NCBI GenBank assembly: GCA_016717115.1
Contig: JADKGE010000003.1
Span: forward strand, 85,037-149,036
Length of the DNA: 64,000 nucleotides
Source of the DNA: Actinomycetota bacterium
GTDB lineage: Bacteria; Actinomycetota; Actinomycetes; S36-B12
Reading direction: 5' to 3'
The position numbers were made by a program, and so were the translations under genes. Below, piece after piece: positions 1 through 64,000 of this stretch. The notes beneath the pieces were generated by a model. The model was not told the DNA's origin. It saw nothing but the letters and a program-made list of their open reading frames with translations, and did not search any database. Every line of letters begins with the position of its first letter. The first letter of the stretch is position 1.

Positions 1-7
1 GGAGCCC

Positions 8-559
8 ATGAGCGAGGTCGAGCCCGCACCACGATCACGCGGACGAGCGCAGCCCGCATCCGACCTTGCGGATCGCCTTCCGGTGAGGCAGGCCCTGCCA
101 CTGGTGCTGGTGGAGACGCTGGGACTGGGGATCATCTTCGCGATCTACGCCGTCCTCGACGCGCGCGACAGCGTCCTCGCCCCACTCCTCGTGCCGTTCG
201 CGGTGAGCTTCATCCTCATCGTTGCGAACTCGGCTGCCCCCGGGGCCCGACCCCTGCGCGTCATCGGCTCATACGCCATCGCCGGCACCGTCGGCCTAGG
301 AGTGTCGGCGCTACCCGGGCCGACCTTCCCCGAAGCAGTCCTCGCGGGTGCCCTGACCATGCTCGCGATGCACCTGACCGGCGCGCTGCACTCGCCGGCG
401 ATCGCCGTCGCGATGATCGCCGTCCTCGCCAACTTCACCCCAGCCTCCGCGTTCCAAGCACTGCCGTTGGTGGTGCTACTCGCAATGGGGGTGGTCACGC
501 TGGCGTGGGCCGCCCACAAGGTGCTCGGAGACGCCGACTATCCAGCGCGATGGTGGTAG
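8..559 (+). CDS. HPP family integral membrane protein
   Basis: 183-aa multi-TM ORF with GGAG just upstream of the ATG. Blocks APGARPLRVIGSYAIAGTVG and LTGALHSPAIAVAMIAV resemble the two conserved HPP-family segments. Confidence 0.55.
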   Translation: MSEVEPAPRSRGRAQPASDLADRLPVRQALPLVLVETLGLGIIFAIYAVLDARDSVLAPLLVPFAVSFILIVANSAAPGARPLRVIGSYAIAGTVGLGVSALPGPTFPEAVLAGALTMLAMHLTGALHSPAIAVAMIAVLANFTPASAFQALPLVVLLAMGVVTLAWAAHKVLGDADYPARWW

Positions 560-774
560 GCGAGCGGCTCCATGGATCGAACGCGCGATGCTCGAGGTAA
601 GGACGCTCCCCCCGAAGAAGCCCAAGCCGGCGAAGAAGAAATCCACTCGCTAGGTGCCCCGCTCTTGGCTCCCGCGGCCTCCTGTCATTCGCCTGGGTCT
701 TGCCGGGGCTCTGGGCGCGGTGCATGCTTGAGGCCTCCGGCGGCCCGCTGGTGCGCGTTGAGAGGACTGCCCAC

Positions 775-1092
775 ATGGAGAAGTACCTCGTGCTCTACCG
801 CTCGAAGATGACGATGGGGGAGCAGATGGCCGGGTCGACGCCCGAGGAGATGAAGGCCGGCATGGACGCGTGGATGGCGTGGGGTGCGGCCGCGGGCGAC
901 GCCCTCGTCGACTGGGGTGTCCCCACGATGCCGACGTCGCAGGACGACCCGGGACCGGCCGGATGGATCGGCGGGTACTCGATCGTGCAGGGCGAGGACC
1001 TGGCATCAGTTCAGGCGCTCGTGGCCGGGCACCCGCACAACCAGATGGGCACCATCGAGATCCTGCAGATGCTGCCTATGCCCGGCGCCTGA
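775..1092 (+). CDS. YCII-related / dimeric alpha-beta-barrel superfamily small protein
   Basis: ATG at 775 preceded by GAGAGGA. MEKYLVLYRS... with ...GYSIVQGEDLASVQALVAGHP... is typical of YCII-like proteins. The upstream part of track ORF 700..1092 is probably not translated. Confidence 0.5.
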   Translation: MEKYLVLYRSKMTMGEQMAGSTPEEMKAGMDAWMAWGAAAGDALVDWGVPTMPTSQDDPGPAGWIGGYSIVQGEDLASVQALVAGHPHNQMGTIEILQMLPMPGA

Positions 1093-1109
1093 CGGGGCCT
1101 GAAGCATCG

Positions 1110-1515
1110 GGGGTGCTGAGGTCCAAGTCGGAAACCGGACAGTTCTACGCATGAACTCTCACCCTTTCCGTCGCCCTTTCTCCCTGTCGCTCGGTGTGCC
1201 TGAGTGTCACTCGGTGTCACGAAACCTGTTGATAGGCAACAAGTCCTCGAGGCGAATCCATGCGTTCGGGCAGTCTCGTAATGCGTAGGTCCGGGGTGGG
1301 AGGAGCGATAGCGACGGTTCCCCGAGGCGGCCCTGACTGAAAGTTGTTGGGCTGCAACGACTTTCTGCACTTCGCGGAACTCGCGCCTGCGTCGGAATTG
1401 ACCGATTTGATTCGCCCTTCCGCCCGGACCTCGAGTCGCGCCCGAATTCGGTTCGCCCTTTCCCCCCTTTGGCCGGAGTGATACGCGAGTCGATGACGTG
1501 AGGGGTTGTCACAGA
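1110..1515 (+). repeat. Structured intergenic element, copy A (left module like copy B, core and loop like copies D and E)
   Basis: Positions 1168-1290 align at about 80% with 4962-5095. Core GTCTCGTAATGCGTAGGTCCGGGG-[23 nt]-CCCCGAGGCGGCCC lies at 1273-1333, and its loop TGGGAGGAGCGATAGCGACGGTT recurs at 18958 and 24347. An 8-bp hairpin lies at 1342-1362. No consistent reading frame. Confidence 0.75.
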
Positions 1516-1639
1516 CTCGCCCGCGCCTTCCGCCAGCCACCGGGCGATCCACCGTCCGCCTGTGCCATCCAAGGATCGGTGCGATGCGGGGAGACAGTTC
1601 GCGCGGCGTTGTCACGGCGCTGTCGGGAAGGATGGGGGC

Positions 1640-2269
1640 ATGAGTGCCGCTGGCAAGCCCGTTCGGCGTGGACCGCGACGCCGAGAAGGTGCTCCGTCAG
1701 GCCCTGACGAGGTGCGCAACGCCGTTCTGGATGCGGCCGCGACCCTCTTCGCCTTGCGAGGCATCGACGGGGTCTCGCTTCGCGACGTCGCTGCCGAGGC
1801 GGATGTGAACTTGTCGCTGATTCGTCGATACATCGGAAGCCGGGACGATCTGATCGACGCCGTGTTCGCGCATGTGTCCGAGCAGCTGGCTGAGGCCGTG
1901 GCCGAGCATCCGCTGGCCGGGCAGGGGCACTCTCCGGACACGGTGATGGGCAAGTGGGTGCGCATCGGGGCGGCGCTGGCGATATCCGGCCGGCCCATGT
2001 CGTCGGATGCCATCCGCAACCCGGTGCAGGCGATCGCCGATAGCGTGGTCGCCGGCTACGGCCTGTCGACGGAGGCGGCACGGGTCCGCGCCACGCAGAT
2101 CGTGGCGACGGCGCTCGGGTGGCGCATCTTCGAGGCGTACCTGGTGGACGCTGCCGGTCTGGGCGACATACCGGTGGAGGTGCTGCGCGAGGAGCTCGTG
2201 CGCTCCGCCCGGCGACTGGGCGCGACACCGTGGCCGTCCCCTCCGGACCCGCCCGTCCTCGGCACCTGA
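1640..2269 (+). CDS. TetR/AcrR family transcriptional regulator
   Basis: ATG at 1640. The N-terminal HTH VRNAVLDAAATLFALRGIDGVSLRDVAAEADVNLSLIRRYIGSRDDL is a classic TetR_N. Confidence 0.85.
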   Translation: MSAAGKPVRRGPRRREGAPSGPDEVRNAVLDAAATLFALRGIDGVSLRDVAAEADVNLSLIRRYIGSRDDLIDAVFAHVSEQLAEAVAEHPLAGQGHSPDTVMGKWVRIGAALAISGRPMSSDAIRNPVQAIADSVVAGYGLSTEAARVRATQIVATALGWRIFEAYLVDAAGLGDIPVEVLREELVRSARRLGATPWPSPPDPPVLGT

Positions 2270-2325
2270 CACTGGACCAAAGCCCTCCTCCTTCGCCGCG
2301 CAACGGCATCGGCTCGCCCATATCG

Positions 2326-2337
2326 TTGTGTACACAA
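2326..2337. promoter_or_regulatory. Perfect 12-bp palindrome TTGTGTACACAA, candidate TetR operator in front of the DszB-like gene
   Basis: Lies in a locally AT-richer stretch between the TetR stop (2269) and the next start (2376). An overlapping CACA-N4-TGTG lies at 2333-2344. Confidence 0.4.
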
Positions 2338-2375
2338 ACGTGTGCATTAGTCGGGACGAGTGGAGGGGCACGGTC

Positions 2376-3542
2376 ATGGCGGACAAGGTCGTTGATCTGA
2401 GCACGATCGCGTTGGACTGGAACGAGGTCTACTACACCAACTGCCCGCTGGTGTCCGCGAGCAACGTGGACCAGGAACTGGGGTGGACGCGTGAGGAGTA
2501 CAAGAAGATCGGGGTGAAGTACGCGTTCCTGCGCTCGGTCCGGGAGAACAACTGGTACCCGCACTACATCCACAACCTGGACAACCTGATCCGCTTCGGC
2601 GGCCTGTTCCCGCCGGTGGCGGTGCACGCAGACATCCGCCGAACCCGACTCCTCGGGGTCACCCATGCTCCGCACGAGGGCGGCGTGATGCTGGTGCGCG
2701 CCCGCGACGACATCTACCGGATGGCCGAACTGAAGGGCAAGAAGATCGGCCTGACGAAGAGTCTCAACACGATCAAGAACGACTGGTGGCGGATCCAGGA
2801 GGAGCAGGGCATCGAGCTCATGCTCCGCGTCAACGGGATGACCCGCGACGACGTCGAGATCGTGGAGTTCCCCTACCCGGACGACTGGTACGACAACCCC
2901 GCGATGCTCGACCCGATGGAGAACCCATCCGAGCTGTGGCTCAAGCGCGACCACAAGCACGACCTCGCGTTCCGGCCGTTGGAGACCGCGCTGGAGACAG
3001 GCGTCGTCGACGCGATCTACAGCCAGAGCAAGCCCTTCCAGCACCTGCAGGAGGCCACGGGCAGGTTCAAGGCCATCGAGGACCTGTCCCGCTACCCAGA
3101 CTGGACGCTGCAGGTCGCGAACATCCCCGCCGTCATCACCTGCACCGACGTGATGGCCGAGGAGCATCCCGAGCTCGTCGTGACGTTCATGAAGGGCATG
3201 ATCAAGGTCGGCCGCTGGGCGAACGAGCACAAGCACGCCGCCGCTGCCATCCTCGACAAGCAGACCTTCTACCTCGACGTCGAGGACACCTACCGCGGCA
3301 TCAAGGACATCGACATGGTGCCGAACCTCTCCCCGCAGAACCTCGTGTCAGTCGAGATCGGCAAGGACTTCATGCTCGGCCACGGCTACATCGCCAACGA
3401 CTTCGACGTCCACGAGTGGGCGGCGCCCGAGTTCCTGGAGCAGGCGGCCCGGGACCTGCTGGAGGAGGAATGGGCGAAGCGGTCCATGTCGCGCCTGCCC
3501 GAGGGCACTGAACTGCACGCCGGCACCACCCGGCTCGGCTGA
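2376..3542 (+). CDS. DszB-like (2'-hydroxybiphenyl-2-sulfinate desulfinase family) / SsuA-NMT1-fold protein
   Basis: ATG at 2376 with GGAGGGG upstream. YYTNCPLVSAS, IRFGGLFPP, RTRLLGVT and EWAAPEFLEQ parallel DszB YSNCPVPNA, TRFGGEIPP, RTRLLGIT and QWAAPEFLNN, and the catalytic-type Cys is retained. Confidence 0.6.
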   Translation: MADKVVDLSTIALDWNEVYYTNCPLVSASNVDQELGWTREEYKKIGVKYAFLRSVRENNWYPHYIHNLDNLIRFGGLFPPVAVHADIRRTRLLGVTHAPHEGGVMLVRARDDIYRMAELKGKKIGLTKSLNTIKNDWWRIQEEQGIELMLRVNGMTRDDVEIVEFPYPDDWYDNPAMLDPMENPSELWLKRDHKHDLAFRPLETALETGVVDAIYSQSKPFQHLQEATGRFKAIEDLSRYPDWTLQVANIPAVITCTDVMAEEHPELVVTFMKGMIKVGRWANEHKHAAAAILDKQTFYLDVEDTYRGIKDIDMVPNLSPQNLVSVEIGKDFMLGHGYIANDFDVHEWAAPEFLEQAARDLLEEEWAKRSMSRLPEGTELHAGTTRLG

Positions 3543-3551
3543 GCAGAGGGA

Positions 3552-3947
3552 ATGACGATGACCACCACCGCTGCCCAGATGATCGTCGACGCCAATGCCC
3601 GCATCCCGGGGGTGACGCCGGTCGAGGCGCATGACCGCCTCGCGGCGGGTACGTGCGTCCTGCTGGACGTTCGTGAGCCCACCGAGTGGGAGACCCACAT
3701 CGTGGGGGCCGTGCAGGTGCCTCGCGGCATCCTGGAGTTCCAGGCCGACCCGACGAGTCCCCGGCACAACGCCGCACTCACCCCGGACCGTCAGGTGATC
3801 GTCTTCTGCCGGTCTGGTGCGCGGGCGGCCCTCGCGGCCGCCACGCTCACCGACCTCGGGTTCACCGACGTCTTGAACATGACCGGGGGACTCACCGCGT
3901 GGAAGGAAGCCGGCCTGCCCACGGCCGACGTCCACGCCGACATCTGA
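3552..3947 (+). CDS. Rhodanese-domain sulfurtransferase
   Basis: VLLDVREPTEWE ... VIVFCRSGARAALAAATL ... GGLTAWKEAGLP. The active-site loop is CRSGAR. Starts 10 nt after the preceding stop. Confidence 0.85.
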   Translation: MTMTTTAAQMIVDANARIPGVTPVEAHDRLAAGTCVLLDVREPTEWETHIVGAVQVPRGILEFQADPTSPRHNAALTPDRQVIVFCRSGARAALAAATLTDLGFTDVLNMTGGLTAWKEAGLPTADVHADI

Positions 3948-3972
3948 CCATCCACACAACTAGGAGAGCTCC

Positions 3973-4356
3973 ATGTTCAACGACAACGGATCGTTCCTGC
4001 TCGCCCTTTTCGAGTTCTTCCTGTTCTTCGCCTGGTTCATGTGCCTGTTCTGGGTGCTGGGCGACATCTTCCGCAGCAGCGACATGGGCGGCGGGGCCAA
4101 GACGTTCTGGATCATCTTCGTGATCATCATCCCGTGGTTGGGCATCCTCGTGTACGTCATCGCCCGCGGCAAGGGCATGCAGGAACGCCAACTCGAGCAG
4201 GCCAAGGCCATGCAGGCTGCTCAGTCCGAGTACATCAAGTCCGTCGCCGGCAGTACCACGGCGACCGACCAGATCTCCTCGGCCAAGGCTCTCCTCGACC
4301 AGGGCGTCATCACGCAGGACGAGTTCAACGCCCTGAAGTCCAAGGCCCTCGCCTGA
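3973..4356 (+). CDS. PLDc_N membrane domain plus SHOCT domain protein
   Basis: The N-terminal hydrophobic segment FFLFFAWFMCLFWVLGDIF...WIIFVIIIPWLGILVYVIARG is PLD-nuclease-N type. The C-terminal LLDQGVITQDEFNALKSKAL is SHOCT type. Confidence 0.7.
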   Translation: MFNDNGSFLLALFEFFLFFAWFMCLFWVLGDIFRSSDMGGGAKTFWIIFVIIIPWLGILVYVIARGKGMQERQLEQAKAMQAAQSEYIKSVAGSTTATDQISSAKALLDQGVITQDEFNALKSKALA

Positions 4357-4419
4357 ATGGCCGTCGGGCCAGAGCCAGAGGGCCGGTGAAGGGAGGCGTC
4401 GTGCGGGTACCCTGCGGGC

Positions 4420-4752
4420 ATGGCTCCTCTTGACCGGATCACCCGCTCCATCGACGTGATGGGCGGGAAGCCGTGCGTGGGCCGCACCCGGGTAACGATT
4501 GGCACTGTGGTCGGCCTCGTCGCGGCGGGTACGTCGATCGCGGAGATCCTGGACGCCTACCCGTACCTGGACGAGCAGGACGCGATGCAGGCCCTCGCGT
4601 GCGCCGCTTGGCGAGTCGAGGAGATCGAGAGCCCGATGCCCCCGACCGCGAGATCCTCGAGCAGGCGCACCGCAACGGGCAGGTCATCCTCACCCAGGAC
4701 CTGGGCTTCGGCACCCCACTCGCTGTCGGGAGCCTGGCGACACCGAGCGTGA
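4420..4752 (+). CDS. DUF433 (antitoxin-like) protein; the frame runs on into the remnant of the partner gene
   Basis: GGKPCVGRTRVTIGTVVGLVAAGTSIAEILDAYPYLDEQDAMQALACAA is canonical DUF433. A native stop is expected near 4630 but is absent, so the C-terminal 40 aa are probably not native. Confidence 0.55.
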   Translation: MAPLDRITRSIDVMGGKPCVGRTRVTIGTVVGLVAAGTSIAEILDAYPYLDEQDAMQALACAAWRVEEIESPMPPTARSSSRRTATGRSSSPRTWASAPHSLSGAWRHRA

Positions 4753-4896
4753 TCCACTTCGGCGCCCAAGCGGTCCTGCCGAGGGATGTGGGCGAGCAAC
4801 TGCTCGCCGCCCTGGATGTGGCGCGCACTCACCTCGAGACCGGGTGCGCTGGTCACCGTGGATCCCATGAGGCCTCGGGCCACGGTCCTGCCCATC
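4644..4896 (+). pseudogene. DUF5615 / Mut7-C-like (PIN-type toxin partner of DUF433) remnant: N-terminally deleted and frameshifted
   Basis: Frame 1 reads REILEQAHRNGQVILTQDLGFG...SVIHF. After a +1 shift in the GGG run near 4841-4843 the next frame reads GALVTVDPMRPRATVLPI, the usual family C-terminus. There is no N-terminal 35 aa and no stop after LPI. Confidence 0.45.
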
Positions 4897-4904
4897 ACCA
4901 TGGA

Positions 4905-5200
4905 CGGTGCTCAGGCTCGGGCGGACCAGCCACGGAACGTACACATAGGTGCTCGCACTGCCCGTCGCCCTGTCTCCATGGCCCTCAGTGTCTCTGCGTG
5001 TCACTCAGTGTCACGAAACCTGTTGATAGGCAACGAATCCTGGAGGCGACCCCATGTGTGGGCGCAGTCTCCTAATGCTTATGTGCGGGGCCAAATCCCC
5101 GAGGCGGCTCCAGGCAAGACGGACATTCTGAAGGGCAACTGCCCAGGTCGTGGTGCGGGGAGGGTCGCCGTACCTGCCTGGTAGCGGCGAATTGACACTG
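4905..5200 (+). repeat. Structured intergenic element, copy B (left module like A, core and 3' modules like C)
   Basis: The core hairpin is CGGGG 5096-5100, loop CCAAAT, CCCCG 5107-5111, followed by AGGCGGCTCCAGGCAAGACGGACATTCTGAAGGGCAACTGCC. CCTGGAG 5039-5045 is complementary to CTCCAGG 5118-5124. A 3' hairpin lies at 5165-5190, then TTGACA at 5192-5197. Confidence 0.75.
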
Positions 5201-5511
5201 GGCGGGGTCAATGGGGTAGGCCAAGGTACGCGTCAGCCTTCAGGGTCCAATCCACGCGAGGCGGAACTCCGACAGCGCGACCGTCGTCAACTCGGCTCCG
5301 GTCGAGAGGAGAGGATGGACCGAACACCAACGGCAACTCTTGACTTGGCGGCAGGGGTCGGCCCACTCGCTCCTCTCCTGCAGGTTTGCCGCCATGCGGC
5401 GAGCCTTGGCCCCGCCGCGCGTACGGGGCGCACCCTGCGGGACCAGAGAAAGTCGGGCATACTGCCCGCGAAGCTGGAGACCCAGTCCGCCGAACTCGGC
5501 CGGAGGTACTC

Positions 5512-5814
5512 ATGCGTGCTCCGCGCATCCTGCTGGCCCTTGTCCCCATCGTCCTGGTCGCCGCGGCCTGCTCGTCGAGCACTGCTGTTCGCCAGGCCGA
5601 CGTCGAGGGCCAGGTCGCGGCGGCCATCGAGGAGGCGGGAGTCCCGGCGGACTCCTTCACCGTGGCGTGCCCTGGCGACCTGACCGGGACGGTCGGAACC
5701 ACCATGACGTGCACGGTCACCACGGACGCCAACACCTCCGAGGTCCTGCTCACGGTGACCACGGTCGATGGCGACACCGTGAACTTCGACATCGAGGACG
5801 TGCCGGCCTCCTAG
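5512..5814 (+). CDS. DUF4333-type secreted lipoprotein
   Basis: ATG at 5512 with GGAGG 5 nt upstream. Lipobox LVAAAC-SSS. The motif ...FTVACPGDLTGTVGTTMTCTVTT...VNFDIE is typical of DUF4333. Confidence 0.7.
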   Translation: MRAPRILLALVPIVLVAAACSSSTAVRQADVEGQVAAAIEEAGVPADSFTVACPGDLTGTVGTTMTCTVTTDANTSEVLLTVTTVDGDTVNFDIEDVPAS

Positions 5815-5827
5815 GCCGCGTGGTGTC

Positions 5828-5851
5828 CGAGGTCGGAATCCGACGGCCTCG
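5828..5851 (+). terminator. Candidate I-shaped intrinsic terminator
   Basis: Hairpin GTCGG-AAT-CCGAC extended by CGAG/CTCG, starting 14 nt after the stop at 5814. It has no U-tract, which is common in high-GC actinobacteria. Confidence 0.3.
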
Positions 5852-6073
5852 CCTCTGAGCAGGTCGCCTGGATCGCGGGGCCGAGGGCCTCGTTCCCATC
5901 TCCCGTGTCAAGAAGGTGGCATCCTCGACGTGCGATCGAACCCGAGTCCAAAAACCTAGGCACCCTCGACGTCTTCACCAGCAGTGGAGGCGGCCGGTCG
6001 CAGCGGGGTGCCGAGGGGCATACTCTGCGGCCCTGAGTGAGTTCTCGTGGCCGGAAGAGGAGGGTCGAGCCCC

Positions 6074-8359
6074 ATGAGGTTCCAGGCTTTCGTTGCCGTG
6101 ATCCGCCGGTACTGGGCGACGACACTCCTCGTGGCCATCGTGCTGGTCGCTGGAGTGGTGACCGGGGCGCTGTGGCAGGGCGTCGCAACAGGCACATCAC
6201 TCTTCGAGAACGTCGCCTACGGTCTGCCGGCGCTGCAGGCCGGTCGCTGGTGGACGTTCCTGACCGGGATGGCCTTCGCGCCGCAGCCGGTGCTGTACAT
6301 CCCGGTCCTCGTGCTCGTGGCCTGGGCGGCGAGCGTGTACGAGCGCCGCGTCGGTCACGTTCGAACCCTGGTGGTTGCCATCGGCGGCCAGGCCCTGGGC
6401 GCCCTGCTGACCGCACTGTTCTTGATGCCGTTCGACGAGAGTGGCTGGACCTGGGCACGCGACCTCGGCAACGAGTACGACCTCGGCATCTCCGCCGGTG
6501 GACTTGCCCTGGTCGGAGCGCTTACGGCTGTCATGCAGCCCATCTGGCGTACCCGCGTCCGCGTGGGAGTGTTCGCGTATCTCATCGCCATGGTGCTCAA
6601 CTCCGGGTTGCTGTGGGACGTCGAGCACGTCGTGGCGTTCACGATCGCCGTGATGGCGGGTCCCTACCTGGCGGGTCGCCGTCCGAGCAGGCCGGTGTTC
6701 AGCTTCCAGCGCCGCACCCAGCGGTCGCTCGTGGCGCTGATCATCGCGGTCACGGCAGTCACGTCAGTGATCGAAGGCATGTTCCCGGGGACGGGCGGGC
6801 CGTTCCAGTCCGAGGGCTCGGCGCAGCACTCGACAGGTTTCGGCCTGGGCTTCATCGTCGGGGCGCTCCTCCTGCTCGTACTCGCTGATGGCCTCAGGCG
6901 TGGGCGACGCGTGGCGTGGATTCTCTCGACGGCGTTGCTCCTGCTGACCCTCGCTGGGGCGATCGCCGCTGAGCCGAGTTCAGAGCGCACCGCCGACATC
7001 TTCCTGGCATCCGCTCAGCTCCTTCTTCTCCTCGTCACTGTCCGCGCGTTCAGTTCGCGCCCACAGCAGCGGGCCGTTCGCCGCCTGGGCAAGCGCGTGC
7101 TCGTCGGCGGGGGAATCCTCATCGCCTACACGGTGATCGGGGCGCTCGTCCTGCAGGACGACTTCGCCGATCAGACTCTCCTGGCCGGACTGTTCGTCGC
7201 CTCGCTCACGGTGCTGTGGGTGGGGGCACTGTTCATGCTCGTGGTGGGGCTGGTGTACTCCAGCCGCCGCCCGGAGTCCGGAGCGGATGACGACGTGCGG
7301 CTCCGCGAGTTGCTGCGCAGCAGCCCCTCCTCGAATATCGAGTGGATGCTGACCTGGAAGGGCATCTCGGTCTGGTTCTCGCGGGACGGCCAGACCGCCA
7401 TCGGGTACGAGGTCGTGGGCTCGGTGGCCCTGTGCCTCGCAGACCCCGTCGGGCACTTGGACAGACGACTGGCCGCCCTGCACGAGTTCGACGAGTACTG
7501 CTTCGCGAACGGCTGGATCCCCTGCCTCTTCGCCGCGAGCCAGGCGACCGCGGACATGGCGCCGGACCTGCGGTGGAAGGCGATCGAGGTGGCCGAGGAC
7601 AGCGTGATGTCGCTCGACAATGTCGAGTTCGCCGGGAAGTCATGGCAGGACGTGCGTACCGCGCTCAACAAGGCCGGCAAGCAAGACATCGAGCTGCTGC
7701 CCACCCAGTGGGCGGACTGCGGGCCGGTGTTCACCGACCAGTTGCGGGCCATCAGCGGCGAGTGGGTCGGTGAGAAGGCGCTGCCCGAGATGGGCTTCAC
7801 CCTCGGCACCCTGCGGGAGGCGGACGACCCGGAGGTACGCCTCAACCTGGCGGTAGGGCCGGACAAGACGGTCGAGGGGTTCACGTCATGGATGCCAGTG
7901 GCCGAGAACGGGGAGGTCGTGGGCTGGACTCTCGACCTGATGCGTCGGCGTGACACGGGGTTCAGGCCGGTGATGGAGTTCCTTATCGGCGCATCGGCAC
8001 GCCAATTCCACGAGGAGGGCTACCGTTTCATCAGCTTGTCGGCGGCTCCGCTCGCGAAGGCCCCGACGGAGCTGCAAGGCAGCAGCGACGAGCAGGTGCT
8101 GCAGAAGCTGCTGAACCTCCTGGGCACCGTCCTCGAGCCCTACTACGGATTCCAGTCGCTGTTCCGGTTCAAGGAGAAGTTCAACCCCGAGCACCGGCCG
8201 CTGTACCTCGTGTTCCCTGACGAGACCGCCCTGGCCGAGATCGGCCTGGCGGTGGCACGGGCCTACATGCCTGACGCCGGGCTCGTCGACTGGGTGCGGA
8301 TGGGCTGGGAGATGGTCGTACCGAAACACCCGGTACCCCAGTCAGGAGGCACCGCATGA
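6074..8359 (+). CDS. Aminoacyl-phosphatidylglycerol synthase (MprF C-terminal DUF2156 domain) fused to a polytopic N-terminus with a rhomboid-like segment
   Basis: The C-terminal 350 aa (IEWMLTWKGISVWFS...GWTLDLMRRRDTGFRPVMEFLI...YRFISLSAAPLA...YYGFQSLFRFKEKFNPEHRPLYLVF) match the LPG-synthase C domain. ATG at 6074 follows GGAGGG; GTG at 6047 is an alternative start. Confidence 0.75.
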   Translation: MRFQAFVAVIRRYWATTLLVAIVLVAGVVTGALWQGVATGTSLFENVAYGLPALQAGRWWTFLTGMAFAPQPVLYIPVLVLVAWAASVYERRVGHVRTLVVAIGGQALGALLTALFLMPFDESGWTWARDLGNEYDLGISAGGLALVGALTAVMQPIWRTRVRVGVFAYLIAMVLNSGLLWDVEHVVAFTIAVMAGPYLAGRRPSRPVFSFQRRTQRSLVALIIAVTAVTSVIEGMFPGTGGPFQSEGSAQHSTGFGLGFIVGALLLLVLADGLRRGRRVAWILSTALLLLTLAGAIAAEPSSERTADIFLASAQLLLLLVTVRAFSSRPQQRAVRRLGKRVLVGGGILIAYTVIGALVLQDDFADQTLLAGLFVASLTVLWVGALFMLVVGLVYSSRRPESGADDDVRLRELLRSSPSSNIEWMLTWKGISVWFSRDGQTAIGYEVVGSVALCLADPVGHLDRRLAALHEFDEYCFANGWIPCLFAASQATADMAPDLRWKAIEVAEDSVMSLDNVEFAGKSWQDVRTALNKAGKQDIELLPTQWADCGPVFTDQLRAISGEWVGEKALPEMGFTLGTLREADDPEVRLNLAVGPDKTVEGFTSWMPVAENGEVVGWTLDLMRRRDTGFRPVMEFLIGASARQFHEEGYRFISLSAAPLAKAPTELQGSSDEQVLQKLLNLLGTVLEPYYGFQSLFRFKEKFNPEHRPLYLVFPDETALAEIGLAVARAYMPDAGLVDWVRMGWEMVVPKHPVPQSGGTA

Positions 8360-9912
8360 CCGCCGAACTCGACGGCTTCGAGTTGCAGGCGGCGATCGGC
8401 TCCGCCGCGACCGCGTCCGGGCATCCGGTCCTGAACGCCGGTCGAGGACAGCCGAACTGGCTGGCCACACAGCCACGCGACGCTGCCTTCGTGCTCGGGC
8501 GCTTTGCCCTTCGCGAAGCACGTGCCTCGAGCACGCATCCCGAATGGGGAATGACCCCCAACAGCGAGGGAATCGCTGACCGCCTCGCTCGGTCACTCAG
8601 CTCGGACGAGTCGGAGGGCGCGGACTTCCTGCGCAGTGCCGTCGAGTACGGGGTCACCACGTTCGGCTTCGAGCCTGACGCGTGGGTGCACGAGCTCGCG
8701 CGGGCCGTGCTGGGCGACGGGTACCCGTCGCCCAACCGCATGTTGGCCCACATCGAGAAGGTGATGGAGCGCTACCTGGTGGAGGCCAGCGGGGCGGAGC
8801 AGGCGCCTGTCGGCACGTATCAGGTGTTCGGCACAGAGGGCGGCGCGGCCGCGATGGCCTATGTGTTCCGGTCGTTGCAGGAGAACGGAGTGATCCGGCC
8901 TGGCGACAAGGTCGCGATCGCCACGCCCGTCTTCACCCCCTACCTGCAGATTCCGGTGCTCGAGGACTTCGGGCTCGAGGTGGTGCCGATCCACGCTGCG
9001 CACAACAGCCCGTCACGGTTCACCGACGACGTACTCGACCAGCTCCTCGATCCCGAGATCAAGGTGTTCTTCCTCGTCAACCCGGGAAACCCAGACAGTC
9101 GCGCGGTCAGACCGGAACGGCTGCGCGCCCTGCGTGACCTGGTCACCGAGAACCGACCTGATCTCGTCATCGTTGCCGACACCGTCTACGCCACGTTCGT
9201 CGAGGACTTCCGGGGGATGCTGGCCGACCTGCCTCATCACGTCGTCAGCGTGCACTCATTCTCCAAGAACTTCGGTGCGACTGGTTCGCGACTTGGCTTC
9301 GTCGCACTCCACCGCGACCATGTCCTCGACCGGATCCTTGCCGGCCAGGACGAGGAAATCCGCCAGGTGCAGGCGGACCGCTACTCGTCTCTGACGTCGG
9401 ACGTCACGGCGCTGTCCTTCATGGCTCGGATGGTTGCCGACAGCCGCGAGGTGGCGCTGCACAACATCACCGGCCTGGCCACGCCCGATCAGCTTCAGAT
9501 GGCGTTCTTCGCGCTCGCGTACCTGATGCCCTCCGGGCGGTCCTACATCGCGGCGACGCGCGCCGAGCTGGCCGCGCGCGATGCCGCGCTCCGGGCTCCG
9601 CTGCAGATCCCGCCGCCTGGCGGTCAGGACAGCATGTACTACGCACTCGTCGACCTGCTGCAGGTCACCGAGGCGCTCTGCGGTCCAGGCGGAGTCGAGC
9701 GCCTGATGGCCAGTCAGACGCCGACGGCGATCCCGCTCAAGCTCGCGCAGGAGTACGGCGTGATCGTCCTGCCGGGTCAGCTCTACGGCGCGCACTCGTG
9801 GGACGTCCGCGTCTCGCTCGCCTCTCTGACCGTGGACGAACTTGGCCGCGTGGGAGCCGCGCTCGCCGCAGTGCTGACGGACATGGCAGGCCTACCGGTC
9901 CGAGGAAGGTAG
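8356..9912 (+). CDS. Aspartate 4-decarboxylase-like class I/II PLP aminotransferase
   Basis: The ATGA overlap with the preceding stop suggests translational coupling. LNAGRGQPNWLATQPRDAAF and the PLP-lysine block SFSKNFGATGSRLGF resemble the AsdA family. Confidence 0.65.
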   Translation: MTAELDGFELQAAIGSAATASGHPVLNAGRGQPNWLATQPRDAAFVLGRFALREARASSTHPEWGMTPNSEGIADRLARSLSSDESEGADFLRSAVEYGVTTFGFEPDAWVHELARAVLGDGYPSPNRMLAHIEKVMERYLVEASGAEQAPVGTYQVFGTEGGAAAMAYVFRSLQENGVIRPGDKVAIATPVFTPYLQIPVLEDFGLEVVPIHAAHNSPSRFTDDVLDQLLDPEIKVFFLVNPGNPDSRAVRPERLRALRDLVTENRPDLVIVADTVYATFVEDFRGMLADLPHHVVSVHSFSKNFGATGSRLGFVALHRDHVLDRILAGQDEEIRQVQADRYSSLTSDVTALSFMARMVADSREVALHNITGLATPDQLQMAFFALAYLMPSGRSYIAATRAELAARDAALRAPLQIPPPGGQDSMYYALVDLLQVTEALCGPGGVERLMASQTPTAIPLKLAQEYGVIVLPGQLYGAHSWDVRVSLASLTVDELGRVGAALAAVLTDMAGLPVRGR

Positions 9913-9922
9913 CCCCGGATGT

Positions 9923-11302
9923 TCAGGCGCGCGAGCGGGCGCGCTGTGCCTCCATGTGCACGTCGAACTCCTCGCGCCACGTCTCGCTAACCGCGATGCC
10001 ATTGCGCCGAGCCTCCTCGGTGCTGAGCTCGACCGGGAAGCCGTAGGTGTCGTAGAGGACGAACAGCTCGGCACCGGTGACGCCGGTGGCCCGGTGCCCC
10101 TTCAACTGCTTGATGCCCTTGCGAAGGGTCCTACGGAAGGCCTGCTCCTCCTTCGACAGCACGTCGATGACTGAGTCGGCGTGCTCGGAGACCTCGGGGA
10201 AGTGATGCGTGTAGATGCCGGAGATCGTCGGGACGATCTGGGGAAAGAAGTTCTCCTCCAGCCCGAGGTCGAACGCATACCGGGTGGCCCTGCGGATGAG
10301 CCGTCGCATGACGTAGCCCTGTGCCTTGTTGCTGGGGCGTACGCCGTCGACAGCGAGGAACGTGGCGCCGCGCAGGTGATCGGCGATGACTCGCATCGCT
10401 CGTGTCTCGTCCTCGTAGCGCTTGCCAGACAGCTCCTCGAGCTTCTCCACGATCGGCCACAGCAGCCCGATCCGGAAGACGTCGCCGGTGTTGATGGCTG
10501 CGGCGGCGATGCGGGCGAGGCCGCCGCCGTAGTCCACGTTGCGACGAGGCAGGGGCTCGAAACCGGTCTCGGTGCGTCGGTACTCCATGAAGACGGAGTT
10601 CCCCAGCTCGATGAAGCGCCCGCAGTCGCAGTTCTGGTGACAGTGTGGCCCGTAGGCTGGGTCGTGCTCGATGTCCGGGAAAAGGTAGAACACCTCGGTG
10701 TCTGGTCCGCCGGGCTCACCCACGGGCATGTCCTCTGCGGTGCCGCCGCGGCACCACCAATTCTTCTTGCCGTAGAAGGCGATGCGAGCGCCACCGGTGC
10801 CCTGCAGAGCAGCGTTCTCCTCGCTACCGAGTTCCACTTGGTCTGAGGAGATGCCAGCTGCCGTGAACAGTTCGGTCCAGATGCCTGCTGACTCGGTGTC
10901 CTTGGGAATGCCGTGGGCGGGGTCACCGATGAAGCAGGAGACGTAGATGCGCTCCGGGCTCAGTCCCACTCGCTCGGTGAGGAACGTCCAGAACTGCCTG
11001 ATCTGGACATCCTTGAAGTAGTCGCCCAGGCTCCAGCAGCCGAGCATCTCGAAGAAGGTGGTGTGACGGCTGTCGCCGACCTCCTCGATGTCCTGCACGC
11101 GCAGGCATGTCTGACTGTCGGTGAGACGCCGGCCATCGGGATGGTCCTGTCCGAGCAGGTACGGGAGGAGGGGCTGCATGCCGCTGCCCGTGAACAGGGT
11201 CGTGGGGTCATCCTTCGGAATCAGCGGAGCACGCGGGATAACCGTGTGGCCTTGCTCGGCCATGTACTCGAGAAAGGCACTGCGAATCTGATCGGCGTCC
11301 AT
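9923..11302 (-). CDS. Alanine--tRNA ligase catalytic-fragment paralog (aminoacylation plus tRNA-recognition domains only; no editing or C-Ala domain)
   Basis: From the ATG at 11302, MDADQIRSAFLEYMAEQGH...DDPTTLFTGSGMQ...HTTFFEMLGCWSLGDYFK...VIADHLRGATFL...PSNKAQGYVMRRLIRRA...LYDTYGFPVEL...MEAQRARSRA is collinear with E. coli AlaRS residues 1 to about 461 and stops there. Confidence 0.8.
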   Translation of the reverse strand: MDADQIRSAFLEYMAEQGHTVIPRAPLIPKDDPTTLFTGSGMQPLLPYLLGQDHPDGRRLTDSQTCLRVQDIEEVGDSRHTTFFEMLGCWSLGDYFKDVQIRQFWTFLTERVGLSPERIYVSCFIGDPAHGIPKDTESAGIWTELFTAAGISSDQVELGSEENAALQGTGGARIAFYGKKNWWCRGGTAEDMPVGEPGGPDTEVFYLFPDIEHDPAYGPHCHQNCDCGRFIELGNSVFMEYRRTETGFEPLPRRNVDYGGGLARIAAAAINTGDVFRIGLLWPIVEKLEELSGKRYEDETRAMRVIADHLRGATFLAVDGVRPSNKAQGYVMRRLIRRATRYAFDLGLEENFFPQIVPTISGIYTHHFPEVSEHADSVIDVLSKEEQAFRRTLRKGIKQLKGHRATGVTGAELFVLYDTYGFPVELSTEEARRNGIAVSETWREEFDVHMEAQRARSRA

Positions 11303-11660
11303 GAACCTATTCGACACTAGGCGTGGCCACCCTGTCAGACGATCCCACCACCGGCCGCCGCCGTCGTGACAATGCGTGCCCAGTTTGCGGGCTACTCGAA
11401 ACTCGACTAATCTCACGACCGATCAAGGGGGATGCGCACTTGGGGCGCCCCGCCAGGTTCAACTCCTGGGTCCTCCACAATGCGCCGCTGGCCGCCTGTG
11501 AGGCGGCCAGCGGCGTTGTTCGTAAGCATCCATGCTGGATGCCTTCTAAGTCGCATCCACTATGCGGCTCGCCGTGGGACCGCTGCACCTCGTCGACAGC
11601 CGACACCTCCCGAACGCGCACATCGAGAATGCGGTCGCAGCGCGAAGTCCTTGATATGAA
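11303..11660 (-). promoter_or_regulatory. Long structured 5' leader of the AlaRS-like gene (candidate attenuator or riboswitch-like element)
   Basis: A 13-bp perfect hairpin spans 11484-11514. GCATCC (11526), GGATGC (11537) and GCATCC (11553) allow mutually exclusive pairings. A CCAGG-N7-CCTGG hairpin lies at 11453-11469. GGGUGGCCACGCC on the minus strand lies 20-35 nt before the start. There is no convincing SD. Confidence 0.35.
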
Positions 11661-11705
11661 ACGGTTTCATGTCTGCTGGAATTGCGCGCACGCCAAGGAC
11701 CGGGC

Positions 11706-13235
11706 ATGGTTCCGCTGTTGGCTCACCCCGTCGAAGGGCTCCTCGTGCGTGGATTCCGTACCTCCCGTGTGTTCGCTTGGATCGGCGTCGGTGCTGTTGC
11801 CGCCGGCGTCCTCGTATCTGTCCCGGCTCCGGCGGCCGCCGCGTCCACCCTGCCGTGGGCGTCATGTGGCGAGGCGGGCCTGGATGCGGGGGGCTTCCAG
11901 TGCGCCACGCTTACTGTCCCGAAGGATCGCAAGAATCCCAAGGACGGCACGATCAAGCTCGCGGTCATCCGGCATCCCAGCACGGGCACACCGGAGCAGC
12001 GCATCGGCTCACTGGTGCTCAACCCGGGCGGTCCAGGCGGCGCAGGAACCGAGGTCGTCGAGCCCATCTGGGCAGCCCTGCCTGACGAGATCAAGGCCCG
12101 CTTCGACCTGGTGTCGTGGGATCCTCGCGGAGTCGGCCAGTCCACGCCGGCGCTGAAGGGCTGCGACGCGCCGTGGCCAGACCGGCCCGACACCGGCCCC
12201 GTCAACTGGGCGAAGGTCGCCACGGCGTTCCAGAAGACCCTGGCGAAGGCCAACGCCGACTGCCAGGCGAAGAACGCCGACCTCGTCCCCTTCATGGGGA
12301 CCAACGAGAACGTCGAGGACCTGGACCGGCTCCGGGCCGCGCTCGGCGACGAGAAGCTGACGTTCTGGGGTATCAGCTACGGCACGCGCATCGGATACCT
12401 GTACGCACTCAAGCATCCCGAGCGCACCCGAGCCATCATCCTCGACGGCTCCATCGATCCGGCCGGCACGACTCTGGGCTTCGCCGACGGCGGCTCGGCC
12501 TCTGATCAGGCCTTCGGAGTGTTCGCCCAGCTGTACCCCAAGGCCGCGGCCGCGATCCAGCTCTCGCTGGCGAAGCTGAACACGAAGACCGTTCCCCTGC
12601 CCAACGGCACTGAGCTCACCCGCTGGGATGTCATCGACTTCGTCTACAACGCGATCGCCCAGGAGCGGGTCTACGCGCCCATCGCCGACCAGGTCGCGGG
12701 TCTGCTCTACGCGGCGGTCTTCGGCAAGGGCGCGCAGCAGGCTGCGGCCGCCGAGGCGGCGGTCGGCGTGTTCGCCCGCCAGCCCAACGCGAACGCGGGT
12801 GGCGTCTTCTCGGTGGTCAACTGCCTGGACTACCCGGGGCGGCCGGGCCTCCAGCAGGCGATCTCTGCCATCAACACGCAGCGTCGGTACGGCCCGGTCA
12901 ACGGCGCCACCACCACGACCTCGTTCGTGCTGGGCTGCTCCGGGCTGTCGATGAAGCCGGACCCCGTCCCGCTCATCGGCGGGCAGGGTCCGGACGTCCC
13001 GCTCCTGATCCTCGGGGCGACGCGCGACGGATCGACCCCCCAGATGTGGACTGCGCGCATGTCGCGGGCGTTCCCCCAGTCCCGCACAGTGACCTACGCC
13101 GGCGGTCTGCACGGCACGTGGGTCGCGAGCAACGGGGACTGCGTGAACTCCGTCGCCAACACCTATGTCACGACGCTGGCACTGCCCGCGACGGACCTCG
13201 CCTGCCCGAACTCCTACCAGCCACCAAGCAACTAG
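11706..13235 (+). CDS. Secreted alpha/beta-hydrolase, tripeptidyl-aminopeptidase-like (S33) serine peptidase
   Basis: ATG at 11706 follows AAGGA. Signal-like N-terminus. LVLNPGGPGGAG, WDPRGVGQS and the nucleophile elbow FWGISYGT are present. Confidence 0.75.
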   Translation: MVPLLAHPVEGLLVRGFRTSRVFAWIGVGAVAAGVLVSVPAPAAAASTLPWASCGEAGLDAGGFQCATLTVPKDRKNPKDGTIKLAVIRHPSTGTPEQRIGSLVLNPGGPGGAGTEVVEPIWAALPDEIKARFDLVSWDPRGVGQSTPALKGCDAPWPDRPDTGPVNWAKVATAFQKTLAKANADCQAKNADLVPFMGTNENVEDLDRLRAALGDEKLTFWGISYGTRIGYLYALKHPERTRAIILDGSIDPAGTTLGFADGGSASDQAFGVFAQLYPKAAAAIQLSLAKLNTKTVPLPNGTELTRWDVIDFVYNAIAQERVYAPIADQVAGLLYAAVFGKGAQQAAAAEAAVGVFARQPNANAGGVFSVVNCLDYPGRPGLQQAISAINTQRRYGPVNGATTTTSFVLGCSGLSMKPDPVPLIGGQGPDVPLLILGATRDGSTPQMWTARMSRAFPQSRTVTYAGGLHGTWVASNGDCVNSVANTYVTTLALPATDLACPNSYQPPSN

Positions 13236-13258
13236 CAGCCCGGGCAACGGCCCTTCGT

Positions 13259-13315
13259 CGAGACCTGCTGAGTCGTCGCCAGCGAGCAGTCTGGTAGCGG
13301 ATTCGGCAGGTCTCG
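13259..13315 (+). terminator. Long hairpin downstream of the peptidase gene
   Basis: CGAGACCTGC (13259-13268) pairs perfectly with GCAGGTCTCG (13306-13315). A second hairpin CGTCAG-N5-CTGACG lies at 13324-13340. No U-tract. Confidence 0.3.
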
Positions 13316-13504
13316 TCGTCAACCGTCAGCCCCACTGACGGTGACCGCCCCCTCCGTGCGCTGCAGGAGGGGAGACTGGGACGTGTCGGGTGGATAGCGA
13401 AACCGACTTCCGAACGACGGGGAAGCCCCCGCTCGACGGGCCGAACGCGAGCGCGAAGGGGACGTCTAGGCTCCGATCGGGATCTGGCGGGCGAGGGAGG
13501 GCCG

Positions 13505-15046
13505 ATGGAGCGCTCGACAGCCGACGTGGATGGCCGCGCGCCCGAACCGTCGGCGGTGGTCGAGGCGCTCGGGTGGGTGCTGGACAGCCGGCAGTTCAGG
13601 CGTTCGGTTCGATCGCGTGGATTCCTGGCGTACGTGGTCACGGAGACCCTGGCAGGGCGCGGCGAGCGACTGTCGGAACGCACCGTCGCACGAGGTGGCA
13701 TGCAGCGCTCCAGCGACTTCGACGGCAGGGGTGACGCGACCGTGCGGGTCCAGGCGACTCGAGTCCGCAAGGGCCTTGAGGACTATTACTCGGCCGACGG
13801 AGGCAACGATCCCCTTCGCATCGTTCTTCCGCGCGGCTCATACATCCCTGTCTTCGAGCACTCCGGGTTACACGCACCAGACGTCTCAAGAGTGCCAGGA
13901 GTCGTCGTCGTCGTGCTGACGCCGTTGGGCGAGGAGCCCGCTGAATCCGTCGCCCGATCGCTGTCGGAATCCCTGGTCCACCATCTCGCGGCACACACTC
14001 ACATCAGGGTTGTTGGACCCATCGATGCGTCTGCGGATGCTCGACGATCGGCCTCGGCCGCAGGAGTCTCCTCGGTCCTCACGGGACAGGTCACTGTCCG
14101 CGACGAACGACTCACGCTGGCGGTCCGGCTAGTCGACGCGGAATCCGCTGAGGTCCTGTGGTCGACGGAGGAGGTCGTCACACTCGCTGATCTCGCGCGA
14201 TTCGAGACCGAGGAGGAGTGGTCGCGCGCCATCGCCTCGACGGTGGGAGACCCCTCGGGTCTGGTGATCCGTCAGGCATTGGGGCGCGGGCGAAGCGGCG
14301 GCACCGAGCCGGAACTCGCGGCCCGGCTCGCCTTCTACGCCCACCTCTACCGGGAGACGGAGACCTCGCTCACGGAGGCGATCACCCTCGTCGACGCGGC
14401 GCTCGACGCCGGATTGCGAACGGCCCCACTCCTCGCCATGCGAGGCGCACTTGCCAACTCCTCCAGCATCTACGACTTCGCCGACACGGAGGCCGAACTC
14501 GACCGGGCCGCGTCACTCGCTCGCGAGGCCCTGGCACTGGACGGCGACAATGCGCATGCTCACCTCGTCCTCAGCTGGCCGACGCTCGTGCGGGGGCACC
14601 CGCAACTGGCCATCGAGCATGTCGAGACAGCGGTGCGACTGGCGCCCTATCAGCCGTTCTACCTGATCGCAGCCGGGATCGCTCTCAGTGCATGCGGAGA
14701 GTGGCAGCGTGGCTCGGAACTGATCCGGGAGGCGCACAGCCTGAATCCGGGAATGTCGGCACTCACCCGTGGGTGGCTTGCCATGGGCCACCTTGTCAAC
14801 GAGGACTATGGGCGGGCCCTCGCGGAGGCGAGCCTTCTGCCTTCGGGGGACGGCTACGTGTGGGGCTCGCTCCTGAGAGCGATGGCACTCTCCGGCCTGG
14901 GCTACGTCGAACAGTCGCAGGTCGAGGCGGCAAGGGCACGAGAGATGCGGCCCGACGTCATGAACGACCTTGCTGGCCATCTCGGCGGCATGATGAGGCT
15001 CACCCCTGAGCAGTTGACGCGGCTCGTCTCCCTGGTATCCGAATAG
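13505..15046 (+). CDS. TPR-repeat regulatory protein with N-terminal wHTH-like and TolB_N-like modules
   Basis: GAGGGAGG lies upstream of the ATG. FRRSVRSRGFLAYVVTETLAGRGERLSERTVA...VRVQATRVRKGLEDYY...LPRGSYIPVF is the module seen in TPR and cyclase regulators. The C-terminal half is TPR-like. Confidence 0.55.
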   Translation: MERSTADVDGRAPEPSAVVEALGWVLDSRQFRRSVRSRGFLAYVVTETLAGRGERLSERTVARGGMQRSSDFDGRGDATVRVQATRVRKGLEDYYSADGGNDPLRIVLPRGSYIPVFEHSGLHAPDVSRVPGVVVVVLTPLGEEPAESVARSLSESLVHHLAAHTHIRVVGPIDASADARRSASAAGVSSVLTGQVTVRDERLTLAVRLVDAESAEVLWSTEEVVTLADLARFETEEEWSRAIASTVGDPSGLVIRQALGRGRSGGTEPELAARLAFYAHLYRETETSLTEAITLVDAALDAGLRTAPLLAMRGALANSSSIYDFADTEAELDRAASLAREALALDGDNAHAHLVLSWPTLVRGHPQLAIEHVETAVRLAPYQPFYLIAAGIALSACGEWQRGSELIREAHSLNPGMSALTRGWLAMGHLVNEDYGRALAEASLLPSGDGYVWGSLLRAMALSGLGYVEQSQVEAARAREMRPDVMNDLAGHLGGMMRLTPEQLTRLVSLVSE

Positions 15047-15383
15047 GAACCGAGTAACCGTTTCTCTTGGCGAAACGCCTCCGTCGGCTACCCCACGGGT
15101 GTGCGCTGTCGGCGGGCCTGCCATGAGGGGGCCGTTCTGCGATGCCGCACCGCGGCTGGAACCTACCTAAGTGAGTGAGCATGTCAGTTGAGGCGCCGGG
15201 GGTTGTCACCCTCGCCGGAATCTATCTGTGGATCATGGTGCGGTGTCGGCCGTTACCGGGGCCGCGCTGCTGGTGGTGCGCAACGACGCCGCCACACAGG
15301 CCGCGGACGGGGTGAGCGGCACAGCACTCGTGTGGAGCCACCGTGCGAAAAGCCACCCCCGGTGCTCGCCGACATGGCGAGGC

Positions 15384-15626
15384 GCCTGTCCGGACTAGAT
15401 TCAATGGCTCTGGAGGGTTCGTCGTCCGCGCTGTCGCGTAATGCGTACGTGCGGGGTCCACATCCCCGAGGCGGCTCCAGGCAAGACGGACATACTGAAG
15501 GGCAAGTGCCCTGGTCGGGGCCGGACCAGCCGTCCGGTACGTCTCAGAGCGGGGAGCGGTGACCTTCTCCCCCGATCCAATGCGGACCGAGTCGCCGTAC
15601 ATCCGAGGTAGCGGCGAGTTGACATG
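15384..15626 (+). repeat. Structured intergenic element, copy C (B/C subtype)
   Basis: CTGGAG 15410-15415 is complementary to CTCCAG 15475-15480. The core hairpin is CGGGG 15452-15456, loop TCCACAT, CCCCG 15464-15468. A 45-nt block at 15469-15513 is about 93% identical to 5112-5156. A 3' hairpin lies at 15591-15617, then TTGACA at 15619-15624. Confidence 0.7.
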
Positions 15627-15758
15627 GGGGAATCCCCTGAGGAGGTCGCTGCGATCGAGCACGCGATCATTTCCAAGTTGATCGTGGCAGGCTTCGCCGC
15701 GGTGACCGTCACCTCGGTGATCGTCACCAGCATCATCGCGGGTGGCATCGGAGGCTGA
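15624..15758 (+). CDS. Possible 44-aa single-pass membrane peptide
   Basis: The ORF reads MGESPEEVAAIEHAIISKLIVAGFAAVTVTSVIVTSIIAGGIGG: an acidic N-terminus, one TM helix and a Gly-rich tail. Its ATG overlaps the TTGACA at the 3' edge of repeat copy C. No clear SD, so it could be leaderless. Confidence 0.3.
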   Translation: MGESPEEVAAIEHAIISKLIVAGFAAVTVTSVIVTSIIAGGIGG

Positions 15759-15864
15759 CCGGTGTGGCAATGTTGGAGCCGCAATCGCGCGGAATCCGCC
15801 CCTAGCTTTTCGCGTGGGAGAGGTGAAGCCGGACATCGGGCCGGCAACGGCAGCAGGAGGCATC

Positions 15865-16221
15865 GTGACCGAGTACCTCATCTACTTCAACCAGCAGTGG
15901 GTGGGCGACCACACCGAGGAGTGGTTCCGTCAACGTGGACCGCTCGCGATGGCGGTCATCGACGAGATGAGGGCTGCCGGCGTCTACGTGTTCGCCGGGG
16001 GCCTCGAGGAGGACGCCGGCAGGGCCTTCAGCGCAGACGCGACAAGTGGCGCTTTGTCGTTCACCGACGGGCCATTTGTTGAGACCAAGGAGTTCCTGGG
16101 CGGGTTCACAGTGGTGGACGTCGCCGACGACGAGGCAGCCAAGGTGTGGGCGGGCAGGATTGCCGAAGCTTGCGGCTGGCCCCAAGAGGTTCGCCGGTTC
16201 AAGTCGCGGCCGCAGGCCTAG
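15865..16221 (+). CDS. YCII-related domain protein
   Basis: GTG at 15865 lies 5 nt after AGGAGG. TEYLIYFNQQW...GVYVFAGGLEE...DGPFVETKEFLGGFTVVDVADDEAAKVWAGRI is typical YciI-like. Confidence 0.75.
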   Translation: MTEYLIYFNQQWVGDHTEEWFRQRGPLAMAVIDEMRAAGVYVFAGGLEEDAGRAFSADATSGALSFTDGPFVETKEFLGGFTVVDVADDEAAKVWAGRIAEACGWPQEVRRFKSRPQA

Positions 16222-16334
16222 GACCGCACAGTGACCCTTCCTGGAGGTTCGGCGGGGGCGGTGAGCCAAGGCGCGACAGGGACACAGCGACCAGCAGCCG
16301 CCCACGGGATGTTCGAAACTGAAGAGTTCACCCG

Positions 16335-16706
16335 GTGAGCGACGAGGGGCTTGCGCGCCCACCCGGAGCGTTCGTCATGGGCCTGATCGTCGTGCGGTTC
16401 CTGCTGGAACTCGCGCTCTGGTCGTCCTTCACGATCTCGTGCGTTCGGCTGATCGATGGGCCGCTCGGCTGGGTTGTTGGGGCGCTACTCACGTCGATGT
16501 CCATTGCGGTCTGGGCTGTGCTTCTATCCCCTCGTCGTCCCGTTCGGTTGCCGGTAGGGGCACGCGTCGCTGTTGAGCTGGCGTTGTTCATTGTCGCGGC
16601 CTCGCTCCTGGCTGCGGCGGGCCTCGCCATGGCCGGCGCCGTCTTGCTCGTGCTCGAACTGCTCGACCTCGGTCTCCTCCAGGGCCCCGACAAGCATGCA
16701 CTGTGA
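16335..16706 (+). CDS. DUF2568 (YrdB-like) small membrane protein
   Basis: VRFLLELALWSSF...AVWAVLLSPRRPVRLP...ELALFIVAASLL fits the pattern. GTG start at 16335, with an alternative ATG at 16377. Confidence 0.55.
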   Translation: MSDEGLARPPGAFVMGLIVVRFLLELALWSSFTISCVRLIDGPLGWVVGALLTSMSIAVWAVLLSPRRPVRLPVGARVAVELALFIVAASLLAAAGLAMAGAVLLVLELLDLGLLQGPDKHAL

Positions 16707-16893
16707 ACGTCTGTCGTCACCGAGCCCATTCACGTTGGCACGGTCTGATGCCCGTTGGGCTCATGCGATGCGCAAGTGCCTGGCGTCGAAGGATTCGGTG
16801 TCGTGACGGACCCCCCCGCCGCACTGCCGGCCCACGTCGGCCGCTGGCTCTGTCGACAAGGCTCCTCACCGCGGGCGTCAGCTACGCGTCCGA

Positions 16894-17199
16894 TCAACCA
16901 GCGCCACGAGGAGGCGTTCTATGAGGCCGTAGGGAAACACGCAGGTGCACGAGATGCAGCTCGTCGATCGAGAAGCACGGCATCTTGTAGCGCACCGATT
17001 GGCTGATCCCCGGTGCCGCACGATGAATGGCCTGCCGCACTTGCTGAGCGATCGTGTCCGCGTCGCCTTCGAGGACTGCCATGAAAGCATCAACGGCGTC
17101 GAAGGCTGTATCGATGCACGGACCTGGCCTCCGGGATCGCAGAGCGTAGCCGAATTCGCCAACTTGCAGGGATCGGTTGGCCGATCCGGCCAGCCGCAC
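16894..17199 (-). CDS. DUF1801 (YdhG-like) domain protein, possibly degraded
   Basis: VDAFMAVLEGDADTIAQQVRQAIHRAAPGISQSVRYKMPCF matches the DUF1801 N-terminal half. The expected C-terminal half is missing or sits in another frame (VFPYGLIERLLVALVD). Confidence 0.3.
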   Translation of the reverse strand: MRLAGSANRSLQVGEFGYALRSRRPGPCIDTAFDAVDAFMAVLEGDADTIAQQVRQAIHRAAPGISQSVRYKMPCFSIDELHLVHLRVSLRPHRTPPRGAG

Positions 17200-17278
17200 A
17201 ACGAGCGCTGAGCCGTGGCAGCACAGGCAGCCGCAGGGCGTCCGACCGCAGGACGCCTCCCCGGCGACCGCCTTCGGG

Positions 17279-17989
17279 TCAGGCGGGTTGGTCTGCGCCT
17301 GGGCGGGCCTTGGCGCCTTTGATGAGCAGCCAGAGAGCCAGGCCGACTTCCGCGATGAAGCTGATGGCCCACCCTGGATAGTTGAGGGCGGGATAGTCCG
17401 GCAGCAGCAACGCGCGCAAGAACCAGAACAGGTTGGCGATGCCGTCGAGGATCAGGAGCACGCCGAGGAACCTCGGGAGGAATCCTGACTTGTAGACCAG
17501 GTATCCCAGGGGGAACAGCCAGGCGCTGTAGAACAGTTGGGCCGTGACGAAGACCGTCTTGTAGACGCCGATGGACAGGTACGCCAGTCCGGTGAGTTGT
17601 TCGGCTGAATACGCCTGCAAGTGGCTGGCCTGGTCGCCTTGCAGCATGACGGAGATCAACGGCAGCATGCTCGCGCACTGGATGGCGACGCCCACGGCGT
17701 TGAGCAGAAGGAAGAGCAATGCGAGATGTCTGTTGACCGGACGCAGGAGGACGTAGAGGCCCCAGGCGGCGAGGAGGAAGAGGAATGCCGACAGGAGTGA
17801 GCTCACCAGTCCGAGGCGGAACATCGCGGTATTCGTGGTGATGCTCTCGTACAGACTGTCGGCGCTACTGAGCTCGATGTCTCCGAGCGTGCTCGCGAGC
17901 ACGGAAGTCAGGATGAAAGCGAGGAAGGCGCCGCCTGCGAACCGGGCGACCCTGTCCCGCGACCAGCCGTCATCGAGACTGGCGGACAT
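17279..17989 (-). CDS. DUF4386 family membrane protein
   Basis: 236 aa with 6 predicted TM helices. FRLGLVSSLLSAFLFLLAAWGLYVLLRPVNRHLALLFLLLN...LFPLGYLVYKSGFLPRFLGVLLIL is characteristic. Confidence 0.6.
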   Translation of the reverse strand: MSASLDDGWSRDRVARFAGGAFLAFILTSVLASTLGDIELSSADSLYESITTNTAMFRLGLVSSLLSAFLFLLAAWGLYVLLRPVNRHLALLFLLLNAVGVAIQCASMLPLISVMLQGDQASHLQAYSAEQLTGLAYLSIGVYKTVFVTAQLFYSAWLFPLGYLVYKSGFLPRFLGVLLILDGIANLFWFLRALLLPDYPALNYPGWAISFIAEVGLALWLLIKGAKARPGADQPA

Positions 17990-18198
17990 TCAGCCCCCTC
18001 CTCCCAGTCGGAGTGACGCCGAGCCCGCACGCGGACCCCGTCACCGTCAGGTTCCATGACCTGCCGCCAGGTCCCGCAGGCAGGAATCCCGCCCGGGCGA
18101 CGCTCAGCGAGGCATCCACTCCGAGGGTACGGTGCGCCCGGGTCCCATGCGAGGCAGAAGTTGGCACCTTCAGATGGCCCCGGAGCGGGCTCCCAACT

Positions 18199-18681
18199 TC
18201 ATGTGCTGTGATGCCGGTCGAGCCGGCCGAAAAGATAGCCGACAGATACTCCCAGTGCGAGGATCCGCAGCACGTTGAACAGTGCGGCGATGAGGAAGTA
18301 GCGCGGCGCATCGCTCATTGCGGTCCCGAACTTGGCGGGGCCTTCGACAACCAGTGTGACCACGACGAAGACGGCGGAACACAGCAGCAGAGATTTCACC
18401 ATGGGACTGGTCGACGGAATCCAGTCGAAGAAGCGGACCAAGCAGTAGCTGACGCATAAGCCGATCAGCAGGCCGCCCAACAGCGCCTCCAGGAGCATCG
18501 AAGGGTATTGGATGGCAAGGGCTTCGCGATACTCCGCGGCGAGGGGCGTCAGGGAGATGGCGAAATTGGCGACCCAGAATCCCAGCCCTCCTACCAAGGC
18601 CAGGAGTGCGATCCTTCTCCGCGCCAACTGGGACTGGGACACGCTGCTCCTTCCTTCCGTGCGGGTGTCGGCCGCAACCAC
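18199..18681 (-). CDS. Hypothetical 4-TM membrane protein
   Basis: 160-aa ORF with hydrophobic helices and sensible codon usage. No family recognised. Confidence 0.45.
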   Translation of the reverse strand: MVAADTRTEGRSSVSQSQLARRRIALLALVGGLGFWVANFAISLTPLAAEYREALAIQYPSMLLEALLGGLLIGLCVSYCLVRFFDWIPSTSPMVKSLLLCSAVFVVVTLVVEGPAKFGTAMSDAPRYFLIAALFNVLRILALGVSVGYLFGRLDRHHST

Positions 18682-18854
18682 AAGGTGCCGCCGGCGTTGA
18701 CGGTCCCTCGCGACGCCCGCCCGCCCAGTCTCCTCGCGGGCAAACGTTGATGCTTCGACGGAAGACGAACCTCGGTGGAAACCGAGCCGTGAGACCGGGC
18801 GTGACGCTAGGGGGACGGTCGCGTCCGCGCCTGGGAACCCAGCGTGACGAGCGG

Positions 18855-19110
18855 GGGCACCTGGGTGTCACTCAATGGCACGAGAGTCATTGATACGCAG
18901 AAGAACCCCAAGGGTGAATCCCTGCCTGGGTAGGTCTCGCAGTGCGTGGGTCCGGGGTGGGGAGGAGCGATAGCGACGGTTCCCCCCGGGCGGCCCCACA
19001 GGAAGGGGATTGCGCTGCAACGACTCTTGGCATTGCACGTTGGCAAGGTGAGCTTCGGACATAGCCGCTTGGTTTCGCCCTCGCGCCTTCCTTCGCTCTT
19101 TCCCGAGATC
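18855..19110 (+). repeat. Structured intergenic element, copy D (A/D subtype)
   Basis: GGTGTCACTC at 18864. The core GGTCTCGCAGTGCGTGGGTCCGGGG-[TGGGGAGGAGCGATAGCGACGGTT]-CCCCCCGGGCGGCCCC spans 18933-18996. CTGCAACGACT at 19015 and the TTTCGCCCT motif match copy A. Confidence 0.7.
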
Positions 19111-19163
19111 CGCGCGCTCACGTAGCGTTTCCGTTGGCCCTGCGCCGTCACTACCCTCGAGGG

Positions 19164-20633
19164 ATGTCGACCCTGCCTCGCATCGTGCGCACGGCGTCAC
19201 TGGCGGCGGGCCTCGCAGCGCTTGTCACCGTCGCCATGCCGGCCACTCAGGCAACGAGCACCGCCGCCGGCTTCAATCCCGGCGTGATCGCGGCGTATTC
19301 CATCGCGGCACCCGCATCTGAGGCCGCCTCACGGCTGATCGCCCGCGCGGTAATCCCCCGCGGAGCGGCGTGCCCGAACATCGTGGTCCGCGTGTCGGGA
19401 CGATCGACACCCGACGAGGTCGTCATGTACGGCCGCAATCTGCCCGACTCGACGGCCCCGGCATTCGAATCCATCACGGTGTGCTCAGCGCGTATACCCG
19501 ACAAGGCCATTTCGGCCAGCATCATGGGCCATCCGATCCCAGCCCACCTGCCCACGCGCGTAGGTAGCCTGGCACTGTTCAGCGACACCGGGTGCCGCAT
19601 CAAGCCGCCCCATCTGCAGGACTGCGCCGACCTCAACAGTTGGCCCTTGGCGAGCATCGCTGAGTCCATCGTCGAGGAGCAGCCCGACGCCGTGGTCTTC
19701 GCCGGTGACTTCTTCTACCGCGAGGCACCATGTCCGGCAGAGGTCCAGAACTGGTGCGGATCCAGCCCGCCTCCGGTGGCCGGACTGCCGTTCAAGGACA
19801 GCGCCTACGGCTGGATCGCCGAGGTGCTCCTGCCCATGGCACCACTCCTGTCGACCGCCCCGCTGATCATCGCCCGGGGCAACCACGAGGCGTGCAATCG
19901 CGGAGGCAACGGGTACTTCTTGCTTTTCGACCCACGCCGCGACACGACGGCAGCGTGCGCACCGATCGCCGGCCCGGCGGGTCTCACCGCTCCCGAGACG
20001 ACTCCTACCGCGACGTACACGGTCGATCTGCCCATTACCGCGGATCGCACGCTGCGGCTGGCGATCGTCGATACGGCGGGGGGCGCCGACACCTTCTCCG
20101 ACGCCTTCGCCCCGATCCAGCGTCCGTCGTTCGAGGCCGCCGCGAACCTGACCACGCCTCGCGACGGCGTGGAGAACTGGCTGATCACCCACCGGCCCGT
20201 CTTCGGATACGCCAGCCCGCTGATGGATGGCCCGCCGGTGCCCTTCGACCCGTGGGTGGGGGCCGACTCCCAGACGGCAGCGTCCTTCGGCCTCCTGGAT
20301 CACTTCGACCTAGTGTTCTCCTCGCACATCCACATCGGTCAGGCAGTTCAGATCCCTGGCCAACCCGGACAGTTGATCCTCGGGAACGGCGGGACGCTCC
20401 TCGATCCGCTGACCGGCTACCCGCTGCCCACGACCGGACCGACCGACACGGCAGGTCAGGCCTACCCGCCGCCGGTTTCCGCCTGGATCGCACCGCGCTT
20501 CGGCTACGCGATTGCTCGGCCGAACGCACAGGCCGGCTCGTGGCGGATTGACATGAAGGATCCGTCAGGTCATCAGTTCGCCCGCTGCGGTGTCGCCAAC
20601 CGGCAGATCTTCTGCCGCGACCTGCCTCGCTGA
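19164..20633 (+). CDS. Secreted calcineurin-like metallophosphoesterase
   Basis: ATG at 19164 with a signal-like N-terminus. VVFAGDFFY, ARGNHEAC and SSHIHIGQ are metallophosphoesterase motifs. Confidence 0.65.
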   Translation: MSTLPRIVRTASLAAGLAALVTVAMPATQATSTAAGFNPGVIAAYSIAAPASEAASRLIARAVIPRGAACPNIVVRVSGRSTPDEVVMYGRNLPDSTAPAFESITVCSARIPDKAISASIMGHPIPAHLPTRVGSLALFSDTGCRIKPPHLQDCADLNSWPLASIAESIVEEQPDAVVFAGDFFYREAPCPAEVQNWCGSSPPPVAGLPFKDSAYGWIAEVLLPMAPLLSTAPLIIARGNHEACNRGGNGYFLLFDPRRDTTAACAPIAGPAGLTAPETTPTATYTVDLPITADRTLRLAIVDTAGGADTFSDAFAPIQRPSFEAAANLTTPRDGVENWLITHRPVFGYASPLMDGPPVPFDPWVGADSQTAASFGLLDHFDLVFSSHIHIGQAVQIPGQPGQLILGNGGTLLDPLTGYPLPTTGPTDTAGQAYPPPVSAWIAPRFGYAIARPNAQAGSWRIDMKDPSGHQFARCGVANRQIFCRDLPR

Positions 20634-20783
20634 ATCGAGGCGTCTAGCGCAGGACTCCGTCAGTGAGGCCGAGGGTGTGAGCGGGCACCACCGGCAGCCC
20701 GAGCTCGGCGGACATGGCCAGCAGTCCTTCCATGATGTAATCGTCGCCTCCTTCGTCCTCGTCCTGCTCGAACTCAGCTTCGG

Positions 20784-21254
20784 CTAGAGCGCCAGTTTCA
20801 TCCTCGGGGCCCGGGCGAGGCTGAATCCGACCCGTTCGTAGATGCGCTGCCCGTCCGCCGTGGCACTGAGATCGACGCGGTCAGCGTTAATCGAACGGGC
20901 CCACTCGATCACGTCGCGAACAAGGAGCGTTCCGTAACCGCTACGGCGGTGCTCCGGCAGGGTGACGAGGTTGGCGAGCCGGACCGTTCGTCCCTGAGGG
21001 CAGTGTGGGTTGGGAACGCCGAGTTCCAAGGTGCCGATGGCCGTAGCCACGACGGTGCCTTCGATCTCGATCAAGGGGAATCGAGCCAGGTGTCGGTCCT
21101 CGACAGCGCGGGCGAACCACTCAAGTGCGTGGGGGGTCCACGTGAGCGCATGAGCCCCTTCATCCTGGTCGAACACCAACGCCCACAAGCGGACCAGTTG
21201 CGCGGAATCAGCCGGTGTGGCTGGGCGGATGCGAACCTCGTCTGGGGCGCTCAT
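20784..21254 (-). CDS. GNAT family N-acetyltransferase
   Basis: From the ATG at 21254, IRPATPADSAQLVRLW...LVTLPEHRRSGYGTLLVRDVIEWARS...YERVGF shows the acetyl-CoA motif A R-R-S-G-Y-G. Confidence 0.8.
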   Translation of the reverse strand: MSAPDEVRIRPATPADSAQLVRLWALVFDQDEGAHALTWTPHALEWFARAVEDRHLARFPLIEIEGTVVATAIGTLELGVPNPHCPQGRTVRLANLVTLPEHRRSGYGTLLVRDVIEWARSINADRVDLSATADGQRIYERVGFSLARAPRMKLAL

Positions 21255-21408
21255 GGCGTCATGGTGCCCTAGCCGAATCGACACAGTGCGAAGTTGAGAC
21301 TGACGCGCTGGCACAGTGCCGCGAAACTGGGTGAGGTCGAGGTCCGATTGGATGTGCCGGTGAACCCGTGACGATGCATCGTTCGGTGGCTGTGGCACGG
21401 GGCATGGA

Positions 21409-22050
21409 TCAAGCGGCCAGGTGGAAGGTGTTCGCAAACCGGTCGAGGAGGTCACCACGACCTCGCAGAACCTCGATCACCCCCGTCGCGATCGCACGAT
21501 CAGGTGAAAGCTCGCCGGAGATGAGTCGGCGGATGCCCGGGCCGGCGGCGAACGCCAGGTCGGCTGGTCCGTCGCCGCGCGCCACGCTAAGGGTGGGACC
21601 GTCCACCCGGATGAGCAGTTCCGCGGCACCGAGGCGCGCCGCGTAGGCGGTGGCCGGCAGGGTCGCAGCGACCCGCGGCCTGAAGGCGGTGCGCAGGCCC
21701 ATCGTCATCGAGTCGGGGGTGATGATCTGCTCCTCACGCGGATCACCCATCGCCTTGAAGCCCCAAGCGCCGAGCGCCAGGACGACCGGTTCGAGCTCGC
21801 GGCCATACGCCGTCAGCTCGTAGATGATGACGCGCGAGCGCGGCACCCGGCGGATGACGCCGGCTGCCTGAAGCTCCTTCAGCCGCGCAGCCAGGATGTT
21901 GCTCGGGATCCGCGGCAGCCCCGATGCGAGTTCGCCATATCGGCGCGGCCCGACGAGCAGGTCACGAATGATGAGCACGGCCCAGCGTTCGCCCACCAGT
22001 TCCAGGGCACGCGTCACCCCGCAGTACTGCCCGTATTCGCGTGCGGCCAC
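21409..22050 (-). CDS. HxlR-family winged-helix regulator with C-terminal SCP2-like extension
   Basis: CGVTRALELVGERWAVLIIRDLLVGPRRYGELASGLPRIPSNILAARLKELQAAGVI. Lies 5 nt downstream of the VOC gene on the same strand. Confidence 0.8.
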   Translation of the reverse strand: MAAREYGQYCGVTRALELVGERWAVLIIRDLLVGPRRYGELASGLPRIPSNILAARLKELQAAGVIRRVPRSRVIIYELTAYGRELEPVVLALGAWGFKAMGDPREEQIITPDSMTMGLRTAFRPRVAATLPATAYAARLGAAELLIRVDGPTLSVARGDGPADLAFAAGPGIRRLISGELSPDRAIATGVIEVLRGRGDLLDRFANTFHLAA

Positions 22051-22055
22051 TGACC

Positions 22056-22490
22056 TCAGGCCTGCTTGCTCGCCACGGCTTCGGGACCCTGCTGGGCAGC
22101 GGTTGGGTCCATCCAGCCGAACTCGAGGCCGTTGCCGTCGGGATCGGTGATCCCGCGCTGGTACATGAAGCCGTAGTCCGAGGCGGGCCGCGGCTCGGAG
22201 CCGCCCGCGGCGAGACCGGCTGCGGCGGCCGCGTCGACGGCCTCGCGGCTGTCGACGAAGATGGCGACCGCCGAGGCGGGGCTCACCTTCGGGTCGCCGA
22301 GCGGAAGGTCGGTGAAGGTCTGGAAGAACTCGCGGGTCAGGATCATGATGGCGCTGTGGTCCTCTTCGACGACGACGCAGGCCGCGTTGTGGTCGGTGAA
22401 CAGAGGGTTGATGGTGAACCCGAGCGCCGTGTAGAAGGCCTTCGCCCGTTCAAGGTCCGTCACGGGCAGGCTGACGAACATCGCGGTCAT
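22056..22490 (-). CDS. VOC / glyoxalase-bleomycin resistance family protein
   Basis: ATG at 22490 follows GGAG. MFVSLPVTDLERAKAFYTALGF...GFMYQRGITDPDGNGLEF. Confidence 0.75.
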   Translation of the reverse strand: MTAMFVSLPVTDLERAKAFYTALGFTINPLFTDHNAACVVVEEDHSAIMILTREFFQTFTDLPLGDPKVSPASAVAIFVDSREAVDAAAAAGLAAGGSEPRPASDYGFMYQRGITDPDGNGLEFGWMDPTAAQQGPEAVASKQA

Positions 22491-22529
22491 GGTGGACTCC
22501 CTCTGGTGGTTCCGGCGTGGACGGGAGAA

Positions 22530-22548
22530 CACTTGCAAAAAACAAGTG
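22530..22548. promoter_or_regulatory. Inverted repeat CACTTG-N7-CAAGTG, candidate HxlR operator
   Basis: Lies 40 nt upstream of the VOC-HxlR operon start, in the only A-rich stretch (CAAAAAA) of that intergenic region. Confidence 0.35.
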
Positions 22549-22689
22549 GTGCGTCAAGACCCGAGGCTCGCCCGGCTCAGATAGCCGACGTACGGCTCAT
22601 GAGGCGGCTGCGGGTCTAGACACCTACGCCACGGCTGACGAGCTCTGGCGGATCAAGCCGTGGACAGGCACGGCAGCCTGATCGGGAAA

Positions 22690-22790
22690 CGCCTCGGGTG
22701 TGCCCCGGAACATGGCGTAGGCATGGCCGACCATGCCGGGGCAAACGGAATATGCACGGGTGAGGGCGTGTTCCCGAGTGGCTTGCGAAT
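22690..22790 (+). repeat. Candidate degenerate copy of the structured element (K)
   Basis: CCTCGGGTG...ATGGCGTAGG-[CATGGCCGACCATG insertion]-CCGGGG-[31 nt]-TTCCCGAGTGGCT has the same block order as copy A (CCTCGAGGCG...AATGCGTAGG-TCCGGGG-loop-TTCCCCGAGGCGGCC). Confidence 0.35.
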
Positions 22791-22803
22791 GGCTCCCATG
22801 CGC

Positions 22804-24267
22804 TCAATACACGGGCTTGATCCCAAAGGCGGTTGTCTTGGCACGGCTGACGTGCTTGAGCAGCTTCATGCCGTACTTGTAGAGCTGGGAATCCACCGCG
22901 CCGATAGCGTCCCTGGGGACGCCATCGATCGACTCGATGAAGTCGGCGAACGTGCCGGCCACTTTGGATAGTCGATCCTTGGCCACGAATTCGAAGGCGT
23001 CGTCGTCCGTGAGGAGATACACCGGATTGGTGATGTAGTTGACGACAGGCACGCCCGCGGCGTACCAATCGCCACCATCGGTGGGGGGATAATCGCCCAA
23101 CGGTCCCTCGGCGGGGAGGAGGACCATGCGGCTGAGTTCGTTGGTCTTGGCCGCGTCAAGGAGCAGTCCCGTCACGGTGCGGTTCATGGGCACGAACACC
23201 CCGGCCGCCTCAGCGAGTCCTGTGGGCACCAGCCGTTGCTGGTCGTCCTCGACAGCCTCGAGCGCGATGTGCTCGATGGTGATCTCAAGTGCCGTGTGCT
23301 TCACGACGTCATCTCTGTGCGACTCGATGAAGGTCCTCGTGCCCAGTGATCCGTAGAAGTGCCCCGCGGTGAGCACGACGACCAGCCTGCGCTTGAGGCC
23401 CCTCTGCTGGGCGAAGTGCCGGGCAAGTGCGAGCACCACCGCCACGCCACTGGCGTCCTCGACGGGCGAGGCGAATGGCGAGTCGTGGTGGCAGGTCAGG
23501 ACTATGGTCTCGTCGCTCGATCCCGGAATCTCGCCCACGATGTTGTGCATGGTTCCCGGCTCTCGGATGCCGGCGAGCCTCAGGCGGGCCTTGCCGTCGC
23601 CGCTCTCGGCCGCCTTGCGAAGCCACGATGCCTCGTCCCGGCCGACCCAGAACCCAGGGATGGGCTTGTCGAGGATGTCCTTCTCCCGGAAGCCATAGGG
23701 GGCGTACATGTGGCAACTTCCCCCAGGCTGGTCCTTCACGATTCCTATGAAACCCACTGCCCCCCGTTTGGCCGCCAGGTGGTAGAGGTGCCACCCGAGT
23801 CGGACCCACGTGGCGGGGTGCTTGACGAGGTCGAGGCTGCCGTCGGGATCGTACTGGCCGAGGCTGAACTTCCTGAGCAGCTTCACATCCAGGTCCGGGA
23901 AGCTGATTTCGGTGACCACGATGGCTCCGTTCCAGTCGGCCCGATGCCAGAGTGTGGCCGGGTCGGCGAAGACCAGTCGAGCTTCTCGGCCTTCTGGCGG
24001 CGTAAACGCCGAGTAGGGGATGGGGAACGAGTCCACCTGCTCGAAGCCCGAGCCCGCGTCGATTTCGACCGAGTGCGTCTCCGCGGCCCAGTGGGTGATG
24101 GGGATGGCCTCCCGACGAACCTTCTCGAGCCCGAAATCGCGCAGGTGCGCCTCGATGTAGTCCTCGTTCTGCCGATCCGCCGCACTTCCCGCGCGGCGAG
24201 CACCCATGTTCGCCTGATCCCTGATCCACTGGAACATTTCTTCGTTGTCGAACCGGTCGCTGGGCAT
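22804..24267 (-). CDS. M28-family metallopeptidase with PA domain
   Basis: ATG at 24267 lies 5 nt after GAGGAG. ...HHDSPFASPVEDASGVAVVLALARHF...LTAGHFYGSLGTRTFI is a typical M28 arrangement. Confidence 0.65.
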   Translation of the reverse strand: MPSDRFDNEEMFQWIRDQANMGARRAGSAADRQNEDYIEAHLRDFGLEKVRREAIPITHWAAETHSVEIDAGSGFEQVDSFPIPYSAFTPPEGREARLVFADPATLWHRADWNGAIVVTEISFPDLDVKLLRKFSLGQYDPDGSLDLVKHPATWVRLGWHLYHLAAKRGAVGFIGIVKDQPGGSCHMYAPYGFREKDILDKPIPGFWVGRDEASWLRKAAESGDGKARLRLAGIREPGTMHNIVGEIPGSSDETIVLTCHHDSPFASPVEDASGVAVVLALARHFAQQRGLKRRLVVVLTAGHFYGSLGTRTFIESHRDDVVKHTALEITIEHIALEAVEDDQQRLVPTGLAEAAGVFVPMNRTVTGLLLDAAKTNELSRMVLLPAEGPLGDYPPTDGGDWYAAGVPVVNYITNPVYLLTDDDAFEFVAKDRLSKVAGTFADFIESIDGVPRDAIGAVDSQLYKYGMKLLKHVSRAKTTAFGIKPVY

Positions 24268-24324
24268 GGCCGCTCCTCGCATGGTTGCCGTGACTCTCGT
24301 CGGGCCCCAGCCCAGACCATAGCC

Positions 24325-24390
24325 GCCGAGTGACGCGCCCGCGGGGTGAGGAGGAGCGCAGCGACGGTTTCCCGAGACGGCTCCACACTA
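24325..24390 (+). repeat. Structured intergenic element, copy E (core only, A/D-type loop)
   Basis: CGGGGTGAGGAGGAGCGCAGCGACGGTTTCCCGAGACGGCT (24342-24382) aligns with copy A 1292-1332 at about 36 of 41 positions. The stem-closing CCCCG is TCCCG here (G-U wobble). It lies between two minus-strand genes. Confidence 0.6.
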
Positions 24391-24430
24391 CGAACGTCGG
24401 GTCATCGCGAGGGGCGCCATCACCGACCTG

Positions 24431-25513
24431 CTAGTCAGGCAAACGCTGGTGCTCCGGCTCCTCTCGCCGGCGGTACATCTCGCTGTCGGCCCGCGCGATC
24501 AGCGCAGCGACGTCCGAGTCACCCGGACCGCTGGCGAACCCCACCGTCACGGTTCTCGGCCACTCGCCGGACAGATCGTCCGCCAGTGCCAGGACGGCGT
24601 TCACCCGCTCGTTGAGCTCGTGGGCCGACCCCGACGTGCCCTCGCCTATGACGACGAACTCGTCACCGCCCCACCGGGCGATCAGGTCGTTCGCGCGCAC
24701 GCACTCGCGCAGGGCATTGGCGGTCGCGTTGATGACGGCATCCCCGAAGGCATGGCCGTGCCTGTCGTTCGCCTGCTTGAGACCGCGCACGTCGACGAAC
24801 CAGACCAGGACCTGGTCGCTCGACCGGAGCGCCGTGGCAGACATCGAGGGGATCGCCCGTTCGATGCCGTTGCGGTTGAGCACGCCGGTCAGTGGGTCAA
24901 TGGTTGCCTGACGGTCCAGCATCGCCTGCGACTCGGCAAGGTCGTCGAGTGCCTTCATGCGCAGGCGCAGCAGGACGGAGCTGATGAGTAGGCCGGCGAC
25001 GCAGACGAGCGCGCTGTCGATGACGACGACCCCCGGCGTTGAGGCGAAGACCACGATCACGATGGCGAGCATGGCGGCCCCGGCCACCCAGAAGACCGGC
25101 CAGGCGTGAGTGAGGGGGCCGAACGCCGTCATCACGGCCACGATGTAGGCCAAGTTTGGCGGAGTGGGCTGGTGGAAGAAGACCAACGCCAGCATCGCGA
25201 CGAGGATGAGGCTGCAGGAGGCCCACACCCAGGGGACGAGGGCCTCCCGGACGACGTTGCGCCGGACGGCCCACGCCAGGCCGAGGAACAAGGGGCCGAA
25301 CACGAGGTTGGTCGCCCACGCCCACGGCGTCTCGCCCGGCAGCGTGAGGTAGTTGACCACCCCGAACACCAGGGTGAGCGCGCCAGCCCAGGTGAGGATC
25401 TCGGGGATCTGGTGCCGCGCAATGCTCAGGCGAAGGTCGCGGCGCTGCTCGTTGCTCGCGTGCCCGTCCATGTGCCACCCCGCTTCCGAGACTAGAGGAA
25501 ACGGGAGCCTCAT
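24431..25513 (-). CDS. Membrane-anchored diguanylate cyclase (GGDEF)
   Basis: About 6 TM helices, then DPLTGVLNRNG...VDVRGLKQANDRHGHAFGD...ARWGGDEFVVIG. The start is either 25513 or the ATG at 25471. Confidence 0.8.
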   Translation of the reverse strand: MRLPFPLVSEAGWHMDGHASNEQRRDLRLSIARHQIPEILTWAGALTLVFGVVNYLTLPGETPWAWATNLVFGPLFLGLAWAVRRNVVREALVPWVWASCSLILVAMLALVFFHQPTPPNLAYIVAVMTAFGPLTHAWPVFWVAGAAMLAIVIVVFASTPGVVVIDSALVCVAGLLISSVLLRLRMKALDDLAESQAMLDRQATIDPLTGVLNRNGIERAIPSMSATALRSSDQVLVWFVDVRGLKQANDRHGHAFGDAVINATANALRECVRANDLIARWGGDEFVVIGEGTSGSAHELNERVNAVLALADDLSGEWPRTVTVGFASGPGDSDVAALIARADSEMYRRREEPEHQRLPD

Positions 25514-25647
25514 CGGGTGGTCAGGCGTTCCGCTGGTACCTGCGGTACGCCCGTGTCGTGACAGAACCAGTGACGAGCGAAGCGATGCAGATCAGTTCCT
25601 TGGAGCAGCTGCTCCACCGCGCAGATCTGCGGTCGCGGACGCCGCCG

Positions 25648-26454
25648 TCAGGCAGTGGCGGTGACGGCGGGACCCGGCGTTGCGGCCGCGCGGGCCCGGA
25701 CCGCGAGGATCGCGACCGCGCCGTAGTGCGTCGCGAACCCGACGAGCGTCATCGTGTGGAACGCCTCGTGGTAGCCAAAGGTGGCCGGGGCCAAGGCCGG
25801 ACGGTGCGTGCCGTACATGACGGCCCCCAAGGTGTACGCCGCGCCGCCCGCGGCCAGAAGCACGCAGGCCGTCGGCGAGACCGCCCATGCATGACGGACC
25901 CCGATCGCCCCGACCCACCCCAAGGCCACATAGCCGGCGGACGCCGTCCGGTTGGCCCGCCCCGTCGCTCGCAGGCCCGCTCCGACCGCTGCTGCCGCCC
26001 ACGCGGCCGGCAGCGCCCACCGAGTCGCGCGAGTGCTTGTCGTGTACGCCAGCACCGGGGTCGCGGTCCCGGCGATCAGTGCGTAGATGGTCGCGCGGTC
26101 CGCGCGGGACATGGCCTCCTGCGACGCGCGGGTCGCGGCGAACGTGTGGTACGCCGCGGACACGCCCAGCGTCGCCACGAGCGTCCCGCCATACAGCGCG
26201 ACCGGCCAGCGACGCCGGGGCGGCGCCAGGGCGACGAGGACGGCGGTGGCCGGGACCGCGGCGAGCAGGGCGTATGTGTGCTGGCGCCCGCGCCACGTCG
26301 GCTTCGCCACCCCGTCACCGCGGTGATCCGGGTGCGGGGCGGCGGACGGCCGCAGGGCCGCGCGGGCATGCGTGCTCAGGCCCGCCACCGTGCGCCGCCA
26401 CGCGGCCCGAGCCGCAGGCTCCGGCGACGAGGGCAGCCGCTCGAGGGAATCCAT
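25648..26454 (-). CDS. Hemolysin III / PAQR family membrane protein
   Basis: From the ATG at 26454: 7 TM helices with AAYHTF...MSRADRATIYALIAGTATP...GYHEAFHTMTLVGFATHY. Confidence 0.75.
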   Translation of the reverse strand: MDSLERLPSSPEPAARAAWRRTVAGLSTHARAALRPSAAPHPDHRGDGVAKPTWRGRQHTYALLAAVPATAVLVALAPPRRRWPVALYGGTLVATLGVSAAYHTFAATRASQEAMSRADRATIYALIAGTATPVLAYTTSTRATRWALPAAWAAAAVGAGLRATGRANRTASAGYVALGWVGAIGVRHAWAVSPTACVLLAAGGAAYTLGAVMYGTHRPALAPATFGYHEAFHTMTLVGFATHYGAVAILAVRARAAATPGPAVTATA

Positions 26455-26494
26455 GGACTCATCGTGCCGCGTCGGGGGTGCGGGTCGCAGCGGG

Positions 26495-26625
26495 GGATTC
26501 CACTTTGATCGGTATTGGCAACGTCCTCGTGGCGTCCGATCCGGCGGCATCGCACCGACCGGCAACAGGCCGGTGTCTCTGTCCGCGAGATCACGGAAGC
26601 GAACCGCGCGGAGGGTGAGGGTCTG
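26495..26625 (+). repeat. Candidate degenerate copy of the structured element (G)
   Basis: CCACTTTGATCGGTATTGGCAACGTCCTCGTGGCG resembles the A/B left module CCTGTTGATAGGCAACAAGTCCTCGAGGCG. It is followed by GTGTCTCTGTCCGCGAG and CGG-AAGCGAA-CCG-CGCGGAGGG in the expected order. Confidence 0.35.
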
Positions 26626-26685
26626 CGCGTCCGTCACGTCCGGGAGCACTACGTCGATTCGTTGCTCGGCCGCGCCCGGGGCGTA

Positions 26686-26832
26686 CTAGAGGTGGAAGTC
26701 CTGTCCGGGGGTGCAGGTGCATTCGGCGCGTGCACACAGCGGGCAGAGGGTGCGCCCGTGCCCACCGTCCGGGGACCGGTCAGCAGCGTCGAGTATCGCG
26801 TGGACTAGCGCTGTCAGCGGATTCTTCCTCAT
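26686..26832 (-). CDS. Possible 48-aa Cys-rich small protein
   Basis: ATG at 26832 lies 5 nt after GAGGAG. The ORF reads MRKNPLTALVHAILDAADRSPDGGHGRTLCPLCARAECTCTPGQDFHL, with CPLC-N5-CTC. Confidence 0.3.
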   Translation of the reverse strand: MRKNPLTALVHAILDAADRSPDGGHGRTLCPLCARAECTCTPGQDFHL

Positions 26833-27079
26833 GGCGTCTCCTCTGTGCTTCCATGATGCGCTCCCGCGGCCGCGCGTCAACATCCACGGCCCCGAAACGG
26901 GTGTGAGGTTGCTCGCGCACTGGAGCGCTATCGACGACGCACCGACCACGAGCGGACTCGATCCAGCGCGTGTGCCGGGAGATCACCGAGACCACACTCC
27001 CGCGCGAGACGACCCTCGCACGTGACACCCCATGTGCTGGGTAGTCAGTAGCTGCCTGCGCCGTGGCCCGGCACCCTGC

Positions 27080-27406
27080 CTAGACCGTGTGGGCGCGGCC
27101 CCAGCGGGAAAGTGCCACGAGCACGGGTTCGAGGGTCCGGCCGGCGTCCGTCAGCGAGTACTCCACCCTGGGCGGGACCTCGGCGTAGATGCGACGCTCA
27201 ACAAGCCCGTGGGCCTCGAGTCCGCGGAGCCGGTCAGTGAGCGTCTTGGGGCTGATGCCGTCCAACGAACGACGAAGCTCCCCGAATCGCTTGGTGCCGC
27301 CAAGGAGATCGCGGACGACGAGGATGGTCCACTTCCCGTCAAGGGCCACGAGCGCACGCGTGACGGGGCAACTGCCGTCTTCGCAGGGCTCAAAGTCGCT
27401 GGTCAT
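27080..27406 (-). CDS. HxlR-family transcriptional regulator
   Basis: CPVTRALVALDGKWTILVVRDLLGGTKRFGELRRSLDGISPKTLTDRLRGLEAHGLVERRIY. Confidence 0.85.
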   Translation of the reverse strand: MTSDFEPCEDGSCPVTRALVALDGKWTILVVRDLLGGTKRFGELRRSLDGISPKTLTDRLRGLEAHGLVERRIYAEVPPRVEYSLTDAGRTLEPVLVALSRWGRAHTV

Positions 27407-27505
27407 AGCAATAGTTCCCTTCAGGAAACTGGATTACAGATTGACAACTGATTCCCGATGGTACCTAGTGTGACGGGCCTATGCATTCGACAGAGGGGAT
27501 TCATC

Positions 27506-27910
27506 ATGCGAGGCCTACGATTCACGTTGCGATTCATCGCTGTGGTCCAGTTCTTCTTCGGCGTCCTGTTCACGTTCGCCCCCGGAGCCGCCGACGGTCT
27601 TCTTGGGCTCGAGCCGACGGCGCCGGGATGGGTCGAGTGGCTCTTCGTGATGATGGGCGCCCGATTCCTCGGCTACGGAGTGGGGATGCTCGTCGCGTCC
27701 CGCGATCCGCTAGCCCATCAGTCGTGGATCAACACGATGATCGGTATCCAGGTCATCGACTGGGTTGCGACAGTCGGATTCCTGCTGGCTGGTGACCTGC
27801 CGCTCAGCCACGTGCTCAGCGCCCTCGTCCTTCCGGTCATCTTCGTGGCCGCGCTGACGTGGTGGCATCCCCGACGCGCCGCTGGTGCTGCGGCGACGGT
27901 GCTGGCGTGA
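27506..27910 (+). CDS. Hypothetical 4-TM membrane protein, divergent from the HxlR gene
   Basis: ATG at 27506 follows GAGGGGA. The hydrophobic profile is clear, but no family was recognised. Confidence 0.5.
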   Translation: MRGLRFTLRFIAVVQFFFGVLFTFAPGAADGLLGLEPTAPGWVEWLFVMMGARFLGYGVGMLVASRDPLAHQSWINTMIGIQVIDWVATVGFLLAGDLPLSHVLSALVLPVIFVAALTWWHPRRAAGAAATVLA

Positions 27911-27915
27911 TCGCG

Positions 27916-28500
27916 ATGGAGTCCCAGTACCGCCTCATGTACCGGCTGGGCCTAACCCCCTGGGACCAGGACACGATTCCCACCGAGCTGACGCAGATGA
28001 TCGAAGGTGCCGGAGCGCAACCGCCCGGATTGGCCCTGGACATCGGCTGCGGCACCGGACGTCACGCCGACTACATGGCGAGCCGCGGCTGGCACGTTAC
28101 GGCCTTCGACGTCTCATCCCGAGCAATTGAGGAGGCCCGGCGACGGCGAGCCGACATCGATTGGCACGCCGTCGGGCTTGGCGCACCGTCGTTGGATCCG
28201 GTCCTTGGTCGCCTGGCCGGTCGCGTCACTCTGGTGCTCGACATCGGATGCCTGCACGGACTCGACACCCGGGGCCGCGCCGCGTGGGCATCCACCGTCA
28301 ACAGGGTGGCCGCGCCCGGGGCCCGCCTTCTGCTTCGCGCGGCACCGTCACGAGGGACCGGTTTCATCACCCCACGGGGGATCGATCCCGCAGAGGTCTC
28401 AGCCCTGTTGGGTCCCGAGTGGAGTCGGGCCGGCCACCCATCGCATCAGTGGGACGTCCATGTGAGATCCATTTTGGGGGCGCCTCCGTTCAGATGTTAA
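27916..28500 (+). CDS. Class I SAM-dependent methyltransferase
   Basis: ATG at 27916. Motif I LALDIGCGTGRHADYMASRGWHVTAFDVS, post-I and motif II LVLDIGCLHGL. Confidence 0.7.
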   Translation: MESQYRLMYRLGLTPWDQDTIPTELTQMIEGAGAQPPGLALDIGCGTGRHADYMASRGWHVTAFDVSSRAIEEARRRRADIDWHAVGLGAPSLDPVLGRLAGRVTLVLDIGCLHGLDTRGRAAWASTVNRVAAPGARLLLRAAPSRGTGFITPRGIDPAEVSALLGPEWSRAGHPSHQWDVHVRSILGAPPFRC

Positions 28501-28506
28501 AACTTG

Positions 28507-28535
28507 TTGACATGGAGTCAGGCACGCTTTACATT
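28507..28535 (+). promoter_or_regulatory. Near-consensus sigma-70 type promoter TTGACA-17 nt-TACATT
   Basis: TTGACA at 28507-28512 and TACATT at 28530-28535, inside a 65-nt AT-rich island. Flanking direct repeats TGTTAAAACTTGTTGACA and TGTTAAGAATGTTTGACA are candidate XRE operators. Confidence 0.55.
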
Positions 28536-28582
28536 AGGTGTGTTAAGAATGTTTGACAACACGTCGACCGCAGGAGGTCAAG

Positions 28583-29035
28583 ATGCCATTCGAGGAGAAG
28601 GCAACGTGGGTCAGTGTGGTGGTCGGACTGCTGGTGCCCGTCGTGTACTTCGCAACGGTGCTGCCCCAACTCGCCGACACCGCGGCGGCGGACATCGCGT
28701 ATCAGAGGTCCCTGATCATCGCCGTCATCGCGTCGATCATCCTCATCATCCTCGGCACCATCGCGATGGCGATCGCCACCGCCGTGGGCGCCGAGATCAC
28801 TGGGACCGGCTCTGTCGACGACATCGACCGCAAGGACGAGCGCGACGTCAGCATCAGCCGGCGCGGTGACGTGGTCGGGTACTACGTGGCCTCGATTGGG
28901 GCCGTGGGCGCGCTGATCCTCACCATGCTCGAGTACGACTACTTCTGGATCGCGAACACGCTCTACCTGTCGTTCGTGCTCGCCGGGTTCGTGGCGGGGA
29001 CCGTCAAGTTGCGCGCGTATCGCCGGGGCTTCTGA
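28583..29035 (+). CDS. Small membrane protein of the kind paired with short XRE regulators (DUF2178/DUF2975-type arrangement)
   Basis: ATG at 28583 lies 5 nt after AGGAGG. 4 TM helices. Its stop overlaps the XRE start (TGATG). Confidence 0.55.
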   Translation: MPFEEKATWVSVVVGLLVPVVYFATVLPQLADTAAADIAYQRSLIIAVIASIILIILGTIAMAIATAVGAEITGTGSVDDIDRKDERDVSISRRGDVVGYYVASIGAVGALILTMLEYDYFWIANTLYLSFVLAGFVAGTVKLRAYRRGF

Positions 29036-29259
29036 TGGTCCGGCCCACGCGCGTCACCAACCGGATCCGGGCCTTGCGGTTCGCCGCAGACGAGATGACC
29101 CAGGCTGACCTGGCCGACCTCGTCGGAGTGACCCGCCAGACCATCATCGCGATCGAGCAGGGCAGGTACTCACCCTCGCTGGAGGTGGCGTTTCGGATCG
29201 CCCACGCCCTTCGGGTGCCCCTCGCCGAGGTCTTCACCTATCCGCAGGAGGAGTCATGA
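29035..29259 (+). CDS. XRE-family HTH transcriptional regulator (74 aa)
   Basis: NRIRALRFAADEMTQADLADLVGVTRQTIIAIEQGRYSPSLEVAFRIAHALRVPLAEVF. Confidence 0.85.
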   Translation: MVRPTRVTNRIRALRFAADEMTQADLADLVGVTRQTIIAIEQGRYSPSLEVAFRIAHALRVPLAEVFTYPQEES

Positions 29260-29356
29260 ACGAGTTCCGCAATCAGACGTCGACGGCCATCACCGTCGGT
29301 GTGCTTCCCATCCTCGCAACCGCCGCAGCAGCTCCGAGACTCGAGGGGAGCCCATC

Positions 29357-30121
29357 ATGGGCATCGACCACCGCGTCCTGATCCTTGGCGCGACCGGCCG
29401 CACCGGCGGCTGCGCGCTCACGCAACTGCTCGAGCGCGGCGTGCCGGTGCGGGCGATCGTCCGCTCGGCCGCGCGCCTGCCCGAGGGATCTGTGGGCAAT
29501 CCGCTGCTCGAGGTGGTCGAGGCCGACGTGCTGGCGCTGCCGACTGAGGTGCTGGCCGAGCACCTGGCCGGCTGCGACACCGTCATCTCGTGCCTTGGCC
29601 ACACGATCAGCGTGCGCGGCGTCCTCGGGCCGCCCCACGACCTGGTCGGGCAAGCCGTGCGGCTCGTGCGCGACGCGGTTGACACCAGCCAGCGCAAGCA
29701 GTCCGCGGCGGGGCAACCCGCCGCACCGGTGCGCCTGATCCTCATGAGCAGCGTGTCGGTTAACCAGCCTGAGCGTGCTGACGCGCGGCGGGGTCGCGGC
29801 GAGCGCGCGTACATGTGGGGAATGCGAGCGCTGGTGCCGCCGGCGCGCGACAACCAGCGCGCCGCCGACTTCCTGGTGCATGAGGTGGGGCCCGCCGACG
29901 CCAACCTGCAGTGGGTGATCGTACGGCCCGACACCCTGACCGAGGGTGCGGTCGCCGAGTACCGCGTGCACGAGGCCCTGGTGTCCAGCCTCTTCAAGCC
30001 AGACAGCACCCGCATGTCCGAGGTGGCCCACTTCATGTGCGAACTGGCCACGGACGACGCGACATGGAAGCGGTGGCGCAGCCGGATGCCGGTGATCGTC
30101 GACGCCCAGCCGCCCGCCTGA
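29357..30121 (+). CDS. NAD(P)H-binding, atypical SDR / NmrA-like protein
   Basis: VLILGATGRTGGCALTQLLERGVPVRAIVRS is a Rossmann GxxGxxG. GAGGGGA lies upstream of the ATG. Confidence 0.7.
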   Translation: MGIDHRVLILGATGRTGGCALTQLLERGVPVRAIVRSAARLPEGSVGNPLLEVVEADVLALPTEVLAEHLAGCDTVISCLGHTISVRGVLGPPHDLVGQAVRLVRDAVDTSQRKQSAAGQPAAPVRLILMSSVSVNQPERADARRGRGERAYMWGMRALVPPARDNQRAADFLVHEVGPADANLQWVIVRPDTLTEGAVAEYRVHEALVSSLFKPDSTRMSEVAHFMCELATDDATWKRWRSRMPVIVDAQPPA

Positions 30122-30225
30122 CCCGGGCCGGCACCGCGGGGCCGATCGATCGGCGAGGGCGGCGTTCGGTCCGTGCGGGGCTGGAGCGAAGGGACACCCG
30201 GTGGCCCGGGAGGAAGAGTGGGGGC

Positions 30226-31479
30226 ATGAGATCACACCGCCTCTCTCGTCTTGGGATTGTCGTCGCAACCCTTGCGGCGTGGACGCTCAGCACGACAGCC
30301 ATAGCGCAGTTGACGCCCGCGGGTGCCGAGACAGTTGCGGCCAACGTCCAGGTGGACGTCGCTCCCGATAGCCAAGCGGTCGGCGCCGAGACGTCCGGGC
30401 GCGCGGTGGTCGTCATCGAGGGCGGCGGCAGTCCGCACCCGTTCACGAGTCCGTGGGCCGCGTGCGACGGCGGCCGGCCCCAGTACGTCCAGGCGCTGCT
30501 CGACGCCGGGTTGCCGGTGTTCACGGCGCCGGGGTTCGGCAACACGTACACCAGCACGGCTGGGCAATCGGGCTGCCCCCCGCAACCGCCGATCGAGGTT
30601 CAGTGGAACACGTCGGAGTACCCGACGCAGGCCGGCCAGGCGGTGCTCGGCCTGCTGGGGTATCTGCACGCGACCTACGGCTACCGCACGTTCGACCTCG
30701 TGGGATACAGCTACGGCGGCGTGGTCGCCCGGGCGACCGTGGCAACTCTCAAGCAGCGGCCGCCGGCGGGCACTATGGCGCCTGCGTTCTCATACGCCCA
30801 GGCCGCCGTCGACGCCGGCATCGTGATCCCCTCTCTCGTCACGCTCAACTCGCCGCATCTGGGTGGGCCGGCGTACGACATCGCGGCGGATCCGGCCGTG
30901 TACCTGCGGCCTGTCACCGAGGCATGGGGCCGCCAGTTCGCCAACTCGTCCAAGAGTCTCATCGAATTTCAGCGCACGGCGGGGGCTGGCTCCATCCACG
31001 TGCTCGTGACGAGTGCGCATGCGAAGCGCAACCCGGACAGCTGGGACGCCCAGCAGGTGGGCGTGCTCGATGGTGTCGCGCTCACGCTGATCGCGGGCGA
31101 CTATTGCGGCAAGACGTGCGGCGACGACCGCCCTTCCGCTGGTGGCGGCCCCAGGAAGAACCTGCGCACCGATGGGACGGTGCCCGTCTACAGCCAGCTC
31201 ATGCTGCCGTGCCCGACGGCGTGCCCCGCGCCGCCCGGGTCGGTCTACATCCCCAAGGGCCTGGTCCCTGAGGAGACCGTTGTGCGCAAGACGTTCCCCA
31301 CCGTGCACTCGACGTTCGTCACCAAGGGGCTCGGGCTGCCGGAGGCCCGGGCTGTCTCGCGGAACCCGGCCGCGATCTCCTACCTGGTGGCCACCATGGT
31401 CGCGCAGTGGCAGTCAGCGGGGCGAGGCTGCTGCCGCGGACCCGATGACACGACACGGATCTCGGCGGCTTGTGGCTAG
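30226..31479 (+). CDS. Secreted alpha/beta-hydrolase, lipase-like
   Basis: ATG at 30226 with a signal peptide. Nucleophile elbow DLVGYSYGGVVAR. The upstream part of track ORF 29911.. overlaps the previous gene and is probably not translated. Confidence 0.6.
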   Translation: MRSHRLSRLGIVVATLAAWTLSTTAIAQLTPAGAETVAANVQVDVAPDSQAVGAETSGRAVVVIEGGGSPHPFTSPWAACDGGRPQYVQALLDAGLPVFTAPGFGNTYTSTAGQSGCPPQPPIEVQWNTSEYPTQAGQAVLGLLGYLHATYGYRTFDLVGYSYGGVVARATVATLKQRPPAGTMAPAFSYAQAAVDAGIVIPSLVTLNSPHLGGPAYDIAADPAVYLRPVTEAWGRQFANSSKSLIEFQRTAGAGSIHVLVTSAHAKRNPDSWDAQQVGVLDGVALTLIAGDYCGKTCGDDRPSAGGGPRKNLRTDGTVPVYSQLMLPCPTACPAPPGSVYIPKGLVPEETVVRKTFPTVHSTFVTKGLGLPEARAVSRNPAAISYLVATMVAQWQSAGRGCCRGPDDTTRISAACG

Positions 31480-32311
31480 GCGTCGCGTCGCTTGAGAAGG
31501 TATCCCGCGACGAGGATCAGTGCGATGGTCCAGGCGGCGAAGACCCCGAAGCCCTGCCAGGCGGTCAGCAGGTCGGTGGGGGCCTGAATGGTGGTGGTGA
31601 TGCGTTGCCCTGCGTTGGTGGGCAGGTAGGCGTAGACGTAGCGTCCCCAGTCGCCGGGCAGCAGCAGGGCAAGGGGTGACAGGACAAGGACGAAGCCGAT
31701 GATGGCCGTGATCGCCCCGGCGGTGTGGCGCGGGAGCGCACCGATGGCGATGGCGAACACGCCGAGGAGGGCCGCATAGAGGCCGACGCCCAGAATGGCC
31801 TGCAGAACTCCCGAGTCGCCGAGGGAGACCTCAACGCGTGAGCTCAGGATGGCCGCACCGATCATGAAGGAGGTGAAGGCAGCGACTTCCGCGACGACGA
31901 AGACGAGCGCGGCGAAGACGAGCGCTTTGGCCACGAGCACGGGGGTACGCCGGGGCACGGCGAGCAGCGTGGCACGGATCGTGCCACTGGAGTACTCGCC
32001 GGTGACGATCAGGACGCCCAGGACGCAGATGGCGAGTTGGCTGAACTGGAATCCCGAGCCGAGGATCTGCCCGGTCGGGTCGAGCATGACGGCCTGACGC
32101 TGGCCGTCGGTCACGGCGGCCCACTGTGACACGGTCAGCCAGTTGAACAGTGCCGTGAAACTGATGGTGACAACGACCAGGGCGACCAGTGCCCAGATGG
32201 TGGAGCGGACCGAGCGGATCTTGGTCCATTCGGACTGGAGCTCGCCGGCGAAGTCGGCTGCTGCGGACGGAGGAACCGCGGTGGGTTGCGAGGCGGGCAT
32301 CAGGGTGGTGC

Positions 32312-32315
<4 letters not shown>
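31476..32315 (-). CDS. ABC-2 type transporter permease
   Basis: 279 aa with 6 TM helices. ELQSEWTKIRSVRSTIWAL is a typical N-terminus. Overlaps the ATPase stop by 4 nt. Confidence 0.75.
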
Positions 32316-33274
<959 letters not shown>

Positions 33275-33342
33275 GTGGTTCCTCACTGCTTGGCGTGCAT
33301 CGATGGACCGTCGATCGACGGTTCGTGGACGACGGGGCTGCG

Positions 33343-33546
33343 TCAGGGCGTTGGGGGGTGCTTCATGTCCCAGGCGGCGCCGAGGGCCATGCCCGAGCCA
33401 GTTCCGATGGCGAGGCCGAGTGCAAGCGCTGTGCCCCCGCCCATCAGCACACCGAACGTGACGCCTAGCCCAGTCCCGATGGCGATGCCGGTGCTCAGCC
33501 CAAGGGAACTCGGGGCCTTGTCGGGTTGGGCGGCTGGTGTGGTCAT
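33343..33546 (-). CDS. Glycine-zipper small membrane protein
   Basis: GLSTGIAIGTGLGVTFGVLMGGGTALALGLAIGTGSGMALGAAW. Overlaps the upstream gene by 4 nt. Confidence 0.45.
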   Translation of the reverse strand: MTTPAAQPDKAPSSLGLSTGIAIGTGLGVTFGVLMGGGTALALGLAIGTGSGMALGAAWDMKHPPTP

Positions 33547-33896
33547 GACTGGACCTGCCTGGTCTCGCGCCGGGCAGTCTCTGCGTTCCAGGCGTTGCCG
33601 TCCCAGTACCGCAACAGCGTGGCGTCATTGTGGTCGGGGAACCACCCGGGAAGGCGTGGGCCGGACGGCGGCGTTGGGTTCTCGGCACGTCGTGCCGCGT
33701 GCCACAGGCCGACGACGATCACGACGACGCCGCCGATCAGCATCACGACGCTGAGCATGCTGACCATGTCGCGCAGGAAGCCGACGGACATGGACAGCGA
33801 TACCGAGCGCGCTATCAACGCGATGAGGAAGAACAGCGCGCCGTAGAGGAGTTCCGATGTCGTGGTCATGCGCATCGTTCCGAATGGCTTGGGCAC
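33543..33896 (-). CDS. DUF2510-domain membrane protein
   Basis: C-terminal GWFPDHNDATLLRYWDGNAWN is the DUF2510 motif. Two N-terminal TM helices. Confidence 0.6.
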   Translation of the reverse strand: MPKPFGTMRMTTTSELLYGALFFLIALIARSVSLSMSVGFLRDMVSMLSVVMLIGGVVVIVVGLWHAARRAENPTPPSGPRLPGWFPDHNDATLLRYWDGNAWNAETARRETRQVQS

Positions 33897-34108
33897 GGAG
33901 CCCTCATTCCATAGGCGACGCTCCTGAGTGCGTGGTCACCATACGGGACCGCCAACAAGGCATCTGTCTTCGACGATAGCCCTATTCGCGCGGCCGAGCT
34001 CCCACTCGAGTGTCCGTTGGCGTCCGCCGTGTTGCTCGAATGCCGGCGAAACCGTTGCCCCGCAACGGATTTGACGGTGGCCGGGGAACTGCTTCATCGC
34101 TGTGAGAT

Positions 34109-34864
34109 GTGACGAAGCCCTCGCGCGATGAGACAGGTCCATACGATGAAGGTTTGAACTGGTCCAGGTTGATGCCGCTCCACTACAGCGACAACGACCT
34201 GCGGCAGATGTATGCCGGCCAGCGCGGCAACGTCACGGCGCGCCGATTCGCCCGCTTCTGGGCGACGCTGTTCGCCTGGGGTGTAGCGCCCCGACGGTGG
34301 GTGACTCTCGAGGTGGTCGGGCGCACTTCGGGCAAGGCGCTCCGCTTCCCCCTCGGTGAGGCCGACCTGGACGGAAGGCGATACCTCGTGTCGATGCTCG
34401 GGAACGACAGCAACTGGGTGCGCAACGTACGGGCTGCCAACGGGCTGGTGTTCCTGGTCCGTCGCACGAGGGTCCCCTGCCTTCTGGTGGAGATTCCGGT
34501 GGATGAGCGGGCGCCGATCATCAGGAGGTATCTCCATCAGGTTCCGGGCGCACGCCCTCACATCCCCGTCGACCGGCACGCCGACGTCTACGGCTCTGCC
34601 GGCACAACGAGCAGGCGCGGTATGCGCGTTCATCGTCGCTGGGGCCGTGATCACGATCGCGATACTGAGCGTGAGTTTCGACCCCGTCCCTCAGTCGCCG
34701 CGCTACTCGTGCCGGTGGTCCTCGCCCTGGCTGCCGCCACAGCCTGCCTTTGCATCACTCTCGTTCGAACCCCCAGGCTCCGAGCCCTCGGCCTAGCCGT
34801 GTTCTTCTCGGGAGTCGGCGTCGGCCTCCTTCGGGCACACCCAGCGACCTCCGCAGCGGCGTGA
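34109..34864 (+). CDS. Deazaflavin-dependent nitroreductase-like (DDN / PF04075-type) protein with an atypical hydrophobic C-terminal extension
   Basis: VTLEVVGRTSGKALRFPLGEADLDGRRYLVSMLGNDSNWVRNVRAANG...PIIRRYLHQVPGARPHIPV. The start is uncertain (34109 or 34172). The last 90 aa are unlike the family. Confidence 0.5.
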   Translation: MTKPSRDETGPYDEGLNWSRLMPLHYSDNDLRQMYAGQRGNVTARRFARFWATLFAWGVAPRRWVTLEVVGRTSGKALRFPLGEADLDGRRYLVSMLGNDSNWVRNVRAANGLVFLVRRTRVPCLLVEIPVDERAPIIRRYLHQVPGARPHIPVDRHADVYGSAGTTSRRGMRVHRRWGRDHDRDTEREFRPRPSVAALLVPVVLALAAATACLCITLVRTPRLRALGLAVFFSGVGVGLLRAHPATSAAA

Positions 34865-34952
34865 CGTGCCGAGGGCGTGAGTGACACGAGCAGTGGCGCG
34901 AGAGGGCACCCCCTTTGTGCCCCGGGGCTGGTTGAGGAATGGATCGCCCCAG

Positions 34953-37391
34953 TCAGTAGCAGGGATATGCGTGGTCCAGGAGTGGGGTGAGCTGGTCGGC
35001 CGGTACGGCAGGGGAGTAGAGGAAGCCCTGTGCCGAGGGGCAGCCCATCCGACGGAGACGCGTGGCCTGGTCAGGCTGTTCGACACCCTCGGCGGTGACG
35101 GTGATATCGAGAATGCGGGCGAGGGCGATGATGCCGGCGACAAGTCGATGATCGTGGTCGAGCAGGACGGAATCGGTGATGAAGCTGCGGTCGATCTTGA
35201 TGACGTCGATCGGGTAGTGATTCAGGTAGGTCAGGGACCCGTAGCCGGTGCCGAAATCGTCGATCGCGATGCCGATGCCGCGTTCATGGATGCCGGCGAG
35301 GTTGTCAAGTGCTGTGGCGGTGCGCCGCAGCAGCGCAGTCTCTGTGATCTCGATGCAGAGCCGACCGGGGTCCAAACCGCTCGCTGCCAGTGCGTCGTCG
35401 ATGGTTGGGAGGAGCCCGGTCTCGCCGATCTGAAGCGCGGACTCGTTGATCCGCACCGTCAGGTGCCGGTCTGGCCGGCCGGCGGCCCATGCAGCTCCTT
35501 CACGGCAGGCCTCGTGCAGGGCCCAGTTGCCGATGTCCAGGATCAATCCGGTGTCCTCGGCGACGTCGATGAACTGGTCGGCGGACCATATCGATCCGTC
35601 GGGATGGTGCCAGCGCATCAGCGCCTCGACAGCGATCACGGCACCAGACGTCAGGTCGACCTCGGGCTGGTACCACACGGCGAGCTGGTGGCGTTCGAGC
35701 GCATGCCGCAGATCACCCTCGACCGCCAGATGCTTGGTGATGGCGGTTCGCAGGTCCTCGTTGAACACCGCCACTCGGTCGCGGCCCGACTCCTTCGCGG
35801 CGTACATCGCAGTGTCGGCTTCTCGAAGCAGGTCTCCGGCGTTCCCGACGTCAGTGGCAAACGCCACTCCGACGCTCGCAGTGGTGTACAGCTCAGCCCC
35901 GGCCACGGTGAACGGGGTCTGGAACGCCTCCACCAGACGCGATGCCACTTGGCCGGCGACTGCCGGGTCGTCCAAGTCCCGCATGGCGACGACGAACTCA
36001 TCTCCGCCGAGTCGGGCCACGAGGTCGCCGGCGCGTACGACGTGCTCGACGCGGGCCGCAGCGGCGATGAGCAGCTCATCACCGGCGGCATGCCCCATGG
36101 TGTCGTTGACATCCTTGAACCGGTCCAGATCCATCATCAGAACTGCCGTCGTCCGGCCCGATCGGCGCGCTCCGCTCATTGCGCGGGTGATCTCGTCAAT
36201 CACCGCCGATCGGTTCGCCAGCCCGGTCAACGGGTCGTGGGTCGCCATTACCTGCAAGGCGTCGGACGCGTTCTTGCGCTCGGTGAAGTCGCGACTGGTC
36301 TCGATCACATGGGCGACGGCCCCGTCGCTGTCGAATCCGGGGGCGACAGTCGTCTCGTACCAGCGATGACCCTCGGCGTTGACCATCTCGAACTCGTACG
36401 TGACCGGCTCCCCGGTGGTGAACACCTTGCGCCGATGCGCTTCCCAGGACTCCGCAAGGTCACTTGCATAGCCCATCTCTTGAAAGGTCTTGCCGATCCA
36501 CTGGTCGAGCGGGGTGCCGGATACCTCGACGGCCCTCCGGTTCACATACTCAATCCGTCCGTCACGCCCGATTTGGATCGTGACATCCCGTGAAGTGTCG
36601 AGCACCACACGCAGCAGTTCTTCGCTGGTGGCCAAGGCTCGCTCGGCGCGTGCCCGGTCAGTGATATCCCGGGCAGCGGCCAAGACCCCGGCAACCTCGC
36701 CGCGTTGATCTCGATAGACGGTCGCGTTGTACAGAACCTCGCTGACAGTGCCATCGGCGTGACGGATGGCCAGCGGGTAGTCGGTGACCGAGCCTGCGGC
36801 GAATGCCTGGAGGTAGCCGTCACGGGCCAGTTCTGGATCGGTGAAGTAGCCGGCGAAATCGCTGCCGATCAGGCCTTCTCGTGGGACGCCGGTGACGATC
36901 TCGGTGGCCGCGTTGACGTCGGTGATGACGCCGGCCGCGCTGATCGTGACCAACGGATCGAGGCTCACTTCGATCAGGCTCCGCGAGTACCCGGCTGACT
37001 GCGCGAGCTCCGCAACCGCGCGCTCGCGATCGCTGACATCGATGAATGTCACGATGACCTGCTCCAGCTGGCCGGAATCGTCGATGATGGGAAGCGCGTT
37101 GACCTCCATCCAGACGTCGGGACTCATTGGCGGACGGATGATCATGATGAGCCCGCGCACCGCTTGCTGGGTGGCGAGGACCTGCATGACCGGGAAGCGC
37201 TCCAGCGCCATCGGCGAGTGATCGGACTCGAGGAACACCCACTCGGGGTCGGTCGCGAGTCGGCCTTCTAGGTCCTGGAGTCCCAGAAGGGCGCGGGCAC
37301 GGTCATTGGCCTCGACTATGGCGGTGTCGGCAGCGTGGATCACCACTCCGGCGTCCAGCGCCGCGAGAAGGGCTTCGTACCTGCTCAGCAC
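34953..37391 (-). CDS. PAS-PAS-PAS-GGDEF-EAL c-di-GMP signalling protein
   Basis: 812 aa with three PAS-like repeats. DPLTGLANR...ARLGGDEFVVAM is the GGDEF motif. VEALMRWHHPDG...DDFGTGYGSL...IKIDRSF is the EAL domain. Confidence 0.9.
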   Translation of the reverse strand: MLSRYEALLAALDAGVVIHAADTAIVEANDRARALLGLQDLEGRLATDPEWVFLESDHSPMALERFPVMQVLATQQAVRGLIMIIRPPMSPDVWMEVNALPIIDDSGQLEQVIVTFIDVSDRERAVAELAQSAGYSRSLIEVSLDPLVTISAAGVITDVNAATEIVTGVPREGLIGSDFAGYFTDPELARDGYLQAFAAGSVTDYPLAIRHADGTVSEVLYNATVYRDQRGEVAGVLAAARDITDRARAERALATSEELLRVVLDTSRDVTIQIGRDGRIEYVNRRAVEVSGTPLDQWIGKTFQEMGYASDLAESWEAHRRKVFTTGEPVTYEFEMVNAEGHRWYETTVAPGFDSDGAVAHVIETSRDFTERKNASDALQVMATHDPLTGLANRSAVIDEITRAMSGARRSGRTTAVLMMDLDRFKDVNDTMGHAAGDELLIAAAARVEHVVRAGDLVARLGGDEFVVAMRDLDDPAVAGQVASRLVEAFQTPFTVAGAELYTTASVGVAFATDVGNAGDLLREADTAMYAAKESGRDRVAVFNEDLRTAITKHLAVEGDLRHALERHQLAVWYQPEVDLTSGAVIAVEALMRWHHPDGSIWSADQFIDVAEDTGLILDIGNWALHEACREGAAWAAGRPDRHLTVRINESALQIGETGLLPTIDDALAASGLDPGRLCIEITETALLRRTATALDNLAGIHERGIGIAIDDFGTGYGSLTYLNHYPIDVIKIDRSFITDSVLLDHDHRLVAGIIALARILDITVTAEGVEQPDQATRLRRMGCPSAQGFLYSPAVPADQLTPLLDHAYPCY

Positions 37392-37890
37392 GGGATCCCC
37401 CCCCGCCCAGTCATGACCTTCGTCAGTCCTTGCGTGCGCCTCTTCCGCCTTTGATGCTACTCATCGATGCTGTCTGGCGCGTCGTGGAACCGAGGTGGTG
37501 GCCACGGATGCCTTTCAGGGAGAACGGAGCGGCGAACGCATTGCGGCTGGCGCCTTCGGCAGCCCGCACTAGGCTTCTCGCCTGCGGTCGTACGACCATC
37601 TGCGATCTCCATTGGGCGCTCGGCACCGTCGGGGAGGACATCGTGCGCCGCTTCGGTCTGCAGCCCGTGAGGCGGCGGCCGGCTTCAACGCCGTCGTCGC
37701 GATGGAGCTGCTCGCCGAAGGCGCCTGGCACGGGACGGGTGTCCACACCGCGGAGTCGTTCGATCCCGATCCCTACCTCGCCATCCTCGACCGAGACGGC
37801 ATCTACTACTCAACGGTGGAGATCGAGCCAGGCCACGCCTTCGCCTGACGGGCCTGCCGTCGCCACGCCCTCGAGTGAGGGAGGTGTGTC

Positions 37891-38727
37891 TCAGCCGGGC
37901 ACGAGGGCCGGGCTGCGCCACGAACGACGAATGAGCAGGACGATGCTCACGAGCGCTATCCAGGCCGGGAACACGTACACAGTCGTCGGCGCCACGGTGA
38001 CGTTCACGAACTCGAAGACGCCGACGGCGTAGCTCAGCCACACGAGCCACCGAGGGAGCGCGCCGGTGGCGCGTCCGAGGGCCGCAGTGGAGAACACGAC
38101 GAGCGTGGCGACCCTGGGCGCGAAGACCGACAGCAGCGTCACAGCAAGCGCCCGGGTCAGCGACGCCGCTCCGGGATCCGGGAGCCGGCCGCCCGCCTCC
38201 ACCAGAACCGCGGGCGCGGCAAGCGCCGCCGTTCCCACCAGCACGACCCCGGCCATCAGGATCGCGCCGCCCTGGAAGACCGTTCCGAACAGCTTGGGTT
38301 CACCTTCGCCGAGACGGGCCCGCACGACGCCGATGAACCACAGGAAGGCGATCGTCCCGATCACGATGAACTGCAGCAGCACCAGCGTGTAGAAGCCGGG
38401 TCGTGGGTCGGCGTAGTAGCGGAGGATCTCCTCGTCCGAGGCATCCACCGAGGGGGCAGCCCAGAGGCCGCTCAGCCCGATCGACCATGCGACGGCGCAG
38501 ACGACCCCCGCGATGGCGGCAGCTTCGATCGAGCGCAGCCAGGTCCGCCAGCGTCTCGCCGCGATGGGCGGCTGTGCCGCGGCAGACGGAGTTGGTGTAC
38601 GCGGTGGCACTCCCTTCTCGGCGTGGCTCGGGGTGTGGCGAAGTCTGGACCGGCGGGTTGGTGGTTCGCAAGGCTGCCCTGAGGTCCAAGGCTCGAATGG
38701 GCCATGGATTGACGACCGGGTCCGCAT
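37891..38727 (-). CDS. Hypothetical polytopic membrane protein
   Basis: Six hydrophobic helices follow residue 70. The N-terminal 60 aa of the track ORF are Arg/Pro-rich and probably not translated, so the true start is uncertain. Confidence 0.45.
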
Positions 38728-38817
38728 GAACGGCGGACGAAGTCTCGGCGATGCAGATGCCGGGTCTGGGCTTCGCGGATAGGCTGCGCGAATCTCGGAT
38801 GCTTAAGGGGGAGAACG

Positions 38818-40315
38818 ATGCCGCAGGACAAGCCCAACATCCTGGTGATCTGGGGCGACGACATCGGCATCTCGAACCTGAGCTGCTACAGCGACGGGCT
38901 GATGGGGTACCGCACCCCGAACATCGACCGGATCGCGGACGAGGGCGTGCGCTTCACCGACTACTACGGCGAGCAGAGCTGCACCGCCGGCCGGGCGGCG
39001 TTCATCACCGGGCAGAACCCGTACCGCACCGGCCTGACCAAGGTGGGCATGCCGGGCGCCGAGCGCGGGCTCGAGGCCGAGGACCCCACCATCGCCACGG
39101 CGCTCAAGGCGCAGGGCTACGCCACCGGGCAGTTCGGCAAGAACCACCTGGGCGACCGCGACGAGTTCCTGCCCACGATGCACGGCTTCGACGAGTTCTT
39201 CGGCAACCTGTACCACCTCAACGCCGAGGAGGAGCCGGAGCTGGACGACTACCCGACCGAGGAGGACTTCCCGAACTTCCGGTCGGGCTTCGGCCCGCGG
39301 GGGTCCGCTGCTGGGCCGACGGTGACGGACGCACGGATCGAAGACACCGGGCCGCTCACCCAGGAAGCGGATGGAGACCATCGACGAGGAGTTCCTCGAC
39401 GCCGCAACCGGTTCATCGGCCGACAAGGCGGCTTCGGACACGCCGTTCTTCGTGTGGTTCAACTCCACCCACATGCACTTCCGGACCCATGTCAAGCCGG
39501 AGAGCAAGGGCCAGGCCGGACGGTGGCAGTCGGACTACCACGACGTGATGATCGACCACGACAAGCAGGTCGGAACGCTGCTCGAGCTGCTCGACGAGCT
39601 CGGCCTGGCCGAGGACACGATCGTCGTCTACTCCACCGACAACGGCCCCCACATGAACTCCTGGCCCGATGCCGGGACGACGCCGTTCCGGGGGGAGAAG
39701 AACACGAACTGGGAGGGCGCCTACCGCGTGCCCGCCGTGGTGCGCTGGCCCGGGCACTTCCCCGAGGACACCGTCCTGAACGGGGTCATGAGCCACAACG
39801 ACTGGTTCACGACTCTGCTGGCTGCGGCCGGGGTGCCGGATATCGCCGAGCAGCTGCGCGCGGGCGCCGACCTGGGCGGCACGACCTACCGGGTCCACCT
39901 CGACGGGCACAACCAGCTGCCCTACCTGACCGGGGAGACAGACACCAGCCCTCGCAACTTCTTCTTCTACGTGAACGACGACGCTGATCTCGTCGCGGTG
40001 CGGTTCGACAACTGGAAGATGGTGTTCCTCGAGCAGCGCGTCACCGGCACGCTGCAGGTGTGGGCCGAGCCTTTCGTGGAGTTGCGCGTGCCGAAGATCT
40101 TCAACCTGCGTACCGACCCCTATGAGCGGGCCGACTTCACGTCGAACACCTACTACGACTGGATGATCGACCACGCCTTCCTGCTGGTTCCGGCTCAGGC
40201 GTTCGTCGCGCAGATGGCCGCTTCATTCCTGGAGTTCCCCCCGCGACAGGAGTCGGCCACCTTCGGAGTCACCGACGCCCTGGACAAGCTGCGAGCCGGC
40301 CTACGCAGCGCGTGA
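38818..40315 (+). pseudogene. Cys-type arylsulfatase interrupted by a +1 frameshift near 39363-39364
   Basis: Frame 1: [24 protein letters not shown]...[16 protein letters not shown]...[10 protein letters not shown]...[10 protein letters not shown]. Frame 2 continues [10 protein letters not shown]...[11 protein letters not shown]...[10 protein letters not shown]...[16 protein letters not shown] to 40315. The junction CAG-G-AAG-CGG-ATG needs removal of one G. Confidence 0.7.
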
Positions 40316-41421
40316 ACCCAGAGGAAGCACCCTCACGGGCAGCTCGCTATTGGCGCATTGCGCGTCCCGTCGTCCTGCTCGCCGTCGCTCTCCTCGCTGC
40401 CCGGATCATCATCGGCCTCGTCGGCGCTATCGACTGGGCCTCGGTGTGGACCGCCGTGCGGCAGTTGACGCTGCCCGGCGCGATCCTCCTGTTGCTCATT
40501 CTCCTGGCCCGTCAGGTGTTCAACGGTGTTCCCCTCGCCAAGTTCGTCGCGGGACTGTCCCCGCCGCGATCGATGCAGAACGACATGGGTGCCATCCTCA
40601 TCGGGACGGTGGCACCACCGCCATCGGATGTCGTGCTGCGGGTCTCCATGTTCCGCTCGTGGGGCATCGACCCGCTCGAGGGCATGGCCGGCGTGACCCT
40701 GAACACGCTCACGTTCTACGTCGTCCGGTTCGCTGCTCCCGCCCTCGGACTCGCACTATTCGCCTTCATCGAGGCTGACGCGGGCCACGTCTGGGCGGCC
40801 GTCGGCTCGGCCTTGGTTGGCATCGTCATCCTCGTGGCGCTCGTGTCCTTGAGTCGCGGCGATCGACTGGCCAGGATCATCGGGCTGACGGCGGGTCGTG
40901 TGGCCTCGCGCTTTCGGCACGAGGTGGAGCCTGAGGCGTGGTCCCGCTCCGTAGTCGAGTTCCGTGGTCGGGTGGGGGACCGCGTGCGCACCGGGATCAG
41001 ACCGTCCTTGCTCGCCCTGACGGTGATGGTGCTGGCCGAATCGCTGCTGCTGATCACGGCACTTCGGCTCGTCGGCGTTGACTCCGATGCCGTCGCCACG
41101 CTGCTCATCCTCAGCTCATTCCTCGTCGCCTATCCGCTCACGCTCTTCCCCTTGATGGGCCTGGGCATCCTCGACGCGTTCCTGGTGGCGGCGTGGACGC
41201 AGGTTGCCGGAACTGAGTACGAGGCGCGGATCGTGGCGGGGCTGATCGTGTGGCGCGTCTTCTCCCTGCTCGTCCCCATCCTCCTGGGGGTCGTCGCGAT
41301 CACCTGGTGGAGAAGAACGACTCACGGTGCCGAAGAACCGTCCGCTTGGTCCGTGGCGAATGACCAGCACGCTGGCGAGACCCCGCGGCCGTTGCCACCG
41401 ACGACCAGTCCCCCCGACTAG
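40312..41421 (+). CDS. UPF0104 / LPG_synthase_TM (flippase-like) membrane protein
   Basis: ATGA-type overlap with the sulfatase stop. 8 TM helices. IDWASVWTAVRQLTLPGAILLLLILLARQVFNGVPLAKF is typical of the family. Confidence 0.6.
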   Translation: MNPEEAPSRAARYWRIARPVVLLAVALLAARIIIGLVGAIDWASVWTAVRQLTLPGAILLLLILLARQVFNGVPLAKFVAGLSPPRSMQNDMGAILIGTVAPPPSDVVLRVSMFRSWGIDPLEGMAGVTLNTLTFYVVRFAAPALGLALFAFIEADAGHVWAAVGSALVGIVILVALVSLSRGDRLARIIGLTAGRVASRFRHEVEPEAWSRSVVEFRGRVGDRVRTGIRPSLLALTVMVLAESLLLITALRLVGVDSDAVATLLILSSFLVAYPLTLFPLMGLGILDAFLVAAWTQVAGTEYEARIVAGLIVWRVFSLLVPILLGVVAITWWRRTTHGAEEPSAWSVANDQHAGETPRPLPPTTSPPD

Positions 41422-41447
41422 GCCCATCGGGCTCGGGGTAGGTCGAA

Positions 41448-43127
41448 ATGAGGCGTTGGGTTCCGTTTCGCAGAGCCACGATCCGCCAGGACGCTGTTGC
41501 GGGTCTCGTCCTTGGCGTTCAGAGCGTGCCCGACGGACTGGCGACGGGCTTGCTGGCCGGCGTCAACCCCCTTGCGGGCCTATACGCCTACATGGTGGGG
41601 ACGATCACCGGCGCCGTCGTGACCAGTTCGGCGTTCATGGCGATCCAGGGCACCGGTGCGATGGCGATGATCGTTGCGGACGTGCCCGCCGTTCACGCTG
41701 CCATCGACCCGGCGGGGGCCTTGTTCACTCTGTCGATGCTGACTGGCGTTGTGATGCTTGCCGCGGGGTTGTTCCGGCTCGGGTCGGTCCTGCGGTTCGT
41801 GTCGAACGCGGTGATGGTCGGGTTCATCAATGCCGTCGGAGTCAACATCATCCTCGGTCAATTGGCGAACTTCACCGGCTATGCCGCCGAAGGGCCCAAC
41901 AGGGTGGTTCGCGCCGTCAACACCATCCTTCACCCCGGACAGCTCCAGGCGACGGTAGCGGTGGGGGCCGCAACGATCGCGCTGATCATTCTTCTGGAGC
42001 GCACGCGCGTCGGCCCGATGGGTCTGGTCGTTGCCGTCATCCTCACGTCTGCGGCGGTTGCGGTGTTTGGGTGGGACGGGGTGGCGACCCTGAATGATCT
42101 GGGAGTTGTCCTGTCGTCGCTGCCTCGACCCGAGGCGCCGATGCTTCTGCTGATTCCGTCACTGCTGATCCCGGCAGTGTCGCTGGCGTTCGTCGGACTG
42201 GTGCAGGGGGCGAGCATTTCGGCGACCTATCCCAACCCCGACGGCACTTCCCCCGACGCGTCGCGCGACTTCGTCGGCCAGGGCGTCGCGAACGTCGCGG
42301 CGGGCGTTTTCCAGGGGATGCCGGTGGGCGGATCTGTCTCAGCCTCCGCTGTGAACAAGGAGGCTGGCGCCCGCTCGCGTCAGTCGCTGGTGTACGCGGG
42401 AGTGGTGATGGCGATTGTCATCGTCGCCTTCGGAGGAGTCGTCGGCTACGTCGCCATGCCGGCGCTGGCGGGCCTGCTGATGCTGATCGGCTACCGCACC
42501 ATCAAGCCGGCCGACCTCGTTTCCGTGTGGCGGACGGGCTCAGTGCAGAAGGCCGTGCTGGTCGTCACGTTCGTCCTGACCATGGTCATCCCCTTGCAGT
42601 ACGCCGTTCTGGTCGGAGTGGGTCTCTCGGTGATCCTGTACGTCGTCCAGCAGTCGAACCAGGTCACCGTCAGGCGCCAGCAGTACGACACCGACGGGCA
42701 CCTCGTCGAGACCGACCCCCCGACGCTGCTTCCTGCAAACGAGGTTGTGGTGCTGCAGCCGTACGGGAGTCTCTTCTTCGCCGCCGCACCGGTGTTCCAG
42801 GCGCTCCTCCCCGCGCCGGCCGAGACGTCGCGCCACAGCGTGGTCATCCTGCGGCTGCGCGGACGAAGCGAGCTCGGTTCCACCGTCATGGACATTCTTC
42901 ACCGATATGCGTCGTCCCTCGCCGAGGTGGACTGCAGGCTCGTCATCGTGTCCACGAACGAACGCATCGCCCGGCAGCTCACCATCAGCGGCATCTCCGA
43001 CGTCATCGGGCCCGATGGGATCTACCGAGGTGACGAGCGGGTCGGCGCCACCCTGCAGCGCGCCGAGGCCGACGCCGCCGCCTGGATCGCTGCTCAGCAG
43101 GGGAAGCGCGACGGCACGATCGACTAG
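41448..43127 (+). CDS. SulP family sulfate/anion permease with C-terminal STAS domain
   Basis: DAVAGLVLGVQSVPDGLATGLLAGVNPLAGLYAY...GFINAVGVNIILGQL... The C-terminal VVVLQPYGSLFFAAAP...ILRLRG is STAS. Confidence 0.85.
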   Translation: MRRWVPFRRATIRQDAVAGLVLGVQSVPDGLATGLLAGVNPLAGLYAYMVGTITGAVVTSSAFMAIQGTGAMAMIVADVPAVHAAIDPAGALFTLSMLTGVVMLAAGLFRLGSVLRFVSNAVMVGFINAVGVNIILGQLANFTGYAAEGPNRVVRAVNTILHPGQLQATVAVGAATIALIILLERTRVGPMGLVVAVILTSAAVAVFGWDGVATLNDLGVVLSSLPRPEAPMLLLIPSLLIPAVSLAFVGLVQGASISATYPNPDGTSPDASRDFVGQGVANVAAGVFQGMPVGGSVSASAVNKEAGARSRQSLVYAGVVMAIVIVAFGGVVGYVAMPALAGLLMLIGYRTIKPADLVSVWRTGSVQKAVLVVTFVLTMVIPLQYAVLVGVGLSVILYVVQQSNQVTVRRQQYDTDGHLVETDPPTLLPANEVVVLQPYGSLFFAAAPVFQALLPAPAETSRHSVVILRLRGRSELGSTVMDILHRYASSLAEVDCRLVIVSTNERIARQLTISGISDVIGPDGIYRGDERVGATLQRAEADAAAWIAAQQGKRDGTID

Positions 43128-43510
43128 GGCCGCCGATACGGTCGCCTGTCGCACCTTCCCACCTTCCGTTGGCCGCACCGCTACCGCGTCATCGCCCGAG
43201 TGGCGTGCCGCCAACGACCGCTCCCCGACAGCTCCAGCGATCCGACGGCCACGATGTGGATACATCTTCGGCTCCCAGATGCATCCGGCACCGTCGCGAC
43301 TCAGACTTCGGTCAGGGTTGCGAAGTCGATCGGGACGCAGGGGGAGACCATGCATCAGCATGTCGGTGCGTATCCGCGGCCCGCGCTTCGCCTGGAGTGC
43401 AACAAGATTCACGTCACGGTGGATCCCTACCGCCCGTCCACCTGGGCACGGGTGGCAGTGGCCAGTTTCCTTGACGGATTGCGTCGGCCGGTCAATCCGA
43501 ACGCTGCGGA

Positions 43511-44464
43511 ATGGAAGTGGTGCCGGCCATGACTTTCCGGTCATCCGTTGCGGTAGGGGTTGGGGTCGTCGCGGGAGCGATTGCCCTGGTCACGGTGACG
43601 CCCACGGCCGGCGCCTCACCTGTTGCACTTCAACCGATGTCGATGGCTCGGGTGGCGACCCCCGTGATCGCAACTCCGCGAACGGAACCGACCGCTCGCG
43701 AAGCGAGTTGGAGGGCCGTCTTGTGCGACAGCGGCCTGGCGCAACTGCCGACGCTGCGGGCGTCCTCGACTCGGACCAGCAGCGCGGCTGCGCGAGTGGT
43801 CCAGGCGGCTCTCATCGATCTTGATTTCCCGCCGCCGGTGCCCATCAAGGTCGACGGCTGGTACGGCCCGGCGACGGCCTCGGCAGTGACCGCATACCAG
43901 CGCTCGAGGGGGCTGGTCGTGGACGGAGTCGTCGGCCAGCAGACGTGGCGGCAGTTGCGCCGGGATGTATGCGGCGAGCCGGCCTCCGCCACAAGGGGGA
44001 GCACCACCATCGTGCTGAAGGTCTCTGGATGCGACGGCTGCGTGCTCACCCCCCGGTCCGTCCGTCAGACGACGTCAGGGATGACGCCCTACCTCGATTG
44101 GAAAGGCCCGGCGCTGACGGTCACCGATGGCGGTGCCAGCTTCGTCATTCCCACCGCCAACACACGGGGGATGTCCATCGAGATCGCAGCGCCATGGGCG
44201 AGCGGCGACCTGGGCGCGGTCCCGCTCATCGCGCTGTCCAAGGGGCGACCGAGCGAGTACGACCCCTCGGCGAGGGAGGGCGTGCACTGCTGGAAGGGCA
44301 CGACCGCGTCTCAGGCGGTCCTCCCCATCAATGTCAGGCGCGAGACTGTCGGCGCGATGGGCGGCGGCAAGGCCGTGGCGCCGAATGCCTACCTGGCCAA
44401 TCTGGGCCCGTCGGACGACATCCCGGGGCATCAGGATCTTCCCTACTGCACCGTCCCCCGCTGA
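43511..44464 (+). CDS. Secreted protein with peptidoglycan-binding (PG_binding_1) domain
   Basis: VVQAALIDLDFPPPVPIKVDGWYGPATASAVTAYQRSRGLVVDGVVGQQTWRQL. Signal-like N-terminus, with an alternative start at 43529. Confidence 0.65.
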   Translation: MEVVPAMTFRSSVAVGVGVVAGAIALVTVTPTAGASPVALQPMSMARVATPVIATPRTEPTAREASWRAVLCDSGLAQLPTLRASSTRTSSAAARVVQAALIDLDFPPPVPIKVDGWYGPATASAVTAYQRSRGLVVDGVVGQQTWRQLRRDVCGEPASATRGSTTIVLKVSGCDGCVLTPRSVRQTTSGMTPYLDWKGPALTVTDGGASFVIPTANTRGMSIEIAAPWASGDLGAVPLIALSKGRPSEYDPSAREGVHCWKGTTASQAVLPINVRRETVGAMGGGKAVAPNAYLANLGPSDDIPGHQDLPYCTVPR

Positions 44465-44711
44465 TCACGGGCACGGGCCCACGCCAAGGTGTCAGCCTGC
44501 TGAGGCGAGCTTGCCCTCGCGGGCTGACCCTTGGTCACGGCGAGCCTGCGCTAGGCAGCGCCGCAGGGTTGGGAATCCCGAGGTGCCCGATCCGACGCTG
44601 AGGTACGGTGAAACGGACATATGGGCCGCCACGCGCGCCTCGGCGACGGCATCCCTCCGGGTTCTCGCTGAGCAAGCACCTTTCGTAGGGAGCACGACCT
44701 TGACTCGTCGC

Positions 44712-46781
44712 ATGGTTGCGTCCGTCTGGCTCGCTGTCTGCCTGGCCGCATCAACGGTTTCCGCCGGTTCCGCGCTAGCCGACACCGGTCCGAGGACCGC
44801 GTTTCCGGACACGCTCGCCGTGGCCCGCGCTGCCGCGGTAGACGTGATGCGGGAGACCGGGGCGACATCGATCTCTCTGGCCCTGGTCGAAGGGAAGCGG
44901 ACGGTGTGGTCGACGACGGTGGGGGCCATCGACGAGAACGGCACCACGCCGACCGCATCGACGCTGTACGGCATCGGCTCGGTGAGCAAGATGTTCGCGA
45001 CCGTCTCCGTGATGCAGCTGGTGGATGCGGGCAAGGTGTCGCTCGATGCGCCGGTGACCGACTACGTCACGGACTTCACGATGGCCTCACCGGAGTACCG
45101 ACAGGTCACGGTCAGGATGCTTCTGAACCACAGTGCCGGCTTCCCGGGCACGGACTACCCGAACGGATTCACCAGCACGCCCTTCCCCGGGTACGCGCAG
45201 CAGGTGCTCGACACCCTGGCGACCTCGAGGCTGAAGACGACGCCCGGCGCGATGAGCGTGTACTGCAACGACTGCTTCACCCTCGCCGGCATCCTCGTCG
45301 AGCGGATGAGCGGGCTGCCTTTCACCGACTACGTGCAGCAGCGCATCCTCACGCCACTGGGCATGGACCTGTCGCGCTACCCGTTGACCCCGCTGACGCC
45401 GGGCTCGTACGCACCGGTCCTGACCGACACCGGCGCTCTGCCGGCGGAGATCACCAACATCCACGCCTCCGGCGGACTGCTGTCCACCCCGGACGACCTC
45501 GGGCGCCTGGCCGCGGTGCTCCTGAACGGCGGCGCCCTTAACGGAGTGCGGATCCTTTCCGCCGGCGCCGTGAAGGAGATGGGCCGCAGTCAACTGCCGA
45601 CCACGCTGACTGCCGGTCCCCCGTTCCTGGACTACGGCCTCGGCTGGGACTCGGCCAGAGAGCCCGGACTCGCCGCCGCGGGTGTGGACGGCTGGATGAA
45701 GGGCGGTGACACCGTCCAGTACCACGCGTCGTTCACCCTCGCCCCCACGGAGAAGGTGGCCGCGGTCGTCCTGGGGGCAGGAACGACACTCTCCTCGACC
45801 GCCCTAGAAGCCCTGGCACAGCGCATGGTTCTGTCCGCGCTGGCCGAGAAGGGTGCCATCGCGGGTCTCCCGAAGCCGTTGACGGGCCCAGCCCCGCGTC
45901 ATGTCGCCCCGACCGGTGCGGAGACGGCGAACATCGCCGGGACCTACCTCGCCCAGGGTGCGGTCCTGCGCGTGACGGCTCGCAAGGACGGCGCTCTGAG
46001 GGTCTCCGTGTACCGAGGTGAGGAGTGGGTCACGCTTCCGAGCACCTTCACCCTGCGCAGCGACGGGCAGTACTGGCCCAACGGGACGGCTGCGTCCGCG
46101 GCGTCCACTCTCAGCCTCGCTCGCGGCTGGGGCCGCACCTTCCTCGTCCAGAACCAAGTGGGCGGAATCGGCCACTATCGCGAGCATGTGCTGCTGGGGC
46201 AGAAGGCCACTTCCGTCGATCCTCTGCCGCCGGCGTGGCAGCAGCGGGTCGGCCAGATCTGGCTGAACGTCAACGAGACGCCCGACTCGATCTACTGGGA
46301 GGCGCTGCCAACGCTCGCCCTCTCAGCGGTCCCGGGGCTGCCCGGCTTCCTCTGGGTCGCTGATCCCATAGCCCCGTCGCCCGTCGACCCGCAGACGAGC
46401 GATGACGTCGCCACCATGTTCCTGACGGTCCCCATCGCGCAGGGGCGTGACTTGAACGACCTCCAGGTCGAGCATCGGACGAATGGAGAGTGGCTGCGCT
46501 TCGGCAGTTCGCTGTACCGGCCGCTGTCGAGTGTTCCGGCCATCACCGCCGGCTCCAACGAGGTCATGATCGGATCCGACGGCTACGCCGAGTGGCGGAC
46601 GGCCCCCCTAGGCGGCCCGGTGACGATCGCGGGGAACGGGTCCTGGAAGGTGTTCGCGGGCGATGGAGAGCTCGTAGGTCAGGGCGTCGCGGACGGAGCC
46701 GCGGTGTCGCTGCCTGCGGGGGCGCGGATCGCGGTGTTCGGTCCGGCAGGCGCGGTGCTCGAGGTACGCCACACGGCCTGA
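44712..46781 (+). CDS. Secreted serine hydrolase (beta-lactamase / PBP4*-like, class C fold) with a large C-terminal extension
   Basis: ATG at 44712 with a signal peptide. SxxK motif GIGSVSKMFATV and LLNHSAGFPG. The upstream 195 codons of the track ORF are probably untranslated. Confidence 0.7.
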   Translation: MVASVWLAVCLAASTVSAGSALADTGPRTAFPDTLAVARAAAVDVMRETGATSISLALVEGKRTVWSTTVGAIDENGTTPTASTLYGIGSVSKMFATVSVMQLVDAGKVSLDAPVTDYVTDFTMASPEYRQVTVRMLLNHSAGFPGTDYPNGFTSTPFPGYAQQVLDTLATSRLKTTPGAMSVYCNDCFTLAGILVERMSGLPFTDYVQQRILTPLGMDLSRYPLTPLTPGSYAPVLTDTGALPAEITNIHASGGLLSTPDDLGRLAAVLLNGGALNGVRILSAGAVKEMGRSQLPTTLTAGPPFLDYGLGWDSAREPGLAAAGVDGWMKGGDTVQYHASFTLAPTEKVAAVVLGAGTTLSSTALEALAQRMVLSALAEKGAIAGLPKPLTGPAPRHVAPTGAETANIAGTYLAQGAVLRVTARKDGALRVSVYRGEEWVTLPSTFTLRSDGQYWPNGTAASAASTLSLARGWGRTFLVQNQVGGIGHYREHVLLGQKATSVDPLPPAWQQRVGQIWLNVNETPDSIYWEALPTLALSAVPGLPGFLWVADPIAPSPVDPQTSDDVATMFLTVPIAQGRDLNDLQVEHRTNGEWLRFGSSLYRPLSSVPAITAGSNEVMIGSDGYAEWRTAPLGGPVTIAGNGSWKVFAGDGELVGQGVADGAAVSLPAGARIAVFGPAGAVLEVRHTA

Positions 46782-46925
46782 ACCAGTGGCCGTGCCCAGT
46801 GGCGGACCCACCGGCGACGTCGCTCGGCACTCTCGGGTCGCAGGCGTCGTCGGCGTAGCATCGAATCGAGACGACGCCGAACGTGCACTCGACCTCGCGG
46901 CCGCAGGACAGAGGAGGACCGGACC

Positions 46926-47918
46926 ATGACGCACACCGAGTCGGTGATGACGCACCGCCCATTGGGCAGGGCGACGGGCATCGAGGTGACGGATGTCGGG
47001 CTGGGGTTGTGGGCGGTGGCGGGCAGCGAGTGGGGGCCGGGTGAGGACCGCGCGTCGCTGGAGGCGATCGAGGTCGCCCTCGACGCGGGTGTCACGTTCT
47101 TCGACACGGCCGATGTGTACGGCGCGGGACACTCAGAGGAGTTGCTGGGCCAGGCGATGAGGGGGCGCCGGGAGCGGTTCGTCGTGGCGAGCAAGATCGG
47201 CTGGACTGGATTCGACCGCGAGGCGAATCACTCGGCCTACGACACCGTCGACGCGTTGATCGCCGGGGTTGAGGGGTCACTGCGCCGCCTGGAGACCGAT
47301 TTCCTCGACGTCATCCAGTGCCACATCAACTATCTCGAGCCCAACACCGACGTGTTCATCGAGGGCTTCCGGGCTCTTCGGGCGGCGGGCAAGGTACGTG
47401 CCTGGGGGGTCAGCACGAGCGACGTCGACCTGCTGCGGCACTTCAACGCCGATGGCGACTGCGACGTGCTGCAGATCGACTACTCGATCCTGAACCGCAC
47501 CCCCGAGGAGGAGATTCTCCCGTATTGCGAGCTGAACGGAATCGGCGTCATCGTCCGCGGTCCGCTGGCCATGGGGCTGCTCGCTGGGAAGTTCGGCGTC
47601 GGGGATACCTTCCCGGAGGGCGACTTCCGTGCCAACTGGATCAGCGATCCAGTACAGAACGCGCAGTACCGGCAGGACCTTGCGGTCGTTGAGGTCCTTC
47701 GTGCGACCGTTCCTGACGGGCAGTCGATGGCGGAGTTCGCACTGCGCTTCGTGCGGAGCAACCCGGCCGTCAGCACGGTGATCCCTGGTGCTCGCGATGG
47801 GCGGCAGTCAGTCGCCAACGCCGCTGCCGGACTCGCGCCGCTCCTCTCCTCCGACGAGCGCGCCGCCGTCGATCGACTCGTGCCTCCCGGTGGGGGTCGC
47901 AAGATCTGGCCAGCCTGA
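46926..47918 (+). CDS. Aldo/keto reductase
   Basis: GLGLWAV...FFDTADVYGAGHSEELLG...ASKIGW...IQCH...RAWGVST...VIPGAR. Confidence 0.85.
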   Translation: MTHTESVMTHRPLGRATGIEVTDVGLGLWAVAGSEWGPGEDRASLEAIEVALDAGVTFFDTADVYGAGHSEELLGQAMRGRRERFVVASKIGWTGFDREANHSAYDTVDALIAGVEGSLRRLETDFLDVIQCHINYLEPNTDVFIEGFRALRAAGKVRAWGVSTSDVDLLRHFNADGDCDVLQIDYSILNRTPEEEILPYCELNGIGVIVRGPLAMGLLAGKFGVGDTFPEGDFRANWISDPVQNAQYRQDLAVVEVLRATVPDGQSMAEFALRFVRSNPAVSTVIPGARDGRQSVANAAAGLAPLLSSDERAAVDRLVPPGGGRKIWPA

Positions 47919-48135
47919 GGGTGGCCCGGACCTGGTGGCCGTCGAACGCGCGAAACCAGGGATACCCGGTTGACTCCGCTGCCAGGGACGCGCCGACCCC
48001 CATCGGGCTGTCCACGAGCCCTGTCGGGAGTGACGTCCGGCTGGACCATCGTGGGTCGGTGCTGGCTATCGGCGCACGGAGGTGGTTCCGGGTCGCTAGT
48101 GTCGACGTCGGGGGACGCAATGACTGGGGGTCGCC

Positions 48136-49593
48136 ATGCGCCAGGCTCGTGGTCTGCATCGTTGTCTGGGGCTGGCCGTCTTCACGTCTGCCGTGACTCT
48201 CGCGCTGCTGTCAGCCGTCCCGGCTCTGGCGGCGAAGCCACCGGTTCCTGGTGCCGGTCCCGTCCTTTCTCCAGGCCAAGTACCGCACGAATGCACGGCG
48301 GCTGATGCCGGCGCTTCGGGCTACTCACCCCTGATGGGGTACTACTTCTCCCGGGCCGCCAACTCCTGGGTGACGGCTCCCTCCTGCTACCCGCGGTGGG
48401 GCAACCTGTCCGCCTCGCCACCGCAGGTCGTCCCGGCCGGTCAGCCGGTGACCGTCGCCGCGATCCCCGACACCAACGCCGCGCAGTACGCCCCCGAGAC
48501 CGCGTCCATCGCCTGGACATATGGCGGCAAGCGGGTGGCGGGCTGCGGGCCATCCGATCTGACGTGCACCGTCATCCCGGCAGCACGGGCCTCCACCGAG
48601 TGGCAGTGGGTGCAGTTCCAGGTGACGATGCCGCGGATCTTCTTCGTGGACAGCCCGGGAAGCCTGTGCGCGGGCCAGCACCTGTGCGCCGGGAACTCGA
48701 CGAATGCCTGGTCCTTCGCGGGAGTGCCGCCCGTTGACCGGATCTGCTTGGGTACCTGCAAGCAGTTGGCGGTGGAGCTCCCGCCGGAAGTCAGCGGCGA
48801 AGGATCGCTGACGCCCGTCGATCTCACCTGCGGAGCCGGGGCGACCTGCGACGTGAAGACACAGACCCTGTTGGATCCGAAGACGATCACCGTGCAGCAG
48901 CAGATCATCGACGACTCGCTGAAGAAGCAGGCCGAAAGGTGGCAGATCCTGAAGGACACGCAGACGAAGATCTTCGACATCACGAAGGACGCCACGCTGA
49001 ACAAGAAGAACTCCGCCGATGCCCTGAAGGGCCAGACCCGCTTCAACGGCTACATCTACGGCTCGACGGACAGCACCGACACGGTCGCACTCCAGGCCAC
49101 CGACGCTGAACTGACCTCGGTGTTCCCCGGAAGCGGGCCGTCGCTGAACAGCGTGAGCACCAAGCGGGCCACCGCTGCCGCCATGCCGCCGGCCGACCTG
49201 GTGCTGCGCGCCCTGTCCGAGCCGGCTCCGTCGCGAACTCAGCTTCGAGCGCTGGAGCAGGCGCTTGCCCTGGCGAACGGTCCCGAATACTCGACCGACC
49301 GCGCTGTCGCTCGCATCACTCTGACGAACGGCCTGGTGCTTGGCCAACGCCTGCTGGCGGCGCAAGGCGCCTCGTTCGCGCGAGGAGGGCCCATCGTGAT
49401 CGGCACGTCGACCGCAACGGTCCCGGGCGGGCGCAGCAAGCGCGTCGCTGTTGACGCGTCGGCCCTCGGCGAGCGAGCCCTGCGCTTGGTGGACGTTGCG
49501 CGCGGCGGTGCGCCCGTCACCATGACCGTGACGATCGACCTCAGCCGATCGGGATCACGCAAGCACGCCTCGCGCACGATTCCGCTGGGCTAG
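48136..49593 (+). CDS. Secreted Cys-rich hypothetical protein with a central Lys/Gln/Thr-rich segment
   Basis: Signal peptide ...AVPALAAKPP. About 12 Cys in the N-terminal half. No family recognised. Confidence 0.55.
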   Translation: MRQARGLHRCLGLAVFTSAVTLALLSAVPALAAKPPVPGAGPVLSPGQVPHECTAADAGASGYSPLMGYYFSRAANSWVTAPSCYPRWGNLSASPPQVVPAGQPVTVAAIPDTNAAQYAPETASIAWTYGGKRVAGCGPSDLTCTVIPAARASTEWQWVQFQVTMPRIFFVDSPGSLCAGQHLCAGNSTNAWSFAGVPPVDRICLGTCKQLAVELPPEVSGEGSLTPVDLTCGAGATCDVKTQTLLDPKTITVQQQIIDDSLKKQAERWQILKDTQTKIFDITKDATLNKKNSADALKGQTRFNGYIYGSTDSTDTVALQATDAELTSVFPGSGPSLNSVSTKRATAAAMPPADLVLRALSEPAPSRTQLRALEQALALANGPEYSTDRAVARITLTNGLVLGQRLLAAQGASFARGGPIVIGTSTATVPGGRSKRVAVDASALGERALRLVDVARGGAPVTMTVTIDLSRSGSRKHASRTIPLG

Positions 49594-49647
49594 CGATCGC
49601 GATCGGGTGCTGGCGGGTCTTGACGCGCCGCCCACGTGCGGGCATCA

Positions 49648-49682
49648 TCTAGACCACTCGGTCTAGACCAAATGGTCTAGAC
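49648..49682. promoter_or_regulatory. Three closely spaced copies of the palindrome (GG)TCTAGAC(C), candidate TetR operator array
   Basis: TCTAGACC at 49648-49655, GGTCTAGACC at 49660-49669 and GGTCTAGAC at 49674-49682, directly upstream of the cupin-TetR pair. Confidence 0.6.
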
Positions 49683-49703
49683 GCCTCGACCCTAGGAGTG
49701 GCG

Positions 49704-50090
49704 ATGCGCATCAACAGGCAGGACGTGGACGTTCGGATGGCCATCCCCGGCGCCACCGTGCGTCAACATCGTGACTTCGGTTCGGCAGGGGACCTGGGCG
49801 GCATCAGCTGCGAGTACTTCACCCTGGCGACGGGCGTGGACACGACGCCGCTCTTCCTCGGCCTGGACGGTGACGCATGCCAGTGCCCGCACTGGGGTTA
49901 CGTCCTCGTCGGTGCGCTGACGACCACGGACGCGCTCGGGGCCGAGGAGACGGTTCGCGAGGGCGACCTGTTCTACTGGCCGGCAGGGCACAACGTACGC
50001 GTCGACCAGGACGCGGAGATCGTCATGTTCTCCCCGCAGGACGAGCACAGCGCGGTGATCCAGCACATGCTAGACAAGGTGAGTGGATAA
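49704..50090 (+). CDS. Cupin-domain protein
   Basis: ATG at 49704 lies 5 nt after AGGAG. ...CQCPHWGYVLVGALT...GDLFYWPAGHNVRVDQDAEIVMFSP is a cupin beta-barrel pattern. Confidence 0.65.
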   Translation: MRINRQDVDVRMAIPGATVRQHRDFGSAGDLGGISCEYFTLATGVDTTPLFLGLDGDACQCPHWGYVLVGALTTTDALGAEETVREGDLFYWPAGHNVRVDQDAEIVMFSPQDEHSAVIQHMLDKVSG

Positions 50091-50673
50091 CCAACCCCTG
50101 CCGGCCGCCCGCCAGCGACTGCTCGACGCCGGACTGGAGCTGCTGCTGGAGCGGGGGTACCACGGGGTCGGCATTCAGGCTGTGCTTGACGCGAGCCTGA
50201 CCCCGAAAGGCTCGTTCTATCACCACTTCCGGGACAAGGAAGACTTCGCTCTCCAGGTCATCGACGCCTACATGGCTGGTGTCCATGGCGCTCTGGACGT
50301 GAGCCTGGCCGACGTCTCGGTGCCTCCGCTGGAGCGGGTGCGCGGGTTCTTCGGACTGGTGGCCGGCGGGTATGCGAAGGACGGATACCTGGGCTGTCTG
50401 CTCGGCGGGCTGGGACAGGAGCTGTCAGGAGTGAGCCCCGTGTTCGCGCAACGGATCGACGGGTGCCTGTCCTACATCGCCGATCGGCTCGCGGAACCGC
50501 TTGACGAGGCTCGGTCGGTGGGGGACCTGCCGCCCAGCACTGACCCGAAGGCACTGGCCACTCGCCTGGTCGACTGCTGGGAGGGTGCCGCGCTGCGCAG
50601 CCGGCTGTCACGTGATCCGGCGCCGCTGCGCGAGATGCTCGACTTCTTCTTCCATGCGGCCACCCGAGAGTGA
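50083..50673 (+). CDS. TetR/AcrR family transcriptional regulator
   Basis: The GTG start overlaps the cupin stop. ARQRLLDAGLELLLERGYHGVGIQAVLDASLTPKGSFYHHFRDKEDF. Confidence 0.85.
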   Translation: MDNQPLPAARQRLLDAGLELLLERGYHGVGIQAVLDASLTPKGSFYHHFRDKEDFALQVIDAYMAGVHGALDVSLADVSVPPLERVRGFFGLVAGGYAKDGYLGCLLGGLGQELSGVSPVFAQRIDGCLSYIADRLAEPLDEARSVGDLPPSTDPKALATRLVDCWEGAALRSRLSRDPAPLREMLDFFFHAATRE

Positions 50674-50686
50674 CGTCGCATCGGTC

Positions 50687-51835
50687 CTAAGCGGCCGGCC
50701 GGGCGCAGGGCGGACGGGACGCGTACATGTCGGCATCGGCGCCGTCGATGACAGACAGCACGTCCGCGTCCTCGCACGACGCGGTGCCGACCGACACGCA
50801 ACCAGACCAGCGATCCTCCAGGCCCCGGATGTCCATGACGGCGGTGATACGGCGCGCGTACTCGACTCGTTCGGGCTCGGGTCCCATGCCGATGACGACG
50901 AACTCGTCCCCGCCCCAGCGAGCGACGAGGTCGCAGTCGCGGCTGACGCTGCGAACGGCGAGGGCGCAACGGGATATCACGAGGTCGCCCGCACCATGAC
51001 CGTGCTGGTCGTTGACGGCCTTCAGCCCGACGACGTCGACGAACACCGCAAAGATCGGCTGCCCGTTGCGCAGGGCCGTGCTGACCAGGTGGCCGGTTGC
51101 CGTCAACAGGCCGTGCCGGTTCAACAGAGCGGTCGCCTGGTCGTGGGTGGCCATTCCCTCGATGGCCCGCTGCGCGATGACGAGCTCTGTCGCCGAACGC
51201 CGGCGTGCGACGAGCAATGCAGCACTGGCGCCGATGCCGGCGAGAACGGCGATCATCCAGGGCATCGCGCCATTGGGGTCTCGACTGAACAACGCCATCG
51301 AGACCAGGACGATGATGACGGCTGAGGCGAGGAAAGGTCGCCACATAGCGAGGAGGCCGCCGAACAGGACTGTCGTCATGAGGAGCACGCCTATGGAGTT
51401 ACCCACCGGGTCGACGGCGTGCTGGTAGCTCAGAGCGGCGACGTTCACCACGAGCGCGAGGGCGAAGAGCCACGGTGTCCAGGCGACGGGGACGATCCGA
51501 CCTCGGCATAGGACCACAACCACCAGGAAGAACACCCCCTGGATCATGTCGGAGACGTAGGAGCCGAGCGGCGCGATCAGCCCTCCGGCCGCGGATGCCG
51601 CGTCGAACGAGACCATGAGAAGTGCAAGTGCCAGCATCACCCACGGGGCCTCGCGAGTCACTTGCTCGGTCACGATCGCATCGCGCCGAGACAGTGTGGC
51701 CGCGTCCAGGGTCCGACCGCACTCCGCTCCGCTGCCCGTGGACCTCGACGTGTCACGTGCTGGGAGCGAGATCGCATGCTTGGTCCCGAGCGCAGACCCA
51801 ACCGCCCAGGAGGTGGCCGCATCGGTCATGGTCAT
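50687..51835 (-). CDS. Membrane-anchored diguanylate cyclase (GGDEF)
   Basis: About 6 TM helices, then ALLNRHGL...VDVVGLKAVNDQHGHGAGD...ARWGGDEFVVIG. Confidence 0.8.
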   Translation of the reverse strand: MTMTDAATSWAVGSALGTKHAISLPARDTSRSTGSGAECGRTLDAATLSRRDAIVTEQVTREAPWVMLALALLMVSFDAASAAGGLIAPLGSYVSDMIQGVFFLVVVVLCRGRIVPVAWTPWLFALALVVNVAALSYQHAVDPVGNSIGVLLMTTVLFGGLLAMWRPFLASAVIIVLVSMALFSRDPNGAMPWMIAVLAGIGASAALLVARRRSATELVIAQRAIEGMATHDQATALLNRHGLLTATGHLVSTALRNGQPIFAVFVDVVGLKAVNDQHGHGAGDLVISRCALAVRSVSRDCDLVARWGGDEFVVIGMGPEPERVEYARRITAVMDIRGLEDRWSGCVSVGTASCEDADVLSVIDGADADMYASRPPCARPAA

Positions 51836-51958
51836 GGCTTCACGGTAGGACCCCGATTCGGCCCCACGGACGGGACCTTCGGCTATCCGAAGACCGTCGA
51901 CGTGGGAAGGATTGAGCAGGCGTCGCCGCTGCGCGGAGGAGCGTGCGGAACGACGGTG

Positions 51959-53740
51959 TCAGGCGTCGTCGGGCTCGCGATCGATCCCACGAGTCGGGCC
52001 GACTGCCGTCGGCAGGATGGCGGACATGCGGGTGATTCCGGACGTGGTCTCGAGGTGCCATTCGAGTGCGACGTCGTTGATCAGGGACATGCCGAGTCCG
52101 GTGTGCGAGGCGGGATCCAACGGCGTTCCGTCGTTGTCGATCACCAGCGTGACGAGTCGCTGACTCTCCGGCTGGGTGATCGACACCGCGATGCGAGTGG
52201 CGTGCCCGTGCCGAATGGCGTTCGCGCACGATTCCGTGACGATGTCGGTGACGGCACTCGAGCAGGCGGGGTCGGCCGCGATATTGGCCAGGACCGCGTC
52301 CGGCATCGTGATGCTGATGTCGCACAGGCCGTCCCACGTCCCTTGAATGCGGCGGAAGTCGAGTTCGAGATCGGGGATGCGATCTGTGGCAGCGGTAGGC
52401 AGGTAACCGAGCGCGTCGATGATGCTCGCGCGCTCAGAATCGACCAGTTCAGTCGTCACGCTGCCCGTGCGCACAGCGGCATCAATGCGCAGGGCGGCAG
52501 CGTTGACGGCACTCTGCAGGGGGCCGTGCAAGGCGCGGGCAAGAGCGCGCTGCTGCTGCCATTGCGTCTGGTTGGCCCGGGCGATCGCCCAGTCCAGCTC
52601 ACGTCGAAGCTTCCGCAGCTCCACCTCCGTGACGTCGAGCTGGTACTGGGTCGCCCGCAGGAGTGCGAGGGCCCAGCCGATGAAGATCGTGATCACGACG
52701 TTCAGGAGGAGAGTTCCCACGGTGCCCTGCACCAGTCCCAGCATCCGCTGCGTGAGGACGCCGATGACGCCGATGACGCCGAGCGCCAGGGTGAGGGCAA
52801 CGGCTCGGGCAAGTGGCGACAGCCGGGCGTCAACGGCCGAGAGGATCCGATTCGCCACGACGGCCCCCAGCCAGATCGCCACGGCATCCGCCGCACTGGC
52901 GAGCAGTCCCACCGTCACGTCGTACTTCACGATGCGGTAGACGACGGTGAGCGCGGCCGAGATGAGCGGCAGGGCTATGACGGGGATGGGTCGACCTGTG
53001 GTTGCATCCCTCAGCACGCTGGGCCAGTTGAGGCCGGTCGGTGTGGTGGACGGGAAGGTGGGGCTGAACGGCACGCTGTTGGTGGCCAGGTCGTGGCTCA
53101 GCGGGCGCACGAGGTCCTGGGCGGCCCAGCGGAGTGTCTCGACGGCTTCGTGCGGGCTGTCCACCGTGAGTTCGCTGACGGCCTCGGTCAACTGCCCACT
53201 GATCCGCGTGACAGTGACCTGCTGGCGTTCGGCGATCGCCTGGCTCACGGTTGCGCTCACATGCTCTAGGCGCATGCGGTCTTCGCTGAGCACCTCCTGC
53301 TGATGCCGATGCTGAGCGAACGCATCCGCGGCGACCGCGGCGATGACGAGCACGACGAAGGTCGCGGCGGTGTTGCTCGCGTACCCGAACGAGTCCGCGG
53401 CGGGGGGTTCGACCACTCGGCCCTTGATCAGGTATCCCAATACCGCCGTTATGACGGTGGACGCCAGCGCGAATACCGCCATCGTCAGCCAGGGGCGCGA
53501 TTTCGCGGCCGTGTTCCGCAGAACGGTTGCACGGGCTCCGCGCAGCACGCCGATCATCACGACCTGGGCGATCGTCAGATAGACGACGCGGATCGCCTGC
53601 TCGGGCATCCCCGGGGAGGGCAGATCGAGAATGAACGCCAACCAGGTGAAGACGTAGGCCGTGATGACCACCGGCCAGCTCAGCGACCTTGGTCCGCCGA
53701 TGCGGTCGAGGAGGGTGCGCGGGCGAACGGGGGCGGTCAT
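51959..53740 (-). CDS. Sensor histidine kinase (HisKA_3 / NarL-partner type) with polytopic N-terminus
   Basis: Candidate H-box ALARALHGPLQSAV. ATPase region ESCANAIRHGHATRIAVSI...LVIDNDGTPLD...GLGMSLI. Confidence 0.7.
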   Translation of the reverse strand: MTAPVRPRTLLDRIGGPRSLSWPVVITAYVFTWLAFILDLPSPGMPEQAIRVVYLTIAQVVMIGVLRGARATVLRNTAAKSRPWLTMAVFALASTVITAVLGYLIKGRVVEPPAADSFGYASNTAATFVVLVIAAVAADAFAQHRHQQEVLSEDRMRLEHVSATVSQAIAERQQVTVTRISGQLTEAVSELTVDSPHEAVETLRWAAQDLVRPLSHDLATNSVPFSPTFPSTTPTGLNWPSVLRDATTGRPIPVIALPLISAALTVVYRIVKYDVTVGLLASAADAVAIWLGAVVANRILSAVDARLSPLARAVALTLALGVIGVIGVLTQRMLGLVQGTVGTLLLNVVITIFIGWALALLRATQYQLDVTEVELRKLRRELDWAIARANQTQWQQQRALARALHGPLQSAVNAAALRIDAAVRTGSVTTELVDSERASIIDALGYLPTAATDRIPDLELDFRRIQGTWDGLCDISITMPDAVLANIAADPACSSAVTDIVTESCANAIRHGHATRIAVSITQPESQRLVTLVIDNDGTPLDPASHTGLGMSLINDVALEWHLETTSGITRMSAILPTAVGPTRGIDREPDDA

Positions 53741-54387
53741 GGTCTCGCAGGCATCCCGGCGGCGTTGATGTAGTGGCGGATCGCCTCGACGCGAGGATTG
53801 ACATCGCCATGGGTGGGGACGCCGAGAGCCTGGAACACCGAGTGGAGGATCATCTCGACGGATCGCTCGCTGACGTGACGCTCGCGAGCGATCGCGGCGT
53901 TCGTCAGGCCCTGGGCGGCCATGTGGAGGACGTCGACCTGCGTTGCGGTCAGTCTCGCGAGCGGCCGATCAGGGGCCAGGTCGTGGCGAACCCTGTCCGA
54001 TCGTTCGGCCAGGACGCTCTCGATCGCCTCGAACAGGTACGCGGTGTCGGTGACCATGTCCTTGCGCAGGAAGCCGGCGCCTGGGGGAACGTCGGCCCCG
54101 TCGAGACCGGCGGTCCGCCGATCGGGGTGCTTGGTCAGGAAGATGAGCGCGATGTCCGGGCGCGATGCATGCAGGACCATCGCGAGATCCAGGCCCGATG
54201 GCCCTCCGCCCAGCGAGATGTCGAGGAGCGCGACGTCCGGGTCGAAGGCGCGTACCGCCTCGCGGGCATCCAAGACGTTGTTGGCAACCTCGACCTCGAA
54301 GCCGGAAGCCGTCAGGACATCCGAAAGGAGGGACGACATCAGGGACTCGTCCTCCACCACGAGTACGCGACGCCCCATTCCCGGCAT
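53737..54387 (-). CDS. NarL/LuxR-family response regulator
   Basis: RVLVVEDESLM...DVALLDISL is the receiver. LTATQVDVLHMAAQGLTNAAIARERHVSERSVEMIL is the LuxR HTH. 4-nt overlap with the kinase gene. Confidence 0.85.
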   Translation of the reverse strand: MPGMGRRVLVVEDESLMSSLLSDVLTASGFEVEVANNVLDAREAVRAFDPDVALLDISLGGGPSGLDLAMVLHASRPDIALIFLTKHPDRRTAGLDGADVPPGAGFLRKDMVTDTAYLFEAIESVLAERSDRVRHDLAPDRPLARLTATQVDVLHMAAQGLTNAAIARERHVSERSVEMILHSVFQALGVPTHGDVNPRVEAIRHYINAAGMPARP

Positions 54388-54459
54388 GCATACAACCTAC
54401 GACGGTTGACGCGATCGTGGCGGATCAGACCTTCGGGTTTCCGAAGGTCGCGTGAGCAC

Positions 54460-56460
54460 TCAGCCCCCGCTGCTGTCCCCGAGATCGCGGTAGACGAAGG
54501 CGTCGGCGGGCACCGCCGCGGTGCCAGGCGTCGTTCCGGGCATGATCGCGAAGGTCGGCTCGAACTGGGTGAGCACCTCGGCGAGCGTCAGCAGGGGAGT
54601 CGGGTCGCCCTCGAGCGTCGCGGTACCGTCCACGACCTGCTGCTGAAGGGGGACAACGCCGATCATCGCTTTCTCGAGGTCGGACCGGTTGATCGTCAGC
54701 GTGAGGTCGGCAGCCTCGGCAACGAAGCCTTGGAGGCTGGTCAGTGTCCCGTTGCTCAGCTCGACGACGAAGGACTCGTCGTTGTCCGGCGTGATGAGGT
54801 TCATCACGAACGAGGCATCGCCGACCTTGGAGCTGTCGAGGCGGATGCCCAGGTAGTCCAGGAACTGCTGTGTGCTCAACGCGCGGACGAGATCCGGGCC
54901 GGTGCTCTTGGGCGCGACGCCGGATGGGATACCCGACCGCAGCTCGAGGGCCGCGGCCAGGAAGCTGTTGCGAACGCTCGGGCTCTCCTGCTGGTAGCCC
55001 ACCTGCTCGAAGGCATCGGCGAGCAGGTGGCGGCCCGCTTCGTTGTCCGGCTCCGCGTAGACGAGCTTGTTGAGGATCTCGATCGCAAGCAGGTACTCGC
55101 CGGCGTCCATCAGCTGCCCCGCCCTGGTGAGGATGGCAGCGGGCCCGCCCATCATCTCGACGAACAGGGGTGCTGACTCCCGCGGCGCGAGCGGGATGAG
55201 GGTGGCGGGGTTGCCGTCCCAGTAGCCGAGGTACCGGTTGATCACCGCTCGGGAGTTGTGCTCTACCGAGCCGTGGTAGCTCCGCGCGGCCCAGTCCCGT
55301 TGCAGCGACTCGGGCACCTGGTAGATCCGGTGGATCTCATTGATCGTCACGCCCATGTTCGCCAGATGCATGACTCCGTTGTTGAGATGCGCATAGGCGT
55401 CTCGCTGCGTGCGCATGACCTCCTGGATCCGCTCGTTTCCCCACCGTGGCCACGAGTGCGAGGCGAACATGACCTCGGCGTCTCGGCCGAACAGGTAGAG
55501 CGCCTTGTTGATCTGGCGTGACCACTCGAGGGCGTCGCGCACGAGTGCGCCACGCAGCGTGTAGATGTTGTGGATTGTCGCGACGATGTTCTCGGCCGCC
55601 CAGAACGCCTTGAGGTCGGGGAACCAGGTGTTCATCTCGGCCGGGGCTTCGGTGCCCGGCGTGTTCTGGAACACCATCCGCACACCGTCGACCGTGAGCT
55701 CCTCGATGTCCTCGACGATGTCGACTGTCGGGGGAATCAGGCCGACAGACCCCGCAGCGACGCCCTTGCCGATGGCCTGGTCGACGTGGCCGAAGGGACT
55801 GCGATCGAGGAGCGACCCGTACTGGTAGAACATCCGCCGGTTCATCGCGTTGCCGGCGTACACGTTCTCCGCGACGGCGTGCTCGAGGAAGCCGATAGGG
55901 GCGATCACCGGCACCTTGCCGGACCGCACGTCCGCCTCGTCGACCACCCCGTGCGCGCCACCGAAGTGGTCGCCGTGCGAGTGCGAGTAGACGACGGCGA
56001 CGACCGGTCGCGGTCCCAGCTGCTCGTTCACCAGGGCGAGGGCAGCGGCCGCCGTCTCGGTCGCAGTGAGGGGGTCGAACACGATCCATCCCGTTTCGGA
56101 CCGGATGAAGGAGATGTTGGCAAGGTCGAAGCCGCGCACCTGGTAGATGTGGCCGGGCACGACCTCGTACAGGCCGTACTCCATGTTGAGGATCGCTTGA
56201 CGCTGCAGCGACGGGTGGATCGAGTCGAAGTCCTCCCCCGTGAGCAGGAAGTCGTAGGCACCCATGTCCCACGCGACGTGTCCCGCCGCAGCCATGATCT
56301 GGCGGTAGGGCGGGGCCGCGATGAAGCCTCGCCGGGCCTCCTGGAAGTCCCGCTCGTCGTCGAAGGGCAACTGGGTGCGGACGGCGGCCCGCACCGCAGA
56401 CGTCGCTGGGGAGGGCAGTTTTCCAAGCTCGTGAAAATGCTCGTAGGCCATCGAAGTCAC
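54460..56460 (-). CDS. Alkyl/aryl-sulfatase of the metallo-beta-lactamase fold (SdsA1 / YjcS-like)
   Basis: VVYSHSHGDHFGGAHGV is the MBL zinc motif. Central dimerisation region and C-terminal SCP2-like region, 666 aa. Confidence 0.8.
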   Translation of the reverse strand: MTSMAYEHFHELGKLPSPATSAVRAAVRTQLPFDDERDFQEARRGFIAAPPYRQIMAAAGHVAWDMGAYDFLLTGEDFDSIHPSLQRQAILNMEYGLYEVVPGHIYQVRGFDLANISFIRSETGWIVFDPLTATETAAAALALVNEQLGPRPVVAVVYSHSHGDHFGGAHGVVDEADVRSGKVPVIAPIGFLEHAVAENVYAGNAMNRRMFYQYGSLLDRSPFGHVDQAIGKGVAAGSVGLIPPTVDIVEDIEELTVDGVRMVFQNTPGTEAPAEMNTWFPDLKAFWAAENIVATIHNIYTLRGALVRDALEWSRQINKALYLFGRDAEVMFASHSWPRWGNERIQEVMRTQRDAYAHLNNGVMHLANMGVTINEIHRIYQVPESLQRDWAARSYHGSVEHNSRAVINRYLGYWDGNPATLIPLAPRESAPLFVEMMGGPAAILTRAGQLMDAGEYLLAIEILNKLVYAEPDNEAGRHLLADAFEQVGYQQESPSVRNSFLAAALELRSGIPSGVAPKSTGPDLVRALSTQQFLDYLGIRLDSSKVGDASFVMNLITPDNDESFVVELSNGTLTSLQGFVAEAADLTLTINRSDLEKAMIGVVPLQQQVVDGTATLEGDPTPLLTLAEVLTQFEPTFAIMPGTTPGTAAVPADAFVYRDLGDSSGG

Positions 56461-56521
56461 GCTCCAGTCCGCTCACGCCGGTGCCCGAAGGGGGGCCACC
56501 GAGGGCACCCTAGCCGTGTTC

Positions 56522-57283
56522 TCAGGCGTTCCGGCGATGGTAGGTGGAGGTGGCGACGGCTATCCCGACAACGAGGATGCCGAGGCACCAGGCGAGGGCG
56601 ATCCAGATGTCCGCGCTGACCGCCTGCTGGGTGAGCAGGTCGCGGAGGGAGTTGACGATGGGAGTCACCGGCTGGTTCTCAGCGAAGGCTCGCACCGGGC
56701 CGGGCATGGTCTCGGTGAGCACGAATGCCGAGCTGACGAACGGCAGCAGGATCAGCGGATAGGAGAAGGCACTCGCGCCGTCGACCGTCTTCGCGGCCAG
56801 GCCTGCGACGACAGCGAGCCAGGTCAGCGCAAGGGTGAACAACATCAGGATGCCGGCGATCTCAAGCCAGGCCAGCACCCCCGCCGCGGACCGAAATCCC
56901 ATGAGCAGAGCCACGAGCACCACGACAACGATCGAGATGAGCGTGGCGACCACCGAGGTCAGCACGTGCGCCCACAGCACGGACGACCGGGAGATCGGCA
57001 TGGACTGGAAGCGCTCGAAGATGCCGCTCTTCTTGTCCATGAACAGGCGGAAGGCGGTGTAGGAGATGCTCGACGCGATCGTGATGACCAGTATGCCGGG
57101 CAGCAGGTAGTTCACGTATGCGTCGGACCCGGCATCGATGGAGCCGCCGAAGACGTAGACGAACAGCAGCATGAAGGCGATGGGCATGAGCGTCGTGGTG
57201 ATGATCGTGTCCGGGCTGCGTGCGATGTGTCGCAGGGAGCGTCCCGTCAGCAGGGCTGTGTCGCCCACGAAGTGACTGGCCAT
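56522..57283 (-). CDS. ABC-2 type exporter permease (DrrB-like)
   Basis: 253 aa with 6 TM helices. LRHIARSPDTIITTTLMPIAFMLLFVYVFGG. Confidence 0.8.
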   Translation of the reverse strand: MASHFVGDTALLTGRSLRHIARSPDTIITTTLMPIAFMLLFVYVFGGSIDAGSDAYVNYLLPGILVITIASSISYTAFRLFMDKKSGIFERFQSMPISRSSVLWAHVLTSVVATLISIVVVVLVALLMGFRSAAGVLAWLEIAGILMLFTLALTWLAVVAGLAAKTVDGASAFSYPLILLPFVSSAFVLTETMPGPVRAFAENQPVTPIVNSLRDLLTQQAVSADIWIALAWCLGILVVGIAVATSTYHRRNA

Positions 57284-57292
57284 GTCCTCTCC

Positions 57293-58072
57293 TCAGGTGC
57301 TCGAATTGCCGGCGCCGACAACGGCGAGGAAGACGTCCTCCAGGCTCGGCTGCTTCTCGACGTATTGGATCTCCACGGGTGGGAGGAGCCGCTTGAGCTC
57401 GGCGAGCGTCCCGTTCGCGATGATCGTGCCCTCGTGGAGGATCGCGATGCGGTCGGCCAGCTGCTCGGCCTCGTCGAGGTACTGCGTGGTCAGCAGCACG
57501 GTGGTGCCTTGTCCGGCGAGTTCCCTGATGCAGCTCCACACCTCCAGCCGGGACTGTGGGTCGAGTCCGGTCGTCGGCTCGTCGAGGAAGATCACCGGGG
57601 GATTCCCGATGAGGCTCATGGCGATGTCGAGCCGGCGACGCATGCCGCCCGAGTACGTCGCGACCCGGCGCCCACCTGCGTCGGAGAGCTGGAAGCGGGC
57701 CAGCAGGTCATCCGCGATACGGCCGGCGACCTTCTGATGCCGCAGCCGGGCCATCAGCGCGAGGTTCTCGCGCCCGGTGAGGATCTCGTCGACGGCGGCG
57801 AACTGCCCGGTGAGGCTGATGGACTCCCGCACGCTGGCCGACTGGGTGAGGACGTCGAAGCCAGCGACGGTGGCCATGCCCGCATCGGCCTTGAGCAACG
57901 TGGACAGGATCCGCACGACCGTGGTCTTGCCGGCACCGTTGGAGCCGAGTAGGGCGAAGATGCTGCCTCGCGCCACGTCGAAGTCCACGCCGCGCAGCAC
58001 GTGCACCTCCTGGAAGGACTTCTCCAGCGCCTGAACCTGCAGCGCGGGCGCAGCGATCGACTGGCTCGTCAT
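57293..58072 (-). CDS. ABC exporter ATP-binding protein (DrrA-like)
   Basis: ATG at 58072. Walker A GSNGAGKTT, signature YSGGMRRR, Walker B VIFLDEPTTGLD. Confidence 0.85.
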   Translation of the reverse strand: MTSQSIAAPALQVQALEKSFQEVHVLRGVDFDVARGSIFALLGSNGAGKTTVVRILSTLLKADAGMATVAGFDVLTQSASVRESISLTGQFAAVDEILTGRENLALMARLRHQKVAGRIADDLLARFQLSDAGGRRVATYSGGMRRRLDIAMSLIGNPPVIFLDEPTTGLDPQSRLEVWSCIRELAGQGTTVLLTTQYLDEAEQLADRIAILHEGTIIANGTLAELKRLLPPVEIQYVEKQPSLEDVFLAVVGAGNSST

Positions 58073-58446
58073 GAGTCGGCCTGCTGTCCTCGCTCCGCAT
58101 CCTGGATCGCCTTGGTCAGGCGGGCGCGTTCCTTGTCGATCCACCGCTTGCCGGTGTACGCCTGAACGAACGCATCAGCGAACTCGACCGGATCCTCTCC
58201 GACGATCGCGCGCACAGGTGTTCCGTCCTCAGCCGCCCGCTCCCATAGATCGACGAAGTCGCCCATCATCGTGAGGGACCCCTCCGCATCCATGACCGCG
58301 CCCCCGTTGTACATGAAGTACCTGTACAGCGCCCGTGCCGCAGCGGCGTACGGCTCGGGCAAGGCCTCCATGCGGCCCCGGTATTGCCTGTACCGCTTCT
58401 TCTGATCGAGCGACCCGGTAACAAGTTCGATCCACCTTGCGGCCAT
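58069..58446 (-). CDS. DUF1048 family protein
   Basis: ATG at 58446. LDQKKRYRQYRGRMEALPEPY...FADAFVQAY is typical of the PadR-DUF1048-ABC arrangement. Confidence 0.65.
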   Translation of the reverse strand: MAARWIELVTGSLDQKKRYRQYRGRMEALPEPYAAAARALYRYFMYNGGAVMDAEGSLTMMGDFVDLWERAAEDGTPVRAIVGEDPVEFADAFVQAYTGKRWIDKERARLTKAIQDAERGQQADS

Positions 58447-58447
58447 G

Positions 58448-58777
58448 TCAATTGTCTCCTTGGCGGAGCTGTTCGAGCTGCTCTGTGAGGAAGCTCCAGG
58501 TCCTCCAGAACTCTTCGAGGTATTCGCTTCCCTCAGCGTTGAGGGAGTAGACCTTGCGAGGCGGCCCCTTCTCGGACGGGACCTTCTCCACGTCGACGAG
58601 ACCGCGCTGCTCGATCCTGATGAGCAGGGCGTAGACGGTCCCTTCGGCAATGTCGGAGAAGCCCTTCTCCCGCAGCCATGCCGTGATCTCGTAGCCGTAC
58701 GCGGACCGGCCGGACAGGATCGCGAGAACGATGCCCTCCAGCGTCCCCTTGAGCATCTCCGTCACCTGCTTGCCCAT
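58448..58777 (-). CDS. PadR family transcriptional regulator
   Basis: LKGTLEGIVLAILSGRSAYGYEITAWLREKGFSDIAEGTVYALLIRIEQRGLV...RKVYSLNAEG. Confidence 0.9.
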   Translation of the reverse strand: MGKQVTEMLKGTLEGIVLAILSGRSAYGYEITAWLREKGFSDIAEGTVYALLIRIEQRGLVDVEKVPSEKGPPRKVYSLNAEGSEYLEEFWRTWSFLTEQLEQLRQGDN

Positions 58778-58796
58778 AGAAAGCGCCCGCCTCTGC

Positions 58797-58838
58797 TACT
58801 CAGTGTTAGTGACTACCGGTAGATAGTAACACTGAATA
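58797..58838. promoter_or_regulatory. 42-bp imperfect palindrome, candidate PadR operator
   Basis: TACTCAGTGTTAGTGACTACC | GGTAGATAGTAACACTGAATA matches 17 of 21 positions per arm. It starts 20 nt upstream of the PadR start, in a low-GC patch. Confidence 0.55.
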
Positions 58839-58999
58839 GCGGGCTGAGCGCAACCCCGACTCGACGCACGCCGAGTGCGGAGGCGCGAGAGGACGTCCCT
58901 GGTTGATCGAGTCCACACCAGTTCCTCGGCGATGCCGTGCTGGGTGGGTGATGGGTGGATAGGCTGCGCGGATCTCGAGCAGACAAGGGGAGGGACGAC

Positions 59000-59905
59000 A
59001 TGCTCTGGATCCCGGGCGGGTCCTTCCGCATGGGGTCGGATGCGCATTACCCGGAGGAGCCTCCGGCTCGCGTGGTCGAGGTCAGCGGCTTCTGGATGAG
59101 CCCGACCACCGTCACCAACATGGACTTCGCCCGGTTCGTCGAGCAGACCGGCTACGTCACCGTGGCGGAGCGACCCCTGGACCCGAGGGATTTCCCGGGT
59201 GCTCCGCAGGAGAATCTGGCGCCGGGCTCGATGGTCTTCACGGGGACGCCGGGGCCAGTCGATCTGCGGCATCTGAGCCAGTGGTGGACGTGGACGCCCG
59301 GGGCCTGTTGGCGAAGCCCGCAGGGGCCCAAGAGCGATGTCGCGCACCTTGGCAACCACCCCGTCGTCCATGTCGCGCACGAGGATGCGGCCGCCTACGC
59401 GGCGTGGGCCGGGCAGGGTCTGCCGACCGAGGCCCAGTGGGAGCGTGCTGCACGAGGTGGCCTCGATGGCGCCACCTACGTGTGGGGTGATGAGCCCGAG
59501 GCCCCCGGCGAGCGTCTCGCGCACCACTGGCACGGCGACTTCCCGTGGCGAGCTGACGCGGGCTACGGCACGACCGCACCCGTCGATTCCTACCCCGCCA
59601 ACGGCTATGGGCTGTTCCACATGGCCGGCAACGTCTGGGAGTGGACCGACGACTGGTACGTCGAGGCGAGATTCTCGGATTCGTCACCCTGCTGCGCTCC
59701 ACGGGACCCCCGCGGGGGATCGGCCGAGGAGAGTCTCGACCCACGGCAGCCGCAGTTCCGCGTCCCCCGCAAGGTCATCAAGGGGGGCTCGTTCCTGTGC
59801 GCCGACTCCTACTGCATGCGGTACCGGCCCGCCGCCCGCCGTCCCCAGATGATCGACACCGGGATGAGCCACATCGGCTTCCGCTGCGTAGGGACTGACG
59901 CATGA
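59000..59905 (+). CDS. Formylglycine-generating enzyme (FGE / SUMF1 domain)
   Basis: ATG at 59000 follows AGGGGAGGG. MLWIPGGSFRMGSD...YPEEPPARVVEVSGFWMSPTTVTN..F..FV..TGYVT.AE...GNVWEWTDDWY...KGGSFLC...YCMRYRPAAR. Confidence 0.85.
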   Translation: MLWIPGGSFRMGSDAHYPEEPPARVVEVSGFWMSPTTVTNMDFARFVEQTGYVTVAERPLDPRDFPGAPQENLAPGSMVFTGTPGPVDLRHLSQWWTWTPGACWRSPQGPKSDVAHLGNHPVVHVAHEDAAAYAAWAGQGLPTEAQWERAARGGLDGATYVWGDEPEAPGERLAHHWHGDFPWRADAGYGTTAPVDSYPANGYGLFHMAGNVWEWTDDWYVEARFSDSSPCCAPRDPRGGSAEESLDPRQPQFRVPRKVIKGGSFLCADSYCMRYRPAARRPQMIDTGMSHIGFRCVGTDA

Positions 59906-60112
59906 GTACCGGCGCACCCCCGCGTCCGGCCACTCGCGTTAGGGCGCATCGTCGGTGCCATCGACTGGACCTCGGCGTGGACCGTGGTCCGGTAGCTGAC
60001 ACTGCCTGACGCGATCCTCCTGCCGCCGTGGACTCGGTTGGCACTCAGGTGCGGGGTAGCCTCGAATGAACGAACGTTCCCGGTTCGGCCGACAGCATGG
60101 GACGGAACGGTC

Positions 60113-61342
60113 ATGGCGGCGTCACGGATGACTCGGATCCTCGTAGCCGGAGCGGCAACGGCTGTCCTTCTGGCGGGAATGGGCGTGCCGGCCGCGCAAG
60201 CAGACACGTTTGTCGACGGGCAGGCGTTCGGACTGCACGTGCCCAAGATCGCCAATGGAGTTGTGCCGACGGTGTCCTACGGTGCCGTCCGGCTGTGGGA
60301 TGCGGGCGTCTCGTGGGGTCAGATCGAGCAACATCGGGCGCAGTACTGGTGGGTGGGCATGGATCGTGCCGTGCAGGCCGCGAACGCCCAGAACGCGCAG
60401 ATCCTGTACGTGCTGGGATCCACACCGACGTGGGCTGCCTCGAAGAGGTCGCAGGGAACGTACCCGAACAAGGGAGCGGCATCGAATCCGCGGTACCTCT
60501 CCGACTGGCGGCGGTGGGTGACCGCCGTCGCCACCCGCTACGGACCGTCGATAGACGCGTACCAGATCTGGAACGAGGCCAACCTCACGACCTTCTGGCA
60601 GGGCACTCCGCGCCAGATGGCGCGCCTCACTCTCGAGGCGCAGCGGATCATCCACCGCCTCGACCCGACGGCCAAGGTCGTGGCGGCCAGCAGCACGGTT
60701 CGGCTGCGGAGTGCCTTCACTCGGCTCTTCCCTGCGTACTTGCACGAACTGCGACGTGTCGGGTGGCCGGTCGACGTCTTCTCCGTCCACACGTACGGGC
60801 CCAGCACCTCGACCCCTGCGCTGCGCGCCACCTACGTGGCCCTGGCCCGGGCGGAGCTTCGCGCTGCTCACGCACCCGTCCGGCCGCTGTGGGACACCGA
60901 GGTGAACTACGGAATCAAGGGGCCGGGCTCCAAGTACCCAGACAAGGACATCGGGGGAACAAAGGCCGCCACGTACGTGGCGCAAACCTACCTGGACAGC
61001 GTGCGGCTGGGCGTCGCACGCACCTTCTGGTACTCGTGGTCGGCAAGGAACGATCTCCTTGGCATCACGATGAACACGGGGTATCCGGGGTCGACGGCCT
61101 TCCAGACCACGCACGACTGGTTGGCCGACTCTCGCGTGAACTGCCGCGACCGCCACGTGCGGATCTGCCGGATCAACCGTATGGGGATCCTGTCAATGGT
61201 GGCGTGGACGAGTTCGGGCCACACCGGCGCCGTCACGGTTCCCTACTACGCCACCCGTACCTGCGACGCACGAAACAGGTGCCAGGCGATCGCGCCGGGC
61301 ACGCGCCTGCGCATCGGTCGGATGCCCCGCTGGTTCGGCTAG
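60113..61342 (+). CDS. Secreted glycoside hydrolase-like TIM-barrel protein (clan GH-A type)
   Basis: ATG at 60113 with a signal peptide ending AAQA. YQIWNEANL is an acid/base-type NE motif. The family assignment is not secure. Confidence 0.5.
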   Translation: MAASRMTRILVAGAATAVLLAGMGVPAAQADTFVDGQAFGLHVPKIANGVVPTVSYGAVRLWDAGVSWGQIEQHRAQYWWVGMDRAVQAANAQNAQILYVLGSTPTWAASKRSQGTYPNKGAASNPRYLSDWRRWVTAVATRYGPSIDAYQIWNEANLTTFWQGTPRQMARLTLEAQRIIHRLDPTAKVVAASSTVRLRSAFTRLFPAYLHELRRVGWPVDVFSVHTYGPSTSTPALRATYVALARAELRAAHAPVRPLWDTEVNYGIKGPGSKYPDKDIGGTKAATYVAQTYLDSVRLGVARTFWYSWSARNDLLGITMNTGYPGSTAFQTTHDWLADSRVNCRDRHVRICRINRMGILSMVAWTSSGHTGAVTVPYYATRTCDARNRCQAIAPGTRLRIGRMPRWFG

Positions 61343-61665
61343 TCCTGACCGACATCCCGGTCAGGCGGGCTCGCAGATCCCCGCCGTGAAGACGAGGGCG
61401 TTGTCTCCGTACGCGGCGATGGATTCCACCCTGGCGCTGTCGCCCTCGGCGGCCGACGAAGCCTCAGCCCACACCACGATGTAGGCGTTGTGCCCCTGTT
61501 CAGGCTCGCGCTGCCCACTTCCTTGCGTGACGGCTGAAGCCGGGCGTCCGGTCGTGAATGACGCATCGGCGACCCCTCCCAGCACCGCGCGGTGCGCCTC
61601 TCTCACACCCCTTGCGCAGTTGTCCGCGAAATAGAGTCGACAGCGTCAGAACGTGGAGCGATGTC

Positions 61666-62034
61666 ATGAGCATGCGTGCTGGGCCAGACCAGGAAGGCGC
61701 TCCCGTCAGCCACGTGGCTGCACCCGCCCCGGCCGATGTGTCCGCGAGCCGAGGATGGCGATTGGCAGTGACGACGTCGGCGGTCCTCGTGCTGGTCCTG
61801 GCGTCAGTGGCGCTCGTCGCCGGGTGGCGAGGCGCCGATTCCGTCCTCCGTGTCATCCCTGACTACTCCCCGCAGGCGCCCATCACGGCCGTCTGCCTGG
61901 CGTTGCTGGCGGGATGCGTCCTGCTCTCCCTCTGGCAGACCAGAACATGTACGAGGACAAGGCACGACGGAAGGCGGCGCAGGCACGTCCCTGACCATGC
62001 TCGTACGGAGGACCCCGTTCGCCGGATTGCATGA
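61666..62034 (+). CDS. Possible N-terminal fragment of a membrane sensor protein
   Basis: WRLAVTTSAVLVLVLASVALVAGW...APITAVCLALLAGCVLLSLW is followed by an Arg-rich tail with no output domain. Weak SD. Confidence 0.2.
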   Translation: MSMRAGPDQEGAPVSHVAAPAPADVSASRGWRLAVTTSAVLVLVLASVALVAGWRGADSVLRVIPDYSPQAPITAVCLALLAGCVLLSLWQTRTCTRTRHDGRRRRHVPDHARTEDPVRRIA

Positions 62035-62237
62035 TTCGCTCGAAAGAGAGTCGGGACGCGCGAAGCGTGCTCAGTCACTGGGCCAGTCGACAGCTGGGAT
62101 CCAGCCATCGTCGACGGTCGGTATCGGCATCTGTGGACTCGAGACGGTCGGCTGCTCACGGCACCCCTGACACAGGCCCGACGGTAATGTTGCCGCGTCT
62201 CGCGAAGCAGGGCAGGACACTGACGAGAGGGCCACAG

Positions 62238-64000
62238 ATGAGTACCTCACGGCCGACGATCCCATCCGTGCCGGGCGAGTTCTCGAACCTGGTGGAGACC
62301 CTCGACCTCGCGACGAAGGTCCGACTGCTCACCGGCGCGACCATGTTCACCCTCGAGCCCGAGCCCTCGATCGGCCTTGGCGAGCTGCGCTTCTCCGATG
62401 GGCCCACGGGCGTCCGCGGACTGAAGTTCAGCGGCGGTCGTATCGTGGCGCTGCTTCCGAACGCCACGCTGCTGGCGGCATCGTGGAGTCCCGAGCTGGC
62501 ATACGAGGTAGGCGAGCTCCTGGCGGAGGAGGCCCTGGCACAGCGGATCCACGTCGTGCTCGGCCCGACCATCAATCTGCATCGTTCGCTGCTCGGCGGC
62601 CGGCTGTTCGAGGCCTACTCCGAGGATCCTCTGCTGACAGGAGTGCTGGCGGCGGCGTACGTCAACGGCATGCAGAAGCACCGCGTGGGGGCGTGCCTGA
62701 AGCACCTCGTCGCCAACGAGTCGGAGACACTGCGCAACTCGATGAACAGCATCGTCGACGAGGCCACCTTGCGCGAGCTCTACCTGCTGCCGTTCGAGAT
62801 CGCCGCAAGTGACAGCGACCCGTGGACGATGATGGCCGCCTACAACGACGTCAACGGGGTCCCCGCGACCGAGCAGGACCACGTGATCAACGAGGTCGTC
62901 AAAGGCGAATGGGACTACACCGGTCTGGTGATGTCGGACTGGTTCGCCACGAAGTCCGCCGCGCCCGCCGCCAACGGCGGGCTCGACCTGGTGATGCCGG
63001 GGCCGGCGGGCCCGTGGGGTGACGCCCTCGTCGCCGCGGTGGAGGCCGGCGAGGTCGACGAGGAGGTCATTGACGACCACCTTTACCGGCTTCTGGTGCT
63101 TGCCGATCGTGTCGGCGCGCTGGGTGCCGAGCGCGACTACCCCAGCGGCATCCCGGCCCCGGACAGTGTCCTTCGACGTGACCAGCTGACGCGACTAGCC
63201 GCGGCGGGCATGACCGTGCTGACCAACCACGACGCGGTGCTCCCTCTGGACACGTCGCTGTCCATCGCCCTGATCGGGCGTCACGCGACCGAGACATCGA
63301 CCATGGGCGGGGGGTCTGCTTCGGTGAACGCTCCGTACCACGTGAGCGTGGCGGACGGCCTGGGCGCGCTCGTGGGCGACCGGATGACCGTGACCGACGG
63401 CGTGGAGGTGCGCACGAAGCCCATCCCGGCGCTATCGAGGTTCGTCAGCGATCCGCTGACCGGCGAGCCCGGAGTCGGCTTCACCTTGTTCGATGCCCAT
63501 GGCGAGGTGATCGAGGAGCGCCACAGCCGCACCGGGAGCACGCTCGTCGGATTCGACGACGACATCGGGGGGACCGTGGCGTCGGTGCGCGTGCGTGCCC
63601 GTGTCGTCGAGGGCGGCCGCCTCACCCTCGGGGTCATCGGAGTCGGTCACTGGATGCTGTCTGCGGCTGACCGCAGCGTCAGCCTGACCCTGCGACTGGC
63701 CGGCACGGGAGTCGGCGAGGAGATCATCGACCCTCCCCGCGCGACAGAGGAGTTTGACGTCGACGCCGATGACATCGTCGAGGCGGTCATGACCGTCGAC
63801 CCCACTGCCGTGAGCACGGGAGCGGTCGGACTGCTCGGCACGCTCGGGCTCGTGGTGACCCACGCACCACGCGATCCGGATCTCGTCATTCGGGAGGCCT
63901 GCGACGCGGCGGCCCGCGCCGACGTAGCCGTCGTCGTCGTCGGCCTCACCGACGAGCAGGAGACCGAGGCCGCCGACAAGACCACGCTGGGCCTGCCTGG
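62238..64000 (+). CDS. GH3 beta-glucosidase (partial; continues beyond the window)
   Basis: Not in the supplied track because there is no stop in the window. Own translation from the ATG at 62238: LLTGATMFTL...LRFSDGPTGVRG...LGPTINLHRSLLGGRLFEAYSEDP...CLKHLVANESE...LVMSDWFA...GGGSASVNAP. Confidence 0.85.
   Translation, partial: MSTSRPTIPSVPGEFSNLVETLDLATKVRLLTGATMFTLEPEPSIGLGELRFSDGPTGVRGLKFSGGRIVALLPNATLLAASWSPELAYEVGELLAEEALAQRIHVVLGPTINLHRSLLGGRLFEAYSEDPLLTGVLAAAYVNGMQKHRVGACLKHLVANESETLRNSMNSIVDEATLRELYLLPFEIAASDSDPWTMMAAYNDVNGVPATEQDHVINEVVKGEWDYTGLVMSDWFATKSAAPAANGGLDLVMPGPAGPWGDALVAAVEAGEVDEEVIDDHLYRLLVLADRVGALGAERDYPSGIPAPDSVLRRDQLTRLAAAGMTVLTNHDAVLPLDTSLSIALIGRHATETSTMGGGSASVNAPYHVSVADGLGALVGDRMTVTDGVEVRTKPIPALSRFVSDPLTGEPGVGFTLFDAHGEVIEERHSRTGSTLVGFDDDIGGTVASVRVRARVVEGGRLTLGVIGVGHWMLSAADRSVSLTLRLAGTGVGEEIIDPPRATEEFDVDADDIVEAVMTVDPTAVSTGAVGLLGTLGLVVTHAPRDPDLVIREACDAAARADVAVVVVGLTDEQETEAADKTTLGLP

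Follow-up and report, generated by a model that had tools for sequence, protein, structure and literature searches.

Partial tRNA-Thr genes as probable decayed attachment sites of integrative elements in an Actinomycetota island array

Introduction

The closest described counterparts of the locus analysed here are the attL and attR sites of islands and prophages integrated at tRNA genes. Sublocation classes of tRNA integration sites are said to have been set out by Williams in 2002, and tyrosine integrases recombine double-stranded DNA. The repeat copies in our window (by which we mean the whole stretch of DNA that was analysed, 64 kb in length) resemble such sites in that the copied portion begins in the anticodon loop of a tRNA and extends to its 3′ end, always in the same orientation, in that an integrase adjoins the core in intact examples, and in that repeats are found in the arms on both sides. 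Unlike them, the window holds neither an integrase nor an intact tRNA, and it contains six junctions within 24 kb. A similar likeness is seen with actinobacteriophages whose attP overlies tRNA-Thr, and the Mycobacterium phages Phayonce and Purky have the same 41–45-nt core at 84–90% identity. These phages reportedly show integration-dependent immunity, an account of which is attributed to Broussard et al. in 2013; their core lies inside the immunity repressor gene, whereas that of the window is intergenic, in a setting where no phage genes were observed.

Cis-mobilizable elements (CIMEs), known from ICE/IME biology, have lost their integration genes but kept their att sites, and can be stacked through tandem accretion, that is, by successive insertions at one target (PMC5704250). 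Like CIMEs as defined in that work, the five segments of the window are flanked by cores and lack a recombinase; unlike those of Firmicutes ICEs, for which cis-mobilisation has been demonstrated, the window sites look decayed and are putative remnants, with no conjugation genes seen. Tycheposon-shaped islands of Prochlorococcus lie beside tRNA genes and are built by repeated integration (bioRxiv 10.1101/2020.12.28.424599). The locus studied here would share with them a tRNA-linked repeated integration, but in another phylum and at another tRNA, and the hallmark integrase clade and replication module of tycheposons are absent from the window. Chromosomal integron arrays likewise consist of co-oriented, small, promoter-poor modules that each end in a recombination site and frequently encode toxin-antitoxin (TA) modules. 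They differ in that the window has no IntI, attI or attC architecture, the site being a tRNA half and the integrases phage-type enzymes acting on double-stranded DNA, and the likeness to integrons is an analogy only.

Results

The first-pass annotation had described five segments sharing an ordered core, all on the + strand and all between likely genes, and their positions (copies A to E at 1110–1515, 4905–5200, 15384–15626, 18855–19110 and 24325–24390), strand and placement were confirmed. A repeat search returned the core in four copies as repeat D3 (1263–1297, 5057–5091, 15423–15457 and 18924–18958; 71–83% identity to the reference copy), and the core pattern AATGCNTANGTNCGGGGN{4,30}CCCCGAGGCGG matched A, B and C, with 0.00 matches expected in shuffles. 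The modular flanks described earlier were also recovered, namely the left module common to A and B (D1, 139 nt, 81% identity), the right block and 3′ hairpin common to B and C (D7, 67 nt, 91%; D13, 49 nt, 78%) and the loop common to A, D and E, which reads GGAGGAGCGATAGCGACGGTT in both A and D and has the close variant GAGGAGGAGCGCAGCGACGGTTT in E; the A/D loop and right side form repeat D12 (51 nt, 78%). A sixth and badly decayed copy, F, is present at approximately 22795–22836 (+), where it overlaps the 3′ end of an M28 peptidase gene, and was detected because its left flank (22633–22794) matches the flanks of cores in L029, L089, L094 and L110 (loci outside the window are given as L-numbers). 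Searching 24.4–64 kb with a profile of the tRNA-derived core gave no additional copy.

The family had been left unclassified, a view that can now be set aside: sequence comparison identifies the repeat core as positions 32–76 of tRNA-Thr(CGT), a 3′ portion whose first nucleotide is also the first of the anticodon loop and whose last three are the CCA. Scanning one genome per species with the core pattern gave 126 matches at 117 loci. Intact tRNA-Thr genes called by ARAGORN account for 77 of the 126 matches (73 CGT and 4 TGT), and the other 49 are partial copies. A profile built from tRNA halves found A, B and C at E = 6e-10, 2e-8 and 2e-11. When the 49 partial copies are compared with the tRNA, at least 98% identity holds for C32 and everything 3′ of it, against 41–55% for the five bases on its 5′ side; homology to tRNA-Thr ends sharply at position 32, in the anticodon loop.

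ARAGORN called no intact tRNA-Thr gene in the window, and none was found in the further ~0.8 kb upstream that is covered by contigs of the same species. In the search for an anchoring tRNA gene, looking up the YCII protein by exact match led to no contig longer than 3.3 kb, a metagenome scan with the HPP protein gave one 2-kb contig and one distant match, and six look-ups of YCII homologues placed the gene in unrelated contexts, with cores only in L129. Since neither the window nor the ~0.8 kb upstream of it holds an intact tRNA-Thr, we infer the anchoring of the array at a tRNA gene from relatives: in L008, L013 and L022 an intact tRNA-Thr is followed by partial copies, and a comparable gene would be expected upstream of the window.

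In copy A, a type 1 left arm of element-side, P-arm-like sequence (1105–1274, +) contains TCGCCCTTTCC-like repeats at 1159 and 1171 and GTGTCAC at 1203 and 1213, spaced 10 bp, and shows 79–83% identity to the sequence that precedes cores in L029, L050, L089, L016 and L129. The core (1275–1333, +; profile E = 5.7e-10) retains positions 32–53 of tRNA-Thr(CGT) intact (22/22), after which the T-loop is replaced by 23 nt (1297–1319) and the 3′ T-stem and acceptor strand follow (12/16). Its right arm (1334–1515, +), which we take to be the left (P′-side) terminus of the element that follows, has a hairpin, GAAAGTTGTTG..CAACGACTTTC, at 1339–1366 and TCGCCCTT repeats at 1412 and 1453. This type of hairpin also occurs 3′ of cores, intact tRNAs included, in L027, L029, L030, L045, L050, L077, L081 and L129.

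The left arm of copy B is again type 1 (4905–5068, +), with 83% identity to A over 107 nt and 73–77% to L029, L050, L016 and L089, and its core (5069–5112, +; E = 2.2e-8) spans tRNA-Thr positions 32–76 including TCCA (18/22 and 16/16) with a 7-nt T-loop. The right arm of B (5113–5215, +; repeats D7 and D13) is common to copy C, in which it has ~60 nt inserted (15480–15630, +; D7, D13), and the beginning of the C arm is also found 3′ of a core in L116; the C core (15435–15479, +; E = 1.8e-11) has 18/22 and 16/16 matches and a 7-nt T-loop. Copy D combines a diverged type 1 left arm (18855–18935, +; GGTGTCACTCAATGGCAC..TTGATACGCAG), a core (18936–18998, +; 19/22 and 14/16) with the T-loop replaced at 18958–18981, and a right arm (18999–19110, +; D12) in which hairpin type 1 is followed by TCGC.CTTTCC repeats at 19081 and 19093. 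The type 3 left arm of copy F (22633–22794, +) opens with what is left of a HigA-like HTH antitoxin gene, its ~17 3′-terminal codons (..ADELWRIKPWTGTAA and stop), and is 78–84% identical to L029, L089, L094 and L110, in each of which it lies directly against a core; the heavily decayed core of F itself (CTCCCATGCGCTCAATACACGGGCTTGATCCCAAAGGCGG; 22795–22836, +) is placed by positional homology with the L029 core and has 9/16 of the 3′ part left. Copy E (24342–24385, +) is without the anticodon part, having only the T-arm with replaced loop, the acceptor strand and TCCA (14/16). Two other origins for these sequences were considered and rejected. Local segmental duplication does not suit copies whose flanks differ and whose core matches tRNA genes across the phylum, and for left arms acting as a tRNA-like 5′ half that pairs with the acceptor strand ARAGORN returned nothing, arm/core complementarity being limited to one 10-bp inverted repeat (TCTACGCAT/ATGCGTAGG).

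The 23-nt T-loop replacement is conserved in 13 partial copies, whose flanks differ, and occurs in 0 intact tRNAs, and a scan of IMG/VR for the variant gave 0 matches. It is not predicted by simple decay and counts against the explanation that we favour below; with an attP of replaced T-loop and a crossover in the anticodon loop, the rebuilt tRNA would be wrecked. A C at the discriminator position associates with hairpin type 1 (8/13 vs 6/117, Fisher p = 2e-6), the two intact tRNAs L077 and L081 being included, and the right flank and the 3′ tip of the core move together.

In at least nine relatives a tyrosine integrase is encoded downstream of the core, 20–300 bp away. PF00589 proteins adjoin the core in L045, L084, L100 and L012 (E = 9e-12 to 5e-24), and homologues occur in L002, L008, L010, L020, L038, L048, L049 and L094. 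In the viral contig L126 an integrase (1447–2505) is followed by a partial core (2681–2715) flanked on both sides by TCAAGGGTGTACGAAAGGGyGTACT, and this combination of integrase, core and arm repeats is, judged from its sequence, an attP. Core matches are co-oriented in 18 of 18 multi-hit loci (17 of 17 when L088, with its two real tRNA genes, is left out) and in all six window copies. Similarity between the window and L050, L089, L029 and L129 stops at the core, two modules (YCII and DUF433/DUF5615) are in opposite order in L129 compared with the window, on the same strand, and the gene content bounded by core sites varies between related genomes. Arm repeats are present on either side of the core; taken by itself, the GGTGTCAC motif shows no enrichment in the window, and only the 10-bp-spaced pairs in the arms are notable. 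Taking together the integrase next to the core, the co-orientation and the break in synteny at cores, we therefore interpret the flanks as element arms. Because an integrase is found only beside the cores of relatives and of the viral contig, the window copies are classed as remnants and not as intact elements.

The copies bound five cargo segments (1336–24341), in which Pfam annotation gave no recombinase. Segment 1 encodes TetR, a solute-binding protein, rhodanese and SHOCT; segment 2 DUF4333, an MprF-like protein, an aminotransferase, an AlaRS-like protein, a hydrolase and a TPR protein; segment 3 YCII, DUF2568 and DUF4386; segment 4 a metallophosphoesterase, GNAT, HxlR and glyoxalase; and segment 5 the M28 peptidase. 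A DUF433/DUF5615 TA-like pair (4420–4904, +; Pfam) lies at the right-hand edge of the segment terminated by copy B, and a homologous block stands immediately upstream of cores in L089 and L129. Compared with L129, the window DUF5615 has a shifted reading frame and has lost its stop codon. All but the ~17 last codons of the HigA-like gene at copy F have been deleted; its counterpart in L029 is an HTH_3 gene adjoining HigB. Arm identity is 79% against 75% at third codon positions in one comparison and 65% against 74% in another, which gives no sign of selective constraint on the arms, and the junctions appear to be decaying at about the neutral (synonymous) rate. No integrase or transposase was found in the 64-kb window, as the first-pass annotation had stated, and tblastn with 12 tRNA-Thr-adjacent integrases gave nothing below E = 0.07, which is noise only. 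The segments have a G+C of 0.65–0.67 compared with 0.67–0.68 for the host, which is no anomaly, and there is therefore no compositional sign of recent import. That the window is without an intact tRNA-Thr and without a detectable integrase remnant, and that its segments have host-like G+C, are observations that weigh against the explanation favoured below.

Discussion

We consider it probable, at roughly 85%, that the six copies are partial tRNA-Thr(CGT) genes left as att-site scars by tyrosine-integrase elements that inserted successively. As the core is the 3′ half of tRNA-Thr(CGT), the copies are best understood as attachment-site remnants of such elements, and the strict strand bias would result from directional insertion into one tRNA gene. 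The attP of an element would consist of two arms, left and right, with a tRNA copy spanning anticodon loop to CCA between them. Recombination within that loop would allow the element's copy to rebuild the tRNA, pushing the former 3′ half downstream, and, since the tRNA 3′ half carried by attP would be displaced at each insertion, repeated insertion would build a tandem array, always in the orientation of the tRNA gene. Each junction would then comprise the right end of the element on its left, the tRNA 3′ half and the left end of the element on its right, and the modules of the first-pass annotation would be element ends. In the window the integrases would have been lost and some cargo truncated, leaving a fossil island array of ~24 kb with accessory genes. 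We infer the exact crossover point, and the arm repeats are putative binding sites for an integrase or excisionase. Decayed att sites in a tandem array of integrative elements are an already known kind of feature, not a new RNA or repeat family.

The att-site origin is common to a second reading, which differs solely in present activity: small integrase-less modules would be shuffled by a tRNA-Thr-specific tyrosine integrase acting in trans from another place in the genome, each module ending in a conserved arm and half-site and being excised and re-inserted, cis-mobilizable in the manner of integron cassettes. The modules between cores in relatives are indeed small (1.1–4 kb), lack an integrase and are rich in TA genes (HigBA, AbiEii, Phd/YefM, DUF433/DUF5615). 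The order swap between the window and L129, the attachment of the same arm types to different cargo and the conservation of the T-loop variant across MAGs also point this way. However, arms diverge no slower than third codon positions between syntenic relatives, cores in the window carry 3–4 substitutions in the 22-nt 5′ part and that of F is almost erased. Junction A is also the same in five same-species contigs from different samples (98.9–99.9% identity), and no integrase is encoded in the 64 kb. We therefore regard a live platform of this kind as unlikely.

It is far less credible that the copies are genes or leaders of a structured, tRNA-like ncRNA family transcribed from the + strand. 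The copies are intergenic and co-oriented, and the alignment predicts a T-arm hairpin together with small hairpins, but the sole invariant helix there is the inherited T-stem, and no cloverleaf is possible because the tRNA 5′ half is missing. The downstream genes are unrelated, and E sits between two minus-strand genes. An Rfam search of the whole region and of the stretches around B and C gave no match at the gathering threshold or at E ≤ 10; such a search is blind to the identity of the core, since half a tRNA receives no score from the generic tRNA model. Folding energies are no better than those of shuffles (z-scores of −0.28 for A and +0.26 for B), and the RNAalifold covariation term is unfavourable (+1.86), with low power from only eight alignable sequences. 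The suggestion of a transcribed RNA family does not survive these results. The first-pass annotation had left open an old mobile element or a constrained RNA or ssDNA structure, and of these the mobile-element origin is upheld and RNA structure and single-strand mobilisation are not. The weakest reading, in which REP/RAYT-type or IS200/IS605-derived palindromes (IS200/IS605-PATE among them) moved as single strands and so gave the strand bias, has only that bias and the hairpins in its favour and is scarcely believable, given a common core that is a tRNA half and not a REP palindrome, copies in relatives that adjoin tyrosine integrases, one copy per junction with no clustered inverted pairs, and no Y1 transposase (Y1_Tnp), TnpB or other transposase domain in the scanned window ORFs.

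Taking the copies as scars of tRNA-targeted elements helps annotation, in that the first 24.4 kb of the window is an accessory island array whose TA remnant, MprF-like lipid-modification cluster and several regulators are cargo and not core genome, and half-tRNAs of this sort are not flagged by the Rfam tRNA model. There is a slim chance that, in Actinomycetota of freshwater and wastewater, tRNA-Thr half-sites define a cassette system resembling that of integrons, with the tRNA-Thr integrase acting in trans. If this is the case, small integrase-less modules, often only a TA pair, would end in a conserved arm and half-site, and the T-loop replacement would mark sites that recombine mutually, never rebuilding or damaging a real tRNA gene. 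The wider interest lies in a conserved non-tRNA T-loop variant that is confined to partial copies, and in the recurrence of integrase-less, TA-rich mini-modules between tRNA-Thr half-sites in many uncultured Actinomycetota.

Results

Scanning species-representative genomes once for the core pattern gave at least 117 loci, nearly all from Actinomycetota; the full sequence around the listed matches reads GCCGCCTTAGCTCAG..GAGCrACGCACTCGTAATGCGTAGGTCCGGGGTTCrAwTCCCCGAGGCGGCTCCA. According to ARAGORN, intact tRNA-Thr genes account for 77 of the 126 matches listed (anticodon CGT in 73, TGT in 4), with the other 49 being partial copies that lack the 5' half. Because the listed matches fall in tRNA-Thr genes or partial copies of them, the core in the window is the 3' part of tRNA-Thr(CGT), starting at position 32, where the anticodon loop begins, and running through CCA. 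Its parts are the anticodon loop (CTCGTAA), the 3' strand of the anticodon stem (TGCGT), the variable loop (AGGTC), the T-arm (CGGGG-loop-CCCCG), the acceptor strand (AGGCGGC) and the 3' tip (N-CCA). Comparison with relatives has given an identity to elements that the first-pass annotation had called unclassified.

The five intergenic segments with a common core described there were all recovered in place by a repeat search, and every copy does lie on the + strand between probable genes, as judged from the ORFs and Pfam matches of the window. The core recurs in four copies (repeat D3), and its pattern matches copies A (1275-1333), B (5069-5112) and C (15435-15479), where shuffled sequence gives an expectation of zero; copy E (24342-24385) holds the distal part only. 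A profile built from tRNA halves alone finds A, B and C (E = 6e-10, 2e-8 and 2e-11, respectively) and no new copy in the rest of the window. Identity to the tRNA in the 5' and 3' parts is 22/22 and 12/16 for A, 18/22 and 16/16 for both B and C, and 19/22 and 14/16 for D (18936-18998), whilst E lacks the 5' part and matches at 14/16 in the 3' part. A sixth copy, F (22795-22836, + strand), has a badly eroded core and was recognised from its flank: 22633-22794 is 78-84% identical to sequence abutting cores in four loci from relatives (L029, L089, L094 and L110). The L029 counterpart stands after a HigB/HigA pair, and in the window the last ~17 codons of a HigA-type antitoxin gene are left, truncated at copy F. 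There is no tRNA gene within the 64-kb window, and an anchoring tRNA-Thr gene was seen neither there nor in the same-species or homologue-bearing contigs looked up.

The partial copies share a sharp edge. From C32 onward the 49 listed copies match the tRNA at 98% identity or more, against 41-55% directly 5' of it, which is the hallmark of site-specific recombination within the anticodon loop, although the exact crossover point is one that we infer. For tyrosine integrases, a 7-nt loop flanked by an inverted stem is reportedly a typical overlap region with core-binding sites, a view ascribed to Williams in 2002. Four loci (L045, L084, L100 and L012) encode phage-integrase-family proteins at a distance of 20-300 bp on the 3' side of the core, and homologues occur in eight further loci among the matches listed. 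On a viral contig (L126) an integrase is followed by a partial core flanked left and right by copies of one 25-nt repeat, which is the classical attP layout, and the core also occurs in mycobacteriophages, at 84-90% identity. In the Mycobacterium phages Phayonce and Purky the gene annotated as the immunity repressor contains a tRNA-Thr-like core (NC_028796.1 29074-29117; NC_051739.1 29807-29847).

Where a locus among the matches listed has two or more core matches, these lie on one strand in 18/18 cases, or 17/17 once a locus made up of two tRNA genes only (L088) is set aside, with related sequences counted as independent. On the same assumption, the chance of such co-orientation (20 extra copies) would be ~1e-6. 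A discriminator C goes with the hairpin GAAAGTTGTTG..CAACAACTTTC (8/13 vs 6/117, p = 2e-6, related sequences again being counted as independent); two intact tRNAs have both, and their 3' ends are therefore element-derived. Similarity of the window to four relatives' loci (L050, L089, L029 and L129) reaches the core and ends there. In the arms of A and D, TCGCCCTTTCC-like repeats flank the core on both sides, and GTGTCAC pairs with 10-bp spacing also occur in the arms; by analogy with lambda-type attP, these repeats are putative arm-type binding sites.

In a tandem array, each junction would consist of the right end of the left element, the core and the left end of the right element, and the modules of the window can be assigned on this basis. 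The left module of A and B (139 nt, 81% identity; D1), also present at 73-83% identity in L016, L029, L050, L089 and L129, is a right-end arm, type 1. A and D have the loop and right side in common (D12), and the hairpin behind them, found behind intact tRNAs in L045, L077 and L081 as well, is a left-end arm. Another left-end arm type is represented by the right block common to B and C (67 nt, 91%; D7), which also share the 3' hairpin region (D13). L016 and L089 belong to a single contig, CAVVOF010000004.1, whose 880-930 kb stretch has a parallel array of at least four co-oriented cores in 22 kb, with modules that are partly those of the window. Mini-modules between half-sites in relatives (L022, L029, L044 and L094), some of them just 1.1-1.8 kb from core to core, hold mostly toxin-antitoxin or abortive-infection genes, namely HigB/HigA with SnoaL, AbiEii twice and Phd/YefM.

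Two relatives show related features. L131 has two co-oriented partial copies (1977-2019 and 5962-6000) of another tRNA 3' half (GGCTTCTAATCCGTAGGTTCGGGGTTCGAGCCCCCGG), each preceded by a similar flank; its anticodon loop reads like Arg-TCT, and this is a scar array of the same type built on a different tRNA. In L129, a lone fragment like the middle of the tRNA (GGAGCAACGCACGTTTGATGCGTAGGTCCGG, 2270-2300) lies 250 nt downstream from a core and may be what is left of an earlier tRNA copy that was disrupted.

A conserved replacement, T-GGGGAGGAGCGCAGCGACGG-TT, stands in place of the 7-nt T-loop in 13 partial copies, counting the matches listed and the window. The carriers are A, D and E in the window (23-24 nt; 1297-1319, 18958-18981 and 24347-24369) and L022, L027, L038, L044 (twice), L074, L089, L094 (twice) and L110; no intact tRNA among the matches listed has the replacement, and IMG/VR gave no match to it. 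It is independent of arm type, with differing arms on either side, and like-flanked sites may differ in their T-loop (L096 vs L110; window A vs the syntenic L050 site). Cores in L053, L056, L069 and L098 are followed by a related unit that lacks the anticodon part.

The cargo of the window array consists of accessory genes. Pfam assigns TetR, solute-binding protein, rhodanese, SHOCT, DUF433/DUF5615, DUF4333, an MprF-like protein with an aminotransferase, an AlaRS-like paralogue, a hydrolase, a TPR protein, YCII, DUF2568, DUF4386, metallophosphoesterase, GNAT, HxlR, glyoxalase and M28 peptidase. Within this cargo, 6047-13235 looks like an aminoacyl-lipid module: an MprF-like protein (LPG_synthase_C, 770 aa), a class I/II aminotransferase (518 aa), an alanyl-tRNA synthetase catalytic-domain paralogue (497 aa, minus strand) and an alpha/beta hydrolase (517 aa). 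The YCII-family gene at 775-1092 (105 aa), immediately upstream of copy A, has homologues in relatives at 76-89% identity in unrelated neighbourhoods and is itself a wandering accessory gene. A 77-nt direct repeat (83% identity; D6) has one copy at 40415-40491 and one at 59946-60022; one is intragenic, and the other, with a stop codon, immediately precedes the 60038-61342 ORF.

Discussion

We consider it probable, at about 85%, that the copies are attachment-site scars of integrative elements, a reading on which seven lines of evidence converge. The origin and conservation of the T-loop replacement are not explained by it; gene conversion among array copies could have spread the replacement.

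The main alternative, an array whose cis-mobilizable cassettes remain active, strikes us as unlikely. It draws on the small, integrase-free and toxin-antitoxin-rich modules of relatives and on a module order in the window unlike that of L129. In the window itself, Pfam assigned no recombinase to the ORFs, and tblastn with 12 integrase queries gave no match below E=0.07. Signs of decay include substitutions in the cores, the truncated HigA gene and a DUF5615 (PIN-like) gene at 4581-4905 which, compared with L129, is frameshifted by a 1-nt insertion following ..THLETG and has lost its stop codon through a TAG>CAG change; this gene, part of a toxin-antitoxin-like pair, has probably become a pseudogene. 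Between syntenic relatives, the arms show no more conservation than third codon positions do (79% vs 75% against L050, 65% vs 74% against L089), and the G+C of the array is like that of the host. The same junction A recurs in five same-species contigs from other samples (98.9-99.9% identity), and two wastewater samples, ERZ2624663 and ERZ27280351, contain the organism at >99% identity.

A structured RNA family, one of the options first raised, is very improbable: Rfam gave no match on the window region, short stretches included, at gathering thresholds or at E<=10, folding energy equals that of shuffles (z = -0.28 and +0.26), and RNAalifold, with an unfavourable covariation term, recovers no helix beyond small hairpins and the T-stem inherited from the tRNA, at the low power of eight alignable sequences. 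The least credible suggestion, single-strand mobilisation of the REP/RAYT or PATE kind, has no support beyond a strand bias that already follows from directional integration.

Read as attachment-site scars, the window array is an instance of a known phenomenon, in which partial-tRNA repeats are left by integrative elements and stacked through tandem accretion. Cis-mobilizable elements (CIMEs; PMC5704250) have the same structure as the integrase-less segments of the window, and the overall picture agrees with that of Prochlorococcus islands, where scattered partial tRNAs have been interpreted as older integrations (bioRxiv 10.1101/2020.12.28.424599). What is added here is the tRNA-Thr(CGT) case in uncultured Actinomycetota.

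Follow-up and report, generated by a model that had tools for sequence, protein, structure and literature searches.

Repeated hairpins at stacked integrase-less islets of an Actinomycetota bacterium are probably displaced 3′ halves of tRNA-Thr(CGT)

The window, by which we mean the whole 64-kb stretch of DNA that was analysed, carries five copies of a repeat (A to E), all on the plus strand and all within its first 25 kb. Matches to the repeat are far above chance (3 versus 0.00 expected and, for a second pattern, 4 versus 0.05 expected). All copies are intergenic, lie between arms of the type found at the ends of integrative elements, and split the region from 1.3 to 24.3 kb into four islets of 3.5–10 kb each with ordinary cargo genes. 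Islet 1 (1332–5068) encodes TetR, NMT1-like, rhodanese, SHOCT, DUF433 and DUF5615 proteins; islet 2 a DUF4333 protein, an MprF-like protein, an aminotransferase, an AlaRS-like protein, a hydrolase and a TPR regulator; islet 3 YCII, DUF2568 and DUF4386 proteins; and islet 4 a phosphoesterase, GNAT, HxlR, a glyoxalase and an M28 peptidase. The islet genes are found on both strands and have their own regulators. No integrase or integrase remnant was found in the window by Pfam analysis of 50 ORFs, tblastn with four integrases from related loci or a motif scan, and ARAGORN found no tRNA gene in it.

Each copy contains a short stem, the 5′ strand of which (CGGGG) is unchanged in all five. The 3′ strand is CCCCG in A, B and C and TCCCG in E, where it forms a G-T pair, and lies inside CCCCCCGG in D. 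The stem encloses a loop of 23 nt in A, 6 nt in B (CCAAAT), 7 nt in C (TCCACAT), 24 nt in D and 23 nt in E. The positions of the copies, the stem and the loop lengths agree with the original prediction, which had described a non-coding core hairpin with a freely varying loop, kept as a structure rather than as a sequence motif.

We find that this hairpin is a T-arm, and that its conserved stem is the T-stem of tRNA-Thr(CGT). We scanned 185,579 genomes, one per bacterial or archaeal species, with the pattern AATGCNTANGTNCGGGG-N4-30-CCCCGAGGCGG, leaving the loop unconstrained, and obtained at least 126 matches in at least 117 loci, nearly all of them in Actinomycetota. Every listed match is a tRNA-Thr(CGT) gene or a 3′ fragment of one, and complete genes (GCCGCCTTAGCTCAG...GCACTCGTAATGCGTAGGTCCGGGGTTCAAATCCCCGAGGCGGCTCCA) account for 74 of the 115 classifiable matches listed with a 7-nt loop. 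The intact genes, which lie in other loci, were identified as tRNA-Thr(CGT) by both ARAGORN and Rfam. Aligned to the gene, the repeat runs from the anticodon loop (CTCGTAA) through the 3′ strand of the anticodon stem and the variable loop (AGGTC) to the T-arm (CGGGG-TTCAAAT-CCCCG) and the acceptor 3′ strand (AGGCGGC). In A to D the tRNA identity begins at the anticodon loop, and 27 of 49 fragments elsewhere, among the matches listed, likewise begin exactly at CTCGT; in E it begins at the T-stem. Integrases that target tRNA genes have three recognised crossover subsites, namely the anticodon loop, the T-loop and the T-stem/acceptor junction (PMC4383910).

The copies differ in how much of the tRNA they retain. 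Aligned to intact tRNA-Thr genes, copy A (1275–1331, plus strand, as are all features given here) is identical at 22 of 22 positions from the anticodon loop to the T-stem 5′ strand (1275–1296) and at 12 of 12 positions in the T-stem 3′ strand and acceptor 3′ strand (1320–1331); between the two lies a 23-nt replacement of the T-loop, TGGGAGGAGCGATAGCGACGGTT (1297–1319). Copies B (5069–5112) and C (15435–15479) are decayed 3′ halves with T-loops CCAAAT and TCCACAT, each matching the gene at 13–14 of 17 and 21 of 21 positions: B has four changes in the anticodon and variable part and an intact T-stem and 3′ end, including CCA, and C has three changes in the 5′ part and an intact 3′ end. D and E are more decayed than A to C. 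Copy D (18936–18998) has a 24-nt T-loop replacement (18958–18981), three changes in the 5′ part and a 3′ strand changed to CCCCCCGGGCGGCCCCA. Copy E (24342–24385; CGGGG-TGAGGAGGAGCGCAGCGACGGTT-TCCCGAGACGGCTCCA) comprises only the T-arm with its 23-nt replacement and the acceptor 3′ strand, scores 42.1 bits with our sequence model R1, and is antisense to the two minus-strand genes that flank it. A functional tRNA has an acceptor 5′ strand, a D-arm and a cloverleaf with a 7-nt T-loop; here the tRNA 5′ half is missing from all five copies and the T-loops are altered. We conclude, with a probability of roughly 0.8, that the five copies are non-functional 3′ halves of tRNA-Thr(CGT), that is, att-site remnants of integrative elements that target this tRNA.

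The loops themselves do not vary freely, as the original prediction had it, but are either the canonical loop, a decayed form, or one specific conserved sequence. CCAAAT and TCCACAT are one or two steps away from the canonical T-loop TTCAAAT and are probably decayed T-loops. The long loops of A, D and E (TGGGAGGAGCGATAGCGACGGTT, TGGGGAGGAGCGATAGCGACGGTT and TGAGGAGGAGCGCAGCGACGGTT) are the same conserved sequence with two or three changes. This module consists of GGAGGAG, a middle of 5–6 nt or a hairpin, and CGACGG, and it puts 20–24 nt in place of TCAAA. All eight long loops listed in the free-loop scan are the module (TGGGGAGGAGCGCAGCGACGGTT and close variants), and a second scan together with the sequence model yielded more than 40 distinct long-loop units across Actinomycetota. 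The pattern of the second scan demanded both boxes, so part of their apparent conservation in this collection is ascertainment. The hairpins in the middle, which are confined to some lineages, have unrelated sequences (CTCAC-GCA-GTGAG, TTCGCTC-GAATA-GAGCGAA, AACAAATCGC-N5-GCGATTGTGTT and AGTAATCAC-GGGA-GTGATTACT). Among the matches listed, 74 of 115 normal loops stand in an intact tRNA, versus none of the eight modules (p = 4e-4); presumably the module is kept out of working genes since a 23-nt T-loop would inactivate the tRNA. Some units are solo, lying directly 3′ of an intact tRNA-Thr and its terminator hairpin, at times in tandem (L148, L088, L129, L137 and L153). The module was not found in Rfam or in a literature search with sequence strings. 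It is an undescribed variant of ordinary att-site remnants, and it circulates among tRNA-Thr-derived junction sites in Actinomycetota. We also considered whether the boxes might come from the tRNA's own D-arm (GGGTAGAGC / GAGCGACGCA), a likeness too short for testing that we leave as a remark, and a kink-turn reading of GGAGGAG/CGACGG, which we dropped on inspection since the strands are off consensus.

What is conserved among the window copies is a segment, not a set of base pairs. In B and C together, 7 changes fall in the 34 nt of the anticodon and variable part versus none in the 42 nt of the T-stem and 3′ end (p = 0.002), which fits either a constraint on the T-stem/acceptor identity segment or a recent exchange of it. 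The closing G-T pair in E and the extended stem in D, to which the original prediction had drawn attention, are both present, but they are single changes in decaying copies and not compensatory. Compared with dinucleotide shuffles, the window copies folded no better (z = +0.76 for A, -0.14 for B, +1.37 for C, +0.73 for D and -0.16 for E). RNAalifold, a check that had been proposed with the prediction, gave -6 kcal/mol for 38 long-loop units and zero pairs with a double change, hence no covariation. In the same units 71% of T-stem cells were paired, against 71.3% with shuffled partners. Two of the five T-stem pairs were broken in 16–17 of the 38 sequences, with an unchanged 3′ strand and no compensation; the broken 5′ strands include CGAAG (L080, L132), CTGGG (L089) and GGATT (solo units). 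A stem that varies without compensation in a larger alignment is the outcome that the prediction had itself named as speaking against it.

These results bear on the view of the element as structured non-coding RNA or single-stranded DNA with a selected stem and a free loop, for instance a tRNA-like minihelix transcribed behind the tRNA or a regulatory leader for the genes downstream. The stem does derive from a structured RNA, the variable middle is often a clean hairpin, and the Y of CGACGG-YT pairs as G-C or G-U with GGGGAG, on this strand only. Moreover, an acceptor-like outer stem can form in some solo units, and these outdo their shuffles in folding (z = -3.7 and -3.9 for L137 and -2.8 for L056). 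Two features account for the stability of these units: the hairpin inserted in the middle, and pairing between the preceding tRNA's terminator and the repeated 3′ end. That outer stem occurs in a minority of solo units and is missing from most units, and where it occurs it is the terminator of the preceding tRNA, for which reason a tRNA-like minihelix was rejected. A riboswitch or leader RNA was likewise rejected: the element has no Rfam match at either the gathering or the E <= 10 threshold, and the genes downstream of the copies are unrelated (TetR, DUF4333, YCII, phosphoesterase). Together with the antisense position of E relative to both flanking genes, the shuffles, the absence of covarying pairs in 38 units and a T-stem that is unpaired in 29% of cells, as in the controls, these points make a selected structure very improbable. 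We found no evidence supporting one, and the element is to be dropped as a candidate structured RNA. The statement that it is a structure rather than a sequence motif is right only historically, the stem being a T-stem by descent, but present selection on it is unsupported.

The element is also non-coding, as had been predicted, and this is confirmed. In a 139-nt alignment of A and B, 26 substitutions are spread at 8–9 per codon position in every frame, and all six frames have a stop in at least one copy. The translations of the plus frames of B and C that accompanied the prediction are correct. We did not reproduce the further argument that 9 of 11 substitutions fall at codon positions 1 or 2 of an open minus-strand frame; B has two stops in the minus frame left open by A. 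A small ORF starting from the ATG in TAATGCG (MRTCGVHIPEAAPGK... in C) was rejected, as its frame shifts between B and C and it shows no codon-position bias.

The DNA on either side of the copies consists of recurring arms. At junction A, a left (P-type) arm (1140–1274) has 81–83% identity to 4952–5090 and 76% identity to 18860–18935; it contains the direct repeats TCACCCTTTC/TCGCCCTTTC at 1159 and 1171 and a second, decayed tRNA 3′ end at 1244–1260. The right (P′-type) arm of A (1332–1480) contains a hairpin, GAAAGTTGTTG-GGCTG-CAACGACTTTC (1339–1365), and the direct repeats TCGCCCTTCC at 1412 and TCGCCCTTTC at 1453. The family of this hairpin is also found 3′ of intact tRNA-Thr genes or fragments in other loci (L016, L027, L029, L030, L077 and L081). 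At junction B, the left arm (4934–5068) is of the same family as that of A, and the right arm (5113–5203) belongs to a second family, common with C, and terminates in GGTAGCGGCGAATTGACA; it has 88% identity to 15480–15520, its terminal block occurs again at 15592–15627, and related arms are present in L116 and L141. The right arm of C (15480–15627) is a member of this second family with an internal insertion. At junction D, the left arm (18860–18935) belongs to the family of A and B, with 76% identity to 1199–1275, and the right arm (18999–19105) contains a relative of the A hairpin (about 19003–19028) and a TCGCTCTTTC repeat at 19093. The left arms of A, B and D are thus homologous (135 nt), and the right arms are of two kinds, with one hairpin type shared by A and D and another type shared by B and C. 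A TCGCCCTTTC-like motif recurs at 1159, 1171, 1412, 1453, 4965 and 19093, on the plus strand only. In other genomes the same arm families adjoin tRNA-Thr genes or fragments, and every family has short direct repeats of its own (ATGCCCCGG, TAGCCCCA and others). The succession of left arm, core and right arm at one junction (P arm, core, P′ arm) matches the layout expected after tandem integration of two elements. Islet 1 begins with the hairpin-and-repeat arm and ends with an arm of the left family that bears the same repeat motif, and so has both att arms and zero recombination genes, like a cis-mobilizable element. We also observed that the arms are well preserved in islets devoid of mobility genes, which simple decay would not predict.

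Comparison with related genomes bears on the left border of the array. In one relative (L158), similarity to the window ends at 1085, some 55 nt short of the left arm of A, and a 96% relative, compared by gene content only, has other genes past the same point (about 1085). This loss of similarity gives indirect support to copy A as a putative border. Metagenome contigs of the same species are collinear with the window, and no excised or alternative arrangement of its islets was seen among the related metagenome contigs, all of which are collinear.

Elements with a tyrosine integrase that insert into a tRNA gene bring their own copy of the 3′ part of the target, and the outcome is a rebuilt tRNA gene at one end and a displaced fragment at the other. 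Elements of this kind, carrying their own tRNA-Thr 3′ part, would have produced the array by successive site-specific integrations or would have arrived already joined. The islets are probably remnants, or integrase-less passengers, of accreted elements targeting tRNA-Thr, which may have lost their own integrase or never had one; any movement of the islets would need an integrase in trans. The stem would have been kept by descent and would also lie inside the T-stem/acceptor segment, a usual crossover or identity segment. Integrase genes adjoin such sites in about fifteen other loci (including L012, L084, L094 and L144). Specifically, L144 has two tandem elements of one family with a long-loop copy between them, and each integrase reads towards the core.

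Several observations count against reading the copies as att-site remnants. The anchor tRNA is missing: an intact tRNA-Thr is absent from the 64-kb window and from 5.9 kb upstream (L157), and no tRNA-Thr or fragment of one was found in the neighbouring contigs L156, L157 and L158. The missing integrase and the missing alternative arrangement count in the same direction. So do the leftmost junction, where an element-type arm takes the place of the expected tRNA 5′ half, the well-kept arms and the unexplained conservation of the module. Even so, the feature is of a known kind, a textbook by-product of integration into tRNA genes, and we remove it from the candidate RNAs; what is unusual is its context, stacked integrase-less islets whose anchor tRNA is not seen in the window plus 5.9 kb upstream.

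The closest known counterparts of the copies as att-site remnants are the displaced 3′ tRNA fragments of islands, prophages and actinomycete elements (Islander, PMC4383910; Williams, 2002, cited there). These likewise carry the 3′ part of the target tRNA, and the five in the window share one orientation. As in such fragments, identity starts from the anticodon loop with a second segment at the T-stem/acceptor junction, short direct repeats lie in the arms, and integrases stand beside such sites in related loci. Unlike them, the window has no intact target tRNA or integrase within reach, has five copies in 24 kb, and carries a T-loop replacement in three of these. Islander, which requires an integrase in every island before it scores a tandem array, found 4 arrays of at least three among 3919 islands (PMC4383910). 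Partial tRNAs scattered as traces of older integrations have also been described in Prochlorococcus islands (bioRxiv 10.1101/2020.12.28.424599). The tycheposon islands of the same organisms resemble the window in that cargo is piled beside a tRNA, newer elements push older ones inward and degenerate remnants are left, but they belong to another phylum, use another target tRNA and have hallmark integrase and replication module genes not seen in the window (bioRxiv 10.1101/2020.12.28.424599). The tRNA-dependent lysogeny of actinobacteriophages shares with our case the host phylum and an element site that rebuilds no working tRNA, but has a common core of only about 10 bp and a replacement tRNA supplied by the phage (PMC10865867). 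The long-loop copies, by contrast, are never joined to a tRNA 5′ half (none of the eight listed), and the window has no phage genes or replacement tRNA.

Another parallel lies in the accretion of streptococcal CIMEs, gene sets with complete att arms and without recombination genes that stand in tandem with related elements. We take the islets of the window to resemble CIMEs in their att arms, their want of recombination genes and their tandem arrangement, mobilization in trans being putative. Unlike the sites of the window, the attachment site of CIMEs is not known to be a tRNA 3′ half bearing a modified T-loop. Integron attC sites resemble the repeat in having a conserved stem around a terminal part of very variable length and in separating gene sets within an array. 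We weighed the view that the copies are sites of this sort, folded as single-stranded DNA hairpins with a variable terminal loop and used by a dedicated integrase that shuffles promoterless cassettes. The stem with its unpaired purine-rich stretch and variable terminal hairpin, the single orientation of the sites and the integrase-less gene arrays are in its favour. The window, however, has no IntI or other integrase, R/L box symmetry of the attC type is not visible in the aligned units, the stem is not maintained, the islets are of 3.5–10 kb with several genes on both strands under their own regulators, and the normal-loop copies are plain double-strand att cores starting from the anticodon loop, derived from a tRNA. 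We regard integron-like sites as scarcely credible here.

Given that the copies are most probably att-site remnants, the long-loop module can be read in two ways. It may be a neutral passenger: the T-loop of one att site would have been rearranged once, long ago, and the product would have spread by element transfer and site recombination, persisting only since fragments are free of tRNA function. The exclusion of the module from every intact tRNA among the eight modules listed agrees with this, as do the want of both covariation and excess stability, the many arm families that adjoin it, as if sites exchange segments, and copy E lying antisense to both neighbours. On the other side, a GC-rich insert of 20 nt should decay, and the boxes are near-invariant even in the low-GC loci L088 and L137; insertions occur only at one position, between the boxes, with hairpins of at least four unrelated sequences. 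We consider a neutral passenger plausible, at somewhat less than even odds. Alternatively, the long-loop unit may be a functional alternative attachment site, derived from the tRNA-Thr 3′ end, at which elements or integrase-less cassettes would integrate and be exchanged while the tRNA is spared; the boxes would bind protein, and a spacer or hairpin would be tolerated between them. More than 40 units from high- and low-GC lineages retain the boxes while the adjacent T-stem 5′ strand decays, a conservation that is, however, partly ascertainment from the pattern of the second scan. The position of the solo units, straight after an intact tRNA-Thr and sometimes in tandem, also points to function, as does the combination of the module with many different left and right arms, from whose families it assorts independently. 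Small integrase-less islets lie in arrays between such sites not only in the window but also in L016, L029, L044 and L106, and the islets of L016 and L077 also lack an integrase. Against a functional site, no integrase is tied to the module in particular, the two boxes do not form inverted repeats, and their spacing of 5 to more than 26 nt is unlike the core of a tyrosine recombinase. A free attP would be expected in phages and plasmids, but the module has 0 matches in IMG/VR, and neither a long-loop copy nor the whole of junction A has a match in INPHARED phages or PLSDB plasmids; an origin as a phage or plasmid attP was rejected on these grounds. We hold a functional attachment site to be possible and, on balance, unlikely; it refines rather than contradicts the explanation of the copies as att-site remnants. 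More specifically, the long-loop unit could be the dedicated recombination site of an undescribed cassette system of Actinomycetota. Such a system would use an integrase encoded elsewhere to stack integrase-less islets, and to exchange them, at tRNA-Thr-derived sites, with the T-loop replacement separating cassette sites from the working tRNA. We think this improbable.

Taken as written, the original prediction would have meant a new structured non-coding element. What the locus offers in its place is a set of integrase-less islets with preserved arms, stacked at tRNA-Thr-derived sites, which are found in the window and, with smaller islets at the related loci, in several metagenome-assembled genomes of Actinomycetota. 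Such arrays would escape island finders that demand both an integrase and an intact tRNA. In addition, one T-loop replacement is common to distant lineages and excluded from working tRNA genes. If the module were a functional variant of the site, elements could reuse a tRNA-derived site without endangering the tRNA.

In five loci from other genomes (L148, L088, L129, L137, and L153), we found an intact tRNA-Thr followed by a terminator-like hairpin and then by one to three solo long-loop units, that is, T-arm copies in which the T-loop is replaced by a GGAGGAG-middle-CGACGG module. These tRNA-Thr and solo unit arrangements lie at L148 1371-1676 (minus strand), L088 2713-3271, L137 222-495, and L153 9334-9614, as well as in L129. 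The solo units read GGATTTG-GGAGGAG...CGACGGTTCCCCGAGGCGGC, and every unit has a separate hairpin; in none of the five loci did we find an element or integrase between the tRNA-Thr and the units. L088 additionally carries a tRNA-Thr with the anticodon AGT, which is uncommon among bacteria, approximately 300 nt upstream of tRNA-Thr(CGT) (genes 3199-3271 and 2830-2902, minus strand). In another locus (L106 1622-7485), four tRNA-Thr-like copies occur inside 8 kb, and two of these have nearly identical flanking sequences; of the four, ARAGORN recognizes just the last as a tRNA, and no integrase was detected in this locus.

Within the window, the element-type left arm of the junction around copy A, a leftover tRNA-Thr(CGT) 3' half, contains a second, decayed tRNA 3' end (1231-1260; TCCTCGAGGCGAATCCA vs TCCCCGAGGCGGCTCCA), suggesting that this arm took in a neighbouring site at some earlier time; the counterpart of this 3' end in the arm of copy B lies at 5025-5054. 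Immediately upstream of junction B, DUF433 and DUF5615 open reading frames overlap in different frames (4420-4870), an arrangement that resembles a toxin-antitoxin pair. A weak Guanidine-III riboswitch-like match at 25777-25829 scores 18.5 bits with E = 7.5, where the gathering score is 36, and is probably due to chance.

To the left of the window, the lineage of the window and an 88% relative carry a block of DsbD, ECF sigma, and anti-sigma genes, located upstream of a permease gene, in opposite orientations, the window's lineage having the inverted form (L157, which covers the 5.9 kb upstream of the window, vs L156). Since the surroundings of the permease vary in every relative examined, this region is very plastic.

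The integrase-less islet between copies B and C groups three genes (6047-11416): one for an MprF-like protein that contains an LPG_synthase_C domain (6047-8359, plus strand), one for an aminotransferase-like protein (8356-9912, plus strand), and one for a 497-aa paralogue comprising only the AlaRS catalytic core (9923-11416, minus strand). Together, these genes may form a self-contained aminoacyl-lipid module.

What the first reader, a model, noticed from the sequence alone, without database searches (positions are those of the whole stretch)
6074..11302. Self-contained alanyl-lipid module: aaPG-synthase domain, aspartate 4-decarboxylase-like enzyme and a private AlaRS fragment
Three adjacent genes fit one pathway. 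An AsdA-like PLP enzyme would convert L-Asp to L-Ala plus CO2. An AlaRS catalytic fragment would convert Ala to Ala-tRNA(Ala). An MprF C-domain protein would transfer the aminoacyl group from tRNA onto phosphatidylglycerol or a related lipid. The synthase and decarboxylase genes overlap by ATGA (8356-8359), and the AlaRS paralog converges 10 nt downstream. Mycobacterial LysX (an MprF-LysRS fusion) sets a precedent for pairing an aaRS with an aaPGS. I am not aware of a described module that adds an amino-acid-generating decarboxylase and an editing-less AlaRS.
Basis: partly seen in the sequence, partly recalled or inferred. Interest (0 to 1): 0.75.

Follow-up and report, generated by a model that had tools for sequence, protein, structure and literature searches.

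The report
Conserved three-gene alanyl-lipid module
An uncultured wastewater actinobacterium carries three adjacent genes (an aspartate-to-alanine decarboxylase, a shortened proofreading-free alanyl-tRNA synthetase, and a membrane transferase of the kind that moves amino acids from tRNA onto lipids), and this trio recurs in many Actinobacteria, which predicts a dedicated, so far undescribed route for attaching alanine to membrane lipids.

Summary
Gene 6074-8359 (+) is a 761-aa membrane protein with a C-terminal DUF2156/aaPGS domain. Gene 8356-9912 (+) scores above the curated cut-offs for aspartate 4-decarboxylase. Gene 9923-11302 (-) is a 459-aa AlaRS with only the aminoacylation and tRNA-recognition domains. 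The ATGA overlap and the 10-nt convergent gap are real.

Of 42 species-level loci anchored on AsdA, 23 carry all three genes within 10 kb and 7 more carry one partner. No other gene family is co-conserved. All three pairwise adjacencies occur. Two phylogenetically separate clades of truncated AlaRS occupy the same position in Actinomycetes and in Acidimicrobiia. Both keep the alanine-activation residues, unlike the transferase AcmF.

The most likely pathway is Asp -> Ala -> Ala-tRNA(Ala) -> alanyl-lipid. The acceptor lipid, the purpose of the dedicated Ala supply and all activities are inferred, not shown. The truncated AlaRS also occurs alone in other genomes, and there is no private tRNA. 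I found no prior description. This is a new variant of tRNA-dependent lipid aminoacylation.

The parts
6074..8359 (+). Membrane aminoacyl-tRNA:lipid transferase candidate, 761 aa. Architecture: rhomboid-fold domain + 6 MprF/LysX-like TM helices + cytoplasmic DUF2156 synthase domain.
   Evidence: PF09924 E 2.9e-67. Residues 220-716 align to P. aeruginosa MprF 373-869. Twelve hydrophobic helices. 100% identical to P0241, 'DUF2156 domain-containing protein', from an Actinobacteria MAG.
6074..6718 (+). N-terminal rhomboid-fold domain (aa 1-215, 6 TM). It replaces the 8-TM flippase part of canonical MprF.
   Evidence: AlphaFold2 model with mean pLDDT 93.9. The top 34 Foldseek PDB hits are all GlpG/iRhom, with target-normalised TM-scores of 0.5-0.72 for GlpG. 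Homologs carry PF20401/PF01694. Pfam on the window protein itself gives only E 4.6.
6728..7246 (+). Six TM helices homologous to the synthase-proximal TM helices of MprF/LysX.
   Evidence: Hydropathy scan. NCBIfam MprF profile positions 315-837 and LysX 21-565 are matched. Weak PF16995 tRNA-synt_2_TM hit.
7310..8212 (+). DUF2156 / LPG_synthase_C catalytic domain, the tRNA-dependent aminoacyl transferase.
   Evidence: Pfam profile 3-297 of 298 is matched. The LDLMR and RFKEKF motifs align with those of P. aeruginosa MprF.
8356..8359 (+). ATGA stop/start overlap that couples the transferase and AsdA genes. AGGAGG lies at 8344-8349.
   Evidence: Sequence read. The same 4-nt overlap or a gap under 50 nt appears in most Acidimicrobiia loci.
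8356..9912 (+). Aspartate 4-decarboxylase (AsdA), 518 aa, PLP-dependent. Predicted reaction: L-Asp -> L-Ala + CO2.
   Evidence: Above both NCBIfam equivalog cut-offs. E 2.5e-112 to solved ASD structures. The equivalents of R37 (AGRG), Y134 (GYP) and the SFSK lysine are conserved.
9913..9922 (.). 10-nt spacer between the convergent stop codons of asdA and the AlaRS paralog.
9923..11302 (-). Truncated AlaRS paralog, 459 aa. It has the aminoacylation and tRNA-recognition domains only, with no editing domain and no C-Ala domain.
   Evidence: PF01411 profile 1-429 of 552 and no PF07973. Below the alaS equivalog cut-offs. Aligns over its whole length with catalytic fragments 3hxu and 1riq. Motif-2 Arg, Trp, Asn, Val, Asp, Gly, motif-3 Arg, the PSN Asn and the YDT Asp are all conserved. 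Start ATG 11302 agrees with the Humibacillus ortholog.

Best explanation
The three genes form one functional module for tRNA-dependent alanylation of a membrane lipid.

1. AsdA makes L-alanine from L-aspartate in the cytoplasm.
2. The truncated AlaRS is a natural counterpart of the laboratory AlaRS catalytic fragments. It activates alanine and charges the cell's ordinary tRNA(Ala), without proofreading.
3. The DUF2156 domain is held at the inner face of the membrane by 12 helices. It transfers the alanyl group from Ala-tRNA(Ala) to a hydroxyl of a membrane lipid: phosphatidylglycerol, diacylglycerol, cardiolipin or a related lipid.
4. The membrane part (the rhomboid-fold domain plus six MprF-like helices) probably presents the lipid and may help move the product to the outer leaflet.

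Shown here: domain identities, conservation of catalytic residues, and recurrent gene linkage in many species.

Inferred: every enzymatic activity, alanine as the transferred residue, the acceptor lipid, the flow of Asp-derived alanine into the lipid, and any role of the rhomboid domain.
For: Family assignments with curated cut-offs and solved-structure relatives.

Linkage: in 42 AsdA-anchored species-level loci, 23 have all three genes within 10 kb. One has the transferase only and 6 have the truncated AlaRS only. De novo clustering of all ORFs in these loci finds only these three families co-conserved: 38, 26 and 23 loci, with the next family at 8. All three pairwise adjacencies exist:
- transferase-AsdA (L033);
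- AsdA-AlaRS, as an abutting same-strand pair in Humibacillus and Terrabacter and convergent in Pengzhenrongella;
- transferase-AlaRS without AsdA (L136).

Two separate truncated-AlaRS clades fill the same slot: 99/100 and 100/100 bootstrap, not sister in an NJ tree, and differing by about 35 aligned positions. The window itself combines an Acidimicrobiia-type transferase (62-78% identity) with an Actinomycete-type AlaRS.

Both AlaRS clades keep the Ala-activation residues. The window clade also keeps the acceptor-stem-reading Asn and Asp.

The even TM count (12) puts the DUF2156 domain in the cytoplasm, where aa-tRNA is available.

Precedents for a dedicated aaRS feeding a DUF2156 domain are LysX and ErdS (PMC6103681, PMC7334510, PMC9437257). 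An Actinobacteria-specific aaPGS type that uses Ala-tRNA(Ala), AlaDAGS, is known (PMC6103681).
Against: No activity was measured.

A dedicated alanine supply has no obvious rationale, because alanine is normally abundant.

Twelve AsdA loci have neither partner, though some sit on short contigs.

The truncated AlaRS clade is wider than the module. It stands alone in Agromyces, Microbacterium, another MAG and metagenome contigs.

There is no dedicated tRNA. An editing-free AlaRS would therefore release Ser- or Gly-tRNA(Ala) into the shared pool.

The amino-acid specificity of the DUF2156 domain cannot be read from sequence.

The window subclade has Glu->Ala next to the motif-3 Arg (GLAR instead of GLER), with unknown effect.

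I could not verify that a full-length alaS exists in the same genome. None is present in the window.
Confidence: 0.6

Rival explanations
1. The genes are functionally linked, but AsdA is not a precursor supplier. Aspartate decarboxylation (proton-consuming, alanine-producing) and lipid aminoacylation would be two parallel arms of one envelope or acid-stress response, co-transcribed for co-regulation only.
For: Lipid aminoacylation systems are linked to low pH. Solved relatives are named 'Low pH-inducible protein LpiA' and 'Protein regulated by acid pH'. Alanine is normally not limiting (general knowledge). AsdA is dispensable in some arrangements: L136 has transferase + AlaRS only.
Against: The tightest pair in Micrococcales is AsdA with the AlaRS paralog, abutting on the same strand and without the transferase. 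That arrangement argues for a direct Ala -> tRNA hand-over. No Asp:Ala antiporter or other stress gene is co-conserved.
Confidence: 0.15
2. The module aminoacylates something other than a classical glycerolipid with alanine. The acceptor could be a non-lipid or unusual envelope molecule. Alternatively, the editing-free AlaRS could deliver Ser, Gly or a non-proteinogenic amino acid made by the AsdA-like enzyme.
For: DUF2156/GNAT-fold transferases act on varied acceptors: ergosterol for ErdS (PMC7334510), isobutylhydroxylamine for VlmA (PMC12945691) and DAG for AlaDAGS (PMC6103681). The transferase lacks the canonical flippase domain and scores far below the MprF and LysX equivalog cut-offs. Absence of editing permits mischarging.
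Against: The transferase has 12 TM helices and MprF-like synthase-proximal helices, which favours a membrane lipid. The Ala-binding pocket residues are the canonical ones. AsdA passes the equivalog cut-offs and keeps R37, Y134 and the PLP lysine.
Confidence: 0.12
3. The truncated AlaRS is not a synthetase. It would be an Ala-tRNA-dependent transferase or tRNA-binding adaptor, as shown for the truncated AlaRS-like AcmF in ascamycin biosynthesis.
For: AcmF has the same two-domain architecture, and a separate AlaRS (AcmD) supplies its Ala-tRNA (PMC12945691).
Against: AcmF lost most ATP- and Ala-binding residues and has N219Q and D232E. The window protein and both module-linked clades keep the equivalent Asn and Asp, plus the motif-2 and motif-3 arginines, Trp, Val and Gly.
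Confidence: 0.05
4. The adjacency is inherited synteny or chance, without shared function.
For: Some lineages have AsdA alone or the AlaRS paralog alone.
Against: Gene order, orientation and spacing vary between lineages while the association persists. The flanking genes are not conserved. Two different AlaRS clades occupy the slot. The association spans two classes.
Confidence: 0.03

Closest known systems
MprF / aminoacyl-phosphatidylglycerol synthases, including P. aeruginosa AlaPGS and Corynebacterium AlaDAGS
   Same: Both have a C-terminal DUF2156 synthase domain preceded by synthase-proximal TM helices. Both are predicted to use aa-tRNA as donor. AlaPGS and AlaDAGS use Ala-tRNA(Ala) (PMC6103681).
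   Different: The N-terminal 8-TM flippase part is replaced by a rhomboid-fold domain. The protein scores 195 bits against the 600-bit MprF equivalog cut-off. It is genetically coupled to a dedicated AlaRS paralog and AsdA, whereas known systems draw on the translational aa-tRNA pool and are paired with hydrolases (PesT, AhyD, VirJ).
LysX of Mycobacterium (MprF-LysRS fusion)
   Same: A dedicated aaRS feeds a DUF2156 lipid aminoacyl transferase in Actinobacteria. The TM region is related: NCBIfam LysX hit at E 7e-40 and weak PF16995.
   Different: LysX is one polypeptide with a full LysRS. Here the aaRS is a separate, truncated AlaRS on the opposite strand, and an amino-acid-producing enzyme is added.
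Fungal ErdS (AspRS-DUF2156) and ErgS
   Same: An aaRS paralog is coupled to DUF2156. The dedicated aaRS increases lipid aminoacylation (PMC7334510, PMC8913301).
   Different: ErdS is a soluble fusion in a eukaryote, with a sterol acceptor and Asp or Gly as the amino acid. It has no precursor-supply enzyme.
AcmD/AcmF of ascamycin biosynthesis (Streptomyces)
   Same: AlaRS paralogs are recruited outside translation. AcmF has the same truncated two-domain architecture (PMC12945691).
   Different: AcmF is catalytically dead for activation and acts as a transferase. The protein here keeps the activation residues. The context is a nucleoside antibiotic cluster, not a lipid module.
E. coli AlaRS 441/461N and Aquifex AlaRS-453 laboratory fragments
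   Same: They have the same extent: the query aligns at 5-458 with residues 6-436 of the 441-aa E. coli fragment. From general knowledge, such fragments activate Ala and charge tRNA(Ala), but mis-activate Ser and Gly and lack editing.
   Different: Those are engineered truncations of the housekeeping enzyme. This is a naturally occurring, strongly conserved gene (75-89% identity across genera). It derives from a ~627-aa short-form AlaRS lineage by loss of the tRNA_SAD tail.
AsdA/AspD with the Asp:Ala antiporter AspT (lactic acid bacteria), and industrial ASDs of Pseudomonas and Alcaligenes
   Same: Same enzyme family and predicted chemistry.
   Different: No antiporter is linked. The partner genes are an AlaRS paralog and a lipid aminoacyl transferase, which implies intracellular use of the alanine.
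VlmA (with the dedicated SerRS paralog VlmL) in valanimycin biosynthesis
   Same: A separate, pathway-dedicated class II aaRS paralog supplies aa-tRNA to a GNAT-fold aa-tRNA transferase (VlmA: PMC12945691; VlmL from my own knowledge).
   Different: VlmA is a soluble transferase acting on a small molecule in secondary metabolism. It uses Ser, not Ala.

Membership tests
aaPGS / MprF (DUF2156 lipid aminoacyl transferases) | C-terminal LPG_synthase_C (PF09924) domain covering the whole profile | tested here: met
   E 2.9e-67, profile 3-297 of 298. Aligns to the 4v34 and 4v36 synthase domains.
aaPGS / MprF (DUF2156 lipid aminoacyl transferases) | Conserved catalytic-site motifs of the synthase domain: D-x-x-R in LDLMR and the Lys in RFKxKF. 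Residue roles are recalled from the P. aeruginosa AlaPGS mutagenesis literature. | tested here: met
   LDLMRRR aligns with LDLMRVH, and RFKEKF aligns with RFKDKF of P. aeruginosa MprF.
aaPGS / MprF (DUF2156 lipid aminoacyl transferases) | Bifunctional architecture with an N-terminal flippase domain, which defines equivalog NF033480 | tested here: not met
   195 bits against a 600-bit cut-off. Only profile positions 315-837 are matched. The N-terminus has a rhomboid fold instead.
aaPGS / MprF (DUF2156 lipid aminoacyl transferases) | tRNA-dependent aminoacylation of a membrane lipid | not testable with these tools
   Requires lipidomics or an in vitro transfer assay.
Aspartate 4-decarboxylase (AsdA; TIGR03801 / NF006755) | Score above the curated equivalog cut-offs over the full length | tested here: met
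   525.7 bits against 321, and 499.6 against 435.1.
Aspartate 4-decarboxylase (AsdA; TIGR03801 / NF006755) | PLP lysine (SFSK) plus the equivalents of Arg37 and Tyr134 of the solved Pseudomonas enzyme | tested here: met
   The alignment to 2zy3 shows AGRG, GYP and SFSKNFGATG. These positions are invariant in 20 homologs.
Aspartate 4-decarboxylase (AsdA; TIGR03801 / NF006755) | Asp -> Ala + CO2 activity | not testable with these tools
   Requires an enzyme assay.
Alanyl-tRNA synthetase (alaS equivalog) | Class II catalytic core with Ala-pocket residues: motif-2 Arg, Trp, Asn, Val, Asp, Gly and motif-3 Arg | tested here: met
   All are conserved in the window protein and in both module-linked clades. 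The window subclade has GLAR in place of GLER.
Alanyl-tRNA synthetase (alaS equivalog) | tRNA-recognition domain with the acceptor-stem-reading Asn (PSN) and Asp (YDT) | tested here: met
   Conserved in the window clade. The Asn is Ala in the Acidimicrobiia clade.
Alanyl-tRNA synthetase (alaS equivalog) | Editing domain (tRNA_SAD) and C-Ala domain | tested here: not met
   The ORF stops after the tRNA-recognition domain and has no PF07973. It scores 345 bits against 457 and 374 against 529. The closest longer relatives of ~627 aa do have tRNA_SAD.
AcmF-like Ala-tRNA-dependent transferases | Loss of activation residues (Asn->Gln and Asp->Glu; most ATP and Ala ligands gone) | tested here: not met
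   The Asn and Asp are retained (compared).
LysX / ErdS-type aaRS-DUF2156 fusions | aaRS and DUF2156 in one polypeptide | tested here: not met
   The genes are separate and on opposite strands. The apparent fusions P0181 and P0137 are out-of-frame artefacts.
Rhomboid intramembrane serine proteases | Six-TM rhomboid fold | tested here: met
   pLDDT 93.9. Foldseek hits with probability near 1 are exclusively GlpG/iRhom, with target-normalised TM-scores of 0.5-0.72 for GlpG.
Rhomboid intramembrane serine proteases | Catalytic Ser-His dyad and TM2 His/Asn | tested here: inconclusive
   A Ser (GISAG) is at least 90% conserved. A His (VEH) is present in the window protein, but it is replaced in the Kitasatospora, Lentzea and Pseudonocardia relatives. 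No TM2 HxxxN is evident. The Pfam Rhomboid models do not reach significance on the window protein.

The most novel reading that the evidence does not exclude
The module would be a translation-insulated supply line. Aspartate is decarboxylated on site. A naturally minimal, editing-free AlaRS charges tRNA(Ala) at the membrane. The product is channelled directly into a transferase whose rhomboid-fold domain has been co-opted as the lipid-handling or flipping element, or as the docking platform for the soluble partners. It would therefore not act as a protease. The system has been assembled at least twice with different AlaRS lineages, and it yields alanyl-lipids that are widespread but unrecognised in environmental Actinobacteria.
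Probability: 0.3. Interest if true: 0.8.

Novelty: new variant of a known kind. Interest (0 to 1): 0.66.

Why it matters
tRNA-dependent lipid aminoacylation is a major route by which bacteria tune surface charge and resist cationic antimicrobials. How cells divide aa-tRNA between translation and the membrane is an open question.

This module suggests one natural answer: a dedicated synthetase plus its own amino-acid source.

It also reveals a widespread, strongly conserved AlaRS paralog lacking proofreading. AlaRS is regarded as one of the least duplicated synthetases (PMC5388404), and serine mis-charging by AlaRS is usually considered dangerous.

It adds a new domain architecture, rhomboid fold fused to DUF2156, and so a possible non-proteolytic role for a rhomboid fold in lipid handling.

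All predictions are directly testable by expressing three genes and running lipid LC-MS.

Tried and rejected
1. Regulatory RNA or private tRNA. Rfam at permissive threshold over 4500-12500 gave only a chance-level sRNA hit. There is no tRNA in the window and none recurrent in 30 module loci.
2. Secreted TAP-like alpha/beta hydrolase (11682-13235) as a conserved aa-lipid hydrolase partner. It is not conserved in any related locus.
3. Natural fusions of AsdA with DUF2156 (P0181) or extended AsdA (P0137). The linker and tail are out-of-frame translations, so these are artefacts.
4. AcmF-like transferase reading. Rejected on active-site residues.
5. Housekeeping alaS in the window. The 887-aa ORF at 44118-46781 is a beta-lactamase-family protein, and no second AlaRS is present. 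Coexistence of a full-length alaS therefore stays untested.
6. Asp:Ala antiporter or any other co-conserved neighbour. None was found. Lone-AsdA loci sit beside urease and luciferase-like genes, which reflects plain synteny.
7. Metagenome scan anchored on the truncated AlaRS. It returned mostly ~627-aa short-form AlaRS with a tRNA_SAD tail, and none lay next to AsdA or DUF2156. This was useful for tracing origin but not for linkage.
8. Promoter and terminator consensus scan. It was uninformative.
9. Smith et al. 2015 (seven aaPGS types; PMC4639916). The paper is not held, so I could not check whether the rhomboid-fused type or its neighbours were noted there.
10. First bootstrap tree with Biopython's distance calculator. 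It timed out and was redone with numpy.

Full report
**1. What is in the sequence**

Three intact ORFs with coding-type third-position GC (0.83-0.87) occupy 6074-11302.

The first gene is 6074-8359 (+). Its start is ATG 6074, 8 nt after GGAGG. This gives a 761-aa product identical to a public MAG protein annotated only as 'DUF2156 domain-containing protein' (P0241). The same contig type is found in wastewater metagenomes. The product carries PF09924 LPG_synthase_C at E 2.9e-67.

The second gene is 8356-9912 (+) and overlaps the first by ATGA, with AGGAGG 6 nt upstream. It passes both NCBIfam equivalog cut-offs for aspartate 4-decarboxylase: 525.7 bits against 321, and 499.6 against 435.1. It aligns end to end with the solved Pseudomonas and Alcaligenes L-aspartate beta-decarboxylases at E 2.5e-112. 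The equivalents of Arg37, Tyr134 and the SFSK lysine are kept.

The third gene is 9923-11302 (-) and converges on asdA with a 10-nt spacer. It encodes a 459-aa protein matching only the first 429 of 552 positions of the class II AlaRS catalytic-domain profile. It falls below the alaS equivalog cut-offs. It is co-extensive with the crystallised catalytic fragments of E. coli (441 aa) and Aquifex (453 aa) AlaRS.

**2. Anatomy of the transferase**

- Residues 220-716 align with residues 373-869 of P. aeruginosa MprF. These are the synthase-proximal helices plus the synthase domain, including the LDLMR and RFKxKF motifs.
- The first 215 residues are unrelated to the MprF flippase part. An AlphaFold2 model built on 21 homologs has mean pLDDT 93.9.
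- Its Foldseek matches in the PDB are exclusively rhomboid proteins. The top 34 hits are GlpG or iRhom, with target-normalised TM-scores of 0.5-0.72 for GlpG. More distant homologs carry Pfam Rhomboid and Rhomboid_2 hits, and NCBI names them 'rhomboid family intramembrane serine protease'.

A hydropathy scan gives 6 + 6 helices, an even number that puts the DUF2156 domain in the cytoplasm.

A candidate Ser (GISAG) is well conserved. The candidate His is lost in the Kitasatospora, Lentzea and Pseudonocardia relatives, and no TM2 HxxxN is evident. Protease activity is therefore doubtful.

No paper in the library mentions rhomboid together with DUF2156, and the four papers that hold both 'rhomboid' and 'MprF' are unrelated to this fusion.

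**3. Is the AlaRS fragment a synthetase?**

A truncated AlaRS-like protein with the same two domains, AcmF, is known to be an Ala-tRNA-dependent transferase. AcmF has lost the activation residues and carries N219Q and D232E (PMC12945691).

I therefore checked the active site. The following residues are all present in the window protein:

- the motif-2 Arg (CLR);
- the Trp (NWW);
- the Asn and Val (GNSVF);
- the Asp and Gly (VDYGGG);
- the motif-3 Arg;
- the two residues that read the acceptor stem, the Asn of PSN and the Asp of YDT.

The only oddity is GLAR instead of GLER in the closest subclade.

The protein is highly conserved, at 75-89% identity among Pengzhenrongella, Humibacillus, Terrabacter, Microbacterium, Agromyces and Nakamurella. 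NCBI labels it 'alanine--tRNA ligase-related protein'.

Its nearest longer relatives are ~627-aa 'short-form' AlaRS proteins that end in a tRNA_SAD editing module. The window clade is that lineage minus the ~167-aa editing tail. It is best read as an active, editing-free AlaRS.

**4. Is the linkage conserved?**

I anchored a scan of one genome per GTDB species on an AsdA alignment. I then located all three proteins by tblastn. Of 42 AsdA-bearing loci:

| Partners within 10 kb | Loci |
|---|---|
| Rhomboid-DUF2156 gene and a truncated AlaRS | 23 |
| Transferase only | 1 |
| Truncated AlaRS only | 6 |
| Neither (several on short contigs) | 12 |

Arrangements differ by lineage.

- Pseudonocardia (about 10 species) repeats the window's arrangement: transferase -> asdA, then a convergent AlaRS.
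- Acidimicrobiia/Ilumatobacteraceae (about 12 species) have the transferase directly upstream of asdA, often with the same 4-nt overlap. The truncated AlaRS lies 0-5 kb away, sometimes after an inserted P-type ATPase.
- In Humibacillus and Terrabacter the AlaRS paralog abuts asdA on the same strand.

An unbiased clustering of all ORFs in these loci finds only these three families co-conserved (38, 26 and 23 loci; the next family is in 8). Flanking genes differ between lineages.

A further MAG locus, L136, has the truncated AlaRS convergent with a rhomboid-DUF2156 gene and no AsdA. All three pairwise adjacencies therefore occur.

**5. Two AlaRS lineages in one slot**

I built a bootstrapped NJ tree of catalytic domains.

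- The Actinomycete paralogs (window, Micrococcales, Nakamurella, Pseudonocardia) form one clade with 99/100 support, nested among short-form AlaRS.
- The Acidimicrobiia module-linked proteins form another clade with 100/100 support. They are also truncated right after the tRNA-recognition domain and group nearer to full-length bacterial AlaRS.
- The two clades differ by about 35 aligned positions of insertions.

Deep nodes of an NJ tree are weak, so independent recruitment is likely but not proven.

The window's module is itself mixed. Its transferase is 62-78% identical to Acidimicrobiia proteins but only 34-46% identical to the Pseudonocardia type. Its AlaRS is 59% identical to the Pseudonocardia type and 38% to the Acidimicrobiia type. 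Its AsdA groups with Pengzhenrongella and Ilumatobacter.

The association thus persists through component replacement. That is strong evidence that the requirement is functional: 'a truncated AlaRS next to AsdA and the transferase'.

**6. Most likely mechanism**

The proposed chain is Asp -> (AsdA) -> Ala -> (truncated AlaRS, ordinary tRNA(Ala)) -> Ala-tRNA(Ala) -> (DUF2156) -> alanyl-lipid.

Shown: the family memberships, the intact catalytic residues, the topology and the conserved linkage.

Inferred: each activity, alanine as the residue transferred, the acceptor lipid and the metabolic hand-over.

An Actinobacteria-specific aaPGS type that uses Ala-tRNA(Ala) on diacylglycerol, AlaDAGS, is known. 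It is encoded with a putative esterase, PesT (PMC6103681). Rhomboid-DUF2156 genes of Kitasatospora and Lentzea are preceded by an overlapping PF00756 esterase gene. The family may therefore be related to AlaDAGS, but I could not obtain that sequence to test the idea.

Precedents for a dedicated aaRS feeding DUF2156 are LysX and fungal ErdS (PMC6103681, PMC7334510, PMC9437257).

Weak points:

- Why alanine needs a private source is unclear.
- There is no private tRNA, so an editing-free enzyme would leak mischarged tRNA(Ala) unless the product is channelled or cleared in trans.
- The truncated AlaRS also occurs alone, and AsdA also occurs alone.
- I could not verify a full-length alaS in the same genome.

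**7. Rivals**

- Co-regulation without metabolic hand-over, as a shared acid or envelope-stress operon. This is weakened by the tight AsdA-AlaRS pairs that lack the transferase.
- A different acceptor or amino acid. This is not excluded. The 12-TM architecture and the canonical Ala pocket argue for an Ala-lipid.
- An AcmF-like transferase role. This is rejected on residues.
- Chance or synteny. This is rejected by the comparative data.

**8. Novelty**

Full-text searches found nothing for combinations of AsdA, AlaRS and MprF/aaPGS. The broader searches for aminoacylated lipids, AlaRS paralogs and rhomboid/DUF2156/MprF returned nothing that describes this module.

Reviews of lipid aminoacylation and of aaRS duplication do not list such an AlaRS paralog. 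A survey of more than 2500 genomes counts AlaRS among the most evolutionarily stable synthetases, in contrast to those that often have paralogs (PMC5388404).

The key 2015 classification of aaPGS types is not in the library, so a passing mention there cannot be excluded.

I class the finding as a new variant of a known kind: tRNA-dependent lipid aminoacylation with a dedicated aaRS. It has three new features:

- an unfused, naturally editing-free AlaRS;
- an amino-acid-generating decarboxylase;
- a rhomboid-fold membrane domain.

**9. Verdict**

Interest is 0.66. Confidence that the three genes are functionally linked is about 0.85. Confidence in the full Asp -> Ala -> tRNA -> lipid chain is about 0.6.

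Noticed in passing
window 6074-6718: The DUF2156 protein's first 215 residues have a rhomboid (GlpG-like) fold instead of the MprF flippase domain. The fusion is widespread in Actinobacteria (Kitasatospora, Lentzea, Streptomyces, Pseudonocardia, Terrabacter, Leifsonia) and appears undescribed.
   Followed up: yes
L034 13391-14206 (-) and L014 1040-1852 (-): Ilumatobacter-type loci carry an extra stand-alone paralog of the rhomboid-like domain (34-36% identity). In I. nonamiensis it lies immediately downstream of, and overlapping, the truncated AlaRS gene on the same strand. This hints at a physical link between the AlaRS and a rhomboid-fold membrane protein.
   Followed up: partly
L136 11440-14900: In one MAG the truncated AlaRS converges on a rhomboid-DUF2156 gene. 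That gene's upstream same-strand neighbour is an alanine racemase, another alanine-interconverting PLP enzyme, in the position AsdA has elsewhere. This is a single locus and may be coincidence.
   Followed up: partly
L049 6694-8004 and L050 6736-8034: In Kitasatospora and Lentzea the rhomboid-DUF2156 gene is preceded by an overlapping PF00756 'putative esterase' gene. The arrangement is reminiscent of the alaDAGS-pesT operon of Corynebacterium. Kitasatospora also has a second, LysX-TM-type DUF2156 gene 2 kb upstream.
   Followed up: partly
window 11682-13235 (+): A secreted (signal peptide) TAP-like alpha/beta hydrolase is transcribed divergently from the AlaRS paralog. It is a plausible aa-lipid hydrolase by analogy with AhyD, VirJ and ErdH, but it is not conserved in any related locus.
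   Followed up: partly
L006 11577-14030 (-) and five other Acidimicrobiia loci: A P-type ATPase (DKTGT motif) of about 800 aa is inserted between asdA and the truncated AlaRS in six Acidimicrobiia loci.
   Followed up: no
L061 7001-8884 and about 60 other metagenome loci (L059-L134): A widespread ~627-aa 'short-form' AlaRS (catalytic + tRNA-recognition + tRNA_SAD, no C-Ala) is the closest longer relative (50-63% identity) of the truncated clade. In L061 it sits near iscS-mnmA-like genes. Whether it is a housekeeping enzyme or a second AlaRS is unknown.
   Followed up: partly
window 10616-10645 (-), aa 220-229 of the AlaRS paralog: A Cys/His cluster, HCHQNCDCGR, is conserved in the Micrococcales subclade and in some short and full-length AlaRS. 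It is replaced by HPHQNSDGGQ in the Pseudonocardia paralogs and absent in the Acidimicrobiia clade. It may be a metal site of unknown relevance.
   Followed up: no
window 10514-10516 (-), aa 263 of the AlaRS paralog: The Glu before the motif-3 Arg is Ala (GLAR versus GLER) in the window, Micrococcales and Nakamurella subclade only. In the Acidimicrobiia clade the acceptor-stem-reading Asn of PSN is Ala.
   Followed up: no
window 3964-4356 (+); L002 2636-3031 (-): A small PLDc_N + SHOCT membrane protein lies 1.7 kb upstream of the module in the window. A similar one lies 5 kb upstream of the lone truncated AlaRS in Agromyces aureus. This is probably a common actinobacterial gene.
   Followed up: no
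L044 4015-4090 (+): A tRNA-Ala(CGC) gene lies about 3 kb upstream of asdA in the Nakamurella locus. It is the only tRNA-Ala near any of the 30 module loci scanned.
   Followed up: no
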